The notes beneath the pieces were generated by a model. It did no database searches. It saw only the letters and a program-made list of their open reading frames with translations, and was not told the origin of the DNA. Shown here piece by piece: positions 1 to 64,000 of a DNA stretch of 64,000 nt. The translations under genes were made by a program, and so were the position numbers. Each line of letters opens with the position of its first letter. The first letter of the stretch is position 1. The stretch comes from Waterburya sp. (GTDB taxonomy: Bacteria; Cyanobacteriota; Cyanobacteriia; Cyanobacteriales; Xenococcaceae), in NCBI GenBank assembly GCA_965217895.1, contig CBDCJV010000002.1, positions 512,001-576,000 on the forward strand, in the 5' to 3' direction.

Positions 1-467
1 GCCTCTAAAAATATGATGTCTCCTGGGACTAGTTCTTCTGCATCAAGTTGTTGAGTTATCCCGTCGCGGATTACTTTTACCTGAGTCGAAGAAAGACGTT
101 TGAGTGCAGCGAGGGCTTTTTCAGCACGACTTTCTTGAACATAGCCTAAAATGCCGTTGAGAATAACAATGATAAAGATAGCGATGGAATCTTTGGGAAA
201 ATTGCCGTGACGCAGATCTAAAATTGCCGAAATTATGGCGATCGCCATCAGCATAATCAGCATAATATTAGTAAACTGATCCCATAAGATGCTCAGTTTA
301 CTTCGTCCAGCCGTCTGTTTTAGTTCATTCTTGCCAAAATACTTTTGTCTTCGATCAACTTCATCACTAGATAAGCCGCTGCTAGCATCAGCTTTAAGTA
401 ATTCAATGGCTTTTTCAAGGTTTATAGTATGCCAATCGTTAATGCTCGTCAGCGTTGATAAAGACAT
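1..467 (-). CDS. Cation-transporting P-type ATPase (P2-type), N-terminal part; runs off the window edge
   Basis: Manual translation from ATG 467: MSLSTLTSINDWHTI...GLSSDEV..R...FGKNEL...ILWDQF...ILNGILGYVQESRAEKALAALK...ELVPGDII. Confidence 0.9.
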   Translation of the reverse strand, partial: MSLSTLTSINDWHTINLEKAIELLKADASSGLSSDEVDRRQKYFGKNELKQTAGRSKLSILWDQFTNIMLIMLMAIAIISAILDLRHGNFPKDSIAIFIIVILNGILGYVQESRAEKALAALKRLSSTQVKVIRDGITQQLDAEELVPGDIIFLE

Positions 468-611
468 TTAATTTTGTCCTTAAATACTGTTGGTAGTCTT
501 CCAAATTTACCTTATAAAGCCATAAATTGTGAACCATCGCTGTAAAACATTAGAAAACTCGTCGTTTAATATGCGATCGCTGTCCTCTATATCACAACTA
601 ACCATCCACCA

Positions 612-761
612 TTAGTAATACTTTTTAGGATCTTCGCCAGGATCGCCACTGAAAGGTTGAACTCCAGTTTTGGGATAGTCATCATCTGTAGCTTTGAACA
701 GTCGGAATACTCCATCAAATAAATATTGGACTGTGTTTTGCACCCATGTAAAAATCTTCAT
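612..761 (-). CDS. atpT: 49-aa small protein, AtpTheta (Norf1)-like ATP synthase inhibitor candidate
   Basis: Not in the ORF track. MKIFTWVQNTVQYLFDGVFRLFKATDDDYPKTGVQPFSGDPGEDPKKYY; GAGGT RBS; amphipathic N-terminal helix plus DDDYPxTGVQPFxGD motif. Family assignment is from memory. Confidence 0.6.
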   Translation of the reverse strand: MKIFTWVQNTVQYLFDGVFRLFKATDDDYPKTGVQPFSGDPGEDPKKYY

Positions 762-790
762 ATCTTTTACCTCATCGATTAAATTAACGA

Positions 791-1411
791 TTATTCAGCT
801 AAAAACTCTCGGTCAAATATTTGTCTTGTGAGGGGATACTCTAAAACCAATCCTTCTCCCCCAAGGGGATAATCTTCATTCAAAGGTATTCCCTCAACTG
901 ATAAAAACACTCGTGCTTGGGGATCTATACTCGTTGCCGTATAAAGCACTTGAGCCACTCGATAAATCATTGAACTACTGCCACCTCCCTGAGTAAATTC
1001 ATGGGATAAATCGACGTGTACCCCATCTTCGCTAGTCTGTAGATCTAGTAAACGTGTACCCTGGGGAATTGTACTGGTTGGATTGAAGACGAACGCTTGG
1101 GCAAATAGCTTATCTAAAGCCTCAGTCAAAGCAGCTTGAGGCGAAGTTGCAGAAGTGTAAATAGCTTTGGGTGTCAAATGGATACGCCGATCAACTATCT
1201 CTAGCTGATAGATCTGAGGAGTAAACTTAGCTGGCTGTACCTCTTCAACTGAAGAAGATCCCGATCTTGTAACTGTGGGTAATATTACTTTGCTCAATGA
1301 CCAAATACCAGCGATTTCAGCAACTCCTATTAACAACAGTGAAAGTCCTATCAGTATCGGGGCTACATTAGATGACTTGTTGTGTAATTTGTCATGTATT
1401 TTCATTGTCAC
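791..1411 (-). CDS. GerMN-domain membrane-anchored protein
   Basis: N-terminal TM segment; STIPQGTRLL...VHVDLS.EF..GGGS.SM..RVAQV.YTATS motif. Confidence 0.8.
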   Translation of the reverse strand: MTMKIHDKLHNKSSNVAPILIGLSLLLIGVAEIAGIWSLSKVILPTVTRSGSSSVEEVQPAKFTPQIYQLEIVDRRIHLTPKAIYTSATSPQAALTEALDKLFAQAFVFNPTSTIPQGTRLLDLQTSEDGVHVDLSHEFTQGGGSSSMIYRVAQVLYTATSIDPQARVFLSVEGIPLNEDYPLGGEGLVLEYPLTRQIFDREFLAE

Positions 1412-1441
1412 CTCACCTGTGTTTACTTCCTCTTGAAACTT

Positions 1442-2795
1442 TTAGATATTGGCTGTACTGGCTATATTCACCTTGGGCATGGTTATAGTTAATACTCCCT
1501 GAACCAATTCGGCTCTGATATGATTGACCTGAATTTTACTGGTAGGGAAACGTTGCACTCAAGCTGTCCATAGTGAAGCTGAGAAGGAATCAATTCTTTT
1601 TCGGTTGATGACTTATGGTGGTCATATATAGCAGTCGAAGTATAGGTTAGGACGTTAGCTTAACAGCATAATCAACTCTCTCTCGAAAATTTTCGATACT
1701 ACCTTTTGATTTTCTTACTCTGTTTTTAATGGGAAACCAACAATGCTCTATTTTATTTAAATCAGGAGAATAAGGAGGTAAATATTGAAGTTCACAACCC
1801 GCTGATTCAACTAATTCTCTAATTCTTTCTCCTGCTTGGTGCGCGTACATGCGGAAGCGCGCCTTTGTCTTGCGCCTATCGGCAGCGCGGGGTCGCATCC
1901 GCTTTATGAAATGTGGCATTATCTAAAATGAGTCTTTGCCCTGGATTTAATCCAGGAAGTAATTTTTCTTCGAGCCATTTTTCAAATACTAAGCGATTAC
2001 AAGACCCCTCAAAAGTTAATGGTGCGAGCAATTTTCCTTGGCACAATCCACTCATAATACTCACTCTAAGACTTCTTCTTCCTGATTTTAAATCATAGAA
2101 TCTTTTTCCTTTCTCATTCCATCCATAGCCATAATCCTCTCGATTGTCCATTCCTGATTCGTCAATATAGACTCTATTTTCTGGCTTGGTTTTGCTAATC
2201 TTTAACTTGAATTTTTGTCTTTTTTCTTCATCTCTCTCTTGATAACCGTAAGTTTTTTTTTCTGGTATATCCAATTTTTTGAAGTGCTTTGCCAATGGTG
2301 CGATCGCTAATTTTTTCTGACCATTTATCCGCCATTTCTTGCTAAGTAAGACTACCGTAAGTCTTAGCGAACTTCCTAAAATTTTCTAAATCAGTAATTT
2401 TAGAATTATATCCCTGTTGATATCCAACTTCTGCTCGATAATCTCCTGTTTTCGCTCTTTTTTTCAGCCAAAGGTCAATTGTATTCCGACTGATTTTAAA
2501 AATGCGACTTACCTGAGTTTTAGCCATTCCATCATTGATCGCATTAATTACTTTTGTTCTTAAATTGTAGCTATAAGAAGCTGGCATCTTAGTCTTTCAT
2601 TTATCGTACTTCATATTTATTATGTCCTAATCCTTGCTTCGATTGCTATACTCCAGAAATTGCCACTGATTCTGATTCGGCACTGATATTCAAATCCTTA
2701 ATCTCAACTCCAGGAAGTTCTGCTTTGAGAATTAAGTCTCGGTCAGTTTCATTGAACTCGATCGCTGGACACCAAGTTTTGTCTTCTTGTCTCAT
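1442..2795 (-). pseudogene. Hsp20/alpha-crystallin small heat-shock protein, split by IS630 and frameshifted
   Basis: MRQEDKTWCPAIEFNETDRDLILKAELPGVEIKDLNIS...ISGV | IS | YDHHK...LHYGQLECNVSLPVK, then a 1-nt loss near 1535 before (I)QVNHIRAELVQGVLTITMPK; GGAGA RBS. Confidence 0.85.
1629..2648 (-). mobile_element. IS630-family insertion sequence, inactive transposase
   Basis: Imperfect TIRs TAGCAGTCGAAGTATAGGTTAGGAC / GTCCTAATCCTTGCTTCGATTGCTA; TA duplication at 1627-1628 and 2649-2650; YIDESG, ILDNATFHK and LPPYSPDLNKIE motifs; premature stop at 2342 and a 70-bp insertion at 1833-1902. Confidence 0.92.
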
Positions 2796-2871
2796 TTTCT
2801 TCTCCCGATCTGCAAGTTAGTAACGTGTAAAAACTATCTTTTTTTCTATGATTTAAGAATAGCGATCGATG

Positions 2872-2889
2872 TTGAAGAACTTGTGAGGA
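2872..2889 (-). promoter_or_regulatory. Island direct-repeat box upstream of hsp20
   Basis: TCCTCACAAGTTCTTCAA-N10-TATTCT. Confidence 0.8.
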
Positions 2890-2916
2890 TTATCTAATTA
2901 TTAGTTTATATGATGA

Positions 2917-3387
2917 TTAATTACTGCTCGATGTCTTTGGAGTACTGGTGTTATTAGGGTTTACAGACTGCTTAAAGCTATCGATCTTAACTAAGCTAGG
3001 ATCGATTTGTACAACACTAATATTCATACTGAGGACATCTTTAGCATAATAACTAACACCGCGATATTCTAGTTTGATACTAGGCTGAGAAATATAAATC
3101 CTATTTAACTCTGATTGTTTAGTCAAGATGTCATTTAAAGTGCCTGTATAGTCTCCATTTATCCTAATATTTGTCGCTCTGCTGGATTGCCAGTCTAGCT
3201 GATGGCAATTTTCAAAATATTGAACTGTATTCAATTCGCGACAAGTTTCTAAATGCTCGATTTTGTATCTACGCCAAAAGCTAAACGGATTGATGAACCT
3301 AACGTAAGTATCCGCAGCAAACAGTTGCTGGAAGTATTGACCAAAGGGAAAGCTGATTTTTACTAGTCTTTTTTCCTCTATATTCAT
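2917..3387 (-). CDS. Hypothetical protein with C-terminal L.YRGVSY (DUF4278-like) motif; paralog of 43830..44300
   Basis: Shares FP..YF.Q.F...NPF.FWR.YKIEHLE.C and YRGVSY with the paralog. Confidence 0.65.
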   Translation of the reverse strand: MNIEEKRLVKISFPFGQYFQQLFAADTYVRFINPFSFWRRYKIEHLETCRELNTVQYFENCHQLDWQSSRATNIRINGDYTGTLNDILTKQSELNRIYISQPSIKLEYRGVSYYAKDVLSMNISVVQIDPSLVKIDSFKQSVNPNNTSTPKTSSSN

Positions 3388-3433
3388 TATAAATCTCCGA
3401 TACTTGTGTATATTTTGAGATTAATTGAATAAC

Positions 3434-3451
3434 TTGAGAAACTTGTGAAGC
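3434..3451 (-). promoter_or_regulatory. Island direct-repeat box upstream of 2917..3387
   Basis: GCTTCACAAGTTTCTCAA-N10-TAATCT. Confidence 0.7.
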
Positions 3452-3455
3452 CAGG

Positions 3456-4682
3456 CTAATTGTGATTTTTAATAGCGTAAGCCTGTTGTGCAATTGCCCA
3501 ATCTTCTTGAGTATGAATTACCAACACTTTTACAGTTGAGTCAACAGCAGCAACATTCATATCGGTAGGATTAGCATTATTTTTATCTAAATTATTTTTA
3601 TCTAAATTCAACTTCAAACCTAGATAGCTCAATCCCGCACAAGTTTGTTCGCGAATTATAGCTGAATTTTCACCCACTCCCGCAGTAAAGACTAAAACAT
3701 CTAAACCATTTATACTGGCTACCATTGCGCCTATAGAACTTTTTAAGCGATGTAGATAAATATCAAGGGCTAATGATGCTCTTTTATTTCCCTCGGCGAT
3801 CGCTTCTGAAATAGCTCTTATGTCCCCAGATATTCCAGAAACTCCTTTTAAACCTGAATTTTGATTTAATATCTGACTTACCTCCTCGAAAACTAAGCTA
3901 TATTCCTGCATCATGTAGAGCGGAATCTGAGGATCGATTGAACCACAGCGAGTACCCATCATTAAGCCTTCCAGGGGAGAAAAGCCCATCGTGGTATCGA
4001 TACAGATCCCGTTATCGATCACAGCCAGAGAACAGCCATTACCTAAATGACAGGTAACAATTTTAAGAGATTCTAATGGTTTCTGAAGAATTTGAGCAGC
4101 GCGGTTAGCGCAATACTCATGGGAAATACCGTGAAAGCCATAACGCTGAATGCCCTTCTCGTAATATTCATAAGGCAAAGGATAAACTTTTGCTGCTTCA
4201 GGGAGCGTTGTATGAAACGCTGTATCAAATACAGCTACTTGAGGTACAGGTACTTCGGGCAGTATTTCTTTGATCGCATTGATGCCTTCGAGATGAGCAG
4301 GATTATGATTGGGAGCAAGGGGAATTAGATCGGCGATCGCCTTTTTAACCTCATCATCAATTGGAGTAGCCTGACTATATTTTGCCCCGCCATGCACTAC
4401 TCGATGACCTACTAAATTGATTTCCTCAAGACTCTCTAAAACTTTAGTTTCTCCCTGAACTAGAGTACTCAATAGAACGGTTAAAGCAGTATCACGCTCT
4501 TGAACTTCAATTTTCTGTTTAATACCGTTACTTTTAACAGTTAAAATACCCCCCGACTGCGCTACCGTCCAATCGAGGTGAGCCGACCATAATGGTTTTG
4601 AAGCAGTGGGGAAAGGTTCTTCAAGAATATAAAGACAGCTTTTTTGGCTGCTAGAGCCTGCGTTTAGAACTAATATGTTCAT
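3456..4682 (-). CDS. ackA: Acetate kinase
   Basis: LVLNAGSSSQK, GHRVVHGG, FDTAFH, YGFHGISH, HLGNGCS, FTAGVGENS. Confidence 0.97.
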   Translation of the reverse strand: MNILVLNAGSSSQKSCLYILEEPFPTASKPLWSAHLDWTVAQSGGILTVKSNGIKQKIEVQERDTALTVLLSTLVQGETKVLESLEEINLVGHRVVHGGAKYSQATPIDDEVKKAIADLIPLAPNHNPAHLEGINAIKEILPEVPVPQVAVFDTAFHTTLPEAAKVYPLPYEYYEKGIQRYGFHGISHEYCANRAAQILQKPLESLKIVTCHLGNGCSLAVIDNGICIDTTMGFSPLEGLMMGTRCGSIDPQIPLYMMQEYSLVFEEVSQILNQNSGLKGVSGISGDIRAISEAIAEGNKRASLALDIYLHRLKSSIGAMVASINGLDVLVFTAGVGENSAIIREQTCAGLSYLGLKLNLDKNNLDKNNANPTDMNVAAVDSTVKVLVIHTQEDWAIAQQAYAIKNHN

Positions 4683-4743
4683 TCTCAACCTTTTTCGTAA
4701 GGATTAGTAGTGTTGTCATTAGATAATCCAGAACCTACTCAAA

Positions 4744-5448
4744 TCACAAGGGAATTTTATTGATAACTTTCACTGCTGAATCAAATTCGTAGATAATGGG
4801 GACTCCCGTGGCTAGCTCCAATTTTGGCACTTCTTCAACAGATAATTTGTCTAAATCCATAATTATGGAGCGTAATGAATTACCATGAGCCACGACTAAA
4901 ACCGTTTCGCCATTTTTCAGGTGAGTAAAAATGCGATCTCTAAAGAAAGGTAAAACTCTAGCTCTAGTATCTTCTAGGCTTTCACCCCCTGGAGGTCGAG
5001 TGTTATAGGAGCGTCGCCAGAGATTGACCTGCTCTGCTCCATATTTTGCTGCTGTTTCAGTTTTGTTTAAACCCTGCAATTGCCCATAATACCGTTCATC
5101 TAAGTTTAATGTGGTAAAAATCGGCAATTCTTGAGTGCGATCGCCTTCATATTTGTCCCAATCATGCCAATTGGGATCATTAGTAAAATGTTTAATAATA
5201 GGGGTTTTGCCTCCACAAATTTCACTGCACTCAGTCAAGCAAATAATGGCTGTCTCTATTGCTCTGATTAATAAGCTGGTGAAACAAACGTCTATTCGCT
5301 CGTCGCTTTTACTCAATTTACGAGAGGCGGTAATCGCTTCAGCACGCCCTTTCTTGCTCAGAGGAACATCGACCCAACCTGTAAACCTGTTTTGGGCGTT
5401 CCAAAGGCTTTGTCCATGACGAATTAAAATTAGTCTAGCCACAATCAA
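4744..5448 (-). CDS. gpmA: 2,3-BPG-dependent phosphoglycerate mutase
   Basis: LIRHGQS.WN..NRFTGWVDV, LDERYYG.LQG, VAHGNSLR. Confidence 0.95.
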   Translation of the reverse strand: MIVARLILIRHGQSLWNAQNRFTGWVDVPLSKKGRAEAITASRKLSKSDERIDVCFTSLLIRAIETAIICLTECSEICGGKTPIIKHFTNDPNWHDWDKYEGDRTQELPIFTTLNLDERYYGQLQGLNKTETAAKYGAEQVNLWRRSYNTRPPGGESLEDTRARVLPFFRDRIFTHLKNGETVLVVAHGNSLRSIIMDLDKLSVEEVPKLELATGVPIIYEFDSAVKVINKIPL

Positions 5449-5449
5449 A

Positions 5450-7852
5450 CTATTGAGACCATTTCCAGTTAGTAATCTCTGGCTTATCCATCCCCTGTTC
5501 GTGAGCGTAAGCCAGATTGTCGATAATCTCGTTTTTCATCCGTTCTCTGACATAAACGGCTCTCGAACCAAGTTTTTCGACTCGATCTATAACATCGATG
5601 ATTAAGTTAAAGCGATCTATTTGATTTAGCATCGCTAGCTCTAAAGGCGTATTGATATTACCCTGCTCTTTATAGCCTCTGACGTGAATCCGCTCTTGAT
5701 TAGTGCGACGATAGGCTAGTTTATGAATCAACCAGGGGTAGCCGTGAAAGTTAAAGATTACTGGTTTGTCAGGAGTGAACAGAATATCAAATTCTTTGTT
5801 GGATAAGCCGTGAGGATGTTCACGTTCCGACTGCAAGCGATATAGATCGACCACGTTAATAAACCTAACTTTCAGTTCGGGAAACTCTTCGCGCAATATC
5901 GCTGTGGCTGCCAAAGATTCCATTGTCGGAATATCGCCACAGCAAGCCATAATTACGTCAGGTTCATCTGCTGCTTTTCCACAGTCATCGTTACTCGCCC
6001 AATCCCAAATACCGATACCCTTGGTACAGTGCTTTACCGCTTCATCCATTGTCAGATATTGCAGGTGATTTTGCTTGTCGGCAATGATCACGTTGACGTA
6101 ATCCTTACTCTTCAAACAGTGGTCGGCAACGGATAATAAGCAGTTAGCGTCGGGCGGGAAATAAATGCGGGTAACATCCGCACTTTTGTTTGTTACTACG
6201 TCAATAAAGCCTGGATCTTGATGGGAAAAGCCATTATGATCCTGTCGCCAGACTAAAGAAGATAGCAGCAGATTGAGAGAAGATACGGGAACGCGCCAGG
6301 GAACGTGCTTTTTACAGATTTCCAACCATTTGGCGTGCTGGTTAAACATGGAGTCGATGACGTGAATAAATGCTTCATAACTATGGATAAATCCGTGTCT
6401 GCCAGTAAGCAAATACGTCTCCAGCCAACCTTCAAGGGTATGTTCGCTCAACATCTCCATTACTCTGCCATTGGGTGATAACTGACTGCCATCTTCATCC
6501 TCTGGAAGATAGTCTGCCATCCACGCTTTCTTAGTAACTTCGTAGATATCCTGTAGGCGATTAGAAGCAGTTTCGTCGGGTCCAAAGACGCGAAAGTTGG
6601 TCATGTTGTGCTTCATCACATCTCGTAAAAACTTACCCAATACTCTGGTGTTTTCGACTTCTACCGTTCCTGGCGTTTCCATTTCTATGGCATAATCGTT
6701 AAAGTCAGGCAGCTTGAGATCTTTTCTCAAAAGTCCGCCATTAGCTACAGGATTGGCACTCATGCGTTTAATACCGACTGGAGCGAGTTCTTTGAGTTCG
6801 GGAATCAAAGTACCATGCTCGTCAAACAATTCTTCTGGTTTGTAGTCCTTCATCCACTGTTCGAGAAGCTTTACGTGTTCTGGGTTAGAGTGCATTCCTC
6901 CCATTGGTACTTGATGCGATCTCCAGAATCCTTCTACCTTGTGTCCGTCTACTTCTGCTGGTCCCGTCCAGCCTTTGGGAGTTCGTAAAATAATCATGGG
7001 CCAACGAGGTCGAAAGGCTTTATTTTGGCTACGGGCTTCCTGTTGATATTCTCTAATCTTGACAATGCACTCTTCCATGACTCCCGCCATTTTTTGGTGC
7101 ATGGTTTCGGGGTCTGAACCTTTTACTACATAGGGAGTATAGCCATAGCCTTCAAACAATTTAGTCAACTCTTCCTCACTAATACGAGCCAGAATTGTCG
7201 GGTTGGCAATTTTGTAGCCATTTAGGTTGAGGATCGGCAATACTGCCCCATCGCGGATGGGATTGAGAAATTTGTTGGAGTGCCAAGCCGTCGCCAATGG
7301 TCCTGTTTCTGCTTCCCCATCTCCTACTACACAAGCAACTATTAAATCGGGATTGTCGTAGGCTGCACCAAAGGCATGGGAAACGCTGTAGCCTAGTTCT
7401 CCTCCTTCATGAATTGAACCAGGGGTTTCAGGGGTACAGTGACTGCCGATATAACCAGGAAATGAGAATTGCTTAAAAAACTTTTGCATTCCCGATTCGT
7501 CCTGGCTTTTGTCGGGATAAACTTCGGAATAAGTTCCTTCAAGATATACGGGTCCTAGTACTCCAGGTGCGCCATGTCCTGGTCCTGCAATAAAGATAGA
7601 GTTGAGGTCGTACTTCTTAATCAGGCGATTGAGGTGAATATAGGTAAAGCTAAGTGCGGGAGAAGAACCCCAATGTCCTAACAGTCGTTGTTTGATATGT
7701 TTTGCCTGAAGGGGTTCTTTGAGTAAGGGATTATCTCGCAGATAAATCATGCCCACTGCTAGGTAGTTACAGGCACGCCAATAGGCATCTATTTTGCGAG
7801 CTTCTTCTGTGTTTAGGGCAGTCGTTGAATCTGTAGAGGGAGTAGATACCAT
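5450..7852 (-). CDS. xfp: Xylulose-5-P/fructose-6-P phosphoketolase
   Basis: [42 protein letters not shown]. Confidence 0.97.
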
Positions 7853-7907
7853 GATATTTCTATTAATGAAGGTAAAAACTAATTTGCTAGATCTCTGTAG
7901 CGCGAAA

Positions 7908-8903
7908 CTAAAAATTAAGCTGACTGAAAACTTCTTGGAGAACTTGAGCCGAATGACAAAGCTGTTTCTCTTCTCTAGGGCTTAAATCTAAATTAACAGT
8001 TTTGAGTATACCTTTTTCGCTGACTACTCTTGGTAAACCCAGACACACATTGTCAATACCGTACATTCCATCTACTAAACCGCTAACTGTAAGAACTCTT
8101 TCCTGACTGCGTAGAATCGCTTTAACGATATCGGTTACAACTAAACCGATCGCATAAGAAGTATATCCTTTGCGCTGAATAACGTCATAGGCTGCATTTT
8201 TGACGCGATCGAATATAGCAGTTAATTCTTGGCGATCGCTTTCTTTAAAATTCTCCCAATCTTGGGACAATAATTTTCGACCTGCGACATTCGCTGTACT
8301 CCAGACAGGAACTTCACTATCACCATGTTCGCCGATGATATAAGCATGAACACTACGAGCATCAATATTTAATTTACTTGCTAGCAAAGTGCGAAATCTA
8401 GAGGTATCTAATACCGTTCCCGAACCGATCACTCTAGAACTGGGAAAGTCAGAAATTTTAAGTGCTACGTAGGTCATAATGTCTACGGGATTGGTCACAA
8501 TCAATAGAATAGCGTCTGGACAATATTTGGCTACATCAGCCAAAATATTTTGATAAATAGCAATATTGCGACCTAGTAAATCGAGGCGAGTCTCGCCTGG
8601 TTTTTGCGCTGCGCCAGCCGTAATAATTACGATGTCTGCGTCTTTACCTGCATCAGCTACAGTTCCAGCTACAAGCTCAGTAGGATCGATCAAAGACATA
8701 CCATGAAGCATATCCATGACTTCTCCCTCAACTTTTTGAGTTTCAAGATCTTGCAAGACTAGCTCATCAAAGCAGTTTTGGATCAGTAAGGAATAGGCGC
8801 AGGCTAATCCAACCTGTCCTAAACCAATAATGACTCCTTTACGGGGACGAAGAATATTTGTTGATTCGGCTTCAGAATTGAGAGTAAAAATTTGGTCGAA
8901 CAT
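7908..8903 (-). CDS. ldh: L-lactate dehydrogenase
   Basis: [40 protein letters not shown]. Confidence 0.95.
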
Positions 8904-8933
8904 AAAGCTTGCTTGAGTATTAATCACTAACTA

Positions 8934-9296
8934 TTAACTCATAACCCATTCCAAAGCTCGATCTCTTTCGTCAAAAGTAAAATGCTTGACTTCAATGCTA
9001 TAAAACAAAGTATTACCCAGTGCTGCCAAAGCTTCTAACCATTTGCGATCGCTGACAATTGCTTCTTTTTCAAAATCATTAAGATGCTGCAAACTGAATT
9101 TTAGGTCTTTAATAAATGCACCCAATGACATTCCCGACCAATTCTTGATCTCAGCATAGATTCTTAATTTTCCCTCCTGCTTCAGTCTTGGTTCAATCAA
9201 TTTAGTTATGCGATCGATATCTTCAGTATCAATCCAGCCATCAATATCCAAGCCAATAATATGGTCTGGTTTGTGAGGAATAAGTCGAACAGTCAT
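8934..9296 (-). CDS. SpoIIAA-like (STAS/SEC14) protein
   Basis: About 120 aa, DGWID.ED...KLRIYAE...F.K.AIVSD..W...EVKHF...ALEW pattern; start taken at MTVR after a GGAG RBS. Confidence 0.8.
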   Translation of the reverse strand: MTVRLIPHKPDHIIGLDIDGWIDTEDIDRITKLIEPRLKQEGKLRIYAEIKNWSGMSLGAFIKDLKFSLQHLNDFEKEAIVSDRKWLEALAALGNTLFYSIEVKHFTFDERDRALEWVMS

Positions 9297-9327
9297 AATT
9301 AATTCTCCTATTTTTTTCAAATCAAGC

Positions 9328-9942
9328 TCATGCACAAACAGTAGTTTCAACACTTTCACTAGAAGCTGAAACTTCTGGGACAGGAGTCTGAACGATCAAA
9401 ACCGAGCAGGGAGAGTGATGCACGACATAGTTGCTAACGCTACCCAAAAACAATTCTTTCAAACCAGAATGTCCTCGTCTGCCAATAACTACAATATCGG
9501 CATGACAAGACTGGGCAAAGTCACAAATAGTTGTGCTTGGATGTCCCGTAATTTGACTAAACTCTGTCTGAACTCCTGCTGCGTTTGCGGAGCTAGAGTG
9601 GGCGGAAATGCTGCTTCGCAAGCAGCTTATTCCACGCCCGCTAGAAGACATCGCTTTTTTCATATAAGAACGCATCATCTTGATTCCTTGCTGCTTAAAC
9701 TCTGACCATTCGCGATCAAATTCTTCGTTGGCTCGACGCATAATTCTCGGATCGACATGAATACAGCGATCTTTATGATGTACAAAGTAAGGAGACATCT
9801 GCGGAGTTCCTGATTCTTCGGCACACAATACATGAAGCAGAATTAAGTTTCCTCCAACAGCTTTAGCTAAAGATAGAGCCTCTTCAAACACCTGTTTACT
9901 TACTGTCGAACGGTCAATTGCCACCAATATTTTTTTGCTCAT
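9328..9942 (-). CDS. Universal stress protein with a 22-aa in-frame insertion
   Basis: KILVAID.S, G.RG.SGLKELFLGSVSNYV.HH.PCSVL. Confidence 0.92.
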   Translation of the reverse strand: MSKKILVAIDRSTVSKQVFEEALSLAKAVGGNLILLHVLCAEESGTPQMSPYFVHHKDRCIHVDPRIMRRANEEFDREWSEFKQQGIKMMRSYMKKAMSSSGRGISCLRSSISAHSSSANAAGVQTEFSQITGHPSTTICDFAQSCHADIVVIGRRGHSGLKELFLGSVSNYVVHHSPCSVLIVQTPVPEVSASSESVETTVCA

Positions 9943-10029
9943 TTTTCAAACCTCTGTTAATAGTTAATAAGCAGCGATCGCCTCTTTCATTAGATTTTCA
10001 AAATTTGAGAGTGTGATTAAGACGCAGAA

Positions 10030-10578
10030 TTAAAATTCATTAGTAAGAAGTTCTTGTTGATCGACTGTTTTTTTTGATTCAGAAGATAATCGCTCGGACT
10101 CGGAATTTACGGAATTACGAACTATCAACACCGAGCAGGGTGCATGATGGGTTACATAGTTACTCACGCTACCAAGAAACATTTCTTTTAATCCTTTGAG
10201 TCCCCGACTACCAACCAAAATTAGATCAGCTGACCAATTACCTGCTAACTCACAGATCATCCGTCCTGGATTTCCAGTCAGTTGAGTAAATTCCGTATCT
10301 ACTCCTCTGGCTGTGGCTTCTTTAGTTAGGTCTTGAAGAAAATTTAGCCCCCATTGTCTATACTCTTTCAACTGTTTTTGGTACGCTTCGTATTCATGAT
10401 TGTCCACCATAGGAAAATAGGTATATGTGAGTAATTCTGGATAGTTCGCTTCCGTTTCGGACATGATATGAAGCAGCATTAATTCTGCATCATTAGTTTG
10501 AGCCAAAGATACAGCAGTCTTAAAAATAGATTGATTGTTTTCAAAGCGTTGTACAGCTACTAAAATTTTGTTAATCAT
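10030..10578 (-). CDS. Universal stress protein
   Basis: GSRGLKGLKEMFLGSVSNYVTHHAPCSV; tandem paralog of the next gene. Confidence 0.95.
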   Translation of the reverse strand: MINKILVAVQRFENNQSIFKTAVSLAQTNDAELMLLHIMSETEANYPELLTYTYFPMVDNHEYEAYQKQLKEYRQWGLNFLQDLTKEATARGVDTEFTQLTGNPGRMICELAGNWSADLILVGSRGLKGLKEMFLGSVSNYVTHHAPCSVLIVRNSVNSESERLSSESKKTVDQQELLTNEF

Positions 10579-10606
10579 GATGAATACCTTTTATTGAAGT
10601 TAGGAG

Positions 10607-11155
10607 TCAAGAGTCAGAGGTCAGAAGTTCTTGCTGGTTATCTGCTTTTTCTGACTCTGCCAGGGTTTGTTTGGCATCAACGTTAATTGAGGTTCGCATA
10701 ATTAAAACCGAACAGGGTGCATGATGGGTGACATAATTGCTAACGCTACCGAGAAACATTTCTTTAAGTCCCTTTAGTCCCCGACTACCGACCAAAATTA
10801 GATCGGCTGACCAATTACCTGCAAGTTCGCAAATCATGCGTCCTGGGTTTCCAGTCAGTTGAGTAAATTCCGTATCTACTCCTCTGGCTGTAGCTTCTTG
10901 GGTTAGGTTTTGCAGAAAATCTAATCCCCACTGTTTATATTTAGCCAGCTGTTTCTGATACGTATCGTATTCGCGATCGTCTTCGAGGAAATAATAAGTA
11001 TAAGTAGGCAGTATGGGATAACCTGATTCACTGCTGGAAACAACGTGAACCAGCATTAGCGATGCACCAGTAGTTTGGGCTAAAGATACTGCCGAATTAA
11101 AAATCGATTTACCGTTTTCAGAACGGTCTACGGCTACCAGAATTTTGTTAATCAT
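10607..11155 (-). CDS. Universal stress protein
   Basis: Same USP motifs; conserved C-terminal core nearly identical to 10030..10578. Confidence 0.95.
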   Translation of the reverse strand: MINKILVAVDRSENGKSIFNSAVSLAQTTGASLMLVHVVSSSESGYPILPTYTYYFLEDDREYDTYQKQLAKYKQWGLDFLQNLTQEATARGVDTEFTQLTGNPGRMICELAGNWSADLILVGSRGLKGLKEMFLGSVSNYVTHHAPCSVLIMRTSINVDAKQTLAESEKADNQQELLTSDS

Positions 11156-11172
11156 GATAAATACCTCTTAAT

Positions 11173-11207
11173 GAAGTCAGAAGTCAGAAGTCAGGAGTCA
11201 GGAGTCA
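11173..11207 (+). repeat. Heptamer tandem repeat (GRAGTCA)x5
   Basis: gaagtca x3, ggagtca x2; overlaps the ppsA stop codon. Confidence 0.8.
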
Positions 11208-13717
11208 AAACAAGATAACTGTTGTTCTACCTCAGCTATTTTTAGTCTAGTTTTGAGGACTGAATCGGGATTGAGACTGATTGAATCAATTCCTTCTTTG
11301 ACTAGAAATTCGGCAAATTCTGGGTAATCGCTGGGTGCTTGACCACAGATGCCGATTTTGCGCTGTTTGAGCTTGGCTACTCCAATTGCCATAGTTAGCA
11401 TGGCTTCTACCGCAGGATTTCGTTCGTCAAATAGATGTGATACTAAAGATGAATCGCGATCGAGTCCCAGGGTAAGCTGAGTCAAATCGTTTGAACCAAT
11501 CGAAAAGCCGTCAAACACTTCGCTAAATTCGGCTGCCAGCATTACGTTACTGGGAAGTTCGCACATGACGTATACTTGCAAATCATTTTCGCCTTTTACT
11601 AGTCCGTGTTTTGCCATTTCTGCTAGCACTTTACGTCCTTCATCGGGAGTGCGACAGAAGGGAATCATCGGAATCACGTTAGTTAAGCCCATTTCGTTGC
11701 GGACTCGTTTAAATGCTTGACATTCTAGGGCGAAGGCTTCGCGGTATTTGGGATCGTAATAGCGACTCGCACCGCGCCAACCCAGCATCGGGTTTTCTTC
11801 TTTTGGTTCAAACTGTTTACCACCCAAGAGATTGGCATATTCATTACTCTTAAAGTCCGACATCCTGACTATCACAGGCTTGGGATAGAATGCTGCGGCG
11901 ATGGTGGCGATACCTCGCGATAGTTTATCTACAAAGAAATCAGGTTTACTGGGGTAGTGGATTGTTTGACGGGCAACAGCCATTTTTTCTTGAGCATCTT
12001 TTAATTCGTCAAACCTCAGTAAAGCCAAAGGATGTACTTTGATGTGGTTGGCAATAATAAATTCTAGCCGTGCCAAACCCACACCGTCACAAGGTAAAGC
12101 TGACAAGCCGAAGGCTGATTCGGGATCGCCCACGTTCATCAAGATCTGAGTTTTGGTTTCAGGCAAGTTATTTAGCTCGATTGATTCTACGTTAAAGGGA
12201 ATTGAACCTGCATAAACTTTGCCCTGTTCTCCTTCAGCACAAGAGACGGTTACTTCTTGTCCTGTCTGAATACTATTGGTGGCATCATTACAGCCGACGA
12301 TCGCAGGAATACCCATTTCACGGGCAATAATAGCAGCATGACAGGTTCTACCACCCTGGTTAGTAACGATCGCACTAGCTTGTTTCATAATGGGTTCCCA
12401 GTCAGGATCGGTTTTGTTGGTAACTAAAACTTCTCCAGGCTGAAACTTATCGATGTCAGTTACTTCCAGAATGACTCTGGCGACACCCGCACCAATTTTC
12501 TCACCCACAGACCTACCTGTGGTTAGGATGTTATCCCCCGCAGCATCTAATTTATATGTCTGCAATACATTGGCAGTTTTTTGAGACTGGACGGTTTCTG
12601 GGCGAGCTTGAACGATGTATAGTTCTCCAGTTAGTCCGTCTTTTGCCCATTCAATATCCATCGGCGTATAGGTATTACGCACTTTTGAATAATAATCTTC
12701 AATCTGACAAGCCCATTTAGCTAGCTGTAAGATTTCATCATCATCAATGGCATATTCGACTCTTTCTAAGTGAGTTGTGGGTACGTTTTTAGTTAATTTA
12801 CTACCGCCAACGTCATACACCATCTTAATTTCTTTACTGCCAAGACGTTTATCTAAAATTGGCTTAAAGCCTTTGTTCAAAGTTGGTTTAAAGACAATAT
12901 ATTCGTCAGGATTGACCGCACCCTGAACCACGTTTTCACCCAAACCATAAGCAGCAGTAATTAAAGCTGCATCTTTAAAACCCGTTTCGGTATCGATGGA
13001 GAACATGACCCCAGAAGTAGCCAAATCCGATCGCACCATCTTTTGTACCCCAACTGAAAGAGCCACATCAAAATGGTCGAAGCCTTTAATACTACGGTAG
13101 GAAATTGCCCGATCTGTAAATAGAGAGGCAAAGCACTTATGACAGGCTTCTAGTACACCTTGAACGTCATGAACATTAAGATAGGTTTCTTGTTGTCCTG
13201 CAAAACTAGCGTCGGGTAAATCTTCGGCAGTGGCAGAAGAACGCACGGCTACGTCAACATTGTAAGTATACTTTTTGCAAACCTCTTTTTCTTCTCCTTT
13301 AAACTGTTCGCAGTAAGAGAAGTCAATACTATTTCTGACACAAAGCTGACTGTAAGCTTCGGTAATCGCCGTATTAAGTTCGGTGGGAAAAGGAGTATTG
13401 AGGATTAATGCCCTGGCTTGTCTGCCCCGCGATCGCAAATTACTCAGATCTTCGACATCTAAATCGGCAAATAGTTGACGCAGCTTGATTTCTAGCCCTG
13501 CCTGTTCGATAAAATAGCGATAGGCATAAGCTGTAGTAGCAAAACCTCCTGGCACATTAATTCCTTGGGGTGTTAGCTGTTGAATCATTTCTCCTAAAGA
13601 GGCATTTTTACCTCCAACGTGAGAAACATCGCTCATTCCTACGTCTTCAAACCAGAGAACTAAAGCTTGTTCTTTATCCTGTTGAGTTTGGCTGTGACGA
13701 TTTGCGGTTACGACCAT
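11198..13717 (-). CDS. ppsA: Phosphoenolpyruvate synthase
   Basis: GGKNASLGE, VRSSATAED...SFAGQ, GGRTCHAAIIARE, FSIGSNDLTQ. Confidence 0.97.
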   Translation of the reverse strand: MVVTANRHSQTQQDKEQALVLWFEDVGMSDVSHVGGKNASLGEMIQQLTPQGINVPGGFATTAYAYRYFIEQAGLEIKLRQLFADLDVEDLSNLRSRGRQARALILNTPFPTELNTAITEAYSQLCVRNSIDFSYCEQFKGEEKEVCKKYTYNVDVAVRSSATAEDLPDASFAGQQETYLNVHDVQGVLEACHKCFASLFTDRAISYRSIKGFDHFDVALSVGVQKMVRSDLATSGVMFSIDTETGFKDAALITAAYGLGENVVQGAVNPDEYIVFKPTLNKGFKPILDKRLGSKEIKMVYDVGGSKLTKNVPTTHLERVEYAIDDDEILQLAKWACQIEDYYSKVRNTYTPMDIEWAKDGLTGELYIVQARPETVQSQKTANVLQTYKLDAAGDNILTTGRSVGEKIGAGVARVILEVTDIDKFQPGEVLVTNKTDPDWEPIMKQASAIVTNQGGRTCHAAIIAREMGIPAIVGCNDATNSIQTGQEVTVSCAEGEQGKVYAGSIPFNVESIELNNLPETKTQILMNVGDPESAFGLSALPCDGVGLARLEFIIANHIKVHPLALLRFDELKDAQEKMAVARQTIHYPSKPDFFVDKLSRGIATIAAAFYPKPVIVRMSDFKSNEYANLLGGKQFEPKEENPMLGWRGASRYYDPKYREAFALECQAFKRVRNEMGLTNVIPMIPFCRTPDEGRKVLAEMAKHGLVKGENDLQVYVMCELPSNVMLAAEFSEVFDGFSIGSNDLTQLTLGLDRDSSLVSHLFDERNPAVEAMLTMAIGVAKLKQRKIGICGQAPSDYPEFAEFLVKEGIDSISLNPDSVLKTRLKIAEVEQQLSCFDS

Positions 13718-13804
13718 AAGTCTTACTCTCTCTAAACTTCACCTCTTGACATACGCTGTATTGGTAATGCTTTGAGGTTGTTAACTTAGTTATAGAAAAT
13801 GAAT

Positions 13805-13822
13805 TTGAAGAACTTATGAGGA
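13805..13822 (-). promoter_or_regulatory. Island direct-repeat box heading the fermentation operon
   Basis: TCCTCATAAGTTCTTCAA-N10-TATAAC. Confidence 0.85.
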
Positions 13823-14076
13823 TGGAAAATATTTCAACTTTGAATCGATCTATTTACAAAACTTTATGGGAACAATAATTGCGTAACTATCTTGTAGTAC
13901 TAGGAATAAAAACTAGTTTTTTCTTCTAATCCTTTAAATATGATGGGGCAGATAAAGCTAATGCTACGTAATCTTTTGAGACTTTTTGCCTGAGTCATTA
14001 ATAGTAAAGTTAGCTAGATTCAAAATAGTAACAGTGGCGATCAATCGCATTCTTAAATAGATACGGACTTCCTAGT

Positions 14077-14260
14077 TTAAGTCTGAGCCTCTAGCTGCAA
14101 TTTCACTCGAAGTACCTCTAATTCTGTAGTAGGATAACGCTCGAAACCAAAGCTTTGAACGAGGTTTAACATAGCAGTGTTATCAGCAAGAACCTCCCCC
14201 AGTAGCTCTTGTAATCAGACTTTTCCAATGTAGCCTCATCAGTTGCTACCAAAGCCGTTG
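14077..14260 (-). pseudogene. Decayed C-terminal GNAT fragment (Pat / acetate-CoA ligase-GNAT type)
   Basis: Manual translation: ...GFGS...*LQELLGEVLADNTAMLNLVQSFGFERYPTTELEVLRVKLQL*; contains stops and indels. Confidence 0.5.
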
Positions 14261-14399
14261 AGTAAATATTGAAGACTTTCCAATTTTTAGCTCAATTGTG
14301 CCTAAGACTTTCTATTTAATGTATGTTCTCAATTTCGGAAAATTATCGTAGCAATAATGGCAAAGCGTTGTTATGATTGGGGCTGTTTTGAGAACTTGA

Positions 14400-15320
14400 T
14401 TGATGAGAACAGAAGATGTTATCGAAATAGCTGTTGAGAAACTTCAATCTCTTCCAGGGCATGAATTCGATTTACTTACAGTATCAAAGCCTATCTCCTC
14501 CGAATCTGCTCTTAACTTGGCTAAAGTTGTTTCAAAACTCTCTCCCTTACTAGGTAATTTAATTGAATTCAATATTGCAGAATTTTTGAACAGCCACGAA
14601 GATTTTAAAAATTTAGGAGAATGGAAACGTCAAGATCCTGGGTTTCCAGACACTATTTTTGATGGACAGGTAAAACCAACTCCAGGTTTTGAAATAAAAA
14701 CATGGTTTCCTTTATCAACTGAAATTACGGCTAGGTTTAAAGATAGCCAAAATCATTTTAAATCTGATAATACTTATGTTGTCTTGTTACCTTGGCTTCT
14801 TAGACAATTAATTTATGGCAAACCTTATTTATTGGATATTTGTATAGTTTCTGCTCGCTCTGTCGCTGAAGCGCGAGATCGTCATTATCATAATCCCCCT
14901 GATTATTTGGTGCTAGAACCTGAAGATACGGGTAAGCGTACTCGAAATTTACAGCAAACAAATACCAATGGTTATAAGTGGCAAGGAACTCCTACTCAAT
15001 TTGAAGAAGCTTGCAAGATAGTAGAAGAATGGGGCATAGATAAGATAGCTTATCAGCCAACAAGAGAGTATCAGGAGTTATTAAGACAGCTAATAAATCT
15101 CTTTCCATATAGGCTAGATACAAATTTTGCCAAAATAGATAGAATCGTCCACCCAGAAATAGAAAGCTTTAAAACAAAAGTATTACAAACAAATGTCTGT
15201 GATATGACTATCAAGAATTGGAATAAATTATTTAAAAACAAAGATATTAATACAATCAAATCGGTAATGAAAGAAAAATTATCTATTTACTCTACTGATA
15301 TTGATGACCTAATTCTTTGA
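14400..15320 (+). CDS. Putative PD-(D/E)xK restriction endonuclease
   Basis: RQDPGFPD...GFEIK motif; convergent with, and overlapping, a DNA methyltransferase gene. Confidence 0.6.
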   Translation: MMRTEDVIEIAVEKLQSLPGHEFDLLTVSKPISSESALNLAKVVSKLSPLLGNLIEFNIAEFLNSHEDFKNLGEWKRQDPGFPDTIFDGQVKPTPGFEIKTWFPLSTEITARFKDSQNHFKSDNTYVVLLPWLLRQLIYGKPYLLDICIVSARSVAEARDRHYHNPPDYLVLEPEDTGKRTRNLQQTNTNGYKWQGTPTQFEEACKIVEEWGIDKIAYQPTREYQELLRQLINLFPYRLDTNFAKIDRIVHPEIESFKTKVLQTNVCDMTIKNWNKLFKNKDINTIKSVMKEKLSIYSTDIDDLIL

Positions 15321-16356
15321 TTCTTTGAACACCATAATAGAAATAAGTCCAATCTATTTCACTGGCATATGCTTTTCTCTGTAACCTTTTAGCAGCAAGA
15401 GAAGCAGAGAACAAGCCACCAAATGGCTCCCAAATTACATCACCGACATCACTAGCTGATTCAATCAATAAACTCATCAAATCTAAAGGCTTTTGATTGA
15501 GATGAATGGCTTTACTGGAATCAATTGTTACTCTTTCTTGCCCACGAAGAGCGTTTCTTTCCCATACGTTTGTGTATCCATGAGGACATAAGAACTTAGA
15601 GCGCATTGAAGCCCATTCATCCTTGGTCATCGATCTTTTTTTATCGCGAGAAAAGTAAGGTTTCCCTTCTGGTTTGCCAAATTTGTTGGCGTAGATTACT
15701 AATTTCTCGAACATTTCTGGTGGCGGGAAGTACCAAAGATGACCTCGATCGAGATACTTTCTGGTAGCCACGTTTTTTACACCACAAGCTTCATTTGCTT
15801 TTTTCTTTGGAAGACCTGTGCGTATCCATTCCGATAGAAGCCATTCTTTTAATGATAGGTCATCTATACGAGCTTCAAGCACATATTGTACACAAACCTC
15901 TGTTACTACGGGAAATCGTCTTATTTTTTTGGTATTTACATTGCCAGCAATATGTCCCTTTCCCTTATTCCAAATATTACAGTTTACATATTTCCAACCA
16001 TACTTTTCTAAAATTGGATGAACTGAAGCCCAACCAATTTCTGAGTTCCAGAACCAGAGAGTTGTCTGAGGCGTTGCATATTTTGACCATGCTTTGACAT
16101 GAGGTTCGTACCATTTTGGTAGATTAAGATGATCTGAAGTGTCCCCCTGAAATCCCAAAATACCATATCCACCATCAGACACAATTACGGTTGGAGTTTT
16201 CCATTTGTGATAATGATCGAGACTATCACCATAAAATAATGAAAGATACGTATCTTTCCAATTGGTGAATGCTGGTTCTGAATCTAACGAAATTGTCTTT
16301 CCTCGACCCACTGTACTAGCCGTACTTGGTGGTGAAGAGCCTATGTTATTGCTCAA
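15292..16356 (-). CDS. Amino (N4/N6) DNA methyltransferase, beta-class order, atypical motifs
   Basis: GDSL...IVSDGGYG (motif IV position), HLNQKPLDLM, GDVIWEPFGGLFSA (motif I position), SEID. Confidence 0.85.
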   Translation of the reverse strand: MSNNIGSSPPSTASTVGRGKTISLDSEPAFTNWKDTYLSLFYGDSLDHYHKWKTPTVIVSDGGYGILGFQGDTSDHLNLPKWYEPHVKAWSKYATPQTTLWFWNSEIGWASVHPILEKYGWKYVNCNIWNKGKGHIAGNVNTKKIRRFPVVTEVCVQYVLEARIDDLSLKEWLLSEWIRTGLPKKKANEACGVKNVATRKYLDRGHLWYFPPPEMFEKLVIYANKFGKPEGKPYFSRDKKRSMTKDEWASMRSKFLCPHGYTNVWERNALRGQERVTIDSSKAIHLNQKPLDLMSLLIESASDVGDVIWEPFGGLFSASLAAKRLQRKAYASEIDWTYFYYGVQRIKELGHQYQ

Positions 16357-16514
16357 GCTAACTTTCCTTGCTACGCGACTTATATCTGATTATCCCACTC
16401 TAAGCTATGCAAATTTTCTAATTATCCTCGCGATAAAATTGCTTAGAATCGAAAGTCCGATCTATGTCGTATAAAGTAACTAATATTATACATAAATATC
16501 AAACAAAATGTACT

Positions 16515-16760
16515 ATGTCAGACAAAATGACTATCAGCTCTGCTCAATGTCGTGGTGCGCGAGCAATGCTGAATTGGTCACAGGAAGAATTGTCAAAGAA
16601 GGCTCACGTAGCAAGAGCGACCATTGCAGACTTTGAGCGTGAATTTCGCAAGCCTATTGCCAATAATCTTCTCGCTATTCAAAAGGCTCTAGAAAAAGGA
16701 GGGGTAGAATTTATTCAAAACGAAGGAAATGGAGAGGGTATTAAAATTTATCCACGATAA
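16515..16760 (+). CDS. Xre-family HTH regulator (possible R-M controller)
   Basis: AQCRGARAMLNWSQEELSKKAHVARATIADFE...ALEKGGVEFI. Confidence 0.85.
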   Translation: MSDKMTISSAQCRGARAMLNWSQEELSKKAHVARATIADFEREFRKPIANNLLAIQKALEKGGVEFIQNEGNGEGIKIYPR

Positions 16761-16999
16761 CGTTGTAATACTGAACTCAAATATCTTTCTTCATTAATTT
16801 TTTTAAAATACATCCAGCAAAGTAATCTTGGCTGATTGTGGTAATTGGGGTAGTTTGGCTTCACTACTACATGCGGCTAAAGCCTTTGTCTATCTCCATC
16901 ACTCCACCACTTCTCTATCTCCACCATCTCCACTATCTTCTATACTCCTTACTCCCTACTCCATAACCCCATGCTGCGTAATATCAGTTACTTAAATAT

Positions 17000-19561
17000 T
17001 TAAAGTCCAGGATGATGGAATCGCTGTCTTGCCCATCGCTTAAAGCCTTTGGCTGACAAAACAGATTGATGGCGATCGAAGATACGATAAGCTGCTAATT
17101 TTATGCGGTCTTCAATTAGAAATCCAATTAAAGCATATCCCCAAACAAATAAAGCCCACTTCCAACCAATTGGAGTCATCAGTAAGCCATAAACGGCAAT
17201 GATAGTAGCGATCGCCTGAGTGACCAGTACCGCACCTAATAATATTGATGCGGGTTTGATTGTCCAGAAAGGTCCTCGCGTCCGCGTTACAAAGATGGTG
17301 AGATGACCTGCCACTGAAAGCTTGAGATAAATTAAAGTCTGAATCACTTCTCGGCTGAGTTGAAAATAGGTTTCTCCCAGGTAGAAAAGACCAAAGGATT
17401 CAATTACCCCAGCTAATCCTAATACTGTTGCTACTCCCATAACTACGGGCATATTCCAGGCTTCAGGGCGATCGGCAGAATGAGTGCGGTCATAGGCAAT
17501 TGATAAAATAGCACCATCGTTGAGTAGTGCCAGCAGCACAATCATAATTGCCGTGACTGGGTAAAAGTTAAAGACCAAAATTGATAAGGTCATAAACACC
17601 AGCACTCGTATAGTTTCGGCAATACGGTAGGTAGCATAGCTGTTCATCCGTTGGAAAATTTTGCGACTCTCTTTAATCGCATCTATAATCACCGATAGTC
17701 CTGATGTCAACAGGACAATATCCGCTGCTGCCCTTGCTGCATCAGTAGCACCCGAAACAGCAATACCTGCATCGGCTTTTTTTAGTGCTGGGGCATCATT
17801 TACCCCATCCCCCGTCATGCCTACTATATGACCTTGCTGTTGTAAGACATCAACAATGTGATATTTATGTTCGGGAAAAACCTGGGCAAAACCATCTGCC
17901 TCCTCAATGGCATCAGCAAGCTGTCCGATTTGATGAGGATTGGTTTCGGCAAACATATTAGCATTGAGAATATTTTCCCCTAAGCTCAACTGATGAGCAG
18001 TCTCTTTGGCGATCGCTTGCTGATCTCCAGTGAGCATTTTGATCTTTACTCCCAAATGACGGGCAGCTTCAATCGTAGACTGAGAATCTTCTCGTGGCGG
18101 ATCGAAAAGTGACAGTACGCCGAGAAATTGCCATTGTTCTCGTTCATCGGTGCGAGCTACCCCAAGAGAACGAAACCCGCGCTGGGCAAATTGATTAATT
18201 GTTTGCTCTACTTGATCGGTAATTTGAGGTGCATTGGCTGATAAAGCCAAGATTACCTGGGGCGCACCCTTACTGACTTTAAAATTTCGACCGTTTGCCG
18301 TTCTAACTTCAGCTTCAGTGCGTTTACTAACGGGATCGAAAGGCTGAAAGTGAATAATTTGGTAGTTATCTAAAGTCTGGTTGGCTGGTAAACCACTAAG
18401 CACCGCTAGGTCGATTGGATCTCGATCTTCACTGCGGGAAGCCAATGCCGCACTTAGAATCACCTGTTCTTTGGTAGTTTCTCCAATGCTGAAGGGTTCG
18501 CCCAGAGTTAACTGATTTAGAGTTAACGTACCTGTCTTATCAGAGCAAAGTATATCAATTCCTGCTAGTTCCTCGATCGCAGCCAGACGGCTGACGATAG
18601 CCTGTTTCTTTGCTAGATTTTGCGCTCCTACTGCCATCGTTACCGACAAAACCGTAGGCATAGCTACGGGGATCGAAGCTACAGTTAAAACTAGGGCAAA
18701 TTGTAAGGTTGTAACCATCCCGTCACCGCGAAACACTGCTACTGACAAGATCAGCGTGACGAGGAATAATGCCACCAAAATTAGATAATTACCAATCTTC
18801 AAAACGGCTCGTTGAAAATGGCTGGTAGTGTGGGCAGTTTCTACTAGATGGGCAGTTTTGCCAAAATAGGTATTAGCACCTGTGGCATAGACTAAGCCAT
18901 CGATTTCGCCTCGTTTGAGAACCGAACCTGAATAAACCGTTTCTCCTGAATTTCGAGTGACGATTAATGATTCCCCCGTTAGGGCTGACTGGTCGATCTC
19001 TACCGAATCCCCCTCTAAAAGTCGGGTGTCGGCGGGGACAATATCCCCAATCCGCAAACGGATAATATCTCCTGGCACTAATTCCAGAGCGGAAATAGTT
19101 TTCCAGACTCGATCGCGTTTGACCCGTGCTTTAAGTGCTAACTTGGCTTTGAGAGCAGCGATCGCATTTCCTGCCTGATACTCTTCCCAAAAACCAATAA
19201 TGGCATTAACCACTAACAAAGTTAGAATAATACCAAAATCAGCCCAGTCTCTGACGAGTGCCGAAAGGATTGCAGCTATTTCAATCATCCAGGCGATCGG
19301 ATTCCAAAAATGAGTCAATAATTGCTGTAAAGTACTGGTGCTTGATTCTGCTAACTCGTTGTTACCGTACTTCGACAAGCGAGTTGTCGCTTCAGACTGA
19401 CACAAACCATCAGTAGAACTATCTAACTGAGTTTGTAGTTGAGTTAAGGATAAACTGTTAACCCGCTCTTCAGTTAAGGAAGATTCGTTTGCAGATATAG
19501 AGGTGCGAGCTTGGCTTTGAGAATGGTTTTTCTGGTTACGCGATCGCTGTTTAAATGCCAT
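17000..19561 (-). CDS. P3A-type plasma-membrane H+-ATPase
   Basis: [65 protein letters not shown]. Confidence 0.93.
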   Translation of the reverse strand: MAFKQRSRNQKNHSQSQARTSISANESSLTEERVNSLSLTQLQTQLDSSTDGLCQSEATTRLSKYGNNELAESSTSTLQQLLTHFWNPIAWMIEIAAILSALVRDWADFGIILTLLVVNAIIGFWEEYQAGNAIAALKAKLALKARVKRDRVWKTISALELVPGDIIRLRIGDIVPADTRLLEGDSVEIDQSALTGESLIVTRNSGETVYSGSVLKRGEIDGLVYATGANTYFGKTAHLVETAHTTSHFQRAVLKIGNYLILVALFLVTLILSVAVFRGDGMVTTLQFALVLTVASIPVAMPTVLSVTMAVGAQNLAKKQAIVSRLAAIEELAGIDILCSDKTGTLTLNQLTLGEPFSIGETTKEQVILSAALASRSEDRDPIDLAVLSGLPANQTLDNYQIIHFQPFDPVSKRTEAEVRTANGRNFKVSKGAPQVILALSANAPQITDQVEQTINQFAQRGFRSLGVARTDEREQWQFLGVLSLFDPPREDSQSTIEAARHLGVKIKMLTGDQQAIAKETAHQLSLGENILNANMFAETNPHQIGQLADAIEEADGFAQVFPEHKYHIVDVLQQQGHIVGMTGDGVNDAPALKKADAGIAVSGATDAARAAADIVLLTSGLSVIIDAIKESRKIFQRMNSYATYRIAETIRVLVFMTLSILVFNFYPVTAIMIVLLALLNDGAILSIAYDRTHSADRPEAWNMPVVMGVATVLGLAGVIESFGLFYLGETYFQLSREVIQTLIYLKLSVAGHLTIFVTRTRGPFWTIKPASILLGAVLVTQAIATIIAVYGLLMTPIGWKWALFVWGYALIGFLIEDRIKLAAYRIFDRHQSVLSAKGFKRWARQRFHHPGL

Positions 19562-19660
19562 TTTGATTCTTTAAATAAGGTTTTCACTTTATTGGCAAGG
19601 GCTTTGGGGGAAATTATGATTGGTTAAAACTTTGCTTTGTTTTGAAATTACAGAAACAGT

Positions 19661-19678
19661 TTGAAGAACTTATGAGGG
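19661..19678 (-). promoter_or_regulatory. Island direct-repeat box upstream of the H+-ATPase
   Basis: CCCTCATAAGTTCTTCAA-N10-TAATTT. Confidence 0.85.
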
Positions 19679-19706
19679 AATTAATAACTGACTAAAGCCG
19701 AAATTT

Positions 19707-22700
19707 TTAACGATGCTTTTTTCTCATCAGCCACTTCTCGATCTCCATAGCAAAAAAAACTATGCTACTTAAAATCAAGCAAATAGTTAGATCGAGCCTT
19801 GACAGAGGAATAGTTTGAAAAATGTTTTGCAATAAGGGTAGATAAACCACTGCTAGCTGCAAACTAAAAGTCAGCAAAACTGCTCCCAATGAAGGCTTGT
19901 TACCCAGCAAGCCAATACTAAATAACGATTCTCGTTCAGAGCGCATGGTTTGAGCAAGTCCTATCCGAGAAAAAGCCAAGGTAGTAAACACCATAGTTTG
20001 CCAACTAGCCTGACCTTTTGACCAATAGCTATATGCCACTGCCAGTAATACTAAACCTAAAAGCAACCCCACCCAAACAATATCTAGACCTACCCCGCGA
20101 CCGAAGATACTCTCATTTGGTTTGTAGGGTCTGCGTTGCATAATCTTACGCTCCCCTGGCTCTACACTTAAAGCTAGTGCCAACAGACCGTCGGCTAATA
20201 GATTAATCCAGAGAATTTGTAGAGGTAATAGGGGTAGTGGCATTCCCCAAACAGGAGCGAGGATAATTACCCAAAGTTCGCCACAGTTACCAGTCAAAGT
20301 ATACTTAATGAACTTACGAATATTGTCGTAGATAACTCGATCTTCTTTGATCGCAGCAACAACAGTAGTAAAGTTATCGTCCAGCAAGACCATATCTGCT
20401 GTTTCTTTAGCGACATCCGTACCAGTTATGCCCATCGCTACGCCAATATCGGCTTTCTTTAAAGCTGGGGCATCATTAACCCCATCCCCTGTCATTGCCA
20501 CAACTTGACCACGACTTTGCAAAGCGCGAACAATTTCTAGTTTTTGCTGTGGGGACACTCGCGCATAGACAGAAACCGATTCAACTGTGTTTGCTAATTC
20601 TTTAACTGAGAGATGTTTCAGATCTTGACCAGTGAGAAACCTTTCGTTAGAGGAAATCCCCAATTCGCGAGCAATATGCATAGCCGTAAGAGGATGATCC
20701 CCCGTAATCATCACAGGACGAATGCCAGCAGTTTGGCAAGTCTGCACTGCATTCTTAACTTCAGATCTCGCTGGGTCAAGCATTCCTACTACACCCAAGA
20801 AGATTAGATTTTGCTCGACACTGTTAATCTCTGTCCCAGAAGGAAGAGTTTCTAAGGGTTTAAAAGCGACACCAAGAACGCGCATCCCGTCTCGTGCCAG
20901 CCCTTCACTAAGCTGCAAAATTCTTTGCTGCCAGCGATCATTGAGTGGTTCAGGCTGTCCGTTTACCCAGACCTGACTGACAACTTCCAGTAGGCTATCG
21001 ACAGCACCTTTAGTAAAAACAATGCTTCCCGACTGCTCTAGCACTAACTCCCAAGGCAACATCGACTTAAGAGATTGGGGAAGCTGGCTGTTGTCTCTCG
21101 GAAGTTGGTGAACTGTGGTCATCCGCTTGCGCTCGGCATCAAAAGGAATCTCAGCACAACGCAGAAAGACTTCTTCTAAGTTAGCTTTCCAAAGTCCCTG
21201 ACGGGCAGCAGCTACTACCAAAGCATTCTCAGTCGGATCTCCAATGGAATGATGTGGGTCGTCGTCTTCCGATTTCAACACAGCATCATTGCATAGGGCT
21301 GCACTAGTTAGGAGAAGAGTTAAGGCAGGTTGTCCTCTGAGTAAAATGGATTTTGCTTCCTGACGGGGAGACAACCTCTACAATCAATATGAGACAGGGG
21401 ACTTAGAAAACCTTGCAGCTCAATAAAAATACCAACGTAATTGATTTAATATTCAAGGGCAAAATTGGAGAAATCAGCAGAACTCTTAAATTATTCAGCT
21501 CAATTTAGGTTATGGGACATCAAATAGATAAAAATAACTGTCTTATTGAATAGAAGACAGTTAAAGTTTTAAAAATGTTACCTCAATTTTATCTTGATTA
21601 TCTCAAAACTTATCTTCCTGACTCTGAATTATTAACGTTACAAATTTTGGTTTGGCTACTACAAGCTCATCGACAGGTTAGAATAGAAAGACTCGCATCT
21701 AGCTTCCCTTATCCTATCAAATGTGAAAGCCGAAGAAAGAAAATACAACGCTTTTTAATATCATCAAGTTTGAGTTTATCTTTATTATGGTTTCCTGTGA
21801 TAAAAAAGATAATTGAGAATCAATTCAAGGCAGGCGATCGCTTAATTATTACTATCGACCGAACGCAATGGAAAAATAATAACATTTCGATGGTAAGTGT
21901 TATCTGGAAGAAAAGAGCCTTGCCAATTTATTGGTTACTATTATCAAAAAAAGGTAGCAGTAATTTCTACGAGCAAGTAGCTACAATTAGACCTATAATC
22001 AGGCTGCTTAATGATTATAAGCTAGTTATTATAGGTGATAGAGAGTATCGAAGTACAGCCTTCGCTCTTTGGCTAGCTAAAAAGAATATAGATTTTGTTC
22101 TTAGATTAAATAAAAATACTAAGATTGTAAGAGTGGTGGTTATAATTTAGAAGGAAGTCAAGCTAATCCACAACGTTTGACTAATTTAATTTTATTAATA
22201 GCCATCGCCTATACTGCTAGTTGTTTGGCAGGTTTAAAAATTAGAAATACTGGTCATCAAGAGTATATTAATCGCCTCAAACTTGAAGGAAAAAACCGAC
22301 CAAGACATAGTTATTTTTGGACAGGATTATACGGTACGACATGGGTATTATCTATGGATATATGTTGGGAGTGGGTCGAAAAATTAATGAAAACTGCTCT
22401 CAATAAACTATCATTTTATCTCAAAGGTCTTAAAGCTATGAAACTTATACAGAGTCTTGTTTAGCCTGGTTGTCTCCCCGTCAGTTTTGCTTCACTATTT
22501 TTTGGTATTGGTGTGGCACTGTCTAGAAGTTCAGCTAAATCTACTCTTTGACCAGCTACAGCCAGAAAGGTGACGGTCATGCGGTTCTCAGTCAAAGTTC
22601 CCGTTTTATCAGAGCAGATGGTGGTAACTGAACCCAAAGTTTCCACTGCTGGGAGTTTGCGGATTAAGGCTTTCCTGGTCAACATCCGCTGCGCTCCTAA

Positions 22701-23588
22701 AGCTAGGGCAATTGTTACCACTGCTGGTAAACCTTCTGGTATAGATGCTACTCCCACACTTACGGCGGTCAGAAACATTAACTTTAAATCTTCTCCCCGA
22801 AGCAAGCCCAGTATGAAAATTGCTGTGACTAGAAACAAAATTGCAATTCCTAGAACCCGCCCTAATACTTCTAAGCGTTGTTGTAGTCGGGTTGGTTCGC
22901 GACCTACAGTTTGAATAGCTCCCGCAATCTGACCTAACTCGGTACTCATTCCAGTTTCGGTAACTACCGCCAGTCCCCGACCATAGGTAACAAATGTTCC
23001 CATGTAAGTCATATTGAGGCGTTCGGCTAGAGGTAGCTCACCTCGATTCAATACCGAAGAATTTTTATCTATGGGTTCTGATTCGCCTGTTAGGGAAGCT
23101 TCCTGAATTCTTAGGCTGGCACTCTCTAACAAACGGCAGTCAGCAGGAATTAGATTTCCCGCTTCTAACATTACAATGTCGCCAGGCACTAACTCACGAG
23201 CTGAAATTTTCTCCACGCAACTATTACGGCGCACCCTAACTGAAGGTACTGCCAGCTTTTTAAGTGCAGCAAGAGACTGTTGGGCTTGATATTCTTGTTT
23301 AAATCCTATCAAAGTATTGAAAATAACGATCGCCAGGATAGCAATAGCATCTTTGAAGTCTCCCAAAATAGCTGAAACTAAGGCAGCAACCAGCAAAATC
23401 AATACCATAGTGGCGGTTAGCTGCTGCCATAAAATTTGCCAGGGACTCTCAATATTTCGCTCGATTAATTCATTAAAGCCATGTTTTTTGAGGCGACGAG
23501 CTACTTCTGATTTGCTCAAGCCTTGTACGGAATTAGTCTTGAGCTTTTGCAATACCTCAATTGAGTTCAACTTGTACCAATTACTCAT
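19707..23588 (-). pseudogene. P2-type (Ca2+-like) ATPase interrupted by an IS4-family element
   Basis: ORFs 22461..23594 (TGES, PEGL, DKTGT) and 19707..21374 (KGA, GDGVND) join in frame as ...NSEAK|SILLRG... once the IS and one target copy are removed. Confidence 0.92.
21360..22484 (+). mobile_element. IS4-family insertion sequence with internally deleted transposase
   Basis: Perfect 17-bp TIR CTGACGGGGAGACAACC; 9-bp TSD TTTTGCTTC at 21351-21359 and 22485-22493; transposase pieces 21575..22150 (IDRTQW, GDREY) and 22177..22464. Confidence 0.93.
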
Positions 23589-23590
23589 GC

Positions 23591-23821
23591 TCAATCTCGG
23601 TTATGCTTGCTAATTTCAACTAAAGATTTAATAGCCTCATTAAGTTGGACTTTAATCTGTTGGACTTCTGCAAAAGCGGAGTTTACTGGGGATGCTTGTC
23701 GATTAATTAAACTCAAATAAACTGGTTCAGTTATTAATTCAGTTGCATCAAGGGCATTCTCAACTTTTTGTATGGCTTCTTCTATCTCACTAGATTGAGA
23801 CAAAACTTTTCTCATATTCAT
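23591..23821 (-). CDS. Hypothetical 76-aa protein
   Basis: ORF between the SDR and ATPase genes in the same orientation. Confidence 0.45.
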
Positions 23822-23891
23822 GGCTCAATTTTTCTTTTTTAATTGGAGAAGGTTTAGAAGAACTAGACTTTTCTGATTTCAAATTGATTAC

Positions 23892-23978
23892 TAGACCTCT
23901 TGCATGAATAATAAATTAGTTTTTATTACCTATTACCTCTTGGCAAAGTAGTCAGTAGTGATTCGTGCAAAAGGTCTA
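23892..23978. mobile_element. 87-bp MITE-like element (family B)
   Basis: TIR TAGACCTCTTGCATGAAT / ATTCGTGCAAAAGGTCTA; related copies at 38064-38413 and 56787-56936. Confidence 0.7.
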
Positions 23979-24628
23979 CTGGGCGGTATAGCCTCCATCA
24001 ATAACTAATTCACTACCTGTAATAAACTTAGATTCATCCGAAGCGAGATAGAGAATGCCATAGGCGATATCCTGGGGTTCACCCATATGACCAATGGGAT
24101 GTAAACTATCGAGGTGCTGCTTATATGCTTCAACCCCTTGGGGCGATCGCCTTCCTAAGTCTTCCACTAAAGGAGTCAAAATAAAGCCAGGATGCACGGA
24201 GTTAACTCGAATATTATCTTTAGCGTAAAAAAGAGCATCGGTTTTGCTCATCAGCCGCACAGCCCCTTTAGATGCGTGATAAGCAGGAATATCGGTTGCA
24301 CTAACAAGACCGTATATAGAAGAGAGATTGATAATACTACCTCCAGAACTTTGCATATATGGAATAGCGTGCTTAGTACAGAGAAATACCCCTTTGACAT
24401 TTATATTAATCACCTTGTCCCACTCATCTTCAGCTATCTCGTGGGTAGGCTTTCTACACCAGAAATTCCCGCATTATTAACCAGAACATCAATTTTTCCG
24501 AACTGATCATAAATCTCGGCAAACACCAGTTTTACTTCTGCTTCTTGGGCTAATAATATGCAGGTTGTTTGCCCAATTCCATTTGCGCCACCTGTTACAA
24601 TAGCTACTTTATCTTTTACTCTGTTCAT
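23976..24628 (-). pseudogene. Short-chain dehydrogenase/reductase, internally deleted and frameshifted
   Basis: TGGANGIG, NNAG, YHASK, IDGG; residues missing after LAQE and a frameshift near 24450. Confidence 0.85.
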
Positions 24629-24867
24629 TTTTTTCTCCTAGTTAAAAAATTGTTAGTAAGTAAGGTGAATCTCAAGCCTTGTCAGCAAGTAACTTCTTCA
24701 GAGATTGTTTGTGAACAAAAGATTAAATTGAAAGAGTGATGGGGTAATTGGGGTAGTGAAGTTTCTATTTCTCCACCATCTCCCCTACTTCCCTATCTCC
24801 TCTACTACATGCGGCTAAAGCCTTTGTCCACTTCTTTAGCCTTAATGTTTACTTTACAAACAGTTTC

Positions 24868-25239
24868 TCAGTCAGAGTCATGTTTGCAGCAGTAATCAAG
24901 GCAATTAACCGCTTGTTTTGTGAAAACCTTGGACGGATGTACCGCACATTTTAGATATTGGTTTTTAGCTAAAAATCGACAGTTTCTACAGGGAACTTTA
25001 GAAAAGCGTGGAATACTTAAACTGCTCTTATGTGTTGACTTAAATTTTGAAAAGAGCCAAAAAGAACGGCAACATATAAACAAAAGCGATAAAATAATCA
25101 CTAATAAATTACTGTCTACATTATTTATTTGGAGAGGCGAATTCTCTGATTTTTCTTTAATTGGCTGAGTTTCACTTAAGGCTATCCGATCGGTTTTTTC
25201 TAGTAAAGTATGTTTTCCGAAAAAATTGCGGTCAGACAT
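24868..25239 (-). CDS. Single-TM protein with Cys/His-rich C-terminus; paralog of 39140..39571
   Basis: PCRNCRF...N.YLKCAVHP..VFTKQAVNCLDYC. Confidence 0.75.
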   Translation of the reverse strand: MSDRNFFGKHTLLEKTDRIALSETQPIKEKSENSPLQINNVDSNLLVIILSLLFICCRSFWLFSKFKSTHKSSLSIPRFSKVPCRNCRFLAKNQYLKCAVHPSKVFTKQAVNCLDYCCKHDSD

Positions 25240-25724
25240 ATCTTTTACCTCATCTTTAAAATTGAATTTAGGTACTTTTGTTTCCTTATCACCTATTCAA
25301 AAATATATGCGATTAGCTCGAACAAGCTGTGGTAGCTTCAAATTCGTAGTTTTTCTTTAATAATTGAAAGATGACAATATTTCTATAGGTATTAAAACAA
25401 CAGACTATTATCGTCTTATCATCTTCGGTAAAGGAATTAAAAGCACTGTGAAAATTGCGTCTAAGTTTGTGATGTATATTGCCAGTGAATTGGCACGACT
25501 GCATGATAATACCTTCATCAAATACTTTATAACGCCAATCTTGGAAATTAGAAATTATTTCATTTATTAAATTCATAATCTAGTAATCTATGAACGTTGT
25601 AATCTTGGTAATACCAATTGTGTGCTTTGAAACTCAACAAGGATGACGATCTTTCTAATTTATTTAAATTATCTTTTTTCCAAATTTTCAGACGATCTGG
25701 TTAGTCTGAAAAGCCCTGAATGCT

Positions 25725-26485
25725 CTATTCTGTTGTTAAGACTAAGGCAGGATTGTTTACCAAGGCACGAGCGATTGCGACACGCTGTTGTTGTCCGCTT
25801 GTTGCAGTTCTAATGCAGCTTGTGCTGCATCTCTAGTGGCTTGTTTCTGGACTACAGTTTGCTCGGAAATTGCTCCCTCACTTAACAGACTCTGATTGCG
25901 TTGCAAATCGTCTTCTGCCAGATGTAAGTCTACTTCGGCTTGACTTAGTTGCGCTTGTGCTTGGGCAATATCTTCGCTGCGATTCCCTGCTTCTAACTTT
26001 TGTAGATTGGCTTTAGCTTCGTCGAGTTGTGCCTGTCCCTGGGCAATGTCTTCACTTCGATTGCCGTTTATCAGTTTATTGAGATTGGCTTCTTGTTGGG
26101 CTAATTGAGCGCGAGCTTGAGTTAACTGCCTTTGAAGGTCTGAATCATCCATATAAGCTACAATTGCACCTTCTTCGACGCGATCGCCTTCTTTAACTAA
26201 TAATTGTTTTAAATAACCCGAAGTTTTGGGACTTAAATTAATAGTGCGTTCGGCTTCTACCGCACCATTAGCAGAGATGGTAATCGGCATACTCTTCTGT
26301 TGTACTGTCGTCGTTACCAACTGACTATTAGTATTTTGGGGTGCAACTACTCGATAAATTATCAATCCACCACCTGCGATTCCACCCGCTAACACTAAAC
26401 CAATTAACCAACGAGATTTTAACTGTTTGGGTAAAAATTTATACCAGGTATTAGAACGAAAAGATTGAGATTGTGGAGAAGTCAT
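25725..26485 (-). pseudogene. Truncated MacA/HlyD-type adaptor fused by deletion to an ABC ATPase fragment
   Basis: LSPKTSG...VKEGD.V..G; sequence breaks at about 25800 into another frame reading SGQQQRVAIARALVNNPALVL. Confidence 0.8.
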
Positions 26486-26770
26486 AGTAATGATTCCTGA
26501 TAGAGATAATTAGAAACCGCAGTCTTTAAATAAGCTCGTTAGGTAAATAAAATAATTTAAATATTTTGGTAAGAACGATTAAACATATTGAAGTTTCTAT
26601 AGTTAAATTTTAAGCAAGCCCCTCGCTCTACCACATGGATCGATCTTCCCAATTTTATTTAGTACCAAAGTCCTATAAATTTTTACTCCTAAAATCAAAA
26701 CCTTTTATTTACCAATATTTTCGCCTTCTTTTGATCGAGAGTTTGAACATTATGAGATTAGAAAAAAACT

Positions 26771-26821
26771 TTGAAGAATTTATGAGGGAGAAATATTTTG
26801 TGTTCCTCATAAGTTCCTCAA
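26771..26821. promoter_or_regulatory. Back-to-back pair of island boxes at a divergent promoter
   Basis: Minus 26771-26788 CCCTCATAAATTCTTCAA-N10-TAATCT; plus 26804-26821 TCCTCATAAGTTCCTCAA-N10-TAAGTT. Confidence 0.85.
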
Positions 26822-26877
26822 AACTTAGCCTTAAGTTGAAAACTAATTAGAGCAGTCTCGTTAGGAAAAATAAGTAA

Positions 26878-27210
26878 ATGAGCAACAAACAAATTCCTCA
26901 AGATCGTTGGGTAGAGTTTTTCGACCAATTTACCAATGGCAATAGAAAGAGACTAATTAAGCTAGAAATAGTCGATCGCGAAAGTGGCGACGAAATTCCG
27001 ATTCAGAATGCTCCTCTATGGTCGCTAGTCTACGATCCTGTTGATAAAGGTAATGATTTGACGATTGAAACAGGACGAGATGAAGTGAACTACGCCCACA
27101 CGGTTCCTGCACCAAAGATAGTCTGGGAAAGACAAGATAGTAATGGCAAAGTGACCGCTTTAGAAATTATAGACGAGGGCAACACTCAAACCATTTTGCA
27201 CCTCAAGTAA
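26878..27210 (+). CDS. DUF5335-like protein
   Basis: IPQDRW.EFFDQF...H.V.AP..VW.......ALEIID..N..TIL pattern. Confidence 0.65.
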   Translation: MSNKQIPQDRWVEFFDQFTNGNRKRLIKLEIVDRESGDEIPIQNAPLWSLVYDPVDKGNDLTIETGRDEVNYAHTVPAPKIVWERQDSNGKVTALEIIDEGNTQTILHLK

Positions 27211-27231
27211 TAAGAATTAGTTGGAGTTATT

Positions 27232-27531
27232 ATGTCTTTTTCTTTGAATCACGGAACTCTCGTCACAATCGTATCTGAAACCGTATTACAAGATCGTTTA
27301 ATTAAACTATTAACAACATTAGGTGTCTCTGGCTACACGATTGTTCCAGTACAAGGTGCTGGTAGTCATGGTAGACGCACGGGAGATATAGCGGGCTACA
27401 ACACCAATATTGAGGTCAAAACTATTGTGACATCTGAAGTATCAGACAAGTTGCTTGAAGAACTGGGACATTTTCCCAAAACTTATGCCTTAATTGCTTT
27501 TCGGCAAAACGTAGAAGGATTGTTTGCATAA
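27232..27531 (+). CDS. PII-like (SbtB-type) signalling protein
   Basis: LVTIVSE..L...LI......GVSGYTI..V.G.GSHG.R...NIEVKTIV. Confidence 0.75.
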   Translation: MSFSLNHGTLVTIVSETVLQDRLIKLLTTLGVSGYTIVPVQGAGSHGRRTGDIAGYNTNIEVKTIVTSEVSDKLLEELGHFPKTYALIAFRQNVEGLFA

Positions 27532-27657
27532 CAAATACCACGCAAGCAATTAAAACTATAGTCAAAAATGCTTAATACGGTTTCTAGCTCTCTAGCATCC
27601 AGACTATTTCTTTAGGTAGAACTTCAATCCAGACAAAGAGTTAATAATTTTAAAGCC

Positions 27658-30210
27658 ATGTATGGAAACTATTTTAAACAGCATCAGCCTCATCTAAAAA
27701 CTAATATCTTCGGCAGTAAACGTGCCAAGATTCAAATAGAAGACGATCGCACTGGCATAAGTATCGAAACCCTCAAACGAGCTATAACCGATAACTTATA
27801 TTACATCCAAGGCAAAAACGAGTCTTTAGCTACGCCCCACGATCGCTATATGGCATTAGCGTATACGGTACGCGATCGCCTGATTCACCGTTGGCTAAAA
27901 ACCATAGAAACTTATCTCCAACAAGATGCCAGATTTGTCTTCTACCTATCGGCAGAGTTTCTTATGGGTCGGCAACTGGGTCACAACCTAGTTAATGTCG
28001 GTCTTTGGTCGCAGGCATACCAGGCACTCGAAGAATCGGGACTCGATCTTTACGAATTAATGGAACTAGAAGCCGAACCTGGGTTGGGTAATGGTGGTCT
28101 GGGGAGGCTAGCAGCCTGTTTTTTAGATTCCCTGGCAACCTTAGAAATTCCTACCGTGGGCTATGGTATCCGCTACGAGTTTGGCATTTTTGACCAACAA
28201 ATTCAAGCTGGCTGGCAGGTAGAACGTCCCGACAGATGGTTGCATTTGGGCAACCCTTGGGAAATTCCCCGCCCTGAGTATATGGTAGAAGTTAAGCTGG
28301 GAGGACATACCGAAGCCTACACCGATTTACAGGGTCGTTATCAGGTGCGCTGGGTTAGCGATCGAACTGTCTTAGGCACGCCTTACGATACCCTCGTACC
28401 AGGATACAACACTAACACTGTTAATACGCTACGCTTGTGGAGTGCCAAAGCTAGCCAAGACTTTGACTTCCAGGTATTTGATACAGGGGATTACACCCGC
28501 GCCGTAGCTCAAAAGACATTTTCTGAGAATATATCGAAGGTTCTCTATCCTAACGATAATACGCCTCAAGGAAAGGAATTGCGATTAGAGCAGCAATATT
28601 TCTTTGTTTCTTGTTCTCTACAAGATATTATTCGCATTTACTTGTGGAATCACGATAACCTCGATCGCTTTTATGAAAAAGCAGCAATTCAACTTAATGA
28701 TACCCACCCCTCTATAGGTATTGCCGAGTTAATGCGCCTATTGATAGACGAACATCAGATGGACTGGGAACGGGCTTGGCAGATTACCCAGAATACTTTT
28801 GCCTATACCAATCACACTCTATTATCTGAAGCCCTAGAACGTTGGTCGGTTAGTCTGTTTGCTCGTCTTTTGCCCAGGCATTTAGAGATTATTTATGAAA
28901 TCAATCGTCGCTTTTTGGATCGGGTATGGTTGGAATACTCTGGCGATAAGGACAAAATTGCTCGTTTATCTCTAATTGAAGAGGGAGCAGAAAAACAAGT
29001 CCGCATGGCACACTTAGCCTGTGTTGGTTCTCATGCTGTTAACGGAGTTTCCGCTCTGCATACCGAGCTATTAAAAAGCGATGTTTTAAAAGATTTTTAC
29101 GAACTATCTCCAGAGAAGTTTAGTAATAAAACTAACGGAATTACACCCCGTCGCTGGCTGTTATTAAGCAACCCCAAGTTAACCCTATTGATTACTCAAA
29201 CCATTGGCAAGGAATGGATTAAGAATCTCGAAGAGTTAAGACAGTTAGAAACCTTGGTAAACGATCGCCAATTTTGCGATCGCTGGAATCAAATTAAACA
29301 GGAAAACAAACAGGATTTAAAAGCTTACATTCAGCATCATCAGGGCATTGAAGTCGATGCTAATTCTCTATTCGATATCCAAGTCAAACGCATCCACGAG
29401 TATAAGCGTCAACTGCTCAACGTATTGTACATCATCACTTTATATAACCGAATTAAAAACAATCCCGATCTCGATATTCAGCCACGCACCTTTATCTTCG
29501 GCGGTAAAGCAGCACCAGGCTATTGGATGGCTAAATTGATTATTAAGCTGATTAACTCGGTGGCGGAGGTATTAAACCGCGATCCTCATGTGGGAAATCT
29601 TTTGAAAGTTGTTTTTCTGCCTAACTTTTCCGTAACTCTAGGTGAAAAAGTGTATCCCGCAGCCGATCTTTCCGAACAGATTTCCACCGCAGGAAAAGAA
29701 GCCTCTGGTACGGGGAATATGAAGTTTGCCCTCAATGGTGCTTTAACTATTGGTACTCTTGACGGGGCTAATATTGAGATTCGCAAAGCCGTAGGTGCAG
29801 AAAATTTCTTTTTGTTTGGCTTGACTGCCGAAGAGGTAGTAAAACTTAAAACTCAGGGATACAACCCACGAGACTACTATAATACCAACGCCGAACTACG
29901 AGAGGCGATCGATCGCATTGCTTCGGGTTACTTTTCCCTCGATGAGCCGAGCCGATTTCAACCAATTGTGGATTCTTTGCTCAACCGAGATGAATACCTA
30001 CTGCTAGCAGATTATCAATCTTATCTCGACTGCCAAGAACAAGTTAGTCATGCTTACCAGGATCGAGATAACTGGACTCGAATGTCGATCCTGAATGTAG
30101 CGCGGATGGGCAGATTCTCTTCAGACCGAGCGATTCGCGAATATGCCAGCGATATTTGGCAAGTTAAGCCAGTCAAAATTGAACTTGAAGACACTAAAAC
30201 CGCTAAGTAG
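27658..30210 (+). CDS. glgP: Glycogen phosphorylase
   Basis: [38 protein letters not shown]. Confidence 0.97.
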
Positions 30211-30350
30211 GCTTGGTATAATTGTTCTAACGCTATCCATTGCACGGTAATTTTTCAACACTTTTACCTTAATTGAATGGATAGCTTTTTTCTCCTCCGA
30301 GTAAAAATTGTCCAAACCATTGTTAGTATAAAGCTAAATTTAAAAATTAA

Positions 30351-31028
30351 ATGGTTATGAAAAATGTAAATACAGAACTAAATACGATACGGCTAACCCC
30401 AAAAGACTTTGATCGCGCTGCCGATCTTTTAACAGAAGCTTTTTATAATAACTCTGCTCACGTTTATATTTTCGCTAATGAAAAAACCAGGTTGAAGCTA
30501 CTAAAATGGGGCTTAAAAGCTAATTTAAAACTCAATCTCGCACCACCTACGCCGATCGGTAAAAGCTTCGCATTAGTCAAAGCCGATACTTCAGGAAAAA
30601 GACAGATCGAAGCTATGGCTTTTTGGCATCCTCCTAGATGTGATTCTCCTAGTTTAATTAATAAAATCACATCGGGATGGTTAACCATACCCTGGAAACT
30701 TGACAGAGAAACTTATCAACGTCTGACCGAAGTTACGATTACGATGGATAAAATTAAAGAAAATGTATTAGGCGATCGCCATGCCTGGTATCTTAATAAT
30801 ATGGTCGTAGCTAATGAACTGAGGGGAAAGGGAATTGGCAGTAAAGTTCTCCAACATCAGCTAGAAACCGTAGTTGAACCGTCAGGCTTTCCTGCAATTT
30901 TAATGACTCAAAGAGCAGCAAATGTTGTCTTCTATCAGCGATTGGGTTTTAAGGTAGTAACCGAATCAACAATAGGTACTGGAGAAGATGCGTTTACCAA
31001 TTGGTGTATGATTCGCCAAGCGAACTGA
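30351..31028 (+). CDS. GNAT-family N-acetyltransferase
   Basis: WYL..MVV..ELRGKGIGS...NV.FYQRLGF. Confidence 0.85.
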   Translation: MVMKNVNTELNTIRLTPKDFDRAADLLTEAFYNNSAHVYIFANEKTRLKLLKWGLKANLKLNLAPPTPIGKSFALVKADTSGKRQIEAMAFWHPPRCDSPSLINKITSGWLTIPWKLDRETYQRLTEVTITMDKIKENVLGDRHAWYLNNMVVANELRGKGIGSKVLQHQLETVVEPSGFPAILMTQRAANVVFYQRLGFKVVTESTIGTGEDAFTNWCMIRQAN

Positions 31029-31615
31029 CCTGCGTTCAATGATTTTACTAGGCGATTTTTGCCCTAGCGATCGCTTTTGAAGAATCCATTAAAAATATAC
31101 AACCAAAGAATAAATTTGTTGTCTAACAGCAACGATATACAATACAGCAATTTTAAAGACTTGTATTATAAATTTTAAATAGCAATCATTTGGATGAATT
31201 CAAGATGGCGATCGTGACAACACCGCTAGAGTAGTCGGGCGAGTAGATGAAGCAGCAACAGTTGAATACACTTTAAACGATCACCCTGCCTAGAATGCTG
31301 AAGTAAACGAGGGACTTAAGTTCGATATAGAACTGCAACAGACCATAGAGCCAATTCAGAGACAATTAGCTCTAAACAGGGTATCTTCAGCAACTGACAC
31401 TACTGACGAACTTGACAATCTGCCGAAGGGCGATCGCCAACTTTGAAAGAGCTAACGACCAGAAATGACTTAAGTAAATGGTACTTTGCTAGTTGAGAGT
31501 AAGCAACAACTGTTAAAAATTGTCCGAAGCATTGGAAGAGGGAACTTAAACCCAAGCTAAAAGCTAAAAGCTAAGAGCTACGAACGAAGTGAGTTAAATT
31601 AAGGGAGAAAATAAC

Positions 31616-32179
31616 ATGAGAACTCAAGAATCTAGAAATCTATCAAATTCAGGATGGACGCTTTCAACGGGGATTATCATGCTCGTACTGGGAATGATTG
31701 CCGTCATTGGTCCCTGGTTCTTAGCTTTGATCGCTGTCGTACTTATGTTTGCGTGGCTTTTGATTATTGGTGGTATTGCCCAGGCTGTTCATGCCTTCAA
31801 GTCGAGTAGTGCGGGAGGAATTTTACTCAAGCTGCTGCTTAGTATTCTCTCTCTGCTTGCTGGAATAGTTTTGCTGATTTATCCCCTGGCAGGCATGGTT
31901 AGTTTGACCCTGGTGTTGGGAATCTTTATTTTCCTTGATGGCGTTTTGCGAGTGATTCAGGCTTTTCAATTACGCCCTATGCCTAAATGGGGTTGGGTCT
32001 TATTTAACGGCATCTTGAGCATTATTCTGGGCATTCTCATCTGGTCGCAGTGGCCCTTCGATGCACTCTGGATACTCGGCTTATTTATGGGTATCAGCCT
32101 AATCTTAAACGGTGTTGAGGTCATTACCTTTGCCACATCAGCGCGACAACACCGAAGCGAACTAAGCCATGAATCCTGA
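31616..32179 (+). CDS. HdeD (DUF308) acid-resistance membrane protein
   Basis: Six hydrophobic segments; W.WVLFNGILSIILGILIW.QWP...W.LG...GI.LI..G. Confidence 0.85.
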   Translation: MRTQESRNLSNSGWTLSTGIIMLVLGMIAVIGPWFLALIAVVLMFAWLLIIGGIAQAVHAFKSSSAGGILLKLLLSILSLLAGIVLLIYPLAGMVSLTLVLGIFIFLDGVLRVIQAFQLRPMPKWGWVLFNGILSIILGILIWSQWPFDALWILGLFMGISLILNGVEVITFATSARQHRSELSHES

Positions 32180-34223
32180 TATTTTGCCTGGTCAAAGTTT
32201 CCCCCTCGGTGCTACTGTCTACCCCGATGGAGTCAACTTCAGCATCTTTTCTAAAAATGCCGAGGTCATGGAATTGCTTTTATTTGATGCACCTGCTTCA
32301 AAACCGACTCGTGTAATTCAATTAAACTCTCAAGCGCACAGAACCTACTACTACTGGCATATATTTGTCCCAGATATCAAAGCAGGACAGATATATGCTT
32401 ACCGAGCTTATGGTCCTTTTGCCCCAGAAAGAGGCTATCGTTTTGACGGTACAAAGGTATTACTAGACCCTTACGCCCGTGCGGTAATCGATGATAGCTA
32501 TAGTCGCCAAGCGGCGATCGCTCCTGGAGATAATTGCGATCGCGCCCTCAAAGGAGTTGTGGTCAATCCGAGTGATTATAACTGGGAGGGAGACAAGCCT
32601 CCAAATATTCCCTATGCTGCTACGGTTATCTACGAACTGCACGTTCGCGGTTTTACCCGTCATCCTAATTCTGGTGTGACTCCCGTTAAACGAGGTACTT
32701 ATGTAGGACTAATCGAGAAGATTCCTTACCTCAAAGACTTGGGCATAACTGCCGTAGAATTAATGCCCGTGCAGCAGTTTGACGAACAGGGTGCGCCGTC
32801 ATTCTTAACGAACTATTGGGGTTACAGTCCCGTAGCCTTGTTTGCACCCCATCGGGGATATAGTTCTCAATCAGACCCTTTGGGAGTCGTCAATGAATTT
32901 CGCGATCTCGTCAAGGCACTACACCAAGCAGGAATTGAAGTAATTCTCGATGTCGTTTTTAATCATACAGATGAGAGCGATCGCAATGGACCAACTCTTT
33001 CCTTTCGGGGATTGGAAAACCCCGCTTACTATATTTTAGAAGCTAACAAAGCCAACTACGCTAACTATAGCGGTTGTGGCAATACCTTTAATGGCAATCA
33101 CTCCGTCGTGCGTCACCTGATTCTCGACTGCTTGCGTTATTGGGTGAGCGAGATGCACGTTGATGGTTTTCGTTTCGATCTTGCTTCAGTGCTGTCCCGT
33201 GATGAATCTGGTAAACCTTTAGAAAATCCGCCAATACTGTGGTCGATTGAATCCGATCCAGTCTTAGCAGGAACTAAAATTATTGCCGAAGCTTGGGATG
33301 CGGGGGGACTCTATCAGGTTGGCACGTTTATTGGCGATCGCTTTTGTCAGTGGAATGGCCCTTTTCGCGATGACGTGCGCCGTTTTGTCAAAGGTGACTC
33401 TGGTACAGTTAGGACTTTAGCTGCGAGGATTATGGGCAGTCCTGATGTTTATCCCCAGGGCGATCGCGACCCCAACCGCAGCATCAATTTTGTCACCTGC
33501 CACGATGGCTTTACCCTCAATGATTTGGTTTCTTATAACAGCAAACATAACGAGGCTAACGGTGAAGATAATCGCGATGGTGCTAATGATAACTATAGCT
33601 GGAACTGCGGTGAAGAAGGAAAAACAGATAATTTAGCCATAGAAGCACTCCGCCAACGGCAGATTAAAAACTTTTTAACTATCTTATTTCTAGCTCAAGG
33701 TACACCCATGTTACTGATGGGAGATGAAGTAAGGCGATCGCAACAGGGTAATAATAATGCTTATTGTCAAAATAACGAGTTGAGTTGGTTTGACTGGGGC
33801 AATTTAGATAAGTATGCAGATTTGCGACATTTTACTCAGTGTCTGATTGATTTTACTCAGGCAAAAGCCATTTTTCGCCAGGAGAAAATCTTAGCTACCA
33901 CAACGACAACCAAAGCACCGCAAATTATTTGGCATGGTATTCATTTGGGACAGCCAGACTGGGGAGATGATTCCCATAGTCTTGCTTTTTCCCTGCATCA
34001 TCCTGAGTGTAACGAGCATCTGCACGTTATGCTCAATGCCTATTGGCGATCGCTTACTTTCGATTTACCACCCCCGCGACAGCCAGGAAACTGTTGGCAT
34101 CGAATTGTCGATACGGCATTGCCAACATCTGAGAGTTTTTGCTCTCTTGAAGCTGCTTCGCCTATTAAAGAAGGTAAATACGAGGTAGCAGCACGTTCGT
34201 CTGTAGTACTAATGGCGCGATAA
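32169..34223 (+). CDS. glgX: Glycogen debranching enzyme (isoamylase)
   Basis: G.SFPLGAT, NYWGY, DVVFNHT, DGFRFDLA, AEAWD, TCHDGFTL. Confidence 0.96.
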   Translation: MNPDILPGQSFPLGATVYPDGVNFSIFSKNAEVMELLLFDAPASKPTRVIQLNSQAHRTYYYWHIFVPDIKAGQIYAYRAYGPFAPERGYRFDGTKVLLDPYARAVIDDSYSRQAAIAPGDNCDRALKGVVVNPSDYNWEGDKPPNIPYAATVIYELHVRGFTRHPNSGVTPVKRGTYVGLIEKIPYLKDLGITAVELMPVQQFDEQGAPSFLTNYWGYSPVALFAPHRGYSSQSDPLGVVNEFRDLVKALHQAGIEVILDVVFNHTDESDRNGPTLSFRGLENPAYYILEANKANYANYSGCGNTFNGNHSVVRHLILDCLRYWVSEMHVDGFRFDLASVLSRDESGKPLENPPILWSIESDPVLAGTKIIAEAWDAGGLYQVGTFIGDRFCQWNGPFRDDVRRFVKGDSGTVRTLAARIMGSPDVYPQGDRDPNRSINFVTCHDGFTLNDLVSYNSKHNEANGEDNRDGANDNYSWNCGEEGKTDNLAIEALRQRQIKNFLTILFLAQGTPMLLMGDEVRRSQQGNNNAYCQNNELSWFDWGNLDKYADLRHFTQCLIDFTQAKAIFRQEKILATTTTTKAPQIIWHGIHLGQPDWGDDSHSLAFSLHHPECNEHLHVMLNAYWRSLTFDLPPPRQPGNCWHRIVDTALPTSESFCSLEAASPIKEGKYEVAARSSVVLMAR

Positions 34224-34252
34224 AAAAAGAGAGCCAGACAGAAAACGATTTT

Positions 34253-34270
34253 TCCTCACAACCTGCTCAA
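34253..34270 (+). promoter_or_regulatory. Island direct-repeat box upstream of the DUF3122-ATPase pair
   Basis: TCCTCACAACCTGCTCAA-N10-TAAGCT. Confidence 0.7.
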
Positions 34271-34359
34271 ATTGTTATTGTAAGCTGCCATTGTCAAAGA
34301 AACTCAAGTTTAAAACGAATGAGCTTTTTTGAACTTCGCCAATCAAGGAGATAAAAGCA

Positions 34360-34875
34360 ATGTGGTGTCGAATTTGCAAATTTTTATCTAAGTTTATTTT
34401 GGCTGGTACATTAATCCTGCTTATTTTTCTAGGTTTAGATAATTTCACTACTCAACCAGCTTTAGCTTCGATCCGCGAAATGCAAGAAGCACCAGGACAA
34501 AAATTAATTCAATCTCGACATACTTTTAAAGACGAAAAAGGTATCTCTTGGCAGATAGTGCTATTCAAACGCTTCTTCGCCGATGATTCAAGCATTATTA
34601 ATTTGAGATTAGTAGATTTTTCTGGGTTAGCAGAGTTGGTTCACCCTCAAGCTTTAGAAATTACTACTGATACTAGGGATGTATTTAAGGCGGAGGACTT
34701 GTTTGCTGAAAAATCTCCTGCTGCCAATGTGGGCGAGTTTGATGTCAAAAACATCTTGTCTCAGTTGCCCATAACTAGATTGAATCTATCTTTTGCCATA
34801 AAAGATCGCTCGATTGAGCTATCAATTCCGCCTGAAGTGTTATTAGAGTGGCAAAGCGTCGCTGCTCAAAGCTAG
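34360..34875 (+). CDS. DUF3122-like exported protein
   Basis: Signal peptide (PALA); QSR.T.KD....WQ.VLFKR...LRLV.F...HP..L.. Confidence 0.7.
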   Translation: MWCRICKFLSKFILAGTLILLIFLGLDNFTTQPALASIREMQEAPGQKLIQSRHTFKDEKGISWQIVLFKRFFADDSSIINLRLVDFSGLAELVHPQALEITTDTRDVFKAEDLFAEKSPAANVGEFDVKNILSQLPITRLNLSFAIKDRSIELSIPPEVLLEWQSVAAQS

Positions 34876-34941
34876 CGGTTTTCTTGTCATTAGAATACTG
34901 AACCTTAAGTATTCTAATTATTACACTACCTTGACTCTACA

Positions 34942-37866
34942 ATGAATACAAAATACTTCCAAAATAAAAAATTATCGGAAAATTCTCGATCGGGAGTTTT
35001 CACCCAGGACTCTTTAGATCGACAATGGGAACGCCTGTCTGTGTCAGAGGTAGTTGCTGCTTTTAAAAGTAATTTAACCGCAGGACTAACCCAACCCGAA
35101 GTAGCCGAGCGTCAAGAACGTTTTGGTGCTAATCAATTAACTCCCCAAAAGAAGACCAGTGCTTGGATGCGATTTTTACAACAGTTTAATCAACCGTTGT
35201 TGTATATTTTAATCGGGGCGGGGCTAGTCACCCTATTACTGCAAGAGTGGGTGGATGCTGGAGTAATCTTTGGCGTTGTTTTAATTAATGCGATCGTCGG
35301 CTATATCCAAGAAGCTAAAGCAGAGAAGGCAATGGAAGCCCTGGCTAAGTCGATGGTAACTAAGACAAGAGTAATTCGCGATCGCACTTCTTCGCGACTA
35401 GCTTCGAGTTCACTCGTACCTGGAGATATTGTTTGCCTGGAAGCTGGAGATAAAGTGCCAGCCGATTTGCGGTTGCTTCAGTGCAAACATTTGCAAATCA
35501 ACGAGTCTACCCTCACAGGAGAATCTGTGCCAGTTGATAAAGATACTAAACCCCTAGAAGAAGAAACCTCCCTGGGCGATCGCCTTAATATGGCTTATGC
35601 GGGTACTATTGTCACCGCAGGGCAAGGACGGGGAATTGTAGTGGCGATCGCCGAAGCCACCGAAACGGGTAAAATCTCTACCCTCATGGAGCAACAAACC
35701 AACCTAACTTCTCCCATCGTGCGGAAATTAGAGAAGTTTAGCTGGCAACTGCTGTATGTTTTCCTCGGATTAGCCACACTAATTATTGTCGTCGGATTGG
35801 GGCAAGGAAAATCTTGGATAGAAATGTTTCAGACTGCCGTGGCTTTAGCGGTTAGTGGAATCCCCGAACAACTTCCCCCGTTAGTAACCATTATTCTTGC
35901 CATTGGGGTTTCTCGCATGGCTAGCCGTCATGCCATTGTTCGTAAACTGCCAGCCGTAGAAACCTTGGGGAGTGCCACAGTTATTTGCTCTGATAAAACG
36001 GGGACGCTCACCGAAAACCAAATGACCGTTGAGGCTATTTATGCAGGGGGTCAGCACTATCGAGTTACGGGGACAGGCTATAGCGTTGAGGGTGAAATTT
36101 TACAGGATAACCAGTCGATTGTGCTTGAAGCAGATCGAGGGCTAAGGTCGTGTTTGCAGTGCGGATTGCTGTGTAATGACTCTCATCTTAAAGAACATAA
36201 TGGGCAATTGACAGTTGAGGGAGATCCGACTGAGGGGGCAATGATTGTCGTTACCGAGAAAGCCCGAATGCACCGCGCTACTCTAGAACGGAAATTACCG
36301 CGAATAGATGTGATTCCCTTTGCCTCGGAACATCAGTATATGGCAACTCTTCATCAAAACCCAAGGGGAGGCAGAATCATTTACGTTAAAGGCTCTACTG
36401 AAGCCATTCTCAGTCGCTGCGATTTGGGCGAAGGTAATGGAAGATCTGCGGTTGAGGCGCAAGCGATTGAATCTATAGCCGAACAGATGGCTGGACGAGG
36501 ATTGCGGGTGCTAGCTTTAGCCAGAAAGTCCGTTGACTCTCAGCTTGATTCTTTATCACGAAAACAGATCGATTGCGGTTTAACTTTTTTAGGTTTGCAA
36601 GGAATGATCGACCCGCCTCGGCAAGAGGCTGTTCGGGCTGTAAAAGCCTGTCAGACTGCGGGAATTGGGGTCAAGATGATAACTGGCGACCATGCCGTAA
36701 CTGCTAGTGCGATCGCCCATATGCTGAACTTAAGCCAAGGAGAGATACAGGCACTCTCAGGCAAAAGCTTAGAGCAGATGAGCGATCAAGAATTAAACAA
36801 TGCTGTAGAAGACACTATGGTATTTGCAAGAGTCGCACCGAAGCAAAAACTGCGCTTAATTGAGACACTGCAAGCCAAAGGCGAAATTGTAGCGATGACG
36901 GGAGATGGAGTGAATGATGCTCCAGCCCTGAAACAAGCCGATATTGGCATCGCTATGGGCAAAAGTGGTACGGAAGTAGCCAAGGAAGCTGCTGATATTA
37001 TTTTAACCGATGACAATTTTGCTTCCATTGAAGCTGCGGTGGAAGAAGGGCGAACGGTTTATTTTAATCTGCGAAAGGCGATCGCTTTTGTTCTCCCAGT
37101 CAATGGAGGAGAGGCACTAACGATTTTAGCGGGGGTACTCTTAGGAACCGTACTGCCAATTTTGCCCCTGCAAATCCTCTGGATAAATATGGTCAGTTCC
37201 TCTTCTCTGTCAATTCCCTTAGCTTTTGAACCACAGCCAAAAAACCTAATGCGATCGCCACCCCGTCAGCCCAATGAACCCCTGCTTACGAGTAGTATAC
37301 TCTGGCGGATAGTGGTTATTTCCTTATTTAATTGGGCAGCTACCTTTGGCATATTTGAATGGGTAGTAGCGAGTACAGGAGAAGAAGCTCTCGCCCGTAC
37401 TATGGCGGTGCAAACTTTAGTAGCAGCAGAAATTTTTTATTTACTCTGTATCAGTCGCTTTATCCCTTCTCTCTTTGCCAAGATACGCGATCGACGAGAA
37501 GCGATACAGCGCGGTCTTGCGAGAAAGGACTTGTCCGCATCTGAGTCCGTTGTGGAGGTTCTCTCCGTTGAAGAAACTGTCGAGGGCGGGGGTTTCCCCC
37601 ATGAGCGACACAGAGGCTTCGCCTCAGAGCCTTCTGCGAAGGCGATGGCGCAAAAAAGCGCCGTTCAAGAATCATTCGCTTATGCCCCTGGAATCGGGAT
37701 TATCTGTATTGTAGTTTTACAAATACTCTTCAGCCAGTTATCCGTGATGAACGCTTTATTTGAAACTGTTCCCCTCAGTTTAACCCAATGGGTGATATGT
37801 CTGGGCGCAGGCTTACCTGTAGTGATTTTCGCCTTGCTGTTAAAACGCTTTAAGCCCCTAAGTTAA
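34942..37866 (+). CDS. Cation-transporting P-type ATPase (P2-type) with a 57-aa in-frame insertion
   Basis: [22 protein letters not shown]; insertion at 37506-37676. Confidence 0.92.
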   Translation: MNTKYFQNKKLSENSRSGVFTQDSLDRQWERLSVSEVVAAFKSNLTAGLTQPEVAERQERFGANQLTPQKKTSAWMRFLQQFNQPLLYILIGAGLVTLLLQEWVDAGVIFGVVLINAIVGYIQEAKAEKAMEALAKSMVTKTRVIRDRTSSRLASSSLVPGDIVCLEAGDKVPADLRLLQCKHLQINESTLTGESVPVDKDTKPLEEETSLGDRLNMAYAGTIVTAGQGRGIVVAIAEATETGKISTLMEQQTNLTSPIVRKLEKFSWQLLYVFLGLATLIIVVGLGQGKSWIEMFQTAVALAVSGIPEQLPPLVTIILAIGVSRMASRHAIVRKLPAVETLGSATVICSDKTGTLTENQMTVEAIYAGGQHYRVTGTGYSVEGEILQDNQSIVLEADRGLRSCLQCGLLCNDSHLKEHNGQLTVEGDPTEGAMIVVTEKARMHRATLERKLPRIDVIPFASEHQYMATLHQNPRGGRIIYVKGSTEAILSRCDLGEGNGRSAVEAQAIESIAEQMAGRGLRVLALARKSVDSQLDSLSRKQIDCGLTFLGLQGMIDPPRQEAVRAVKACQTAGIGVKMITGDHAVTASAIAHMLNLSQGEIQALSGKSLEQMSDQELNNAVEDTMVFARVAPKQKLRLIETLQAKGEIVAMTGDGVNDAPALKQADIGIAMGKSGTEVAKEAADIILTDDNFASIEAAVEEGRTVYFNLRKAIAFVLPVNGGEALTILAGVLLGTVLPILPLQILWINMVSSSSLSIPLAFEPQPKNLMRSPPRQPNEPLLTSSILWRIVVISLFNWAATFGIFEWVVASTGEEALARTMAVQTLVAAEIFYLLCISRFIPSLFAKIRDRREAIQRGLARKDLSASESVVEVLSVEETVEGGGFPHERHRGFASEPSAKAMAQKSAVQESFAYAPGIGIICIVVLQILFSQLSVMNALFETVPLSLTQWVICLGAGLPVVIFALLLKRFKPLS

Positions 37867-38114
37867 ATTCACCTGTTTAGTTGCTTGTTGACAAAGTAAC
37901 TTGGCAAACCATCACACTGATAATAATAGACTTCTTGCAATTTTTGATACAAAAGAATAGTCACAAATTATCTCGATTGCCGTAGCGCAAAGCGTCCTAG
38001 TCCTAAAGAATCCCTAAAGGATACTATATCCGTAGGTGTATCCTTTAGGACACCTTCGGACACTAAACCTATGCGCATAAATAATAAATTAGTCTTTATT
38101 ACCTATTACCTTTT

Positions 38115-38388
38115 GGTGATAAGTTTAGAAAAAATGATTATAGTCAACTACTACATATAGTGACTTTAATTTTAGCAAACACCAAATATGGATTAAAGCC
38201 AATTTCATTGGCGATCGCCACGGTAGGAATTAGAGTTTATGAAAATACTTCAAAAGCTAAGAGCGCACAAAGCGGAGCTTTGAAAGCGTCGCTAGACGCG
38301 ACTTCGCCCCTTCAGGGCATGCAGCTGATAGCTAAGAGCTTTCATACCATTTGACAAACAACGTAGTCCCTTAACTTGTCACGAATGC
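38115..38388. mobile_element. MITE family A copy, nested inside a family B element
   Basis: Aligns with the reverse complement of 44956-45210; ends GGTGATAAGTTTAG ... CTTAACTTGTCACGAATGC. Confidence 0.75.
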
Positions 38389-38426
38389 TTATTACCTTTT
38401 GGCAAAGTAGTCAGCGAGCGGATCTT

Positions 38427-38444
38427 TCCTCATAAATCCCTCAA
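38427..38444 (+). promoter_or_regulatory. Island direct-repeat box upstream of HPF/RaiA
   Basis: TCCTCATAAATCCCTCAA-N10-TATTTT. Confidence 0.8.
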
Positions 38445-38518
38445 ATTTTTACCTTATTTTTAAGTTATGGCTAAATAACTAGCTTTCAAAATCAATTACA
38501 TTGAGGAGAAGAAAAAAT

Positions 38519-38842
38519 ATGCAAGTTCCCCTACAAATTACCTTTCGCAATCTTCCTCACTCAGATGCGATCGCCGATAAAATCAAGCGACAGTTTATCA
38601 AACTACAGCGTTTTAGCGATCGTATTATTAGATGTCAGGCGGTAGTAGAAATTCCTTATCACCATCATCATAAAGGGAATCCATATCACATCAGAATTAA
38701 TCTAACTTTGCCTGGTGAAGAATTGGTTGTTAATCAAGATGCTTCAGATAGATCTCCTGAAAATGCTTATATTGCAATTCGCGATGCTTTTAATGCTGCA
38801 CGGCGAGAATTAAAGGAATATAGTATGCTTCAAAAGCTCTAA
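38519..38842 (+). CDS. HPF/RaiA-family ribosome hibernation protein
   Basis: MQVPLQITFRN...SDAI...I....KL.RF...I..C..VVE.P..H..G..Y.IRI.L.LPG.EL...AIRDAF.AARR.L. Confidence 0.85.
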   Translation: MQVPLQITFRNLPHSDAIADKIKRQFIKLQRFSDRIIRCQAVVEIPYHHHHKGNPYHIRINLTLPGEELVVNQDASDRSPENAYIAIRDAFNAARRELKEYSMLQKL

Positions 38843-38919
38843 TTTTCTTGGCTTTACACAATAGACTCCTGCTGGAGATATTTACAATTGACCAAAGGTT
38901 AGGCAAGCCCTGTATCACA

Positions 38920-39060
38920 ACGCATTCCCTTGCGCCTATCGGCGACGCGGTGAGACAGTTGCGTTGCGGGGGGTCCCCCCGTTGAGGTTATTGTCGAGGG
39001 TGAGCAAACTGTTGAACCCTTTAGGGGGTCGTTGCTCCGTTTTACGGCGGAGAGCCCGAC
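38920..39060. repeat. Cluster of GC-rich small dispersed hairpin repeats
   Basis: Segments shared with 1869-1890, 51005-51100, 56819-56888 and 37519-37588. Confidence 0.7.
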
Positions 39061-39139
39061 CTTTTCAGCAGAAATATTTTTTCATAAATAAATTTGTTTT
39101 GACCCCCAAATTTTAACTCCACAAACAACCATTATCAAT

Positions 39140-39571
39140 TTGATGTCGGGTCTATACCTAAATTATGAGGTACTTAAAATGGACTTTGAGAATGTTGTTC
39201 TCAACAATCATGATTTTGATATTCAAACTTTCTCTCTAGAGAACTCGAATACGAAAATAGCGATCGATACAGAATCAAAAGTTGTTCTTCCTTCAGTAAA
39301 TCAACCTGTCAGCTCTATTGATATCTTTTTTATCTGGATCGCTATTCTTAGCATAACTAGCTCGTTCTTGTATGAACTTATTAAAAAGCTAGAAATAATA
39401 GAAATCAAAGATAAATTTGTCTCCCCTTCTTTCCAAACTCCTTGTAGAAACTGTCAGTTCTATGATAGAAACCCATACCTTAAATGTGCAGTGCATCCAA
39501 ATCGAGTTTTTACTAAACAAGCTATTAATTGTGTTGACTACTGCAATAAAGACCAACACTACAAGTCTTAG
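39140..39571 (+). CDS. Single-TM protein with Cys/His-rich C-terminus; paralog of 24868..25239
   Basis: PCRNCQF...NPYLKCAVHP..VFTKQAINCVDYC; true start probably MDFE at 39179. Confidence 0.75.
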   Translation: MMSGLYLNYEVLKMDFENVVLNNHDFDIQTFSLENSNTKIAIDTESKVVLPSVNQPVSSIDIFFIWIAILSITSSFLYELIKKLEIIEIKDKFVSPSFQTPCRNCQFYDRNPYLKCAVHPNRVFTKQAINCVDYCNKDQHYKS

Positions 39572-39830
39572 ATTAAAGGTCTGAAATAGTTTTTAGCCTT
39601 TAGCTGCCAATTAGATAATAATGTTGATGATTAAATAGATTTTTTTGATAATTGTTGCTCTATCAGTGTTGTCAGCGCATTTGGCAACTCTTTAACCCTC
39701 AAACGATCAATCTTTCATGAAAGATTGAAATAATAGCCGATCTTAATTTAATCGGTATCAATACGAGATTTATAAAGGTTGATGTGCTGAAGGCGATCGA
39801 CAGATCGAGCTATAACCCCAAATTATTTAG

Positions 39831-39848
39831 GCTTCATAACTTCCTCAA
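39831..39848 (+). promoter_or_regulatory. Island direct-repeat box upstream of the Na+/H+ antiporter
   Basis: GCTTCATAACTTCCTCAA-N10-TATGGT. Confidence 0.75.
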
Positions 39849-39976
39849 ATTATAAATCTATGGTTTTAAGTGAAGGATTAATTATTAATTGTTTCGACAA
39901 ATATAACAATAAAGGAGTTTTAACGATGCGTCGATTAATATCAATTATTTTAAAGACTAAATCACCAACGCTTTAA

Positions 39977-41521
39977 ATGGATGTTTCTTCTTTAGTCCAA
40001 ATTCTCGTCATCCTTTTGCTCGTTGCTACTGGCGTAGGTCTTTTGTCACGATGGTTGCAAATTCCTTATGTCACGGGGTTAGTTTTGGCAGGTTTACCGA
40101 TTACTGAGATCTTGTCTCGTCGTATTGGTTTAGAACCTTCTTTGGTCTTGAATCTTTTTCTGCCAATTCTAATTTTTGAAGCTGCTATTAATACAGATAT
40201 TAGTCGCTTACGAAGCACGTTTAAACCAATTGCACTTCTGGCTGTACCTGGAACAGTGTTTTCCTTCGCTGTTATCGCTGTTTTGCTGAAATATGGATTG
40301 GGAATGAGCTGGATTCCCTCACTGCTTATCGGAACGTGTCTGGCAAATACGGATACGGTATCGATAATAGCTGTTTTTAAGCAAATATCTGTCCCTTCAA
40401 GGCTCTCTACCATTGTTGAAGGAGAAACTTTGTTTAACGATGCTGCTGCCTTAGTTTTGTTTAACCTAGTTTTGACGGTATATCAAACAGGTTCGCTCAC
40501 GTTTTTCGAGGGAGTAAAGGAACTGTTATTTGTTGCTCTAGGGGGCAGTGTCGTCGGGTTAGTCTTAGGCTACTTGAGCCTACCTATATTTAATCGTTTA
40601 GACGATCCTCTTAGTAGTCTATTACTAACGGTTGCAGTGTCATTAGGAACTTTTCAGGTAGGGCAGTTTCTCGGTGTATCGGGGGCTGTAGCTGTAGTTA
40701 TGGCTGGATTAATTTTCGGGAATCTGGGGCTTTCTCAGACTACTTCGGCTTCCGATCGGCTCGTACTGTTGAGTTTCTGGGAATATGCTAGCTTTGGTGT
40801 CAATACCTTCATTTTCCTGCTAATTGGCATAGAAATTATGCCTATGGAGCTTTGGAACATTTTGCCAGCGATTCTGTTTGTCGTTCTGGCTTATCAACTA
40901 GCACGAGTTCTTTCAGTCTATCTGCTATTATTAGGGCTACGCTGGTTCGATCGCCCAATCCCCCTACGCTGGCAGCACGTTCTGTTTTTAGGTAACATCA
41001 AAGGCTCGCTTTCCATGGCATTGGCTCTCAGCCTTCCTCTGGCTTTACCAGGACGAGAAGAAATCATTACTTTGGTTTTTGGTGCAGTATTTTTTTCTCT
41101 GGTAGGACAGGGACTAAGCTTACCTTGGCTAGTTAAACGGCTGAAATTATTTAACTTTTCTCCATTCCATCAACAGATTCAAGAATGGCAAGCCCAGTTG
41201 ATGACGGCAAAAGCAGCCCAAGATGAATTAGACAGTCTCCTCAAGTCAGGAGTGTTGCCCAAGGCTGTCTATGAAGAAATGCGCTCGACTTATCAGGTAC
41301 GAGTAGTAGGGGCAGAAAAGGCATTACGCAACATTTATAATACCCGTTCGGAACGCGCCAGTAACAATTTAACTAAACTTGATGCTATTTATCGTCGCTT
41401 ACTGTTAGCAGAGAAAATAGCACTCAACGAGGCGATGCAGAAACGAATCCTTTCCGAAACAATTGTGCGATCGCTTTTGCAAACTATTGACGAACAGTTG
41501 TTAAGGTTAGAAGATGATTAG
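39977..41521 (+). CDS. CPA1/NhaP-type Na+/H+ antiporter
   Basis: FLPILIFEAA, TDTVS, EGETLFND, FWEY, KGSLS.AL. Confidence 0.92.
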   Translation: MDVSSLVQILVILLLVATGVGLLSRWLQIPYVTGLVLAGLPITEILSRRIGLEPSLVLNLFLPILIFEAAINTDISRLRSTFKPIALLAVPGTVFSFAVIAVLLKYGLGMSWIPSLLIGTCLANTDTVSIIAVFKQISVPSRLSTIVEGETLFNDAAALVLFNLVLTVYQTGSLTFFEGVKELLFVALGGSVVGLVLGYLSLPIFNRLDDPLSSLLLTVAVSLGTFQVGQFLGVSGAVAVVMAGLIFGNLGLSQTTSASDRLVLLSFWEYASFGVNTFIFLLIGIEIMPMELWNILPAILFVVLAYQLARVLSVYLLLLGLRWFDRPIPLRWQHVLFLGNIKGSLSMALALSLPLALPGREEIITLVFGAVFFSLVGQGLSLPWLVKRLKLFNFSPFHQQIQEWQAQLMTAKAAQDELDSLLKSGVLPKAVYEEMRSTYQVRVVGAEKALRNIYNTRSERASNNLTKLDAIYRRLLLAEKIALNEAMQKRILSETIVRSLLQTIDEQLLRLEDD

Positions 41522-41539
41522 CGCTCGAGGAAAAACTGG

Positions 41540-41766
41540 GTACACCAACTGACTATTAGTTACCGTCGCTCTAGGTTTAAACACATGCGGGGAGTACCCC
41601 TTTGTTGCCCTTCAAAGGCGACTTTACGTTAGCTGTTAGCCTTCAATTAAAAACCTGCGTAGCTATAAACCAACTGCTTTGCGCCACATCCGAAGGTAAG
41701 CTAAGAGCTAATAGCTAAGAGCTAATAGCTTGAATCACCGATCCTTTTAGGGCGGTGAGGAGTCAA
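41540..41766 (+). mobile_element. Possible IS200/IS605 right-end remnant
   Basis: Ends GAATCACCGATCCTTTTAGGGCGGTGAGGAGTCAA: subterminal hairpin plus TCAA terminus typical of tnpB-carrying elements; left boundary uncertain. Confidence 0.5.
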
Positions 41767-42310
41767 TCCGACTTTTAATCACTTTACCAGGACTGACAAA
41801 AGAAATTCCTTGTTGATAACCACTACCAATCATAACTGCCTCAATTATAGGTTCGCTCACGGTTGTTTGGGCGACCCACTCGACAATAAATTTGGCTCCC
41901 GAACCGCCACTGTTATCAGTGGTATTGACAAAAAAATCTGTAGAACCTAAAGCAGCAATCTCAATAGGATTCTCTAGATAATTTCTAACTAACTTACCGT
42001 TCTCGTCATAATATCGTACAGAAGTAATAACGATCGCCTTGTTAAGATCGGTATTGCGAAGACTGAGAGTAGCAGCTAAATCGAAAGTCTTTTTTTCATC
42101 CTGATGATAAATGTGGGAGTAGACGGTGACATAAATAGTTTGTCCCATTGCTACTTGGAAATTTTCATCCAAAGCAATTATTTTTTGAGACTGATTTAGG
42201 CGATCGCCATTATCTCGTAACTGCGATGGATTCTCTTCTGGGGTGCAGGATATAAGTAAAAAAGCAGCAACTACCAAATTTAAAAGTCTACATAACTTCA
42301 TCTTAATCAT
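41747..42310 (-). CDS. DUF3124-like lipoprotein
   Basis: Lipobox LISC; GQTIYV.VYSHIY, ATLSLRNTD, GGSGA.FIVEW, PIIEAVMI. Confidence 0.85.
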   Translation of the reverse strand: MIKMKLCRLLNLVVAAFLLISCTPEENPSQLRDNGDRLNQSQKIIALDENFQVAMGQTIYVTVYSHIYHQDEKKTFDLAATLSLRNTDLNKAIVITSVRYYDENGKLVRNYLENPIEIAALGSTDFFVNTTDNSGGSGAKFIVEWVAQTTVSEPIIEAVMIGSGYQQGISFVSPGKVIKSRIDSSPP

Positions 42311-42312
42311 TT

Positions 42313-42984
42313 TCAGCTTTTAATAAAATCAATGACTTGACGTACCAGTCCAATTTTGGTGACAATTAATACTGTTGAATCAGATTCTAAAATCGTATTG
42401 CCATTAGGAATTATCAAATCATCGTGAGGATGAGTTTGATAGCCGATAATCAAAGAACCCGCAGGAAATCTTGGGTCTTGGGCAATTTCTGCCACACTAC
42501 GACCTGCCACATAGAAATTTTTGGGAACGGTAAGTTTTATTACTTCTATCTGTCCTTGATCGAAATGTATCATCGATTCCACTTGCGGATACTCGATCGC
42601 ATTAACCATCTCTGAAACTGCTAGATCGATAGTACTAATAATATGAGTAGCTCCTGTAAAAGATAAGGGTTCGGCAAAATCGCGATGGCGCATTCGAGAG
42701 ATAATTTGAGGAACACCGTAATTTTTACCTAGCGCAACTAGTGCCAAATTTAAAGCATCATTTCGCAAGACGGCAGCCACCGCATCGGCTTTACGAATTC
42801 CCGCTTCTAATAATATTTCTGTTTTCACAGCACTACCTTCAAAAGTCATTACTCCCACTTGCTCGCGGGCATAGTGACAAGCTTTAGGATCGAGATCGAC
42901 CACGGCAACAGTATGCCCAAGTTCTACTAGTTTTTGGGCTAGACTTAGCCCGATTAATCCTGCTCCCCCAATAAGTACGTACAT
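42313..42984 (-). CDS. TrkA-family RCK protein
   Basis: GGAGLIG NAD-binding motif; TrkA-C segment IIPNG.T.L. Confidence 0.9.
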   Translation of the reverse strand: MYVLIGGAGLIGLSLAQKLVELGHTVAVVDLDPKACHYAREQVGVMTFEGSAVKTEILLEAGIRKADAVAAVLRNDALNLALVALGKNYGVPQIISRMRHRDFAEPLSFTGATHIISTIDLAVSEMVNAIEYPQVESMIHFDQGQIEVIKLTVPKNFYVAGRSVAEIAQDPRFPAGSLIIGYQTHPHDDLIIPNGNTILESDSTVLIVTKIGLVRQVIDFIKS

Positions 42985-43041
42985 AGTTGTTTAATTTGTC
43001 GAACATCTTAATTTCTTTGAGCTACTGCGCGAGAATCATCT

Positions 43042-43626
43042 TTAAGTATGGGATTCTTTTTTAAACTGAGAAATAGATTCAGTTACAAGTTCACGTCTTT
43101 TCAAAGTCGATTTCTCTGGCTCGCTTTGAGATAATTGAGAAACAGAATTGCTAGTTTTATACACAATCAAAACCGAACAGGGAGCATGGTGGGTTACATA
43201 ATTGCTAACACTGCCCAAAAACATCTCTTTAATACCAGTCAAACCTCTGCTACCGACCAAGATCAGATCTGCTGACCATGTTTGAGCTAAATCGCAAATA
43301 GTCCGCCCAGGATTGCCCAAATTTTGGGTAAATTCGGCGTTAATTCCTACTTTAGTTGCTTCCTCAGCAGTTCCTCGCAGCATTTCTAATCCTTCCTGTT
43401 CAAATTTCTGCCACCGCTCTTGATAAGCTTCGATGATAGTGGAGTCAAAGGGATCGTATTCTAGACCAGAATAAATTGTCGGAGTGGGAAAATCCCGTTC
43501 CTCAGAGGATAAAACGTGCAGCAGCATTAAGCTAGCACCGCTTGTTTTTGCCAGAGACATAGCAGCTTCAAAAACCTTTCTACTTGCTGCCGAACGATCT
43601 ATTGCTACCAAAATTTTGTTAAACAT
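43042..43626 (-). CDS. Universal stress protein
   Basis: USP motifs; close paralog of 53627..54172. Confidence 0.95.
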   Translation of the reverse strand: MFNKILVAIDRSAASRKVFEAAMSLAKTSGASLMLLHVLSSEERDFPTPTIYSGLEYDPFDSTIIEAYQERWQKFEQEGLEMLRGTAEEATKVGINAEFTQNLGNPGRTICDLAQTWSADLILVGSRGLTGIKEMFLGSVSNYVTHHAPCSVLIVYKTSNSVSQLSQSEPEKSTLKRRELVTESISQFKKESHT

Positions 43627-43665
43627 CTTAATTACCTCACTTAAATATATATATATGCCAGCAAT

Positions 43666-43683
43666 TTGAGGAACTTATGAGGA
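43666..43683 (-). promoter_or_regulatory. Island direct-repeat box upstream of usp-trkA-DUF3124
   Basis: TCCTCATAAGTTCCTCAA-N10-TATATA. Confidence 0.85.
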
Positions 43684-43829
43684 AAATTTTTCTATAAAAG
43701 ATCTGCTCTTTCCAAGTCGCTAAGGGAAATAAATTTTGCTTTGGCGAATTTGCCAATCTAATACCCTTACTCAATTTGCTAATGCTGCTCATGTAGTTGA
43801 AGCCATCGAAGAGTTTAGTGATTAAACAT

Positions 43830-44300
43830 TTAAATACCGTTCGATGTTTTTGAATTATCTTTGTTATCTGAATTGATTGGTAATATTTCTGGCTGAATTA
43901 AGCTTTGCCAATCGAGCTTTATTTCAACCCCAGTTTGGTTGAATATATATGTACTGTTGCTACGATAGCTAACACCGCGATACTTTAGCTCATAATTCGG
44001 CTGAGATATTAGATTCACATTTTGGTCTTGTTGGTTGGAAGGTAAACCTCGATTTTCTCTCGACCAGATAGAATTATTTTCCTGATTCGACTTTGCTGGC
44101 TGTTTTTTTTTTCTTCGACAACGTTCTAAAAACCGAACTAAATCGTATTGGTAACAACTTTCTAAATGTTCAATTTTATATATACGCCAAAACTCAAACG
44201 GGTTAACAATAGTTACGCAAGTAGAGTTGGAAAATATTTGTCTGAAATATTTCTGCATTGGAAATTTTATTGCCGTTTTACCTTCTTCTCTAGCTTTCAT
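43830..44300 (-). CDS. Hypothetical protein with LKYRGVSY motif; paralog of 2917..3387
   Basis: NPFEFWRIYKIEHLESC ... ELKYRGVSY. Confidence 0.65.
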   Translation of the reverse strand: MKAREEGKTAIKFPMQKYFRQIFSNSTCVTIVNPFEFWRIYKIEHLESCYQYDLVRFLERCRRKKKQPAKSNQENNSIWSRENRGLPSNQQDQNVNLISQPNYELKYRGVSYRSNSTYIFNQTGVEIKLDWQSLIQPEILPINSDNKDNSKTSNGI

Positions 44301-44347
44301 CAGAAAAGTTTCCTTAATAATTATTACTTTAAGACTAGGTAAACAAG

Positions 44348-44365
44348 TTGAGGAACTTATGAGAA
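44348..44365 (-). promoter_or_regulatory. Island direct-repeat box upstream of 43830..44300
   Basis: TTCTCATAAGTTCCTCAA-N10-TAGTCT. Confidence 0.85.
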
Positions 44366-44442
44366 AAAGCTAACTAAAATTGTAAATAGCTATTAATTTG
44401 TAGCTACATATTAGTTTTCTCAACCTCAAAACAGAGTAAAAA

Positions 44443-44910
44443 TTGTTAGAAATTTATTCTCCTTCATTACAAGAAGTATCAATCATCAGTTTAAGGCTAG
44501 TTAATGCTGTATTTATTGGTGCAGTTATTGGCTGGGAAAGAGAAGCCAAGGATAAACCTGCTGGATTGAGAACTCATATGTTGGTGAGTTTGGGAGCAGC
44601 TATTTTTGTTCTCATACCAATCTTGACTGGGGATATCTCCAAAAGTCCTGATGCGCTTTCTCGTATAATCCAAGGTATTGCTACTGGTGTTGGTTTTTTA
44701 GGAGCGGGAGAAATATTGCATATATCTCAATCCCAGACAGCCAAATATAGGATTCGCGGACTAACATCAGCAGCAGCTATTTGGATTTCTGCTGCTTTGG
44801 GTTTAGCTGCTGGATGTGGATTATGGCATTTAAGCTTAATTGGAGCTTTACTGAGTCTAATTATTTTGAGAATCTTGAAAATAGTTGAGCGTTACCACCG
44901 CCGAGAGTAA
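44443..44910 (+). CDS. MgtC/SapB-family membrane protein
   Basis: IGWERE...PAGLRTH.LV, G.ATGVGFLGAG.I, GLTSAA.IW. Confidence 0.92.
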   Translation: MLEIYSPSLQEVSIISLRLVNAVFIGAVIGWEREAKDKPAGLRTHMLVSLGAAIFVLIPILTGDISKSPDALSRIIQGIATGVGFLGAGEILHISQSQTAKYRIRGLTSAAAIWISAALGLAAGCGLWHLSLIGALLSLIILRILKIVERYHRRE

Positions 44911-44955
44911 TTGATTTGGCGTTGCACCATGATGGGATGGTGAAGTAATAGGTGA

Positions 44956-45210
44956 TAGGCAATCGTGACAAGTTAAGGGACTACGCTGTTTGTCAATCGG
45001 TTATAAGCTCTTAGCTCTTATGCGTAGCGGTATCCTTTAGGGCAGCTATTAACTATTAGCTTTTGAGGCGTTTTCGCCGAACTCTAACTCTCTAAAAGGC
45101 GATCGCCATTCAAATCAGTTCTAATCCATATTTGGTGTTATCTAAGATATAAGTCACTATCTGTAGTACTTGACTAAAACTGTCTTTTCTTAACTTGTCA
45201 CCAATGCCTA
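44956..45210. mobile_element. 255-bp MITE (family A)
   Basis: 22-bp TIR TAGGCAATCGTGACAAGTTAAG / CTTAACTTGTCACCAATGCCTA; second copy at 38115-38388. Confidence 0.8.
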
Positions 45211-45286
45211 TTACCTCAACAAATTAATGTGGTCTATCCAATCGAAAACTGCTGTAAATACCGTTAATAGAATCATTTTCCTGGTA

Positions 45287-45304
45287 TTGAAGAACTTATG
45301 AGCA
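45287..45304 (-). promoter_or_regulatory. Orphan island box with no downstream gene
   Basis: TGCTCATAAGTTCTTCAA; no TA-initial hexamer 10 nt downstream. Confidence 0.55.
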
Positions 45305-45312
45305 AATCTTTC

Positions 45313-47130
45313 CTATGAGTTATATGGAACTTTGCCATTTAAAGTTGCGTTATAAGTAATCCACTGGGGTCTGCCAATAACTATCTTATGTTGAGCAAAA
45401 GCACGTCGTATCCGCAAACGATATTCTCGACCCACTAACCATTGTTGCAGGGGTGCGGTTTTAATCCAAACTCTGATTAGCATTCCCGTATGGGATATAC
45501 TATCGATACCCAAAATTTCGGGAGAATCGAGAATTTTATCTTGCCATTCGGGGTTATGATGCATCTCATTAGCTACTGACTCTAGTATCTTTAATACTTT
45601 ATCGGGATCGTTTTCATAAGCGACTTCGATAGTAAAATCGACTCGCGACCAAAGGCGGGTTAAATTCCTGACCTCAGCGATCGCACTATTGGGGATGGTG
45701 ATTAGCTGTCCTTCAGGATTACGCAATTGAGTTAAGCGCAGATTGAATTCTTCGACAAAACCATCCATGCCGTTAATAATAATCACATCTCCTACTGCAA
45801 AACGATCCTCTAAAAGAATCAAGCAGCCGTTAACCACATCTTTAATTAGGCTTTGTGTGCCAAAAGAGATTGCCAAACCAATTACCGCACCCCCTGCCAA
45901 AATCGAACTAGCGGAAATGTTGAACAACGCCAGAGTCAGAACAATTCCTATTGAAAAAGAAATAAAGGTCATAAATCCTTTTGAAGCTGTAGCAATAGTT
46001 GTCAAGCGCAAAGATTTACGCTGTGATTCGCCAAAAGATAGATAAGGATTGTCTTTCCAGGCATTTATCGAGCGTTGAATAAAAGTTTTACTAATTTGTA
46101 ATAATAAAGTTACTAAAAACCAAACTGCTAACAACTGCAAGGGGTGAGATGCTACTGCTTTGCTCCAGCGCATTAGAATTGGCAACCGAGTTGTAATCCC
46201 ATAGATTCCTAAGTACCAAGTGAGAATAACCAACCAGACTAATAGCCAGCGCCAAGATTTGTAAGCACTCAAACGCTTTTCCAAAGAAGCTCGATCGGCG
46301 AAAAGATTGGGGTCTTTAGTTTCCTGGGTTGCAGCTACTTCAGATTCTACATTATCGCCAGACACTTCATTTTGCGCCTCAGATTGCATCTTCGCAGTTG
46401 CCGACTTTAAAGCTTCAATCCCCGCTTCATATTTCATCTGTAACTTGACTAGTCGCCGACCCAACCACCAATAAATTAAGACTAAAATAATGCTAGCGAC
46501 AATAACGCCCACTAAAATAGCGATCGCCTCTCCTAACCGATGTCGAATTACTTGCGAAGAATACAAATATTCAACCTCACTAATTTTTCCCTGTAGAGAC
46601 TTTTGCCACTCCCGAACAATTTTTTCGGGATTTTGACTGTAAAAATTAACATCTGCTTGAGTAACGGTAGCAATAGTCAAGGGACGTAAACTGCGATCGT
46701 ATTGGATCTGGACTACAGGACGATTATTTAAGGTAGAAGTAATTACCTGAGCGGAAGTTTTAGGCTTTTGTTTGGCGACTTCGGGACGAAATATTTTCGT
46801 AACGATATCACCTCTAATCCTGCTAGTGGTCAACCACAGCAAGGCTTCGATATTTTTCGCCCTCATTTCCACTGGCAGGCGATCTGATTCTAAACTACTG
46901 CGATCTATGACTGTAGGGGCTGCAATTTGAAATAACTCCTCATTATCAAGGGGAAACTTGACCCAAGCTACTTCTAGACTGCCGTATCTGATTACCTCTA
47001 GGGGTTGTAAATCGTTGCTGTTGCTATCTGTATTTAAAGAAAATTGTCCGATTGCCGAAAATTGCCAGATAATTACAAATATAAATGCTAAAAAAAAGGT
47101 TATGAGAAAGCGAATTGGAGATTTTTTCAT
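45313..47130 (-). CDS. MscS-family mechanosensitive channel with large periplasmic N-terminus
   Basis: G.AISFG.Q.LIKD..NG..IL.ED.F.VGD, G.VE...LR.T.LR...G.LI.IPNS. Confidence 0.9.
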   Translation of the reverse strand: MKKSPIRFLITFFLAFIFVIIWQFSAIGQFSLNTDSNSNDLQPLEVIRYGSLEVAWVKFPLDNEELFQIAAPTVIDRSSLESDRLPVEMRAKNIEALLWLTTSRIRGDIVTKIFRPEVAKQKPKTSAQVITSTLNNRPVVQIQYDRSLRPLTIATVTQADVNFYSQNPEKIVREWQKSLQGKISEVEYLYSSQVIRHRLGEAIAILVGVIVASIILVLIYWWLGRRLVKLQMKYEAGIEALKSATAKMQSEAQNEVSGDNVESEVAATQETKDPNLFADRASLEKRLSAYKSWRWLLVWLVILTWYLGIYGITTRLPILMRWSKAVASHPLQLLAVWFLVTLLLQISKTFIQRSINAWKDNPYLSFGESQRKSLRLTTIATASKGFMTFISFSIGIVLTLALFNISASSILAGGAVIGLAISFGTQSLIKDVVNGCLILLEDRFAVGDVIIINGMDGFVEEFNLRLTQLRNPEGQLITIPNSAIAEVRNLTRLWSRVDFTIEVAYENDPDKVLKILESVANEMHHNPEWQDKILDSPEILGIDSISHTGMLIRVWIKTAPLQQWLVGREYRLRIRRAFAQHKIVIGRPQWITYNATLNGKVPYNS

Positions 47131-47177
47131 AGAAAATTTCTAAATTGAAGCGATCGCGCAACGACGATATTTAATTA

Positions 47178-47825
47178 TTAATGGAATAAACTTGGTGCAG
47201 CATCTCTTAGCAGGGCAAAGACACCATCGGCAATTAGCTGCACGGCGATTGCCAAAATAAAGAAACCTAACACTCGATTAATCGCACCTATGGTGTTTTT
47301 TCTCAATCTTTTGAGTAAAGGTTCTCCCAGCGACAGAAAACAATAAAGAGTTATGCCCAATAAAACAATACCCAACAAACATCCTAAATAGTAAATGACA
47401 TCGTGGGTGGCTGATGCCCCTCTGCCTATGGCAACGCCAATCGCCCCAGGACCACTAACCAAAGGAACTGCCATGGGCGTAAAGGAAATATCATCTTGGT
47501 CTACTGCTGCTTGCCCTTCTGACTTGCTAAGACGCTGGCGAACCGCGACCATTTCCCAAGCAGTATGAGCAACTAGCAACCCTCCCGCAATCTGGAGAAC
47601 TCCCAAGGAGAGTCCAAAGAATTCGAGAATTAATCTACCCGCAACGAGAAAAACTGCCAGCACCCAAACTACATTAATTGCTGTCAATCGAGCTTGGCTA
47701 CCTCGAAACCGAGGAGTATCCTCTGCGGTCAAACTGTAAAAGATGGGAATCGCACCTATGGGATTGGCGATCGCGAATAAAGATAAAAACGTCCCTGCTG
47801 TTGAAGAAAATAACTGATGCAGCAT
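47178..47825 (-). CDS. MarC-family membrane protein
   Basis: LFAIANP.GA.P.F, P.AVPL..GPGAI, R..G..I.AIAVQ. Confidence 0.9.
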   Translation of the reverse strand: MLHQLFSSTAGTFLSLFAIANPIGAIPIFYSLTAEDTPRFRGSQARLTAINVVWVLAVFLVAGRLILEFFGLSLGVLQIAGGLLVAHTAWEMVAVRQRLSKSEGQAAVDQDDISFTPMAVPLVSGPGAIGVAIGRGASATHDVIYYLGCLLGIVLLGITLYCFLSLGEPLLKRLRKNTIGAINRVLGFFILAIAVQLIADGVFALLRDAAPSLFH

Positions 47826-47827
47826 AA

Positions 47828-48973
47828 TTAACTAACCTGCTTACGGAATCGATTGGCACTAAAAGCGATTAGGACTACAGCGAAGATTAATAAAGCGATC
47901 GCATTGTCCCCAATTACCTCTAATCCAACTCCTCTAAGGAGAATAGCACGGACAACGGCAATATAGTGTCGCAGAGGGTTTAGTAGAGACAAGTAAGCGA
48001 AGAAAGGTGGCATACTTTCGAGAGGAGCTAAAGCACCAGAAAGCATCATCATCGGCAGGGTAATAAAAAAAGAAGTAAGGATAACCTGTTGTTTGTTTTT
48101 AGAAACCGTGGTCAGCAAAATGCCAATTGCTTGACAAATAAAGAGATAAATAGCAGATATTGCCATAAATAGCCAAAAGTTACCCCGAAAAGGCACGTTA
48201 AAGATAAAGCGAGTAATGCCTAGCGCAATCAGAACATCTCCCAAAAGTAGCAAAAACAATGGAGCTACTTTCGCTAGCAGTATTTCTCCTGCCGAGGCTG
48301 GAGTCATGAGCAACTGTTCGAGAGTGCCTGTATCCTTTTCCCGTACCGATTCCACTGCGGAGGTAATCGTTCCCATAAGTGTTAATGTAGTTCCCATAAT
48401 TCCAGGAACAAAAAACCAACTGCTAATTAAACCAGGATTATAAAGAAAAGTAGTCCGAGACTCGATTAGGGAAGTAATAGGTTCAACATCAAGCTGACGA
48501 TTGTAACGATTAACAATTTGAGCTATGTAACCACTCGAAACCCCAGCTGTATAGGCATCAACCCCATCCAATAGCACCTGAACTTTGGTTGACGTACCTC
48601 GATCCAAATTACGGTTAAATTCAGGAGGAATGGTAATTCCCACGGCTATTTTTCCCGTTTCTACCTGTTTCCCCAGGATTTGCTGATTGGGGCTGTAACT
48701 TACCACTTCAAAAACCTGATTTTCAGTCAGGGCTGAAACCAGTTCCCGACTTTCCACACTTTGAGCATAATCGACTATGCCTAACTTGATATGTTTAACT
48801 TCAGGACTGAGGCTAGCACCAAAGATGGTTAACTGGACAATGGGCGGGAACAGTAAGAGAAAGATTAATTGTTTATTGCGGAGAATTTGTCCGATCTCCT
48901 TGACGATTAACGCCCAAAGACGACTTTGGAAAAAACCGAATTTCAGGGGTTTGAGAAAATAATTTAATATCAT
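47828..48973 (-). CDS. ABC-2 permease (YbhR-like)
   Basis: REKDTGTLEQLLMTP, LSG...P.ESMP. Confidence 0.9.
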   Translation of the reverse strand: MILNYFLKPLKFGFFQSRLWALIVKEIGQILRNKQLIFLLLFPPIVQLTIFGASLSPEVKHIKLGIVDYAQSVESRELVSALTENQVFEVVSYSPNQQILGKQVETGKIAVGITIPPEFNRNLDRGTSTKVQVLLDGVDAYTAGVSSGYIAQIVNRYNRQLDVEPITSLIESRTTFLYNPGLISSWFFVPGIMGTTLTLMGTITSAVESVREKDTGTLEQLLMTPASAGEILLAKVAPLFLLLLGDVLIALGITRFIFNVPFRGNFWLFMAISAIYLFICQAIGILLTTVSKNKQQVILTSFFITLPMMMLSGALAPLESMPPFFAYLSLLNPLRHYIAVVRAILLRGVGLEVIGDNAIALLIFAVVLIAFSANRFRKQVS

Positions 48974-48979
48974 GACTTA

Positions 48980-50083
48980 CTAATCAGGTAACTGCATTCG
49001 ACGTAAACCCCACCAGGCGATCGCCAGATCGATTATCCCCAGGATAATTAAAGCGGGAAACACATACCAAACTCCTGCCCAGCCAGTGCCTCGCACAAAG
49101 GCATCGCGGGTTAAATCGATATAGTAACGGGCGGGAACTATAAAAGATAGCCAATCCAGGGGAAAAGGAATATTGCTGAGAGGATACATAAAACCAGTTA
49201 GGAGCATGGAAGATAAAGCTTTGATCGTGCCGACTGCTTGAACTGCTGAACTCTGGGCGGTAGTAATTACGCCAATTAATAGCCCGAAGAACACGCTGTC
49301 TAAGAGAAAAATCGGCGTACCTAATAGTAACGGTAGGGGATTTCCTGCAAATCCCAGTTGCCAAATCAGCGAGCCAAGGACCATCAGAAAGATCGCTTCT
49401 GCGATGGCAATGAGGGTATAAGCTAAGGATTTACCTAGCAAAAACTCCATCGCACTGATATTAGAGGCATAAATTTGCACAATGGTACTTTCTTCTTTAT
49501 CCCGTACCATTGCGATCGCCATTAATAAAGAAGGATAGAGCGTCAGGGTAATGGCATAGACTCCAGGTACGATAAACAAAGATTCTTTATTGCCTGGATT
49601 GAACCAGAGACGCACTTGAGTATCTATCCAGTTGGGGAAAGATTGTAAACCAGCACTGGCAGTAAAATAAAGAGTGGTAAATTTGATACTGCTTTGAATT
49701 ACCCTAGCATTAGCCACATCCGAACCATCAATTAAAGCTTGAACTTGAATCGGGTTGCCAGCCTGGAGACGACGTGCAAAATTTGGGGGAATTATTACCG
49801 CTGCTTTTGCCTCGCCTCGATCGAGTGCGCTGCTGGGATTGTTACCAGACAGAGCAACAGGCTTAAATTTATTGGTAGCATACAACCGTTCGATGTATGC
49901 CCGACTGAGAGGACTATTATCAAAATCTCGCACCGCTAGGGGAATATTTTGGGACTCCAAACGAATGGCAAAACCGAAGATTAGCAGGGTTGCTAAAGGT
50001 AAGATAAAAGCTAGTGCCACCGTTAGGCGATCGCGACGAAATTGATTCAGTTCTTTGACACATTGATTCCAAATCTTTTTCAT
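48980..50083 (-). CDS. ABC-2 permease (YbhS-like)
   Basis: KE..Q..RDR, WFNP......F.VPG, GF.YP..NIP. Confidence 0.9.
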   Translation of the reverse strand: MKKIWNQCVKELNQFRRDRLTVALAFILPLATLLIFGFAIRLESQNIPLAVRDFDNSPLSRAYIERLYATNKFKPVALSGNNPSSALDRGEAKAAVIIPPNFARRLQAGNPIQVQALIDGSDVANARVIQSSIKFTTLYFTASAGLQSFPNWIDTQVRLWFNPGNKESLFIVPGVYAITLTLYPSLLMAIAMVRDKEESTIVQIYASNISAMEFLLGKSLAYTLIAIAEAIFLMVLGSLIWQLGFAGNPLPLLLGTPIFLLDSVFFGLLIGVITTAQSSAVQAVGTIKALSSMLLTGFMYPLSNIPFPLDWLSFIVPARYYIDLTRDAFVRGTGWAGVWYVFPALIILGIIDLAIAWWGLRRMQLPD

Positions 50084-52137
50084 GATTCGCTCCGTTGCGA
50101 TCGCTGGACAATGCTAATAAAAGAATCTTCCAAGGAAAAAGGAATAGCTTGAAAAGAACCTACTTCTAACTGGGCATTTTGCAGCAGCGATCGCACTTGA
50201 GGCATTTCTAGATCGGGATTATCGAGAATCAGGTGTAGGCGATCGCCAAATAGAGATACTCGCCAAGAATCTAACTGCTGTTTGAGTAAATTGGCAGCAG
50301 CCTGGGGTTGTTTAACTATTACTTCAAATAGTTGACCTGGTTGGTTTGTTTTGATTTGGCTGGGTGTTCCCTGTGCCACTACTTCTCCTGCAACCATAAA
50401 GCACATCTGATGGCAGTGTTCGGCTTCTTCTAAATAGTGAGTTGTCACTAGTACGGCTGTTCCGTGGTGGGCTAAGTCTTCAATCAACCGCCAGAATTGA
50501 CGACGAGCCAGAGGATCGACCCCAGAAGTGGGTTCATCTAAAAACAAAATTTCTGGTTCGTGCATCACCGCAGCCCCAAATGCTACCCGTTGTTTCCAGC
50601 CTCCAGGCAATTGTCCCGTAATCATCTTTTCTTTACCTTGCAAACCACAAATCTCTAAAACCCAGTCAATTTTAGTTTGGCGATGTCGGCGAGGAATGCC
50701 ATAGACTCCGCAGTAAAATTTGAGGTTTTCAATAATCGACAGGTCATCATAGAGGGTAAATTTCTGACTCATGTAGCCCAGACGTTGACGGAGTTGGCTA
50801 CTGCGTAAGTTACTGGTTTGACCTGCTAGGGTAATATCTCCGCCACTTGCTTCCAGCAAACCGCACAGCATTTTGATGGTGGTAGTTTTACCCGCCCCAT
50901 TTGCTCCTAATAAGCCGTAAATCTCGCCGTAACCGATTTCTAAGGTTACATTTTTGACAGCCTGGAAATTGCCAAAGGTTTTGCTGAGATTATTAGTACC
51001 GATTGCACCCTCGACAGTTCCTATAACGGGGCGGTCGTCACGAGCTTCTGGGGAAACCCCAGAAGACGCGACCTTGGGAACCCCCGCAACGGACTGTCTC
51101 GCAATTTGTCCTTTTTGATAGGTGCGTGGCGGATTGAGACGGGGCAAAGGAATAAAGGGAGGAGCGAACCCCTGTTGACGCAGACGGTTGACAAAGACAT
51201 TTTCTAAAGTTGGCTCGGCACGACGAATACTGTTTATCTCTAATTGACTAGCTGCGATCGCATTTCTAACCTGACTTTCCCCCATCTCAGGATTTTGAAC
51301 TAATACGTCCAGGCGATCGCCAAAAGTTTGTACGTCAGCAAAATCGGTAGGATGTTCGCTTAGGCTTTGTTCGGCTGCTTCTAACTGGTCAACGCGAACC
51401 TCTAAACGATGCAAACCCAGACTATTTCTAAGTTCGGCTGGTGTACCTGTCTGCTGAATCTGTCCTTCGTGCATCAGTGCTACCCGATGACAGCGTTCGG
51501 CTTCGTCCATATAAGGAGTAGCAACTACCATGGTCATTCCTGCTTCAGAAAGAGCAGCCAGCACATCCCAAAATTCTCGGCGAGATACGGGATCGACTCC
51601 CGTTGTCGGCTCATCCAAGAGCAACACCTGGGGTTGAGAAATCAAAGCACAGCAGAGAGCGAGTTTCTGCTTCATACCTCCAGAAAGTTTACCCGCCAAA
51701 CGGTCGGAAAACTGTTCTAGATTCATCAACCGCAGATATTTACTGCTTCTTTGGGCTAAATCTTTTGCAGAAATCTCGCGCAACCCCGCACTATAACAGA
51801 TGTTTTCCACCAAGCTCAAATCTAAATAAAGGGAAAACTTTTGAGTCAAATAGCCAATTGCTAAACGAGCCTCGCGAGGAATTTTACCAACTACCTCTAC
51901 TTTACCTGCGGTGGCAGACATTACCCCTGCCAGAATTTGAAAAGTGGTGGTTTTTCCCGCTCCATCGGGTCCAATTAAGCCAAAGATTTCCCCTGGCTGC
52001 ACGGTAAAATCAATGCCTCGTATCGCTGCCAATTTACCGTAATTCTTTTGCAGACCTTTAACTTCAATATCGGGAAAATGGTTAACTGGTAATTTCTCGG
52101 TAGCCACCGATGCAGGATCTAATTTGCTAGAATTCAT
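50080..52137 (-). CDS. Dual-domain ABC ATPase (YbhF-like) with a 32-aa in-frame linker insertion
   Basis: GPDGAGKTT, LSGGMKQK, GANGAGKTT, LDEPT twice. Confidence 0.92.
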   Translation of the reverse strand: MNSSKLDPASVATEKLPVNHFPDIEVKGLQKNYGKLAAIRGIDFTVQPGEIFGLIGPDGAGKTTTFQILAGVMSATAGKVEVVGKIPREARLAIGYLTQKFSLYLDLSLVENICYSAGLREISAKDLAQRSSKYLRLMNLEQFSDRLAGKLSGGMKQKLALCCALISQPQVLLLDEPTTGVDPVSRREFWDVLAALSEAGMTMVVATPYMDEAERCHRVALMHEGQIQQTGTPAELRNSLGLHRLEVRVDQLEAAEQSLSEHPTDFADVQTFGDRLDVLVQNPEMGESQVRNAIAASQLEINSIRRAEPTLENVFVNRLRQQGFAPPFIPLPRLNPPRTYQKGQIARQSVAGVPKVASSGVSPEARDDRPVIGTVEGAIGTNNLSKTFGNFQAVKNVTLEIGYGEIYGLLGANGAGKTTTIKMLCGLLEASGGDITLAGQTSNLRSSQLRQRLGYMSQKFTLYDDLSIIENLKFYCGVYGIPRRHRQTKIDWVLEICGLQGKEKMITGQLPGGWKQRVAFGAAVMHEPEILFLDEPTSGVDPLARRQFWRLIEDLAHHGTAVLVTTHYLEEAEHCHQMCFMVAGEVVAQGTPSQIKTNQPGQLFEVIVKQPQAAANLLKQQLDSWRVSLFGDRLHLILDNPDLEMPQVRSLLQNAQLEVGSFQAIPFSLEDSFISIVQRSQRSES

Positions 52138-53417
52138 CCGCGATCCCCATCGAATACTATTGATCCATCGGCGGGCATTCCTGGTTTAGCAAAACCGTTA
52201 GGATTATCAATGTCGAGCTTAACGCCAAAGACTTGCTGTACTCGGTCTTCTTTGAAATAAATGTTTTCTGGAGTAAAAGACGCTTCGCTATCAATCTCAG
52301 TCACCTTGGCACTCAGAGGTTTATTTGGAGCAGAATCTAGATAAATTTGCGCGGATTGACCAACTCTAACTTTGCCAATGTTGCCTTCAGGAATATAGCC
52401 TCTGAGGTAAACATCATTAAGGTTGACTAGAGAAAGCAAAGTTTCACCTGCGGTAACTACTTCTCCTGGCTCGACGCTGCGGGCTGTTACCACTCCAGAG
52501 ATGGGGCTAATAACCTGAAGGTAGTTCATCCGAGCCTGAATTTCTTTTTGCTGTGCCTTGACATTAGCCACATTATTCTGGGCGGCATTAAATTTAGACT
52601 GGGTTTGAATCAGTTGCTTGTTTAAAGAATCTAGTTCGGCACTGCGAATATCAGGATTGAGACGGGTGGTTTTGGCTTGGGCTAAAGTTCCTTGGGCTGC
52701 ACTTACTTCTTTTTCGGCAGCGTTGACCCCAGCTTCTTCAACTTCTACACTAGCTTGAGCTTTTTCCCAAGTGGTTTGAGCCTGGTCAAATGTATCCTGG
52801 GATACTGCACCACCAGTTAACAAATTTTGATAGCGATCGCGTTCTACTTTAGTTAAGTTTAATTCCGAACGAGCTTCTTTCACCGAAGCCTGAGCTTCTA
52901 TTAAATCGGCTTCTGCCACAGCTAGATTAGCTTCTGCCTCGCTAACCTGACCTGCCGTATCTTCACTAGATTGTTGCAAATTCAGCTGTGCCTGGCGGAT
53001 TTGGCTGTTAATTACATCGATTTGTAGGCGAGCCTGCTGCTCTTCTTCTTGGGCTGCTGCTAGCTGTGCTTTGATGGCTTCTAGTTGCGCCTGTACTTCC
53101 TCATCGTCGAGACGAACAATCGTTTGACCGCGATCGACTTCATTCCCTTCCCTAACAGCAACCGACTCTACTCGACCAGATACCTTTGTTCCTACATTGG
53201 TTTCATAGCCTTCAATGCGACCGCTCAACTGTAAAGCTGTTTCTACTTTGGGCTGGGACAGAAAGTAAGCAACGGATAATCCCGCTCCCGCTAGTAAGAC
53301 TCCCAAAGGTAATAGAATACGTATTTTTTTACTCTGCTTGCGATCGGATGTCTGCTTATTGTCAGGTGATGGGTCAGATTGAGGTTCTTTTTTAAACCGA
53401 GAAATTAAGTTAGCCAT
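52134..53417 (-). CDS. HlyD-family adaptor (YbhG-like)
   Basis: SGRIEG.E, ISPISGVV, ASFTPEN, KPGMPADG. Confidence 0.9.
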   Translation of the reverse strand: MANLISRFKKEPQSDPSPDNKQTSDRKQSKKIRILLPLGVLLAGAGLSVAYFLSQPKVETALQLSGRIEGYETNVGTKVSGRVESVAVREGNEVDRGQTIVRLDDEEVQAQLEAIKAQLAAAQEEEQQARLQIDVINSQIRQAQLNLQQSSEDTAGQVSEAEANLAVAEADLIEAQASVKEARSELNLTKVERDRYQNLLTGGAVSQDTFDQAQTTWEKAQASVEVEEAGVNAAEKEVSAAQGTLAQAKTTRLNPDIRSAELDSLNKQLIQTQSKFNAAQNNVANVKAQQKEIQARMNYLQVISPISGVVTARSVEPGEVVTAGETLLSLVNLNDVYLRGYIPEGNIGKVRVGQSAQIYLDSAPNKPLSAKVTEIDSEASFTPENIYFKEDRVQQVFGVKLDIDNPNGFAKPGMPADGSIVFDGDRG

Positions 53418-53514
53418 GATGTCGAGTCTAGGTTATCTAAAAGTTGATGCTTAAGCGATTGACGCAATACAATGAAAATCCAGGACTATATGAACGATAC
53501 AAGCAAATAAGTTG

Positions 53515-53591
53515 TTACCTATTACCTATTACCTATTACCTATTACCTATTACCTATTACCTATTACCTATTACCTATTACCTATTACCTA
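53515..53591 (+). repeat. STRR heptamer array (TTACCTA)x11
   Basis: 11 perfect copies. Confidence 0.95.
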
Positions 53592-53626
53592 GTCTTCATA
53601 GATTGATTAGTGCGTGACATCATTTC

Positions 53627-54172
53627 TCAAGCAGCAGATGAGCTTAATTCCTGTTGCTCGCTTTCTAACAATTGAGGATCGAGATACTCGGTTTGATGCA
53701 CGATTAAAACCGAGCAGGGAGCATGATGAGTTACATAGTTGCTAACGCTGCCCAAAAACATTTCTTTAAGACCAGTCCGACCTCTGCTACCTACCACAAG
53801 CAAGTCTGCCGACCATGTTTGCGCTAAGTCACATATAGCCCGCCCAGGATTACCCAAGATTTGAGTAAATTCGGTGGTAATTCCTGCTTTAAATGCTTCT
53901 TGGGCAGTTCCCCTAAGCATTTCCAGTCCTTCCTGTTCAAATTGCTGCCACCGCTCTTGATAAGCTTCTATAAGGTTGCTGGCGAAGGGATCGTATTGGT
54001 CGTATTCCAAACCAGAGTAGATCGTCGAAGCTGGAAAATCCTGTTCCTCAGAGGATAAAACGTGTAGCAGCTTCAAGTTAGCCCCACTTGTTTTTGCCAG
54101 GGACATAGCAGCTTCAAAAACTTTCTTACCTGTTGTGGAACGATCTATGGCTACCAAGATTTTATTAAACAT
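53627..54172 (-). CDS. Universal stress protein
   Basis: USP motifs. Confidence 0.95.
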   Translation of the reverse strand: MFNKILVAIDRSTTGKKVFEAAMSLAKTSGANLKLLHVLSSEEQDFPASTIYSGLEYDQYDPFASNLIEAYQERWQQFEQEGLEMLRGTAQEAFKAGITTEFTQILGNPGRAICDLAQTWSADLLVVGSRGRTGLKEMFLGSVSNYVTHHAPCSVLIVHQTEYLDPQLLESEQQELSSSAA

Positions 54173-54272
54173 ATTAATTTCCTCTAGTTTTAGTCGAGTT
54201 TCTGATAAAACCCGTTAAAATAATTTTTGCGATCGCCTGAGTTACCTTACTTAATATATGTAGGAGAATAAT

Positions 54273-54290
54273 TTGAAGAACTTATGAGGA
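54273..54290 (-). promoter_or_regulatory. Island direct-repeat box upstream of the usp-ABC-marC-mscS unit
   Basis: TCCTCATAAGTTCTTCAA-N10-TACATA; a degenerate opposite copy TCCTCActccatATTCAA at 54305-54322 faces sucrose synthase. Confidence 0.85.
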
Positions 54291-54371
54291 AACTCGATCT
54301 TTTCTCCTCACTCCATATTCAAACGATCGATCGATAAATTTGTGAAGGGTGAATTAAAAAAGCAATAATTT

Positions 54372-56789
54372 ATGTCCTATTTAATTGAAGCAATTTTAAA
54401 TTCCGCAGAAAAAAAAGATCTCAGAGAATTTATCAGTCAGTTGACAGCATCCGAGCAAAAATATTTGCTACGCAACGATATTCTCAATTCCTTTAATTTG
54501 TTTTGTCAAACAAAGACTAATCCAGGGCAATACTACGATCGTTCTAATCTGGGCAAGTTAATTTACTATACCCAGGAGATTATCCTCGAACAAGAAAGTA
54601 TTTGTCTAATTATCCGTCCTAAGATTGCCCGACAAGAAGCTTATCGGCTATTTGAAGATTTAAACTATGAATCGATGACGATTCAACAACTGCTAGACGC
54701 ACGCGATCGCTTTGTCGATCGTTTTCATCCCGAAGAAGGAGACGTATTGGAAATTGATTTTCGATCCTTCTACGATTATTCCCCCATGATTCGTGACTCC
54801 AAAAACATTGGCAGAGGCGTACAGTTTCTCAATCGCTATCTTTCTAGTAAGCTTTTTCAAGATCCTAATCAGTGGTTGGAAGCTCTCTATAGCTTTTTAA
54901 GTCTCCATAGCTATAACGGCACTACCTTGCTGATTAACGGCAGAATTAAAGACCGCCAACAGTTAAGCGATCGCGTTAAACAAGCGTTAAATCTTGTCAG
55001 TGGACTGCCAAAAGATAAATCTTATGAAGAATTTCGCTTTGAATTACAAAACTTGGGTTTTGAACCAGGTTGGGGCAACACCGCCAGTAGAGTTAGAGAA
55101 ACCCTAGATATTCTAGATGAATTGATTGACTCCCCTGACGATGGGGTTCTCGAAGCCTTCTTGTCTCGCATTCCGATGATTTTTCGTATTGTCTTAGTCT
55201 CGGTTCATGGTTGGTTTGCCCAAGAAGGAGTTTTAGGTCGTCCTGACACTGGCGGACAGGTGGTTTACGTCCTCGATCAAGCTAGAAGTCTAGAACAACA
55301 ACTACATGAAGATATTTCTCTCGCTGGTTTGGATAGTCTCAAAATAGAACCCAAAGTAATTATCCTGACTCGGCTAATTCCCAATAGTGATGGAACTCGT
55401 TGTAACGAACGATTAGAAAAAGTTCACGGTACTAATAACGCCTGGATTTTGCGCGTACCTTTAAGAGAATTCAACCCCAATACTCAAAACTGGATTTCTC
55501 GCTTTGAGATTTATCCCTATCTCGAAACCTATGCAATTGATGCCGAGAAAGAACTTTGTGCCGAATTTCAAGGTATTCCCGATCTGATTATCGGTAACTA
55601 TTCCGATGGTAATTTAGTTTCCTTTCTCCTTGCCCGTCGCTTAAAAGTTACTCAGTTTACTATTGCCCACGCTTTAGAAAAATCCAAGTATTTATTTAGT
55701 AACCTGTATTGGCAAGATTCAGAATCTACTTATCATTTTTCCTTACAATTTACTGCCGATTTAATTGCCATGAATGCAGCCAACTGTATTATCAGCAGTA
55801 CCTATCAAGAAATCGCTGGAAGAGCAGATAGTGTAGGACAATATGAGTCCTATGATAATTTCACCATGCCCGACCTTTATCATGTGGTTAATGGTATCGA
55901 ACTATTCTCCCCGAAGTTTAATATCGTTCCCCCTGGAGTTAATGAAAACATTTACTTCCCTTATACCCGTTCTGAAGATCGCGTTGCTTCTAAAACCGAA
56001 AAATTAACAGAATTACTCTTTACTAGCGAAGATCCTAGCTTTATTTTCGGCAAGTTAGAAGACCCTAGCAAACGTCCTCTCTTTTCGATGGCGAGATTAG
56101 ATCGGATTAAAAACCTGACTGGTTTGGCAGAATGTTTTGGGCGATCGCCCGAATTACAAGAACGGTGTAATCTTATTTTAGTCGCGGGTAAAATCCACGG
56201 TGCAGAAACCGAAGATAATGAAGAAAGAGCAGAAATTGAGAAGATGTATCGCATCATCGAACAGTACGATCTTCATGGCAAGATGCGTTGGTTGGGTCTG
56301 CGTTTACCAAAAGCCGAATCTGGAGAAATCTATCGAGTTATTGGCGATCGCCAAGGCGTATTTATCCAACCTGCTTTATTTGAAGCCTTTGGTTTGACAA
56401 TTTTAGAAGCGATGATTTCTGGTTTACCTACCTTCGGGACGCAATTTGGTGGTCCATTAGAAATTATTCAAGATGGAGTCAACGGCTTTTATATTAACCC
56501 AACTAATTTAGAAGAAACTGCTCCAAAAATTTTAGAATTTGTTCGAGGGTGCGATCGCCACCCCGATTATTGGCATGAGATTTCCGATCGAGGTATAAAA
56601 AGAGTTTATAGTACCTACACTTGGAAAATTCATACAACGAAATTGCTATCTCTGGCTCGTATTTATGGTTTTTGGAACTACACCTCTAAAGAACAACGAG
56701 AAGATCTGTTGCGTTATATCGAAGCTTTGTTTTATTTAATTTACAAGCCCAGAGCGAAACAATTGTTAGAACAACATAGGCAACGTTGA
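54372..56789 (+). CDS. sus: Sucrose synthase
   Basis: GVQFLNRYLS, LGRPDTGGQVVYVLDQ, HALEK.KY, MARLDRIKN, EAFGLT. Confidence 0.96.
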   Translation: MSYLIEAILNSAEKKDLREFISQLTASEQKYLLRNDILNSFNLFCQTKTNPGQYYDRSNLGKLIYYTQEIILEQESICLIIRPKIARQEAYRLFEDLNYESMTIQQLLDARDRFVDRFHPEEGDVLEIDFRSFYDYSPMIRDSKNIGRGVQFLNRYLSSKLFQDPNQWLEALYSFLSLHSYNGTTLLINGRIKDRQQLSDRVKQALNLVSGLPKDKSYEEFRFELQNLGFEPGWGNTASRVRETLDILDELIDSPDDGVLEAFLSRIPMIFRIVLVSVHGWFAQEGVLGRPDTGGQVVYVLDQARSLEQQLHEDISLAGLDSLKIEPKVIILTRLIPNSDGTRCNERLEKVHGTNNAWILRVPLREFNPNTQNWISRFEIYPYLETYAIDAEKELCAEFQGIPDLIIGNYSDGNLVSFLLARRLKVTQFTIAHALEKSKYLFSNLYWQDSESTYHFSLQFTADLIAMNAANCIISSTYQEIAGRADSVGQYESYDNFTMPDLYHVVNGIELFSPKFNIVPPGVNENIYFPYTRSEDRVASKTEKLTELLFTSEDPSFIFGKLEDPSKRPLFSMARLDRIKNLTGLAECFGRSPELQERCNLILVAGKIHGAETEDNEERAEIEKMYRIIEQYDLHGKMRWLGLRLPKAESGEIYRVIGDRQGVFIQPALFEAFGLTILEAMISGLPTFGTQFGGPLEIIQDGVNGFYINPTNLEETAPKILEFVRGCDRHPDYWHEISDRGIKRVYSTYTWKIHTTKLLSLARIYGFWNYTSKEQREDLLRYIEALFYLIYKPRAKQLLEQHRQR

Positions 56790-56998
56790 CTACTTTGGCG
56801 CATAGGTAATAGGTAATAGCGCGAAGTTGCGTTGCGCGGGTTTCCCGCGTTGAGGTTATTGCTGAGGGCGAGCAAACTTCGTAAGAAGGTAATAATAGGT
56901 AATAGAGATTAATTTATTATTCATGCTATAGGTCTACTGATTAATTCCATCAAGCTTGCTAGAGTGAAGAAAGACCTCAAGTTATGCCCAAAACCTAA

Positions 56999-58858
56999 AT
57001 GAGACTTTTATTAGTAGACGATGACGAGGTGTTAGTAGATGCCCTTGCTAACCATCTCATCAAGCAGCGATATGCGGTAGACATTGCCTCAGATGGTGAG
57101 GAAGCGTGGGAATATATTGCACTTTTTAACTACGACCTAATCGTCTTAGATGTCATGCTACCAAAACTTGACGGTATTAGTTTGTGTGAAAAACTTCGCA
57201 ATCATAGTCATGGGATGCCCGTGCTGATGTTAACGGCTTGCGATCGCAGTACTGATATTGTTAAAGGGTTAAATGCTGGGGCTGATGATTACTTAGTTAA
57301 GCCATTTAATTTCGACGAGCTTACTGCCAGGATCCACGCTTTGCTGCGCCGAGAAGGTCAAAGTCTACCATCTATCTTGAAACGAGGCAGTTTAAGTCTT
57401 AATCCCAATAACTTAGAAGTAATTTATAACGAGAAACTGCTTAATTTGACAGCAAAGGAATATGCTTTGGTAGAGCTTTTTCTACGCAGTCCAAATCGGG
57501 TTTTTACTACTGAGGGAATTATTGAAAGCCTGTGGACGTTTGAAGACCCACCGACTGAGGGCGCAGTCAGAACTCACATCAAAACTCTACGACAAAAGCT
57601 AAAAACTGCTGGAGCAGCTAAAGATTTTATTGAGACGATTTACGGAGTGGGTTATCGCCTCAAGCCACTGCCTAATGAAGAACAAACTGAGATATCTGCA
57701 TCTAATTCCGAAGTACAATCGGACACGACTGCCGATCTTGCTCATCTTTGGGAACAATATAAAGATGCCATGTCCGATCGCCTAATTATCTTAGAGGATA
57801 CGGCGATTGCTTTACAAACAGATAATTTCAATTCTGCATTGAAACAGGAATCTAGGTTAGCAGCTCACAAATTAGCAGGTTCTCTAGGTAGTTTGGGGTT
57901 TGACGATGGCTCGAAGCTAGCGAGAGAATTAGAAATTTTACTTAATCTGGAAACTTTCCCCCAGCTAGACCAAATTGAGCCTTTCGAGCGGTTAGTCAAC
58001 ACTTTGAGAGCGAGACTAGAAGATCACCAGCCTGACTCTAGTTCGACTTTAGAAAGTTATCCCTTGTTATTAATTGTGGATGATGACCGCGATTTTACTC
58101 AAGAGTTAGAGATAGAAGCAGCAGCTAATAATTTCCGAACTGCGATCGCTAGTACTGCATTGCAAGCACAAGAGATAATTAGGCGCGATCGCCCTGCTAT
58201 CGTTTTACTCAAAATATTTCAGATCAAAACTGACGCTACCCCAAATAACTGTCCGATGGATAGTTTAGATTTACTAGCAGAACTTCAGCAGCAAATGCCT
58301 TCACTACCCATTGTGGTAATTCTCTCAGAGACAGCTCTGTTTAACACCAGTGAAGATTTTACCAACCGTCTGAAAATTATCCGCCGTGCAGAACACACTT
58401 TGTTAGTACAGCCTGTAACCCCACATCAAGCAATGGATGCTGTAACTCAAACTCTGCAAAGATCTGGGGCGGGAATAAAAATAACAGTTGTCGATGACGA
58501 TCCGTCAATTTTAAAGTCGATGCAAACAAGTCTCGAAGCCTGGGGATTTGAGATTACTACTCTTAATGACCCCCATCAGTTTTGGCAGGTTATTCAAACT
58601 ACTTCTCCCAATTTGTTGGTGTTAGATATAGAGATGCCCGACGTTAGTGGAATTGAGCTGTGTCATGCTTTACGAAGTGACCCAGATTGGAGTCATTTAC
58701 CCGTGCTGTTTCTCACTGCTTATCAAGACTTAGCAACTCAGGAAAGGGCTTTTGCCATAGGTGCAGATGATTATGTTAGTAAACCGATTAGGGGACAAGA
58801 ATTAGTTACCCGCATCCTCAATCGCCTGTCACGAATCCGCGCAATTCAAAGTAGGTAG
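56999..58858 (+). CDS. Multi-domain OmpR-family response regulator (REC-wHTH-HPt-REC-REC, RcaC-like)
   Basis: LLVDDD..LDVMLP..KPF; wHTH VRTHIK.LR.KL...IETIYGVGYR; HPt AHKLAGSLG; pseudo-REC (LLKIF); final REC LDIEMP..KP. Confidence 0.92.
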   Translation: MRLLLVDDDEVLVDALANHLIKQRYAVDIASDGEEAWEYIALFNYDLIVLDVMLPKLDGISLCEKLRNHSHGMPVLMLTACDRSTDIVKGLNAGADDYLVKPFNFDELTARIHALLRREGQSLPSILKRGSLSLNPNNLEVIYNEKLLNLTAKEYALVELFLRSPNRVFTTEGIIESLWTFEDPPTEGAVRTHIKTLRQKLKTAGAAKDFIETIYGVGYRLKPLPNEEQTEISASNSEVQSDTTADLAHLWEQYKDAMSDRLIILEDTAIALQTDNFNSALKQESRLAAHKLAGSLGSLGFDDGSKLARELEILLNLETFPQLDQIEPFERLVNTLRARLEDHQPDSSSTLESYPLLLIVDDDRDFTQELEIEAAANNFRTAIASTALQAQEIIRRDRPAIVLLKIFQIKTDATPNNCPMDSLDLLAELQQQMPSLPIVVILSETALFNTSEDFTNRLKIIRRAEHTLLVQPVTPHQAMDAVTQTLQRSGAGIKITVVDDDPSILKSMQTSLEAWGFEITTLNDPHQFWQVIQTTSPNLLVLDIEMPDVSGIELCHALRSDPDWSHLPVLFLTAYQDLATQERAFAIGADDYVSKPIRGQELVTRILNRLSRIRAIQSR

Positions 58859-58938
58859 TGTGGAAAATGTAATGAAGCATTATGGTAATGTATAAAGTTC
58901 CAAAGTTTGATATATTTTATTCACTTGAGTAATTCGCG

Positions 58939-60555
58939 CTAAAAATTAAAAGTGGTACGCAATACTCCTACATATTGGGTATCATTATCACTGTTATTTT
59001 CTGGATTAAAAATTGCCCAAACACCAGGAGTCACTGAGATATTATCGTTAACTTTTAAGCGATAAAATGCTTCTACGTGATAGGCATTCTCATCTTCTTC
59101 TAAGACATCACTAGATGAGACGTGGGGTGGTATGCCAAAAACAATTCCTGGCAGGTTGCCTTCTCCTCCCACATCGGGAAAAGACACCCCAATTGCTCCG
59201 TACCAAGCATTAGCACTATCGCCACTATTAACGGCGAAGGAATTTGTGCCACCAAGACCATCAGAGAGGGAACTTGTATCAGAGTTTTCCGCGTTTGCCC
59301 AAATATAGCCTCCCCAACCATGAACCTGAAAGTTATCTGAGAATTTATAAAATCCTTGCAGATCGATAATGTCGTTAGAAGTAGCTATATTATCGCCGAA
59401 AGGGGAGTTTACCAGAAGGCTACCCGTTCCGCCTATTAAGCTCACCCTATCTTCAGGGGCATAACCGTGAGAATAGCCAACGCCAAGAGCGCCTTCTTCC
59501 CCGATATATGTCAAGTGCGCCAAGGCATTGTAACCACCATTAAATAGACCATTTCCTGACAGGGAATTATTAGGATTGTCTGCTAAATAACCAACCGTTA
59601 GGGTTAGCTTGTCTGTGAAATCCCAATTGATACCCGCACCACCGCCACCGCGACGAAAGAAAGGACTATACGATCCAAATAAAGAGGGGACTCCGTTTCC
59701 ATCATCGGCAATTAAGGCAGGAGTAATGGTAGTAGTGATATCGGTATAGCCCATGCCTACTGGTCCAACTGCTACTGAAATAGAGTCATTAACTGGAGTG
59801 AAATAACGAACCTGAGCAATAAAGGCATCGTTATTGGTGTCACTGTCAAAATTTAAGCGTGTCATTCCCGTACCAGTAGCCACGGCAATTTGACTATTGC
59901 CATCCTCATCGAAAAAATTACCAAATTCTAAACGAACTCTTAGTAAATCTTCTCCTGTAAAGCTGCTTTCAAAGTTAAGACGACCACGATTAGCAAAGAA
60001 GACTTCAGATTCGTCATCATCACCACCCACCGTATTACCAAAGCTATCGCTAACAGCAGTGATAATCTCAGCAACAAGTTTAGTCGTAGTAGAAAACTGA
60101 TTGTCTTCTAATGTTGCCGTGCGTGTCTCTAATTCATCAACTCGACCGCGCAGGGTAGCTAGTTCTGCCCCAAAGTCTGCCTCCAGTCTTCGCATCATTC
60201 CTAAATCTTCTGGGTTGACCCGATTGTTACTATCGGCAACCAATTGACTAATTCGATCTAAACAAGCATTTAAACTAGCGGCAAACTCGTAACGAGTCAA
60301 AGCGCGATTACCGCGATAGGTAGAATCGGGATAACCTGAGATGCAGCCATAGCGTTCGACTAGCGATCGCAAAGCTCCATATGCCCAGTCAGTCGGTCGC
60401 ACATCGGATAACTGGTCAACTGAATTAACTTGTCCTTGTAGAGTTGGATCTGTATTTACTGGGACAGAGGGATCAAAATCGTTCAAAGGTACTGCTGAAG
60501 CAGCAGTCGATACTAGTAATGAAATAGGAAAACTGTATAAAAAGCTTTTTAACAT
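58939..60555 (-). CDS. SLH-domain OprB-type carbohydrate porin
   Basis: SV.QLSDVRPTDWAY.AL.SLVERYGC..GYPD, FSTTTKL, C-terminal LRTTFNF. Confidence 0.9.
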   Translation of the reverse strand: MLKSFLYSFPISLLVSTAASAVPLNDFDPSVPVNTDPTLQGQVNSVDQLSDVRPTDWAYGALRSLVERYGCISGYPDSTYRGNRALTRYEFAASLNACLDRISQLVADSNNRVNPEDLGMMRRLEADFGAELATLRGRVDELETRTATLEDNQFSTTTKLVAEIITAVSDSFGNTVGGDDDESEVFFANRGRLNFESSFTGEDLLRVRLEFGNFFDEDGNSQIAVATGTGMTRLNFDSDTNNDAFIAQVRYFTPVNDSISVAVGPVGMGYTDITTTITPALIADDGNGVPSLFGSYSPFFRRGGGGAGINWDFTDKLTLTVGYLADNPNNSLSGNGLFNGGYNALAHLTYIGEEGALGVGYSHGYAPEDRVSLIGGTGSLLVNSPFGDNIATSNDIIDLQGFYKFSDNFQVHGWGGYIWANAENSDTSSLSDGLGGTNSFAVNSGDSANAWYGAIGVSFPDVGGEGNLPGIVFGIPPHVSSSDVLEEDENAYHVEAFYRLKVNDNISVTPGVWAIFNPENNSDNDTQYVGVLRTTFNF

Positions 60556-60637
60556 TTGAGTACTCCAATTGTTGAGTAGCCCAATCAAAATCAACAATTA
60601 TATTAACAATTTTTTTTGGTTGGGCTTTGAGGATTAA

Positions 60638-62038
60638 TTACATGTGTTCTAATTCCATTCCGTTGGTTTCCTTGATGAAAAAGACCACGAAAAATAAGGA
60701 AATAGCTGCTGCAATAGTGTAAAGACCGTATGCCGTACCTAGTCCAAAATATTGCAGTATGGGGGGGAAAGTAGTAGAAACGGCAAAGTTTGCCACCCAC
60801 TGCATCGACGCAGCAAGGGAAAGAGCAGCACCACGAATTTTGTTGTTAAACATTTCGCCTAACAAGACCCAGACCACTGGACCCCAGGAGAATCCAAAGC
60901 AAAATACATAGAGGTTGGCTGCTAAAAGTGCGACAATACCTGCCGTTCCGCTCAAGGTAGGACTACCAGCAGCATTTACGGGTGCATTGCCAAATACTAC
61001 CGCTAACGTTCCCAAGGTTATGGTCATGCCAATCGAGCCGAGAACGAGTAAGGGTTTGCGACCAAATTTATCGACAAAGGCGATCGCAATTAAAGTAGTA
61101 ATAATATTTACCGCTGCTGTAATTACTGTAATGGTTAGAGAATCTTTTTCGGAAAAGCCGACTGCCCGCCATAAAATGCTGCTGTAGTAAAAGATGACGT
61201 TAATACCAACAAATTGCTGGAGTAAGGATAAACCAATACCGATCCAAACGATGGGCAAAAGTCCGCCACTTCTAGCTAGCAGGTCGGAAAACCTAGGCTG
61301 ACGCTCACGTAAAACCGTTTGCCGAATCTCGTTGATTTTCTCTAGGACGTTACCTTTTAAGATTTTAGTCAGAACTTTAGTTGCCTCTTCCTCTCGTCCT
61401 TGAGCAACTAAATATCTTGGTGATTCGGGAATCATTAAGGCTGAAATTCCATAGAGAACTGCTGGCGGAATTTCCGTCCAAAACATCCAACGCCAGGCTG
61501 CTATACCAAATAAAAATGGTAGTTCAGCCGAACCTGCGGATACGGCAATAAAATAGTCGCACAGCAAGGCAATAAAAATACCGATTACAATCGCTAGCTG
61601 CTGGAGTGAACCTAGCCTGCCACGCATATGAGAGGGAGAACATTCAGCGATATAAGCTGGGGCAATGACACTAGCAGCACCAACAGCAATTCCACCTAAT
61701 AATCGCCAAAAGGTAAAATCCCAGATGCCGATCGCCGCCCCAGAGCCAATCGCACTGATAGTAAATAATACCGAAGAAGCGATCATTGCCTTGACGCGAC
61801 CATAGCGATCGGCAATTTTTCCTGCATAGAACGCTCCTAGTGCCGAACCTAACAATGCTAAAGATACTGCCAGACCGACGAATACACTGTTGGCATTAAA
61901 GCCTGAAGCTAAAGCTGCCACCGCACCGTTAATTACTGCGGTATCAAAACCAAACAAGAAACCACCAAGCGCAGCAGCAGCAGCAATTAAAACTACATAT
62001 AGCGTATTGGATTTGCGACGAGAAGTAATGTTTGACAT
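60638..62038 (-). CDS. glcP: MFS glucose/sugar porter
   Basis: GGFLFGFDTAVING, D.YGR, PESPR, QQFVGINVIFYY, PVVWVLLGEMF. Confidence 0.92.
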   Translation of the reverse strand: MSNITSRRKSNTLYVVLIAAAAALGGFLFGFDTAVINGAVAALASGFNANSVFVGLAVSLALLGSALGAFYAGKIADRYGRVKAMIASSVLFTISAIGSGAAIGIWDFTFWRLLGGIAVGAASVIAPAYIAECSPSHMRGRLGSLQQLAIVIGIFIALLCDYFIAVSAGSAELPFLFGIAAWRWMFWTEIPPAVLYGISALMIPESPRYLVAQGREEEATKVLTKILKGNVLEKINEIRQTVLRERQPRFSDLLARSGGLLPIVWIGIGLSLLQQFVGINVIFYYSSILWRAVGFSEKDSLTITVITAAVNIITTLIAIAFVDKFGRKPLLVLGSIGMTITLGTLAVVFGNAPVNAAGSPTLSGTAGIVALLAANLYVFCFGFSWGPVVWVLLGEMFNNKIRGAALSLAASMQWVANFAVSTTFPPILQYFGLGTAYGLYTIAAAISLFFVVFFIKETNGMELEHM

Positions 62039-62084
62039 AAGTTGTATTTCATAAATAATTTATCGTTGGTTCATGTAAATGTCT

Positions 62085-62102
62085 GTAAGGAATTTATGAG
62101 AA
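62085..62102 (-). promoter_or_regulatory. Degenerate island box upstream of glcP
   Basis: TTCTCATAAATTCCTTAC; -10 spacing not conserved. Confidence 0.5.
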
Positions 62103-62206
62103 CTCTAAAAATATTCGAGCCTTATCATTCTTGAGCAGGGTAAAGACACTATGGGTAATAACTGTAAGACAACACGAGAAAGCTTTTTATCAAGCCTGAT
62201 GCTGTT

Positions 62207-62848
62207 CTAAGAGCCTAGTAACTCTAAAAAGAATCCCAGTAATAAAAAAATTAGGCTAGCGATCTTTAACAAGTGATCGAGAGAAGGGTGTTCGAGGAGA
62301 TACGCCAAGGGTTGAAGAAAAATATAATTAATTATCAGCCCTAGCAATGTTGGCGTAACGATCGCTAAAACGGTAAATAAAGGAGCAATAGATACTAACA
62401 AACAGCCAAAGATAAAAATAGCTTCAACTAAAAATAACCAATTAAAAAGATATAATTCTGCTAAAGCTACAACAAAGATAGTTAGTAGAAAACAGATGAA
62501 ATAATTGAGAATATTTAATTGAAAAAATTTACGTCTCGATTGTTTATTAGTGAAATCTCTCGTGTAGTCTTTCATAATTGTTTCACGAAAGATTACGACG
62601 TACCAATCAAAACAGCTTCTGAGAAATTGAACTAGGGTTGTATGTGGGATTGTATTTTCTAAGGATGTACCGAAATAGCGTATTTTCTCAGGTCCAATGA
62701 TATCGGCAATGATAGTAGCAGCTCCCAAAAACTGCATCACCTTGCCAATTCGTTCCCACCAGAAGATACTTATGCCCCAGAGCATTGCATCGCTAGATAG
62801 GTTATTGGATAACCAAAGTTTTCCTGCTTCAATAAAACTAATTTCCAT
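62207..62848 (-). CDS. Hypothetical membrane protein
   Basis: 213-aa ORF with several hydrophobic segments. Confidence 0.6.
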   Translation of the reverse strand: MEISFIEAGKLWLSNNLSSDAMLWGISIFWWERIGKVMQFLGAATIIADIIGPEKIRYFGTSLENTIPHTTLVQFLRSCFDWYVVIFRETIMKDYTRDFTNKQSRRKFFQLNILNYFICFLLTIFVVALAELYLFNWLFLVEAIFIFGCLLVSIAPLFTVLAIVTPTLLGLIINYIFLQPLAYLLEHPSLDHLLKIASLIFLLLGFFLELLGS

Positions 62849-62995
62849 TTACATCACATCTGGCATCTCTCTTATCGAGTAGAAGCTTGAAATACGTGGG
62901 TTAGGATTTAGGAGTTCAGAATTATAAATTACAGCGAATTTCAGTTGAATATAACTTATTACCTATTACCTATTACCTCAACAAATTAATGTAGC

Positions 62996-64000
62996 CTACC
63001 CATCCTCTAATATTGGCGATTTTTGGAACTTCTGTAGGAATTGTAATAAAGCTACGTTTGTTCCCAGTCGGTCGATTTCGCCTCGGTATTTGGTCACAGC
63101 CTCGACAAAACGCGGGGACTGAGAGAGATCGCCAAACACTTCCTCTATATCGAGCAAGAAATGGGGATCTGAGCCACCCAATCGAGCGCACTTTGTAAGT
63201 ATGTTTGCCATCGGATCTTCAATAGCTAGAGGCAGCCCCTGTTCGTCGATACCTGTTAGGTAACGCAACCATACAGCAATAGTAAAGCTCAAGTAATCTA
63301 TCGAACTATTTTGTTCGAGCTTATCTCTTAGGCTGCCAAAGATAAACTTAGGCATTTTGTCAGAGCCATTAAGGCAGAGGCGGGATAGACGATCGCTGAC
63401 TTTAGGATTGGAAAATCGTGCGATTAAGGTCTGTTTATATTCCTTAATGTCCACACCAGGTAGGGGTGCGAGGGTTGGTGTTACTTCATCCATCAAGCCG
63501 ACTATAGCCCGTCGGATCGGTTCATAGTTCATTGCCTCAGAGGTATAGGTGTAGCCTAGCAGCGAACCTAAATAGCCCAGTAACGAATGACTAGCGTTGA
63601 GTAGTCGCAGCTTCATCAGTTCGTAGGGATGAACGTCGTCGGTCATTTGCACGCCGACAGATTCCCAATCGGGTCGCCCCGCACAGAATTTATCTTCAAT
63701 CACCCACTGTATAAAGAGTTCTGCTACCACAGGCCAGTCATCTTTAATCCCAAATTTATCCTCTACCATTTGGATATCGGCGGGGGTAGTGCTAGGAGTA
63801 ATGCGATCGACCATACTGTTAGGAAAAGCAACGTGCTGGGCGATCCACTGTCCCAGATCTGGGTTTTGTAAATTGGCAAAGGCAGTTAGCATTTTGCTCA
63901 AGACATTCCCGTTCCCCTGGATATTATCGCAAGATAAGACGGTGAAAGGCGGTAAACCATTTTGTCGCCTTCGTTCCAGGGCAGCGGTGAGAAAGCCATA
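62996..64000 (-). CDS. Mannitol dehydrogenase family protein, C-terminal part; start lies outside the window
   Basis: TVLSCDN, FPNSMVDRITP, QWVIED.F..GRP, YE.MKLRLLNASHS. Confidence 0.92.
   Translation of the reverse strand, partial: YGFLTAALERRRQNGLPPFTVLSCDNIQGNGNVLSKMLTAFANLQNPDLGQWIAQHVAFPNSMVDRITPSTTPADIQMVEDKFGIKDDWPVVAELFIQWVIEDKFCAGRPDWESVGVQMTDDVHPYELMKLRLLNASHSLLGYLGSLLGYTYTSEAMNYEPIRRAIVGLMDEVTPTLAPLPGVDIKEYKQTLIARFSNPKVSDRLSRLCLNGSDKMPKFIFGSLRDKLEQNSSIDYLSFTIAVWLRYLTGIDEQGLPLAIEDPMANILTKCARLGGSDPHFLLDIEEVFGDLSQSPRFVEAVTKYRGEIDRLGTNVALLQFLQKFQKSPILEDG

Follow-up and report, generated by a model that had tools for sequence, protein, structure and literature searches.

The 64,000-nucleotide window from Waterburya sp. 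(contig CBDCJV010000002.1, positions 512,001 to 576,000) is packed with fermentation and stress genes, and the island that they form extends beyond both ends (Table 1). A preliminary description had placed five USPs, fermentation enzymes, and several P-type ATPases in one region with genes for glycogen and sucrose breakdown and sugar uptake. Family matches bore all of this out, the last two groups being glgP, glgX, and sucrose synthase, and OprB and GlcP. The five USPs are five of the seven USP matches in the genome. From ppsA through three usp genes, SpoIIAA, ldh, xfp, and gpmA to ackA, the intergenic gaps measure only −32 to 87 nt. Other parts of that description needed qualification. Hsp20 is present but split here by an IS630 element, with intact, box-bearing copies at other places in the genome. 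The P3A and three P2A ATPases are present, but one P2A gene is split by an IS4 element that has inverted ends and a short target duplication. The HPF/RaiA-like protein scored above the Pfam cut-off but below that of NCBIfam (best PDB match HPF, E 2e-26). NhaP is present; the HdeD-like family match fell below cut-off.

Table 1. Features of the window and their coordinates (strand + or −)
Feature	Position	Strand	Remark
P2A ATPase start, 924 aa	1..467	−	continues beyond window
49-aa ORF, AtpTheta candidate	612..761	−	motif likeness
Hsp20 gene, interrupted by IS630 element (about 1620-2645)	1450..2813	−	intact in G417
Box leading hsp20-gerMN-atpT-like-P2A ATPase	2872..2888	−	box match
Box leading 156-aa gene without assigned function	3434..3450	−	box match
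Acetate kinase (ackA)	3456..4688	−	family match
gpmA phosphoglycerate mutase	4744..5448	−	family match
Phosphoketolase (xfp)	5450..7852	−	family match
L-lactate dehydrogenase	7908..8927	−	TIGR01771 above cut-off
Three USP genes in tandem	9328..11155	−	family match
ppsA, PEP synthase	11198..13717	−	family match
Box leading ppsA-usp3-SpoIIAA-ldh-xfp-gpmA-ackA	13805..13821	−	87 nt before start
P3A proton-efflux P-type ATPase	17000..19561	−	TIGR01647 1057.8 bits, cut-off 615.5
Box leading P3A proton-efflux ATPase	19661..19677	−	box match
P2A ATPase, interrupted by IS4 element (about 21360-22480)	19707..23594	−	intact in G417
Back-to-back box pair: RND adaptor gene one way, DUF5335-PII-like-glgP the other	26771..26821		
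Glycogen phosphorylase (glgP)	27658..30210	+	family match
HdeD-like gene and glgX	31616..34223	+	no box directly upstream found
Weaker box leading DUF3122-P2A ATPase	34254..34270	+	matrix match
P2A cation ATPase	34942..37866	+	family match
Box leading HPF/RaiA-like gene	38428..38444	+	box match
HPF/RaiA-like ribosome hibernation protein	38501..38842	+	Pfam match
Box leading nhaP	39832..39848	+	box match
NhaP-type Na+/H+ antiporter	39977..41521	+	family match
usp-trkA-DUF3124	41747..43626	−	Pfam
Box leading usp-trkA-DUF3124	43666..43682	−	box match
Box leading second 156-aa gene without assigned function	44348..44364	−	box match
Orphan box	45287..45303	−	no TA at +10; no ORF of at least 45 aa within 500 nt
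usp-hlyD-ABC ATPase-two permeases-marC	47178..54172	−	Pfam
Box leading usp-hlyD-ABC exporter (conserved regulator/usp divergon box)	54273..54289	−	box match
Sucrose synthase, between box and regulator	54372..56789	+	missing from same place in G417
Candidate activator, 619 aa, Rec-OmpR wHTH-Hpt-pseudo-Rec-Rec	56999..58858	+	Pfam, residue check
oprB, glcP, mannitol-type dehydrogenase	58939..64000	−	end of sugar-uptake run

By motif likeness, the 49-aa ORF is a likely candidate for AtpTheta. A second copy lies at 678 kb on contig C2, and short ORFs 43 to 54% identical occur in four of five other cyanobacterial genomes. No Pfam or NCBIfam model matched it, and an ESM Atlas search returned unnamed clusters only. 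IS630, IS4, and IS66 elements and an integrase lie in or beside the island, and a restriction-modification cassette (14400-16760) is a passenger. Neither GC content (41.3% versus 39.1%) nor HIP1 density clearly points to a recent foreign origin, and tRNA and Rfam scans of the window returned no matches.

The promoter box said to be shared across the region is a direct repeat, CC/TTCA(C/T)AAGTTC(C/T)TCAA. At up to two mismatches, the window holds 12 matches against 0.23 expected, a count reached in none of 100 shuffles. The window makes up 1.2% of the genome and contains 11 of its 16 sites at this threshold; a matrix built from 74 sites in other genera placed 9 of 21 genome matches there. The sharing is incomplete, since the matrix search found no same-orientation box for glgX, hdeD, sus, mgtC, or the regulator gene. 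Just right of the window, a box precedes the first gene of the sugar-uptake run, and two more box clusters lie at 617-624 kb and 674-679 kb on C2.

The half-sites are spaced 11 bp apart and end 10 nt before a −10 hexamer. A −10-like hexamer (TAnnnT) stands exactly 10 nt after the box in 109 of 147 distinct sites; no other spacing between 0 and 29 reached more than 9 sites. Pho boxes share this geometry of an 11-bp-period direct repeat whose end lies 10 nt upstream of the −10 hexamer. The spacing is that of a PhoB/OmpR activator, not that of the DosR palindrome. DosR, FNR, L-box, HLR1, and ChlR-type motifs (the ChlR pattern loosened) were not enriched in the window, and our search of the open-access literature found no published description of the box or its regulator. 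We regard the box as almost certainly a working promoter element. It is extremely improbable that mobile cargo gathered here by chance around a repeat remnant with no regulatory role. The insertion sequences, integrase, and restriction cassette would fit such an origin, but the box flanks are unconserved apart from the −10 position, 12 of the 13 window sites point into a gene start, and in other genomes the box favors one PFOR paralogue over the other.

That paralogue preference came from 30 PFOR loci, several from genomes picked for holding boxes and with related genomes not independent: the DHODH-linked paralogue in Nostocaceae was boxed in 9/9 cases, the other paralogue in 0/18, and loci of family f7 in 0/3. 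Across the phylum, the exact 17-mer was found in 50 of 401 genomes and in 32 of 46 of family f6, with 7 matches for the control. Of 80 genomes, 39 had box plus −10, with 100 matches versus 4 for the control. Family f7 had box plus −10 in 0/15 genomes and the exact 17-mer in 0/21. In Nostocaceae, the box leads PFOR, hox, pfl-adhE, ppsA, and USP operons. The proposal of a co-regulated, clustered fermentation and stress program conserved elsewhere is borne out by genome G417, which keeps 41.6 kb of the window in identical order, and by related plasmid islands in Stanieria and Acaryochloris marked by the same box. The hsp20-gerMN-atpT-like-P2A ATPase unit, box included, recurs in G097, G271, and G417. 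On Stanieria pSTA7437.01, 15 of 16 box matches fall within 51 kb around a 73%-identical regulator; on Acaryochloris pREB4, all 16 fall at 113-213 kb. The Stanieria plasmid also has a box ahead of petC-psbA, a pair that we take to be a low-oxygen cluster. PTOX, co-regulated in a Nostoc data set, was boxed at only 1 of 13 loci, against prediction. At the regulator loci of Gloeothece 7822 and L. boryana, no box followed by a −10 was present. The USP-bearing plasmid loci of Nostoc, Tolypothrix, and N. flagelliforme proved to be clusters for metal resistance, each with no more than one box, and were set aside. In relatives of PCC 7120, the box ends 99 to 227 nt ahead of the usp start, and a transcription start for alr0750 of PCC 7120 itself is tabulated at −64 (PMC4183373). 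The name “hoxR” appears in PMC4915528.

Neither the box geometry nor a regulator had been identified in the preliminary description. The candidate activator keeps the phospho-acceptor Asp in its first Rec domain and the His in its Hpt domain, and it carries a Trans_reg_C winged helix. A single-sequence fold (pLDDT 34) was left unused. From comparative sequence evidence, this Rec-wHTH-Hpt-Rec-Rec family probably binds the box. In this genome, neither of the two full-length copies is more than 3.3 kb from a box, and all 15 single-domain wHTH matches sit at least 13 kb from any. Among 60 regulator loci chosen by protein likeness (reversed control, 0/60), those with an AVRTHIK-type helix had a box within about 6 kb in 9/19 cases versus 5/41 for the others, leaving 10/19 without one nearby. 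A search of genome contigs for relatives was dominated by generic receivers, with 17 cyanobacterial loci read among 80. Box-led genes lie head to head with the regulator: a usp-hoxE-hoxF-hoxU operon in Nostocaceae, where the regulator carries fused PAS and kinase domains, and a usp gene in Stanieria, G411, and G417.

One helix residue covaries with one box base, position 6. Thr-type helices pair with T (T to C, 10 to 3 in the island, 13 to 1 in Stanieria, and 3 to 0 in Chroococcidiopsis), and Gly-type helices pair with C (C to T, 44 to 0 at Nostocaceae loci and 13 to 3 on pREB4). The exceptions were L066, with a Gly-type helix and two T boxes, and L062, at 1 to 1. As predicted, 21 of 29 T-type boxes occur in the 2 of 19 same-genus genomes with the Thr-type gene. 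Simple joint inheritance of a single module may explain the covariation, and the regulator tree is poorly resolved. Another conserved single-domain OmpR/PhoB regulator could bind the box instead, with the multidomain protein its neighbor or target. Many further wHTH regulators are encoded in the genome, the pREB4 regulator gene is itself preceded by a box, and 6 of 39 box-positive genomes (G026, G065, G086, G117, G139, and G191, with one box each) have no regulator match at E 1e-32. We consider this binder rather improbable, given the helix-type-specific adjacency, the conserved divergon, and the covariation with its successful prediction; moreover, family f7 owns OmpR regulators and PFOR, yet its 15 genomes lack the box.

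The only two CBS-kinase matches of the genome lie 16 kb and <1 kb from the two regulators. Because CBS-domain kinases adjoin the regulators, energy-charge sensing is suggested, and we see low energy or darkness as a plausible, if not quite probable, main cue. Kinases of Stanieria and G029 have no CBS match, so input domains vary. In the kinase at 587 kb on C2, GAF1 retains a DxCF cysteine as well as the cysteine at the canonical position. It matches 22 solved sequences, of which the named ones are cyanobacteriochrome or phytochrome-type sensors and none is DosS, and RcaE is among its best PDB matches; GAF2 matched no solved structure. Such a two-cysteine kinase could read darkness or light color for the regulator, as in RcaE-RcaF-RcaC, and in L056 a phytochrome kinase adjoins a related regulator. 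As the general switch, however, light is very unlikely, with both cysteines missing from the paralogous kinases of L031 and L012 and no GAF match in the Nostocaceae CBS kinases. In this strain, light sensing may serve as an input, but not as the conserved one.

The anoxia cue put forward in the preliminary description was contradicted by one data set. After 7 days of N2 in light, five of the eight box-led first genes found in the differential table of A. marina were down (log2 −1.4 to −2.4), two were up, and one was flat. An oxygen-sensing, DosR-like hypoxia switch would draw on the cargo shared with DosR and lxa, the boxed petC-psbA pair, the rise of A. marina hoxE under N2 (log2 +1.97), and kinase PAS domains that could bind heme or flavin. 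It is nevertheless distinctly unlikely in view of this mostly downward response, the absence of DosR- or FNR-like boxes from the window, and the GAF matches described above. Several A. marina box-led genes were down in N2-filled and O2-filled flasks alike, which have gas exchange away from air in common. This would suit the same box and regulator responding not to darkness or low energy but to high CO2, carbon excess, or acidification. In Nostoc PCC 7120, where the box is inferred from relatives, expression of hox, nifJ, and ppsA is strong at 3% CO2 in the light and drops steeply during 1 h in air (−74-, −42-, and −107-fold on CO2 step-down; PMC7699953, Table 2). The wealth of proton and cation exporters also fits. 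We still hold a carbon or acid cue to be unlikely: the step-down included pelleting and washing, the Acaryochloris flasks received injected bicarbonate, and HPF, USP, and AtpTheta-like cargo suit low energy better.

The preliminary description had likened the island to the DosR regulon, whose regulator is of the NarL/LuxR type and works with a palindromic box and heme-GAF kinases. Kinship with this control is not supported: the 15 GerE/LuxR matches of the genome include none in or near the window, and the DosR box motif had no window site at four mismatches (0.44 expected). The cargo does overlap, with USPs, Hsp20, a cation P-ATPase, and a hibernation-type factor in common, and DosR targets also include pfk and nitroreductase, as summarized in PMC3721108. 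From the same source, the lxa cluster of Burkholderia cenocepacia likewise spans about 50 kb with six USPs, alpha-crystallin, a cation ATPase, and pfk, and it too repeats one motif in many intergenic regions and has satellite loci outside the cluster; its motif is an Anr/Fnr-type palindrome, TGA-N6-TCA or FNR in form, and its low-oxygen induction was demonstrated. Like lxa, the island physically groups about 50 genes that share a motif, with several USPs among them. It differs in its direct repeat with PhoB geometry, its multidomain OmpR regulator, its true fermentation enzymes, and its putative cue; FNR-type sites, counted in the strict form only, numbered 0 in the window against 0.84 expected. 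By analogy, lxa is the closer clustered counterpart, and likeness to DosR is limited to cargo.

In control, the island has parallels in the RcaE-RcaF-RcaC and RfpABC phosphorelays, which use a Rec-wHTH-Hpt-Rec architecture and the L box. The island shares with them this type of regulator, a CheY-like partner, a GAF-PAS kinase, and a direct-repeat box of 11-bp period. It differs in an extra pseudo-receiver relative to RcaC, another box, a kinase with CBS domains, and no far-red photosystem targets in the window. The L box motif had one window site at two mismatches (0.28 expected), and no phycobiliprotein or pcyA targets were found among 55 window proteins or the box-led genes read.

Clustered fermentation modules are already known. 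The linear-chromosome energy cluster of Cyanothece 51142 reportedly groups glucose and pyruvate genes with lactate dehydrogenase. That cluster is alluded to in PMC3187577. The atp/hox block of Acaryochloris pREB4 is a member of the box regulon: it has 16 boxes, USPs, ppsA, glgP, PFOR, and hox, as well as regulator AM1_D0171 and a CBS-PAS-GAF kinase. It has been proposed as a fermentation module, with a sigma factor and its PAS kinase named as candidates for its control, and the sections available of those papers (PMC8949462, PMC9324425) do not mention the box or a wHTH-Hpt regulator. Control of hox and nifJ, identical target operons, has been attributed to CyAbrB1/2, SigE, LexA, and RpaA on the basis of Synechocystis, Synechococcus, or LexA sites, and the available text lists no dedicated box-binding activator (PMC13421787, PMC3091678).

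Taken together, we favor on balance the reading that this window forms the center of a regulon of clustered fermentation and stress genes, activated through the shared box by the island's OmpR-type regulator, probably when energy falls. Phosphate would pass from the CBS-PAS-GAF kinase via the CheY-like protein to the Hpt domain, and the phosphorylated regulator would bind both 11-bp-spaced half-sites head to tail, replacing the −35 element as PhoB does in comparable geometry. Glycogen and sucrose breakdown would supply fuel, phosphoketolase and acetate kinase would yield substrate-level ATP, and lactate dehydrogenase would balance redox. Proton and cation export would counter acidification while ribosomes and ATP synthase rest. 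In lineages owning PFOR, Hox, PFL, or AdhE, the box leads those genes instead.

More tentatively, this may be an undescribed fermentation master switch, in which a CBS kinase reads adenylate charge and signals through a CheY-Hpt relay to one OmpR-type activator acting at one box, all in a mobile, matched module. If so, its targets would span hydrogenase, PFOR, PFL, phosphoketolase, lactate, proton-export, and hibernation genes. In Nostocaceae, Pleurocapsales, and Acaryochloris, it would fill the role that FNR, ArcA, or DosR has in other bacteria, and it would move on plasmids and islands together with its matched box variant. For hox and fermentation induction in filamentous and benthic cyanobacteria, the reviews consulted invoke only general factors (CyAbrB, LexA, SigE, and RpaA). 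Our analysis supplies a defined box with a predicted start site about 22-24 nt downstream of it, names a candidate activator and kinase, and lists their prospective targets. Such a regulon would account for hox, nifJ, and ppsA moving as a block in Nostoc transcriptomes and may provide a way to influence hydrogen, lactate, and acetate output. It would also mean that survival cargo of the DosR and lxa type has come under a regulator of a third, unrelated kind.

The window spans C2:512001-576000 of a cyanobacterial genome 5.29 Mb in size, and the nearest named relatives of the window's proteins are from Stanieria, Pleurocapsa, and Xenococcaceae. We scanned the 55 ORFs of the window with Pfam and NCBIfam and found that the genes listed in the preliminary description are present. 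There are five USPs, a run of ppsA-usp-usp-usp-SpoIIAA-ldh-xfp-gpmA-ackA, one P3A proton ATPase, three P2A ATPases, NhaP, glgP, glgX, sucrose synthase, OprB, GlcP, one HdeD-like gene, and one HPF-like gene. Five of the genome's seven USP matches fall in the window, as do the only close matches to ldh, glgX, and sus; each of xfp, ackA, glgP, and the P3A ATPase is present a second time outside the window. PFOR, HoxF, PFL, and AdhE had no match in the genome (tblastn, 1e-6). Within the window, Hsp20 and one P2A ATPase are interrupted by IS elements. An SDR gene with stop codons in its 5' part (intact, at 256 aa, in a second genome, G417) and a short RND adaptor gene are signs of further decay. 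The intergenic repeats listed in the table are of a type typical of cyanobacteria.

On the transcribed strand, the box reads C(C/T)TCA(C/T)AAGTTC(C/T)TCAA, with its two half-sites 11 bp apart. That the operons share a promoter box, as had been proposed, was confirmed by 12 matches in the window (at most two mismatches) against 0.23 expected, and a weaker thirteenth was found by matrix. The matrix was built from 26 sites of this genome, after two low-scoring sites without the TA had been dropped from 28; sites from other genomes were selected independently of this TA-based dropping. A TA lies exactly 10 nt past the box in 12 of the 13 window sites (nine with the full TAnnnT), and these boxes are aimed into a gene start 39 to 285 nt away. 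Among all loci collected by then, TAnnnT was found at 10 nt in 109 of 147 distinct sites and at any other spacing from 0 to 29 nt in no more than 9. The flanks are not conserved apart from this -10 position, and thus the box is not a mobile repeat. The repeat of the Pho box ends 10 nt ahead of the -10 hexamer, the same spacing as in the island box. For Acaryochloris, two transcript starts deduced from RNA-seq fall 13 and 18 nt further downstream than predicted, a loose agreement. The restriction-modification cassette, which is inserted between two box-led units and occurs once in this genome, is a passenger.

Features of the island, of its genome, and of related loci
Feature	Location	Content
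Candidate regulator gene	window 56999-58858 (+)	619 aa; Rec-wHTH-Hpt-pseudoRec-Rec
Restriction-modification cassette	window 14400-16760	306-aa ORF without assigned function, N4/N6 methylase, small HTH
SDR and RND adaptor genes	window 23976-24660 / 25757-26485	
Short tandem repeats, intergenic	window 53500-53590, 56800-56900, 62960-62980	TATTACC type
156-aa family	window 2917-3387, 43830-44300; L009:8795-9268	three genome copies, each directly box-led
136-aa family	L031:11379-11789; L012:9813-10223; L132:5179-5742	box-led, often beside regulator
Second box cluster	L006:4700-12600 (C2 617-624 kb)	
Third box cluster	L009:4650-9400 (C2 674-679 kb)	
IS66 remnants	L003:15828-17290	left edge of island
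Kinase-to-integrase run	L004:12268-18468	in order: CBS-cyanobacteriochrome kinase, CheY, second receiver, phage integrase
Distant USP and second ppsA	C1 5386-18303 (87-kb contig)	no box
Rieske petC-psbA pair	L131:9574-11415 (Stanieria plasmid)	box-led
DUF305-copper ATPase-usp units	L138:15120; L139:9515 (Nostoc and Tolypothrix plasmids)	led by box-like site and -10; adjoin RppA/RppB

The same genome holds further box clusters. The second has two short DUF4327-like genes, along with hypC, DUF7219-CHAD, and an Hsp20 gene ahead of a psbA gene in three pieces; a USP gene and pfk are nearby. The third has an AAA_33 protein, a pentapeptide gene, and another copy of the unit formed by the 156-aa family gene, hsp20, and a putative atpT-like gene. 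The 156-aa family had no Pfam or NCBIfam match, and the 136-aa family had no family match. The phage integrase may mark the right edge of the island.

Among 401 genomes of the phylum, the exact 17-mer was found in 50 (control, seven matches), including 32 of 46 in f6, which is Nostocaceae going by tree labels, and 0 of 21 in family f7. Counting only boxes with the -10, we obtained 100 matches, spread over 39 of 80 genomes, versus 4 for the control; 16 of 18 genomes of the same genus also have the box with its -10. Box-led operons in other genomes include PFOR-DHODH-like-pfk, pflA-adhE-pflB-acetate CoA ligase, hyp and hox genes, ppsA, and USPs, with sucrose synthase and GH65 one or two genes downstream. 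The DHODH-linked PFOR paralogue of Nostocaceae has the box at 9 of 9 loci and the other paralogue at 0 of 18, as counted in 30 loci among 57 matches, with several genomes picked because they bear the box. The box is at 1 of 13 PTOX loci.

The preliminary description would have fallen had no other genome shown the clustering. Clustering recurs in G417, where 41.6 kb of the window is kept in order across two contigs and neither Hsp20 nor the P2A ATPase is interrupted, and on two plasmids, so this refutation fails. On Stanieria pSTA7437.01, 15 of 16 box matches lie within 165-216 kb, beside USPs, ldh, ppsA, lactate permease, and Hsp20; on Acaryochloris pREB4, all 16 lie within 113-213 kb, one of them 70 nt ahead of nifJ. 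The petC-psbA pair is presumably a low-oxygen cluster. Microcoleaceae (family f3) have a distinct box variant, which in one locus (L056) has a phytochrome kinase and a related regulator close by; this is possibly a sister system with light input. The box-like sites ahead of the DUF305 units may reflect cross-talk with a metal regulon. G297 (L025, L142) has a truncated regulator and broken copies of the box-led PFOR and pfk genes, as though its regulon were in decay as a whole.

This genome has two full-length copies of the regulator, each no more than 3.3 kb from a box, and single-domain wHTH genes lie at least 13 kb from one. We surveyed about 6 kb on each side of 60 of 97 regulator matches, mostly the best-scoring beyond loci already collected. 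Those with an AVRTHIK-type recognition helix had a box at 9 of 19 loci versus 5 of 41 others, the latter including one lower match added as a known box-bearer (Fisher P = 0.007, overstated since related loci are not independent); the reversed control gave 0 of 60. In Nostocaceae, the regulator is fused to PAS and kinase domains and is divergent from a box-led usp-hoxE-hoxF-hoxU operon. Stanieria, G411, and G417 share a regulator/box/usp arrangement, and the window has sucrose synthase in between. One helix residue varies with the base at box position 6: Thr accompanies T and Gly accompanies C, with exceptions at L066 and L062. Of 19 genomes in the same genus, two carry the Thr-type regulator, and these two hold 21 of 29 T-type boxes, in line with a prediction framed together with its test. 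Co-inheritance can also produce such a pattern. A nearby box is missing from 10 of the 19 AVRTHIK-type loci, and a regulator match from 6 of the 39 genomes that have the box. The regulator is likely the cognate activator of the box.

The region 16 kb to the right of the regulator holds genes for a CBS-PAS-GAF-PAS-GAF-PAS kinase, a CheY-like protein, and another receiver, and the only other CBS-kinase match in the genome is beside the second regulator, with a box. CBS kinases also occur in G097, pREB4, and Nostocaceae clusters, where some kinases have no CBS. Because CBS pairs commonly bind adenylates, the kinase may be read as sensing energy charge. Its GAF1 is cyanobacteriochrome-like with two cysteines, both missing in the paralogues.

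As for the cue, the preliminary description had proposed night-time or mat anoxia. After 7 days under N2 in light, box-led first genes of Acaryochloris marina were down in five of eight cases, up in two, and flat in one, and several were also down under O2, according to differential-table entries D014-D023 only, with low counts (PMC5295598, Table S3). The plasmid ATPase rises slightly in the text of that source, whereas atpD falls in its table. In Nostoc PCC 7120, hox, nifJ, and ppsA fell 74-, 42-, and 107-fold 1 h past a CO2 step-down, along with PTOX (PMC7699953), and hox and nifJ again group together when calcium is shifted (PMC4915528). This joint movement supports one regulon, and the expression data point to carbon or pH as the cue as much as oxygen.

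An earlier proposal holds the pREB4 block to be a fermentation module, possibly under the control of a PAS kinase and a sigma factor (PMC8949462, PMC9324425), and a 2026 redox review names CyAbrB, SigE, and RpaA as regulators of hox and nifJ (PMC13421787). We found no description of the box or regulator in the open literature, searched by motif and by topic, a scope that takes in few subscription journals or regulon databases and not every supplement; an earlier description is possible but less likely than not. The likeness to the Mycobacterium tuberculosis DosR regulon is one of cargo only, and the island departs from it in both regulator family and box. The Burkholderia lxa locus is a nearer clustered analogue; however, it uses an Anr/Fnr palindrome (PMC3721108), in contrast to the direct-repeat box. 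Taken together, the observations of the preliminary description hold and its interpretation is supported in part; the island is a real, conserved regulon with a likely cognate activator.

What the first reader, a model, noticed from the sequence alone, without database searches (positions are those of the whole stretch)
2872..62102. 18-bp direct-repeat box with PhoB-like geometry precedes most island transcription units
Seen: 14 intergenic copies of TCCTCAyAAgTTCyTCAA (YTCA half-sites 11 bp apart) starting at 2872, 3434, 13805, 19661, 26771, 26804, 34253, 38427, 39831, 43666, 44348, 45287, 54273 and 62085. Thirteen point toward a downstream gene. In 12, a TA-initial hexamer follows after exactly 10 nt, and 9 of those are TANNNT. 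Known: the E. coli Pho box is an 18-bp direct repeat with 11-bp period lying 10 nt upstream of -10, the layout of class II activation by OmpR/PhoB-family regulators. Inference: one activator co-regulates the whole island. I do not recognise this regulon. The box differs from cyanobacterial Pho, HLR1 and L boxes but loosely resembles ManR/CopR-type ATGA repeats.
Basis: partly seen in the sequence, partly recalled or inferred. Interest (0 to 1): 0.92.

Follow-up and report, generated by a model that had tools for sequence, protein, structure and literature searches.

The report
Cyanobacterial fermentation and stress promoter box
An 18-base repeated DNA box sits exactly 10 bases in front of the promoter -10 element of about a dozen gene groups in this Pleurocapsa-type cyanobacterium and before the same kinds of genes in many other cyanobacteria, and it is likely the docking site of a complex two-component regulator that would switch on sugar fermentation, ion pumping and stress-survival genes together.

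Summary
The box TCCTCAYAAGTTCYTCAA occurs 13 times in the window (0.23 expected). In the whole 5.29 Mb genome, 23 of 27 strong copies lie in one 165 kb stretch. A TANNNT hexamer follows after exactly 10 nt in 20 of 27 own sites and 55 of 82 sites in relatives (2.5% at random positions).

The box is not private to this island. 46 of 401 sampled cyanobacterial genomes hold 8 or more copies. It recurs upstream of ppsA (11 genomes), nifJ (8) and universal stress protein genes (7).

In this genome it heads these units:
- ppsA-USP-ldh-xfp-ackA
- glgP-glgX
- P-type ATPases
- NhaP
- a ribosome hibernation factor
- Hsp20 genes

The likely regulator is an RcaC-like response regulator (REC-wHTH-HPt-REC). 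One copy lies in the window and a paralogue lies elsewhere. In at least four families the box lies next to such genes.

Island copies carry T at box position 7, and their regulator has Thr in the recognition helix. Elsewhere the box has C and the regulator has Gly.

Activation, transcription start sites and the inducing signal are untested; no RNA data were available. I found no published description. It is a new member of the PhoB-like kind.

The parts
2872..2889 (-). Box (C-type, 28.9 bits), with TATTCT at +10. An IS630-type transposase (2342-2587, 1647-2295) is inserted downstream.
3434..3451 (-). Box (C-type, 21.6 bits), with TAATCT at +10. It heads a 156-aa protein of unknown family at 2917-3387.
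13805..13822 (-). Box (T-type, 30.0 bits), with TATAAC at +10. It heads the ppsA operon.
3456..13717 (-). Inferred operon: ppsA, three USP genes, a SpoIIAA-like gene, ldh, xfp (phosphoketolase), a His_Phos_1 mutase and ackA.
   Evidence: Pfam. The genes lie on one strand with short gaps. That they form one operon is inferred.
19661..19678 (-). Box (T-type, 28.5 bits), with TAATTT at +10. It heads the P-type ATPase at 17000-19561.
26771..26788 (-). Box (T-type, 26.0 bits), with TAATCT at +10, divergent partner of the box at 26804. The next ORF is a HlyD-like fragment (25757-26485) 285 nt away.
26804..26821 (+). Box (T-type, 30.8 bits), with TAAGTT at +10. It heads DUF5335, a PII-like gene, glgP, a GNAT gene, a DUF308 gene and glgX (26878-34223).
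34253..34270 (+). Box (C-type, 21.5 bits), with TAAGCT at +10. It heads a DUF3122 gene and a P-type cation ATPase (34360-37866).
38427..38444 (+). Box (T-type, 25.4 bits), with TATTTT at +10. It heads a ribosome hibernation factor (S30AE) at 38501-38842.
39831..39848 (+). Box (T-type, 24.3 bits), with TATGGT at +10. It heads a Na+/H+ exchanger at 39977-41521.
43666..43683 (-). Box (T-type, 30.8 bits), with TATATA at +10. It heads a USP gene, TrkA and a DUF3124 gene (41747-43626).
44348..44365 (-). Box (T-type, 27.1 bits), with TAGTCT at +10. It heads a 156-aa paralogue (43830-44300) of the protein at 2917-3387.
45287..45304 (-). Box (T-type, 26.8 bits) with no -10 hexamer. It faces the 3' end of mgtC (44443-44910). 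It may be decayed or may drive an antisense RNA; this is open.
54273..54290 (-). Box (T-type, 30.0 bits), with TACATA at +10. It heads a USP gene, HlyD, an ABC ATPase, two ABC-2 permeases, MarC and MscS (45313-54172). It is divergent from susA and RR-A.
62085..62102 (-). Weak box-like site (13.1 bits, no -10) upstream of the sugar transporter at 60638-62038. It is probably not a member.
56999..58858 (+). RR-A, a 619-aa RcaC-like response regulator and the candidate regulator of the T-type boxes. Domains: REC, Trans_reg_C, Hpt, a receiver-like stretch that lacks the acceptor Asp on reading the sequence, and a C-terminal REC. Recognition helix: VRTHIKTLR.
54372..56789 (+). Sucrose synthase gene lying between the divergent box at 54273 and RR-A. 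In a relative (locus L001) RR-A starts about 110 nt from that box, with no susA between.

Best explanation
The box is a conserved promoter element fixed 10 nt upstream of a TANNNT -10 hexamer, and it is likely the binding site of RcaC-like OmpR-family response regulators that would activate transcription in the PhoB (class II) manner.

Shown:
- The box is two 7-bp direct repeats with an 11-bp period.
- It occupies the place of a -35 element, about -40 to -23 if transcription starts about 7 nt past the hexamer.
- It heads units for glycogen breakdown, phosphoketolase, lactate and acetate fermentation, PEP synthase, P-type ATPases, a Na+/H+ exchanger, TrkA, a ribosome hibernation factor, USPs and Hsp20.
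- In other cyanobacteria it heads ppsA, nifJ and USP genes.

Inferred:
- A phosphorylated dimer of RR-A (window 56999-58858) binds the T-type copies of the island.
- The paralogue RR-B (C2:4809562-4811364) binds the C-type copies.
- Each is fed by a CBS-GAF-PAS histidine kinase. HK-A lies at C2:587268-591605 and HK-B lies beside RR-B.
- The bound dimer recruits RNA polymerase carrying a group 1 or 2 sigma factor.

Predicted from gene content only: the regulon is switched on when cells are dark and anoxic or energy-starved. Glycogen would then be fermented, and ATP-driven pumps would keep pH and ion gradients.
For: Box and geometry:
- 13 hits against 0.23 expected.
- 23 of 27 genome sites of 19.5 bits or more lie in C2:514-680 kb. 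Of the 14 sites not used to build the matrix, 10 lie in 576-680 kb.
- TANNNT sits at exactly +10 in 20 of 27 own sites and 55 of 82 relatives' sites, against 2.5% at random positions. T at +11 occurs in 103 of 109 sites and A at +12 in 104 of 109.
- No sequence is conserved upstream of the box.

Conservation:
- Same-genus genomes hold up to 49 copies, with the reversed-pattern control at 5 or fewer.
- 46 of 401 class genomes hold 8 or more copies, with the control at 7 or fewer.
- The first ORF after a box is ppsA in 11 genomes, PFOR in 8 and a USP in 7.

Regulator:
- RR-A is the only one of 18 Trans_reg_C genes inside the island. Its domains are REC, wHTH, Hpt and REC.
- Boxes lie beside RcaC-like genes in many places: G014, G008 and G022, RR-B of G000, G024, five Planktothrix or Oscillatoriales loci, G030, G219 and G201, G028 and one metagenome locus.
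- Only 1 of 80 metagenome loci, mostly ordinary OmpR-type, held a box.
- All 46 box-rich genomes are among the 218 of 401 with a wHTH-HPt protein.

Sub-types:
- T-type boxes clearly exceed the control in G000, G008, G014 and G022. These are the genomes with an RR-A orthologue of 70% identity or more. Two genomes without such an orthologue show a smaller excess: G024 (8 against 3) and G015 (7 against 3).
- The helix reads VRTHIKTLR in 4 of 4 RR-A orthologues and VRTHIKGLR in 7 of 7 RR-B-like and f7 regulators.

No sigma-factor gene lies in the island.
Against: - No binding, transcription start site or expression data exist. No RNA run was available.
- Linkage can also arise if the regulator genes are merely members of the regulon.
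- G009 holds 27 C-type boxes, yet no RR-B-like gene of 47-51% identity was listed for it. Its assembly is 93% complete.
- T at position 7 also occurs in other families: G146, and one nifJ box of G340. G024 (8 against 3) and G015 (7 against 3) also show a T-type excess without an RR-A orthologue of 70% or more.
- The T-with-Thr and C-with-Gly pairing rests on one lineage, so effectively on one evolutionary event.
- The dark-anoxia signal rests only on gene content. The ion-transport, MscS, sucrose synthase and Hsp20 genes fit osmotic or desiccation stress equally well.
Confidence: 0.6

Rival explanations
1. The box is bound by a different regulator. That could be one of the 16 ordinary OmpR-family regulators of this genome (for instance an NrrA/Rre37-like one) or a protein of another family. 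The RcaC-like genes and their kinases would then lie next to boxes only because they are targets.
For: The genome has 18 Trans_reg_C genes. The kinase HK-B is itself preceded by a box in G008 and G013, which fits being a target. G009 has many boxes but no listed RR-B-like gene. NrrA/Rre37 is known to control glycogen catabolism (search listing, plus recall).
Against: No ordinary OmpR gene lies in the island. None of the other 79 metagenome loci, mostly ordinary OmpR-type (one, L061, is full-length RcaC-like), carried a box; the one locus with a box is RcaC-like. Linkage to RcaC-like genes recurs in at least four families. The recognition helix changes together with the box sub-type.
Confidence: 0.2
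2. The box is an operator for a repressor that covers the -35 region. The genes would be switched on by release of the repressor, not by activation.
For: The box overlaps the -35 position. RcaC is recalled to repress one of its targets through the same type of box.
Against: The promoters have no TTGACA-like -35 element; box positions 6-11 read AYAAGT. The strict 10-nt phasing to the -10 matches the recalled layout of PhoB activation.
Confidence: 0.08
3. The box together with the TANNNT hexamer is the promoter of an alternative sigma factor, with part of the box serving as its -35 element.
For: The spacing between box and -10 is invariant, and bases next to the box are also conserved (aTT.tt).
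Against: The direct-repeat structure with an 11-bp period is typical of tandem winged-helix dimers. TANNNT is the -10 of group 1 and 2 sigma factors. None of the 13 Sigma70_r2 genes lies in the island.
Confidence: 0.05
4. The copies are remnants of a mobile repeat or of duplicated promoters, with no shared regulation.
For: IS elements lie in the window. Some targets are paralogues: the USPs and the three 156-aa proteins.
Against: No sequence is conserved outside the box and the -10. The box sits before orthologous ppsA, nifJ and USP genes in different families.
Confidence: 0.02

Closest known systems
E. coli PhoB and the Pho box (recalled, no call)
   Same: Both are 18 bp long, made of two 7-bp direct repeats with a 4-bp spacer, lie 10 nt upstream of the -10 and replace the -35. 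Both are served by an OmpR/PhoB-type winged-helix regulator.
   Different: The repeat sequence differs: TCCTCAY here against the recalled CTGTCAT. The targets are not phosphate-starvation genes. The candidate regulator carries an extra HPt domain and extra receiver domains.
RcaC and the L box of Fremyella/Tolypothrix chromatic acclimation. The architecture and the L box are recalled. PMC13079394 passages call RcaC an OmpR-class response regulator that binds target promoters.
   Same: The regulator architecture is the same: REC, OmpR-type wHTH, HPt, REC. The site is a direct repeat of hexamers with an 11-bp period.
   Different: The recalled L-box repeat is TTGTTA, not TCCTCA. The targets are not phycobiliprotein genes. 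The partner kinases are CBS-GAF-PAS kinases, not the photoreceptor RcaE.
Mycobacterial DosR/DevR dormancy regulon (recalled, no call)
   Same: The gene content is similar: many USPs, Hsp20/alpha-crystallin, a phosphoribosyltransferase, CBS proteins and a nitroreductase-like protein (G013, read by eye only; no Pfam family).
   Different: DosR is a NarL-type regulator with a palindromic box. There is no homology to this system; the resemblance is functional only.
SigE, cyAbrB1/2, LexA and ChlR control of hox, nifJ and low-oxygen genes in Synechocystis (PMC11368403 and PMC13421787, passages seen)
   Same: The target class is the same: nifJ, hox and fermentation genes induced under microoxic conditions.
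   Different: Those regulators are a sigma factor, nucleoid-associated proteins and a MarR-type activator. The passages I saw name no response regulator and no direct-repeat box for these genes.
Hrr1 and the H box of Nostoc flagelliforme (PMC13079394, passages seen)
   Same: It is an OmpR-type factor binding 11-nt direct repeats, and it is linked to dark rehydration. The AGGAA core resembles the reverse complement of this box.
   Different: The H-box unit is AGGAATTTACM. None of the 27 boxes lies within 30 nt of any match to the 22-mer at 6 or fewer mismatches. The architecture of Hrr1 is not stated in the passages I saw.

Membership tests
PhoB-type class II activator box (works-like test) | Two 7-bp direct repeats separated by 4 bp, 18 bp in all | tested here: met
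   The sites read TCCTCAY-AAGT-TCYTCAA.
PhoB-type class II activator box (works-like test) | The box ends 10 nt upstream of the -10 hexamer, and there is no -35 consensus | tested here: met
   TANNNT at +10 in 75 of 109 sites, and TA at +11/+12 in 103-104 of 109. The -35 position reads AYAAGT.
Pho regulon (membership) | CTGTCAT-type repeats and phosphate-starvation targets (pst, phoA and the like) | tested here: not met
   The repeat is TCCTCAY. No phosphate genes were found among 97 downstream ORFs. The Pho consensus is recalled.
RcaC family of complex response regulators | Domain order REC, OmpR-type wHTH, HPt, C-terminal REC | tested here: met
   Response_reg 4-112 plus a second stretch, Trans_reg_C 148-221, Hpt 250-342. 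The alignment keeps the Asp and His columns.
RcaC family of complex response regulators | Binds the L box and controls phycobiliprotein genes under RcaE/RcaF | tested here: not met
   The box sequence differs from the recalled L box. No phycobiliprotein genes are among the targets. The neighbouring kinases are CBS-GAF-PAS kinases.
Response-regulator activation of these promoters | Regulator-dependent transcription starting about 7 nt after the -10 | not testable with these tools
   No RNA holder was listed.
HLR1/RpaB and H box/Hrr1 | TTTACA-type or AGGAATTTACM direct repeats | tested here: not met
   none of the 27 boxes lies within 30 nt of any match to the H-box 22-mer at 6 or fewer mismatches.
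OrrA regulon (Anabaena/Nostoc salt and dehydration response) | LuxR-family regulator | tested here: not met
   PMC13131328 calls OrrA a LuxR family factor. The candidate here is OmpR-type. No OrrA motif is given in the passages I saw.
NrrA/Rre37 regulon | Simple OmpR-type regulator induced by nitrogen depletion, controlling glycogen catabolism | not tested
   No NrrA sequence or motif came from any call. Only a search listing was seen.

The most novel reading that the evidence does not exclude
Many cyanobacteria share one master two-component switch for fermentative, dormant survival in the dark. It consists of a CBS-GAF-PAS kinase and an RcaC-like regulator, and it is the functional counterpart of mycobacterial DosRS. 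It turns on ppsA, nifJ, hox, USPs, Hsp20 and ribosome hibernation through this box. In one Pleurocapsa lineage the whole switch was duplicated into a 165 kb island. There it was insulated from the parent by one change in the recognition helix (Gly to Thr) matched by one change in the box (C to T at position 7).
Probability: 0.25. Interest if true: 0.8.

Novelty: new member of a known kind. Interest (0 to 1): 0.62.

Why it matters
How cyanobacteria switch on fermentation and survive dark, anoxic or dry periods is poorly understood. In the model strain only global factors are named for nifJ and hox: SigE, cyAbrB1/2 and LexA (passages of PMC11368403 and PMC13421787).

A sharply defined box with a fixed promoter geometry gives a concrete handle. 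It is present in 46 of 401 sampled genomes, sits before ppsA, nifJ and USP genes, and is physically linked to one regulator family. The regulon can be predicted from sequence, the regulator can be tested by binding assays and knock-outs, and the promoters could serve as inducible parts.

The T/C sub-types with a matching helix change would be a compact natural case of how a duplicated regulator is insulated from its parent.

Tried and rejected
- RNA evidence: no RNA holder was listed, so no reads were laid.
- Metagenome scan with the RR alignment: the patterns chosen were generic receiver motifs. Of the 80 loci, 78 are ordinary OmpR-type genes, so the scan served only as a negative control.
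- OrrA lead: sucrose synthase sits beside RR-A, and OrrA controls sus genes in Anabaena. I rejected it as the same family because OrrA is a LuxR-family factor. No OrrA motif appears in the passages I saw. PMC4178590 is not held. Slr1588 is a REC-EAL protein and not relevant.
- H box of Hrr1: no overlap with the boxes.
- Orthologues of T-type targets in five genomes without RR-A (G013, G024, G005, G003, G016): the DUF5335 gene and the 853-aa ATPase were not found with these queries. The hibernation factor was found in G024 and G003 directly after an RR-B-like gene. xfp was found in all five.
- nifJ, hoxE, protoglobin and norB were not found in G000 by tblastn at 1e-20.
- Literature: the box 11-mers occur in no relevant paper. 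No paper combines cyanobacteria, ppsA, nifJ, USP, motif and OmpR. Searches for RcaC-like regulators gave only an uncharacterised 'rcaC homolog' all5323. Searches gave no description of this box. Subscription journals and supplements, for example the SI figure of the H box, were not seen.
- Earlier scan notes held nothing on this box.


Full report
**Observation**

Shuffles give 0.23, and none of 100 shuffles gave more than 2. The 14th listed site (62085) is weak: it scores 13.1 bits against 21.5 to 30.8 for the others.

Each site is two 7-bp direct repeats separated by 4 bp.

**Genome-wide picture**

The window is C2:512001-576000 of a 5.29 Mb genome with an 87 kb second contig. I built a weight matrix from the 13 sites, read by coordinate, and scanned both contigs.
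- 27 sites score 19.5 bits or more, and the next best scores 18.7.
- 23 of the 27 lie in C2:514-680 kb, which is 3% of the genome.
- Of the 14 sites not used to build the matrix, 10 lie in 576-680 kb and 4 elsewhere (897133, 2146671, 4635920, 4812036).

**Promoter geometry**

I pooled the 27 own sites with 82 sites from relatives' loci. Those loci were chosen only for holding a box.
- TANNNT starts exactly 10 nt after the box in 20 of 27 own sites and 55 of 82 relatives' sites. At 5000 random positions every offset gives about 2.5%.
- T at +11 occurs in 103 of 109 sites and A at +12 in 104 of 109.
- Nothing upstream of the box is conserved. Just after it a weak aTT.tt is seen.
- The position where a -35 hexamer would lie reads AYAAGT.

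This is the layout I recall for PhoB-dependent promoters. It argues for an activator that replaces the -35 contact.

**Genes served in this genome**

Pfam was run on the downstream ORFs and the rest of the window. The box heads these units:
- PEP synthase, three USPs, a SpoIIAA-like protein, L-lactate dehydrogenase, phosphoketolase, a His_Phos_1 mutase and acetate kinase
- DUF5335, a PII-like protein, glycogen phosphorylase, a GNAT protein, a DUF308 protein and an isoamylase-type debranching enzyme
- two P-type ATPases
- a Na+/H+ exchanger
- a USP, TrkA and a DUF3124 protein
- a USP, HlyD, an ABC exporter, MarC and MscS
- an S30AE ribosome hibernation factor
- two 156-aa proteins of unknown family

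Outside the window the box heads two Hsp20 genes, DUF4327 and DUF7219 small proteins, pentapeptide-repeat proteins, a phosphoribosyltransferase and a sugar-binding protein. That the longer gene runs are operons is inferred from strand and spacing.

**Conservation**

The organism is a Pleurocapsales cyanobacterium.
- In 24 same-genus genomes the 18-mer with 2 or fewer mismatches occurs 0 to 49 times. The reversed-pattern control gives 5 or fewer.
- In 401 genomes of the class that are at least 90% complete, 46 hold 8 or more copies by my reading of the table. The control never exceeds 7. These 46 fall in at least ten families. The small-genome families have next to none.

I fetched stretches around boxes from 15 genomes, choosing them by box position only. 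The first ORF after a box is:
- PEP synthase in 11 genomes: G000, G030, G013, G267, G201, G347, G219, G340, G394, G361 and G192
- pyruvate:ferredoxin oxidoreductase in 8 genomes: G030, G267, G201, G347, G340, G117, G394 and G361, plus G013 at a 17.8-bit site
- a USP in 7 genomes

Other first ORFs are a HoxE-like protein, protoglobin, NorB, CBS, ADH, Pta and FtsH. G000 itself has no nifJ, hoxE, protoglobin or norB by tblastn.

The shared core is therefore pyruvate-centred anaerobic metabolism plus USPs.

**Regulator**

Of 18 Trans_reg_C genes in the genome, only one lies in the island. It is the 619-aa RR-A at window 56999-58858. Its domains are REC, wHTH, Hpt and C-terminal REC. On reading the sequence, a receiver-like middle stretch lacks the acceptor Asp. 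This is the architecture I recall for RcaC.

A 49% identical paralogue, RR-B, lies at C2:4809562-4811364. One of the four boxes outside the island lies 672 nt past its stop codon. That box drives a DUF2949 gene and faces a CBS-GAF-PAS histidine kinase, HK-B. A paralogous kinase, HK-A, is 52% identical over 371 residues. It lies in the island 11 kb beyond the window's end.

Boxes next to RcaC-like genes recur:
- RR-A orthologues in G014 (box about 110 nt upstream, divergent, driving a USP gene), G008 and G022
- RR-B-like genes in G008 (the box then drives the kinase), G024 and G003 (a hibernation factor follows directly; in G024 a box lies between the RR gene and that factor, while no box of 17 bits or more was found in the G003 locus L143)
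- G013 (boxes before the kinase and before the 133-aa neighbour)
- five Planktothrix or Oscillatoriales loci with the order RR, PAS kinase, box, 76-aa membrane protein
- family f7 genomes G030, G219 and G201, with the RR divergent from a box-driven USP gene, and by coordinates also G361, G192, G182 and G400
- G028
- metagenome locus L060

Among 80 metagenome loci (555 kb), almost all ordinary OmpR-type, only L060 held a box. It is one of the two full-length RcaC-like loci. All 46 box-rich genomes are among the 218 of 401 that encode a wHTH-HPt protein. None of the 13 sigma-factor genes lies in the island.

**Two sub-types**

Position 7 of the box is T in 10 of 11 sites between 525 and 567 kb. 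It is C in the 2 sites at 514-515 kb and in all 9 sites at 617-680 kb.
- Across the genus, T-type boxes clearly exceed the control in G000 (11 against 4), G008 (9 against 4), G014 (21 against 0) and G022 (17 against 2). G024 (8 against 3) and G015 (7 against 3) are weaker.
- The first four are exactly the genomes with an RR-A orthologue of 70% identity or more.
- C-type boxes are widespread.
- Orthologous ppsA and xfp operons carry C-type boxes in G013 and G024.
- The recognition helix reads VRTHIKTLR in 4 of 4 RR-A orthologues. It reads VRTHIKGLR in 4 of 4 RR-B-like and 3 of 3 f7 regulators.
- By my recalled alignment to PhoB, this residue matches a base-contacting arginine.

I read this as a duplicated two-component system whose island copy may have shifted its specificity. 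It rests on one lineage, and T also occurs at this position in other families.

**Signal**

The signal is not testable here. The combination fits survival without photosynthesis or respiration: glycogen breakdown, phosphoketolase, lactate and acetate formation, PFOR and hydrogenase in relatives, ATP-driven cation pumps, a hibernation factor, USPs and Hsp20. Osmotic or desiccation stress is a fair alternative, given MscS, TrkA, NhaP and sucrose synthase.

**Known or new**

- No paper in the searchable library holds the box 11-mers in a relevant context.
- Passages of a 2026 review and a 2024 study name only SigE, cyAbrB1/2, LexA and ChlR for hox, nifJ and low-oxygen genes.
- OrrA is a LuxR-family factor.
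- The H box of Hrr1 does not coincide with these boxes.
- A 'rcaC homolog' of Anabaena is listed only as uncharacterised.
- Subscription papers and supplements were not seen.

I file the finding as a new member of the PhoB-like kind. It works like a Pho box, and the candidate regulator has the RcaC architecture. It is a member of neither regulon.

Noticed in passing
window 19707-23594: A P-type cation ATPase gene is split into a C-terminal part (19707-21374) and an N-terminal part (22461-23594). The ORFs between them (21575-22464, plus strand) have no Pfam family and look like an inserted element.
   Followed up: partly
window 1647-2587: An IS630-type transposase lies in three ORFs (HTH_Tnp_IS630 and two DDE_3 pieces). 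It sits directly downstream of the box at 2872 and separates the box from whatever gene it once served.
   Followed up: partly
window 14400-16760: A likely restriction-modification pair: an N6_N4 DNA methylase (15292-16356) next to a 306-aa protein with no Pfam family, plus a small HTH-like ORF. It interrupts the run of box-driven units.
   Followed up: no
window 2917-3387, 43830-44300 and C2:678798-679268 (L038:10798-11268): Three paralogous proteins of 156-157 aa with no Pfam family (one weak DUF4278 hit). Each has its own box.
   Followed up: partly
L042:4971-8585 (G201) and L048:5051-8665 (G340): The box-driven PEP synthase genes of two other cyanobacteria are 1205 aa long. They carry an intein-splicing domain inside the mobile domain.
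   Followed up: no
C1:15883-18240: The 87 kb second contig carries a second PEP synthase gene, 54% identical to the G013 ppsA used as query. No strong box lies nearby.
   Followed up: no
L037:8329-9398 (C2:618329-619398): Two adjacent ORFs each match part of the Photo_RC (D1/D2) family. This is a split or diverged psbA-like gene inside the C-type box cluster.
   Followed up: no
G030, G219, G361, G192, G182, G400: In family f7 the REC-wHTH-HPt module is the N-terminus of open frames of 1200-1770 aa. There the regulator may be fused to further signalling domains.
   Followed up: no
window 27232-27531: A 99-aa PII-like protein and a DUF5335 protein precede glycogen phosphorylase in one box-driven unit. 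This may be a small-molecule sensing module for glycogen breakdown.
   Followed up: no
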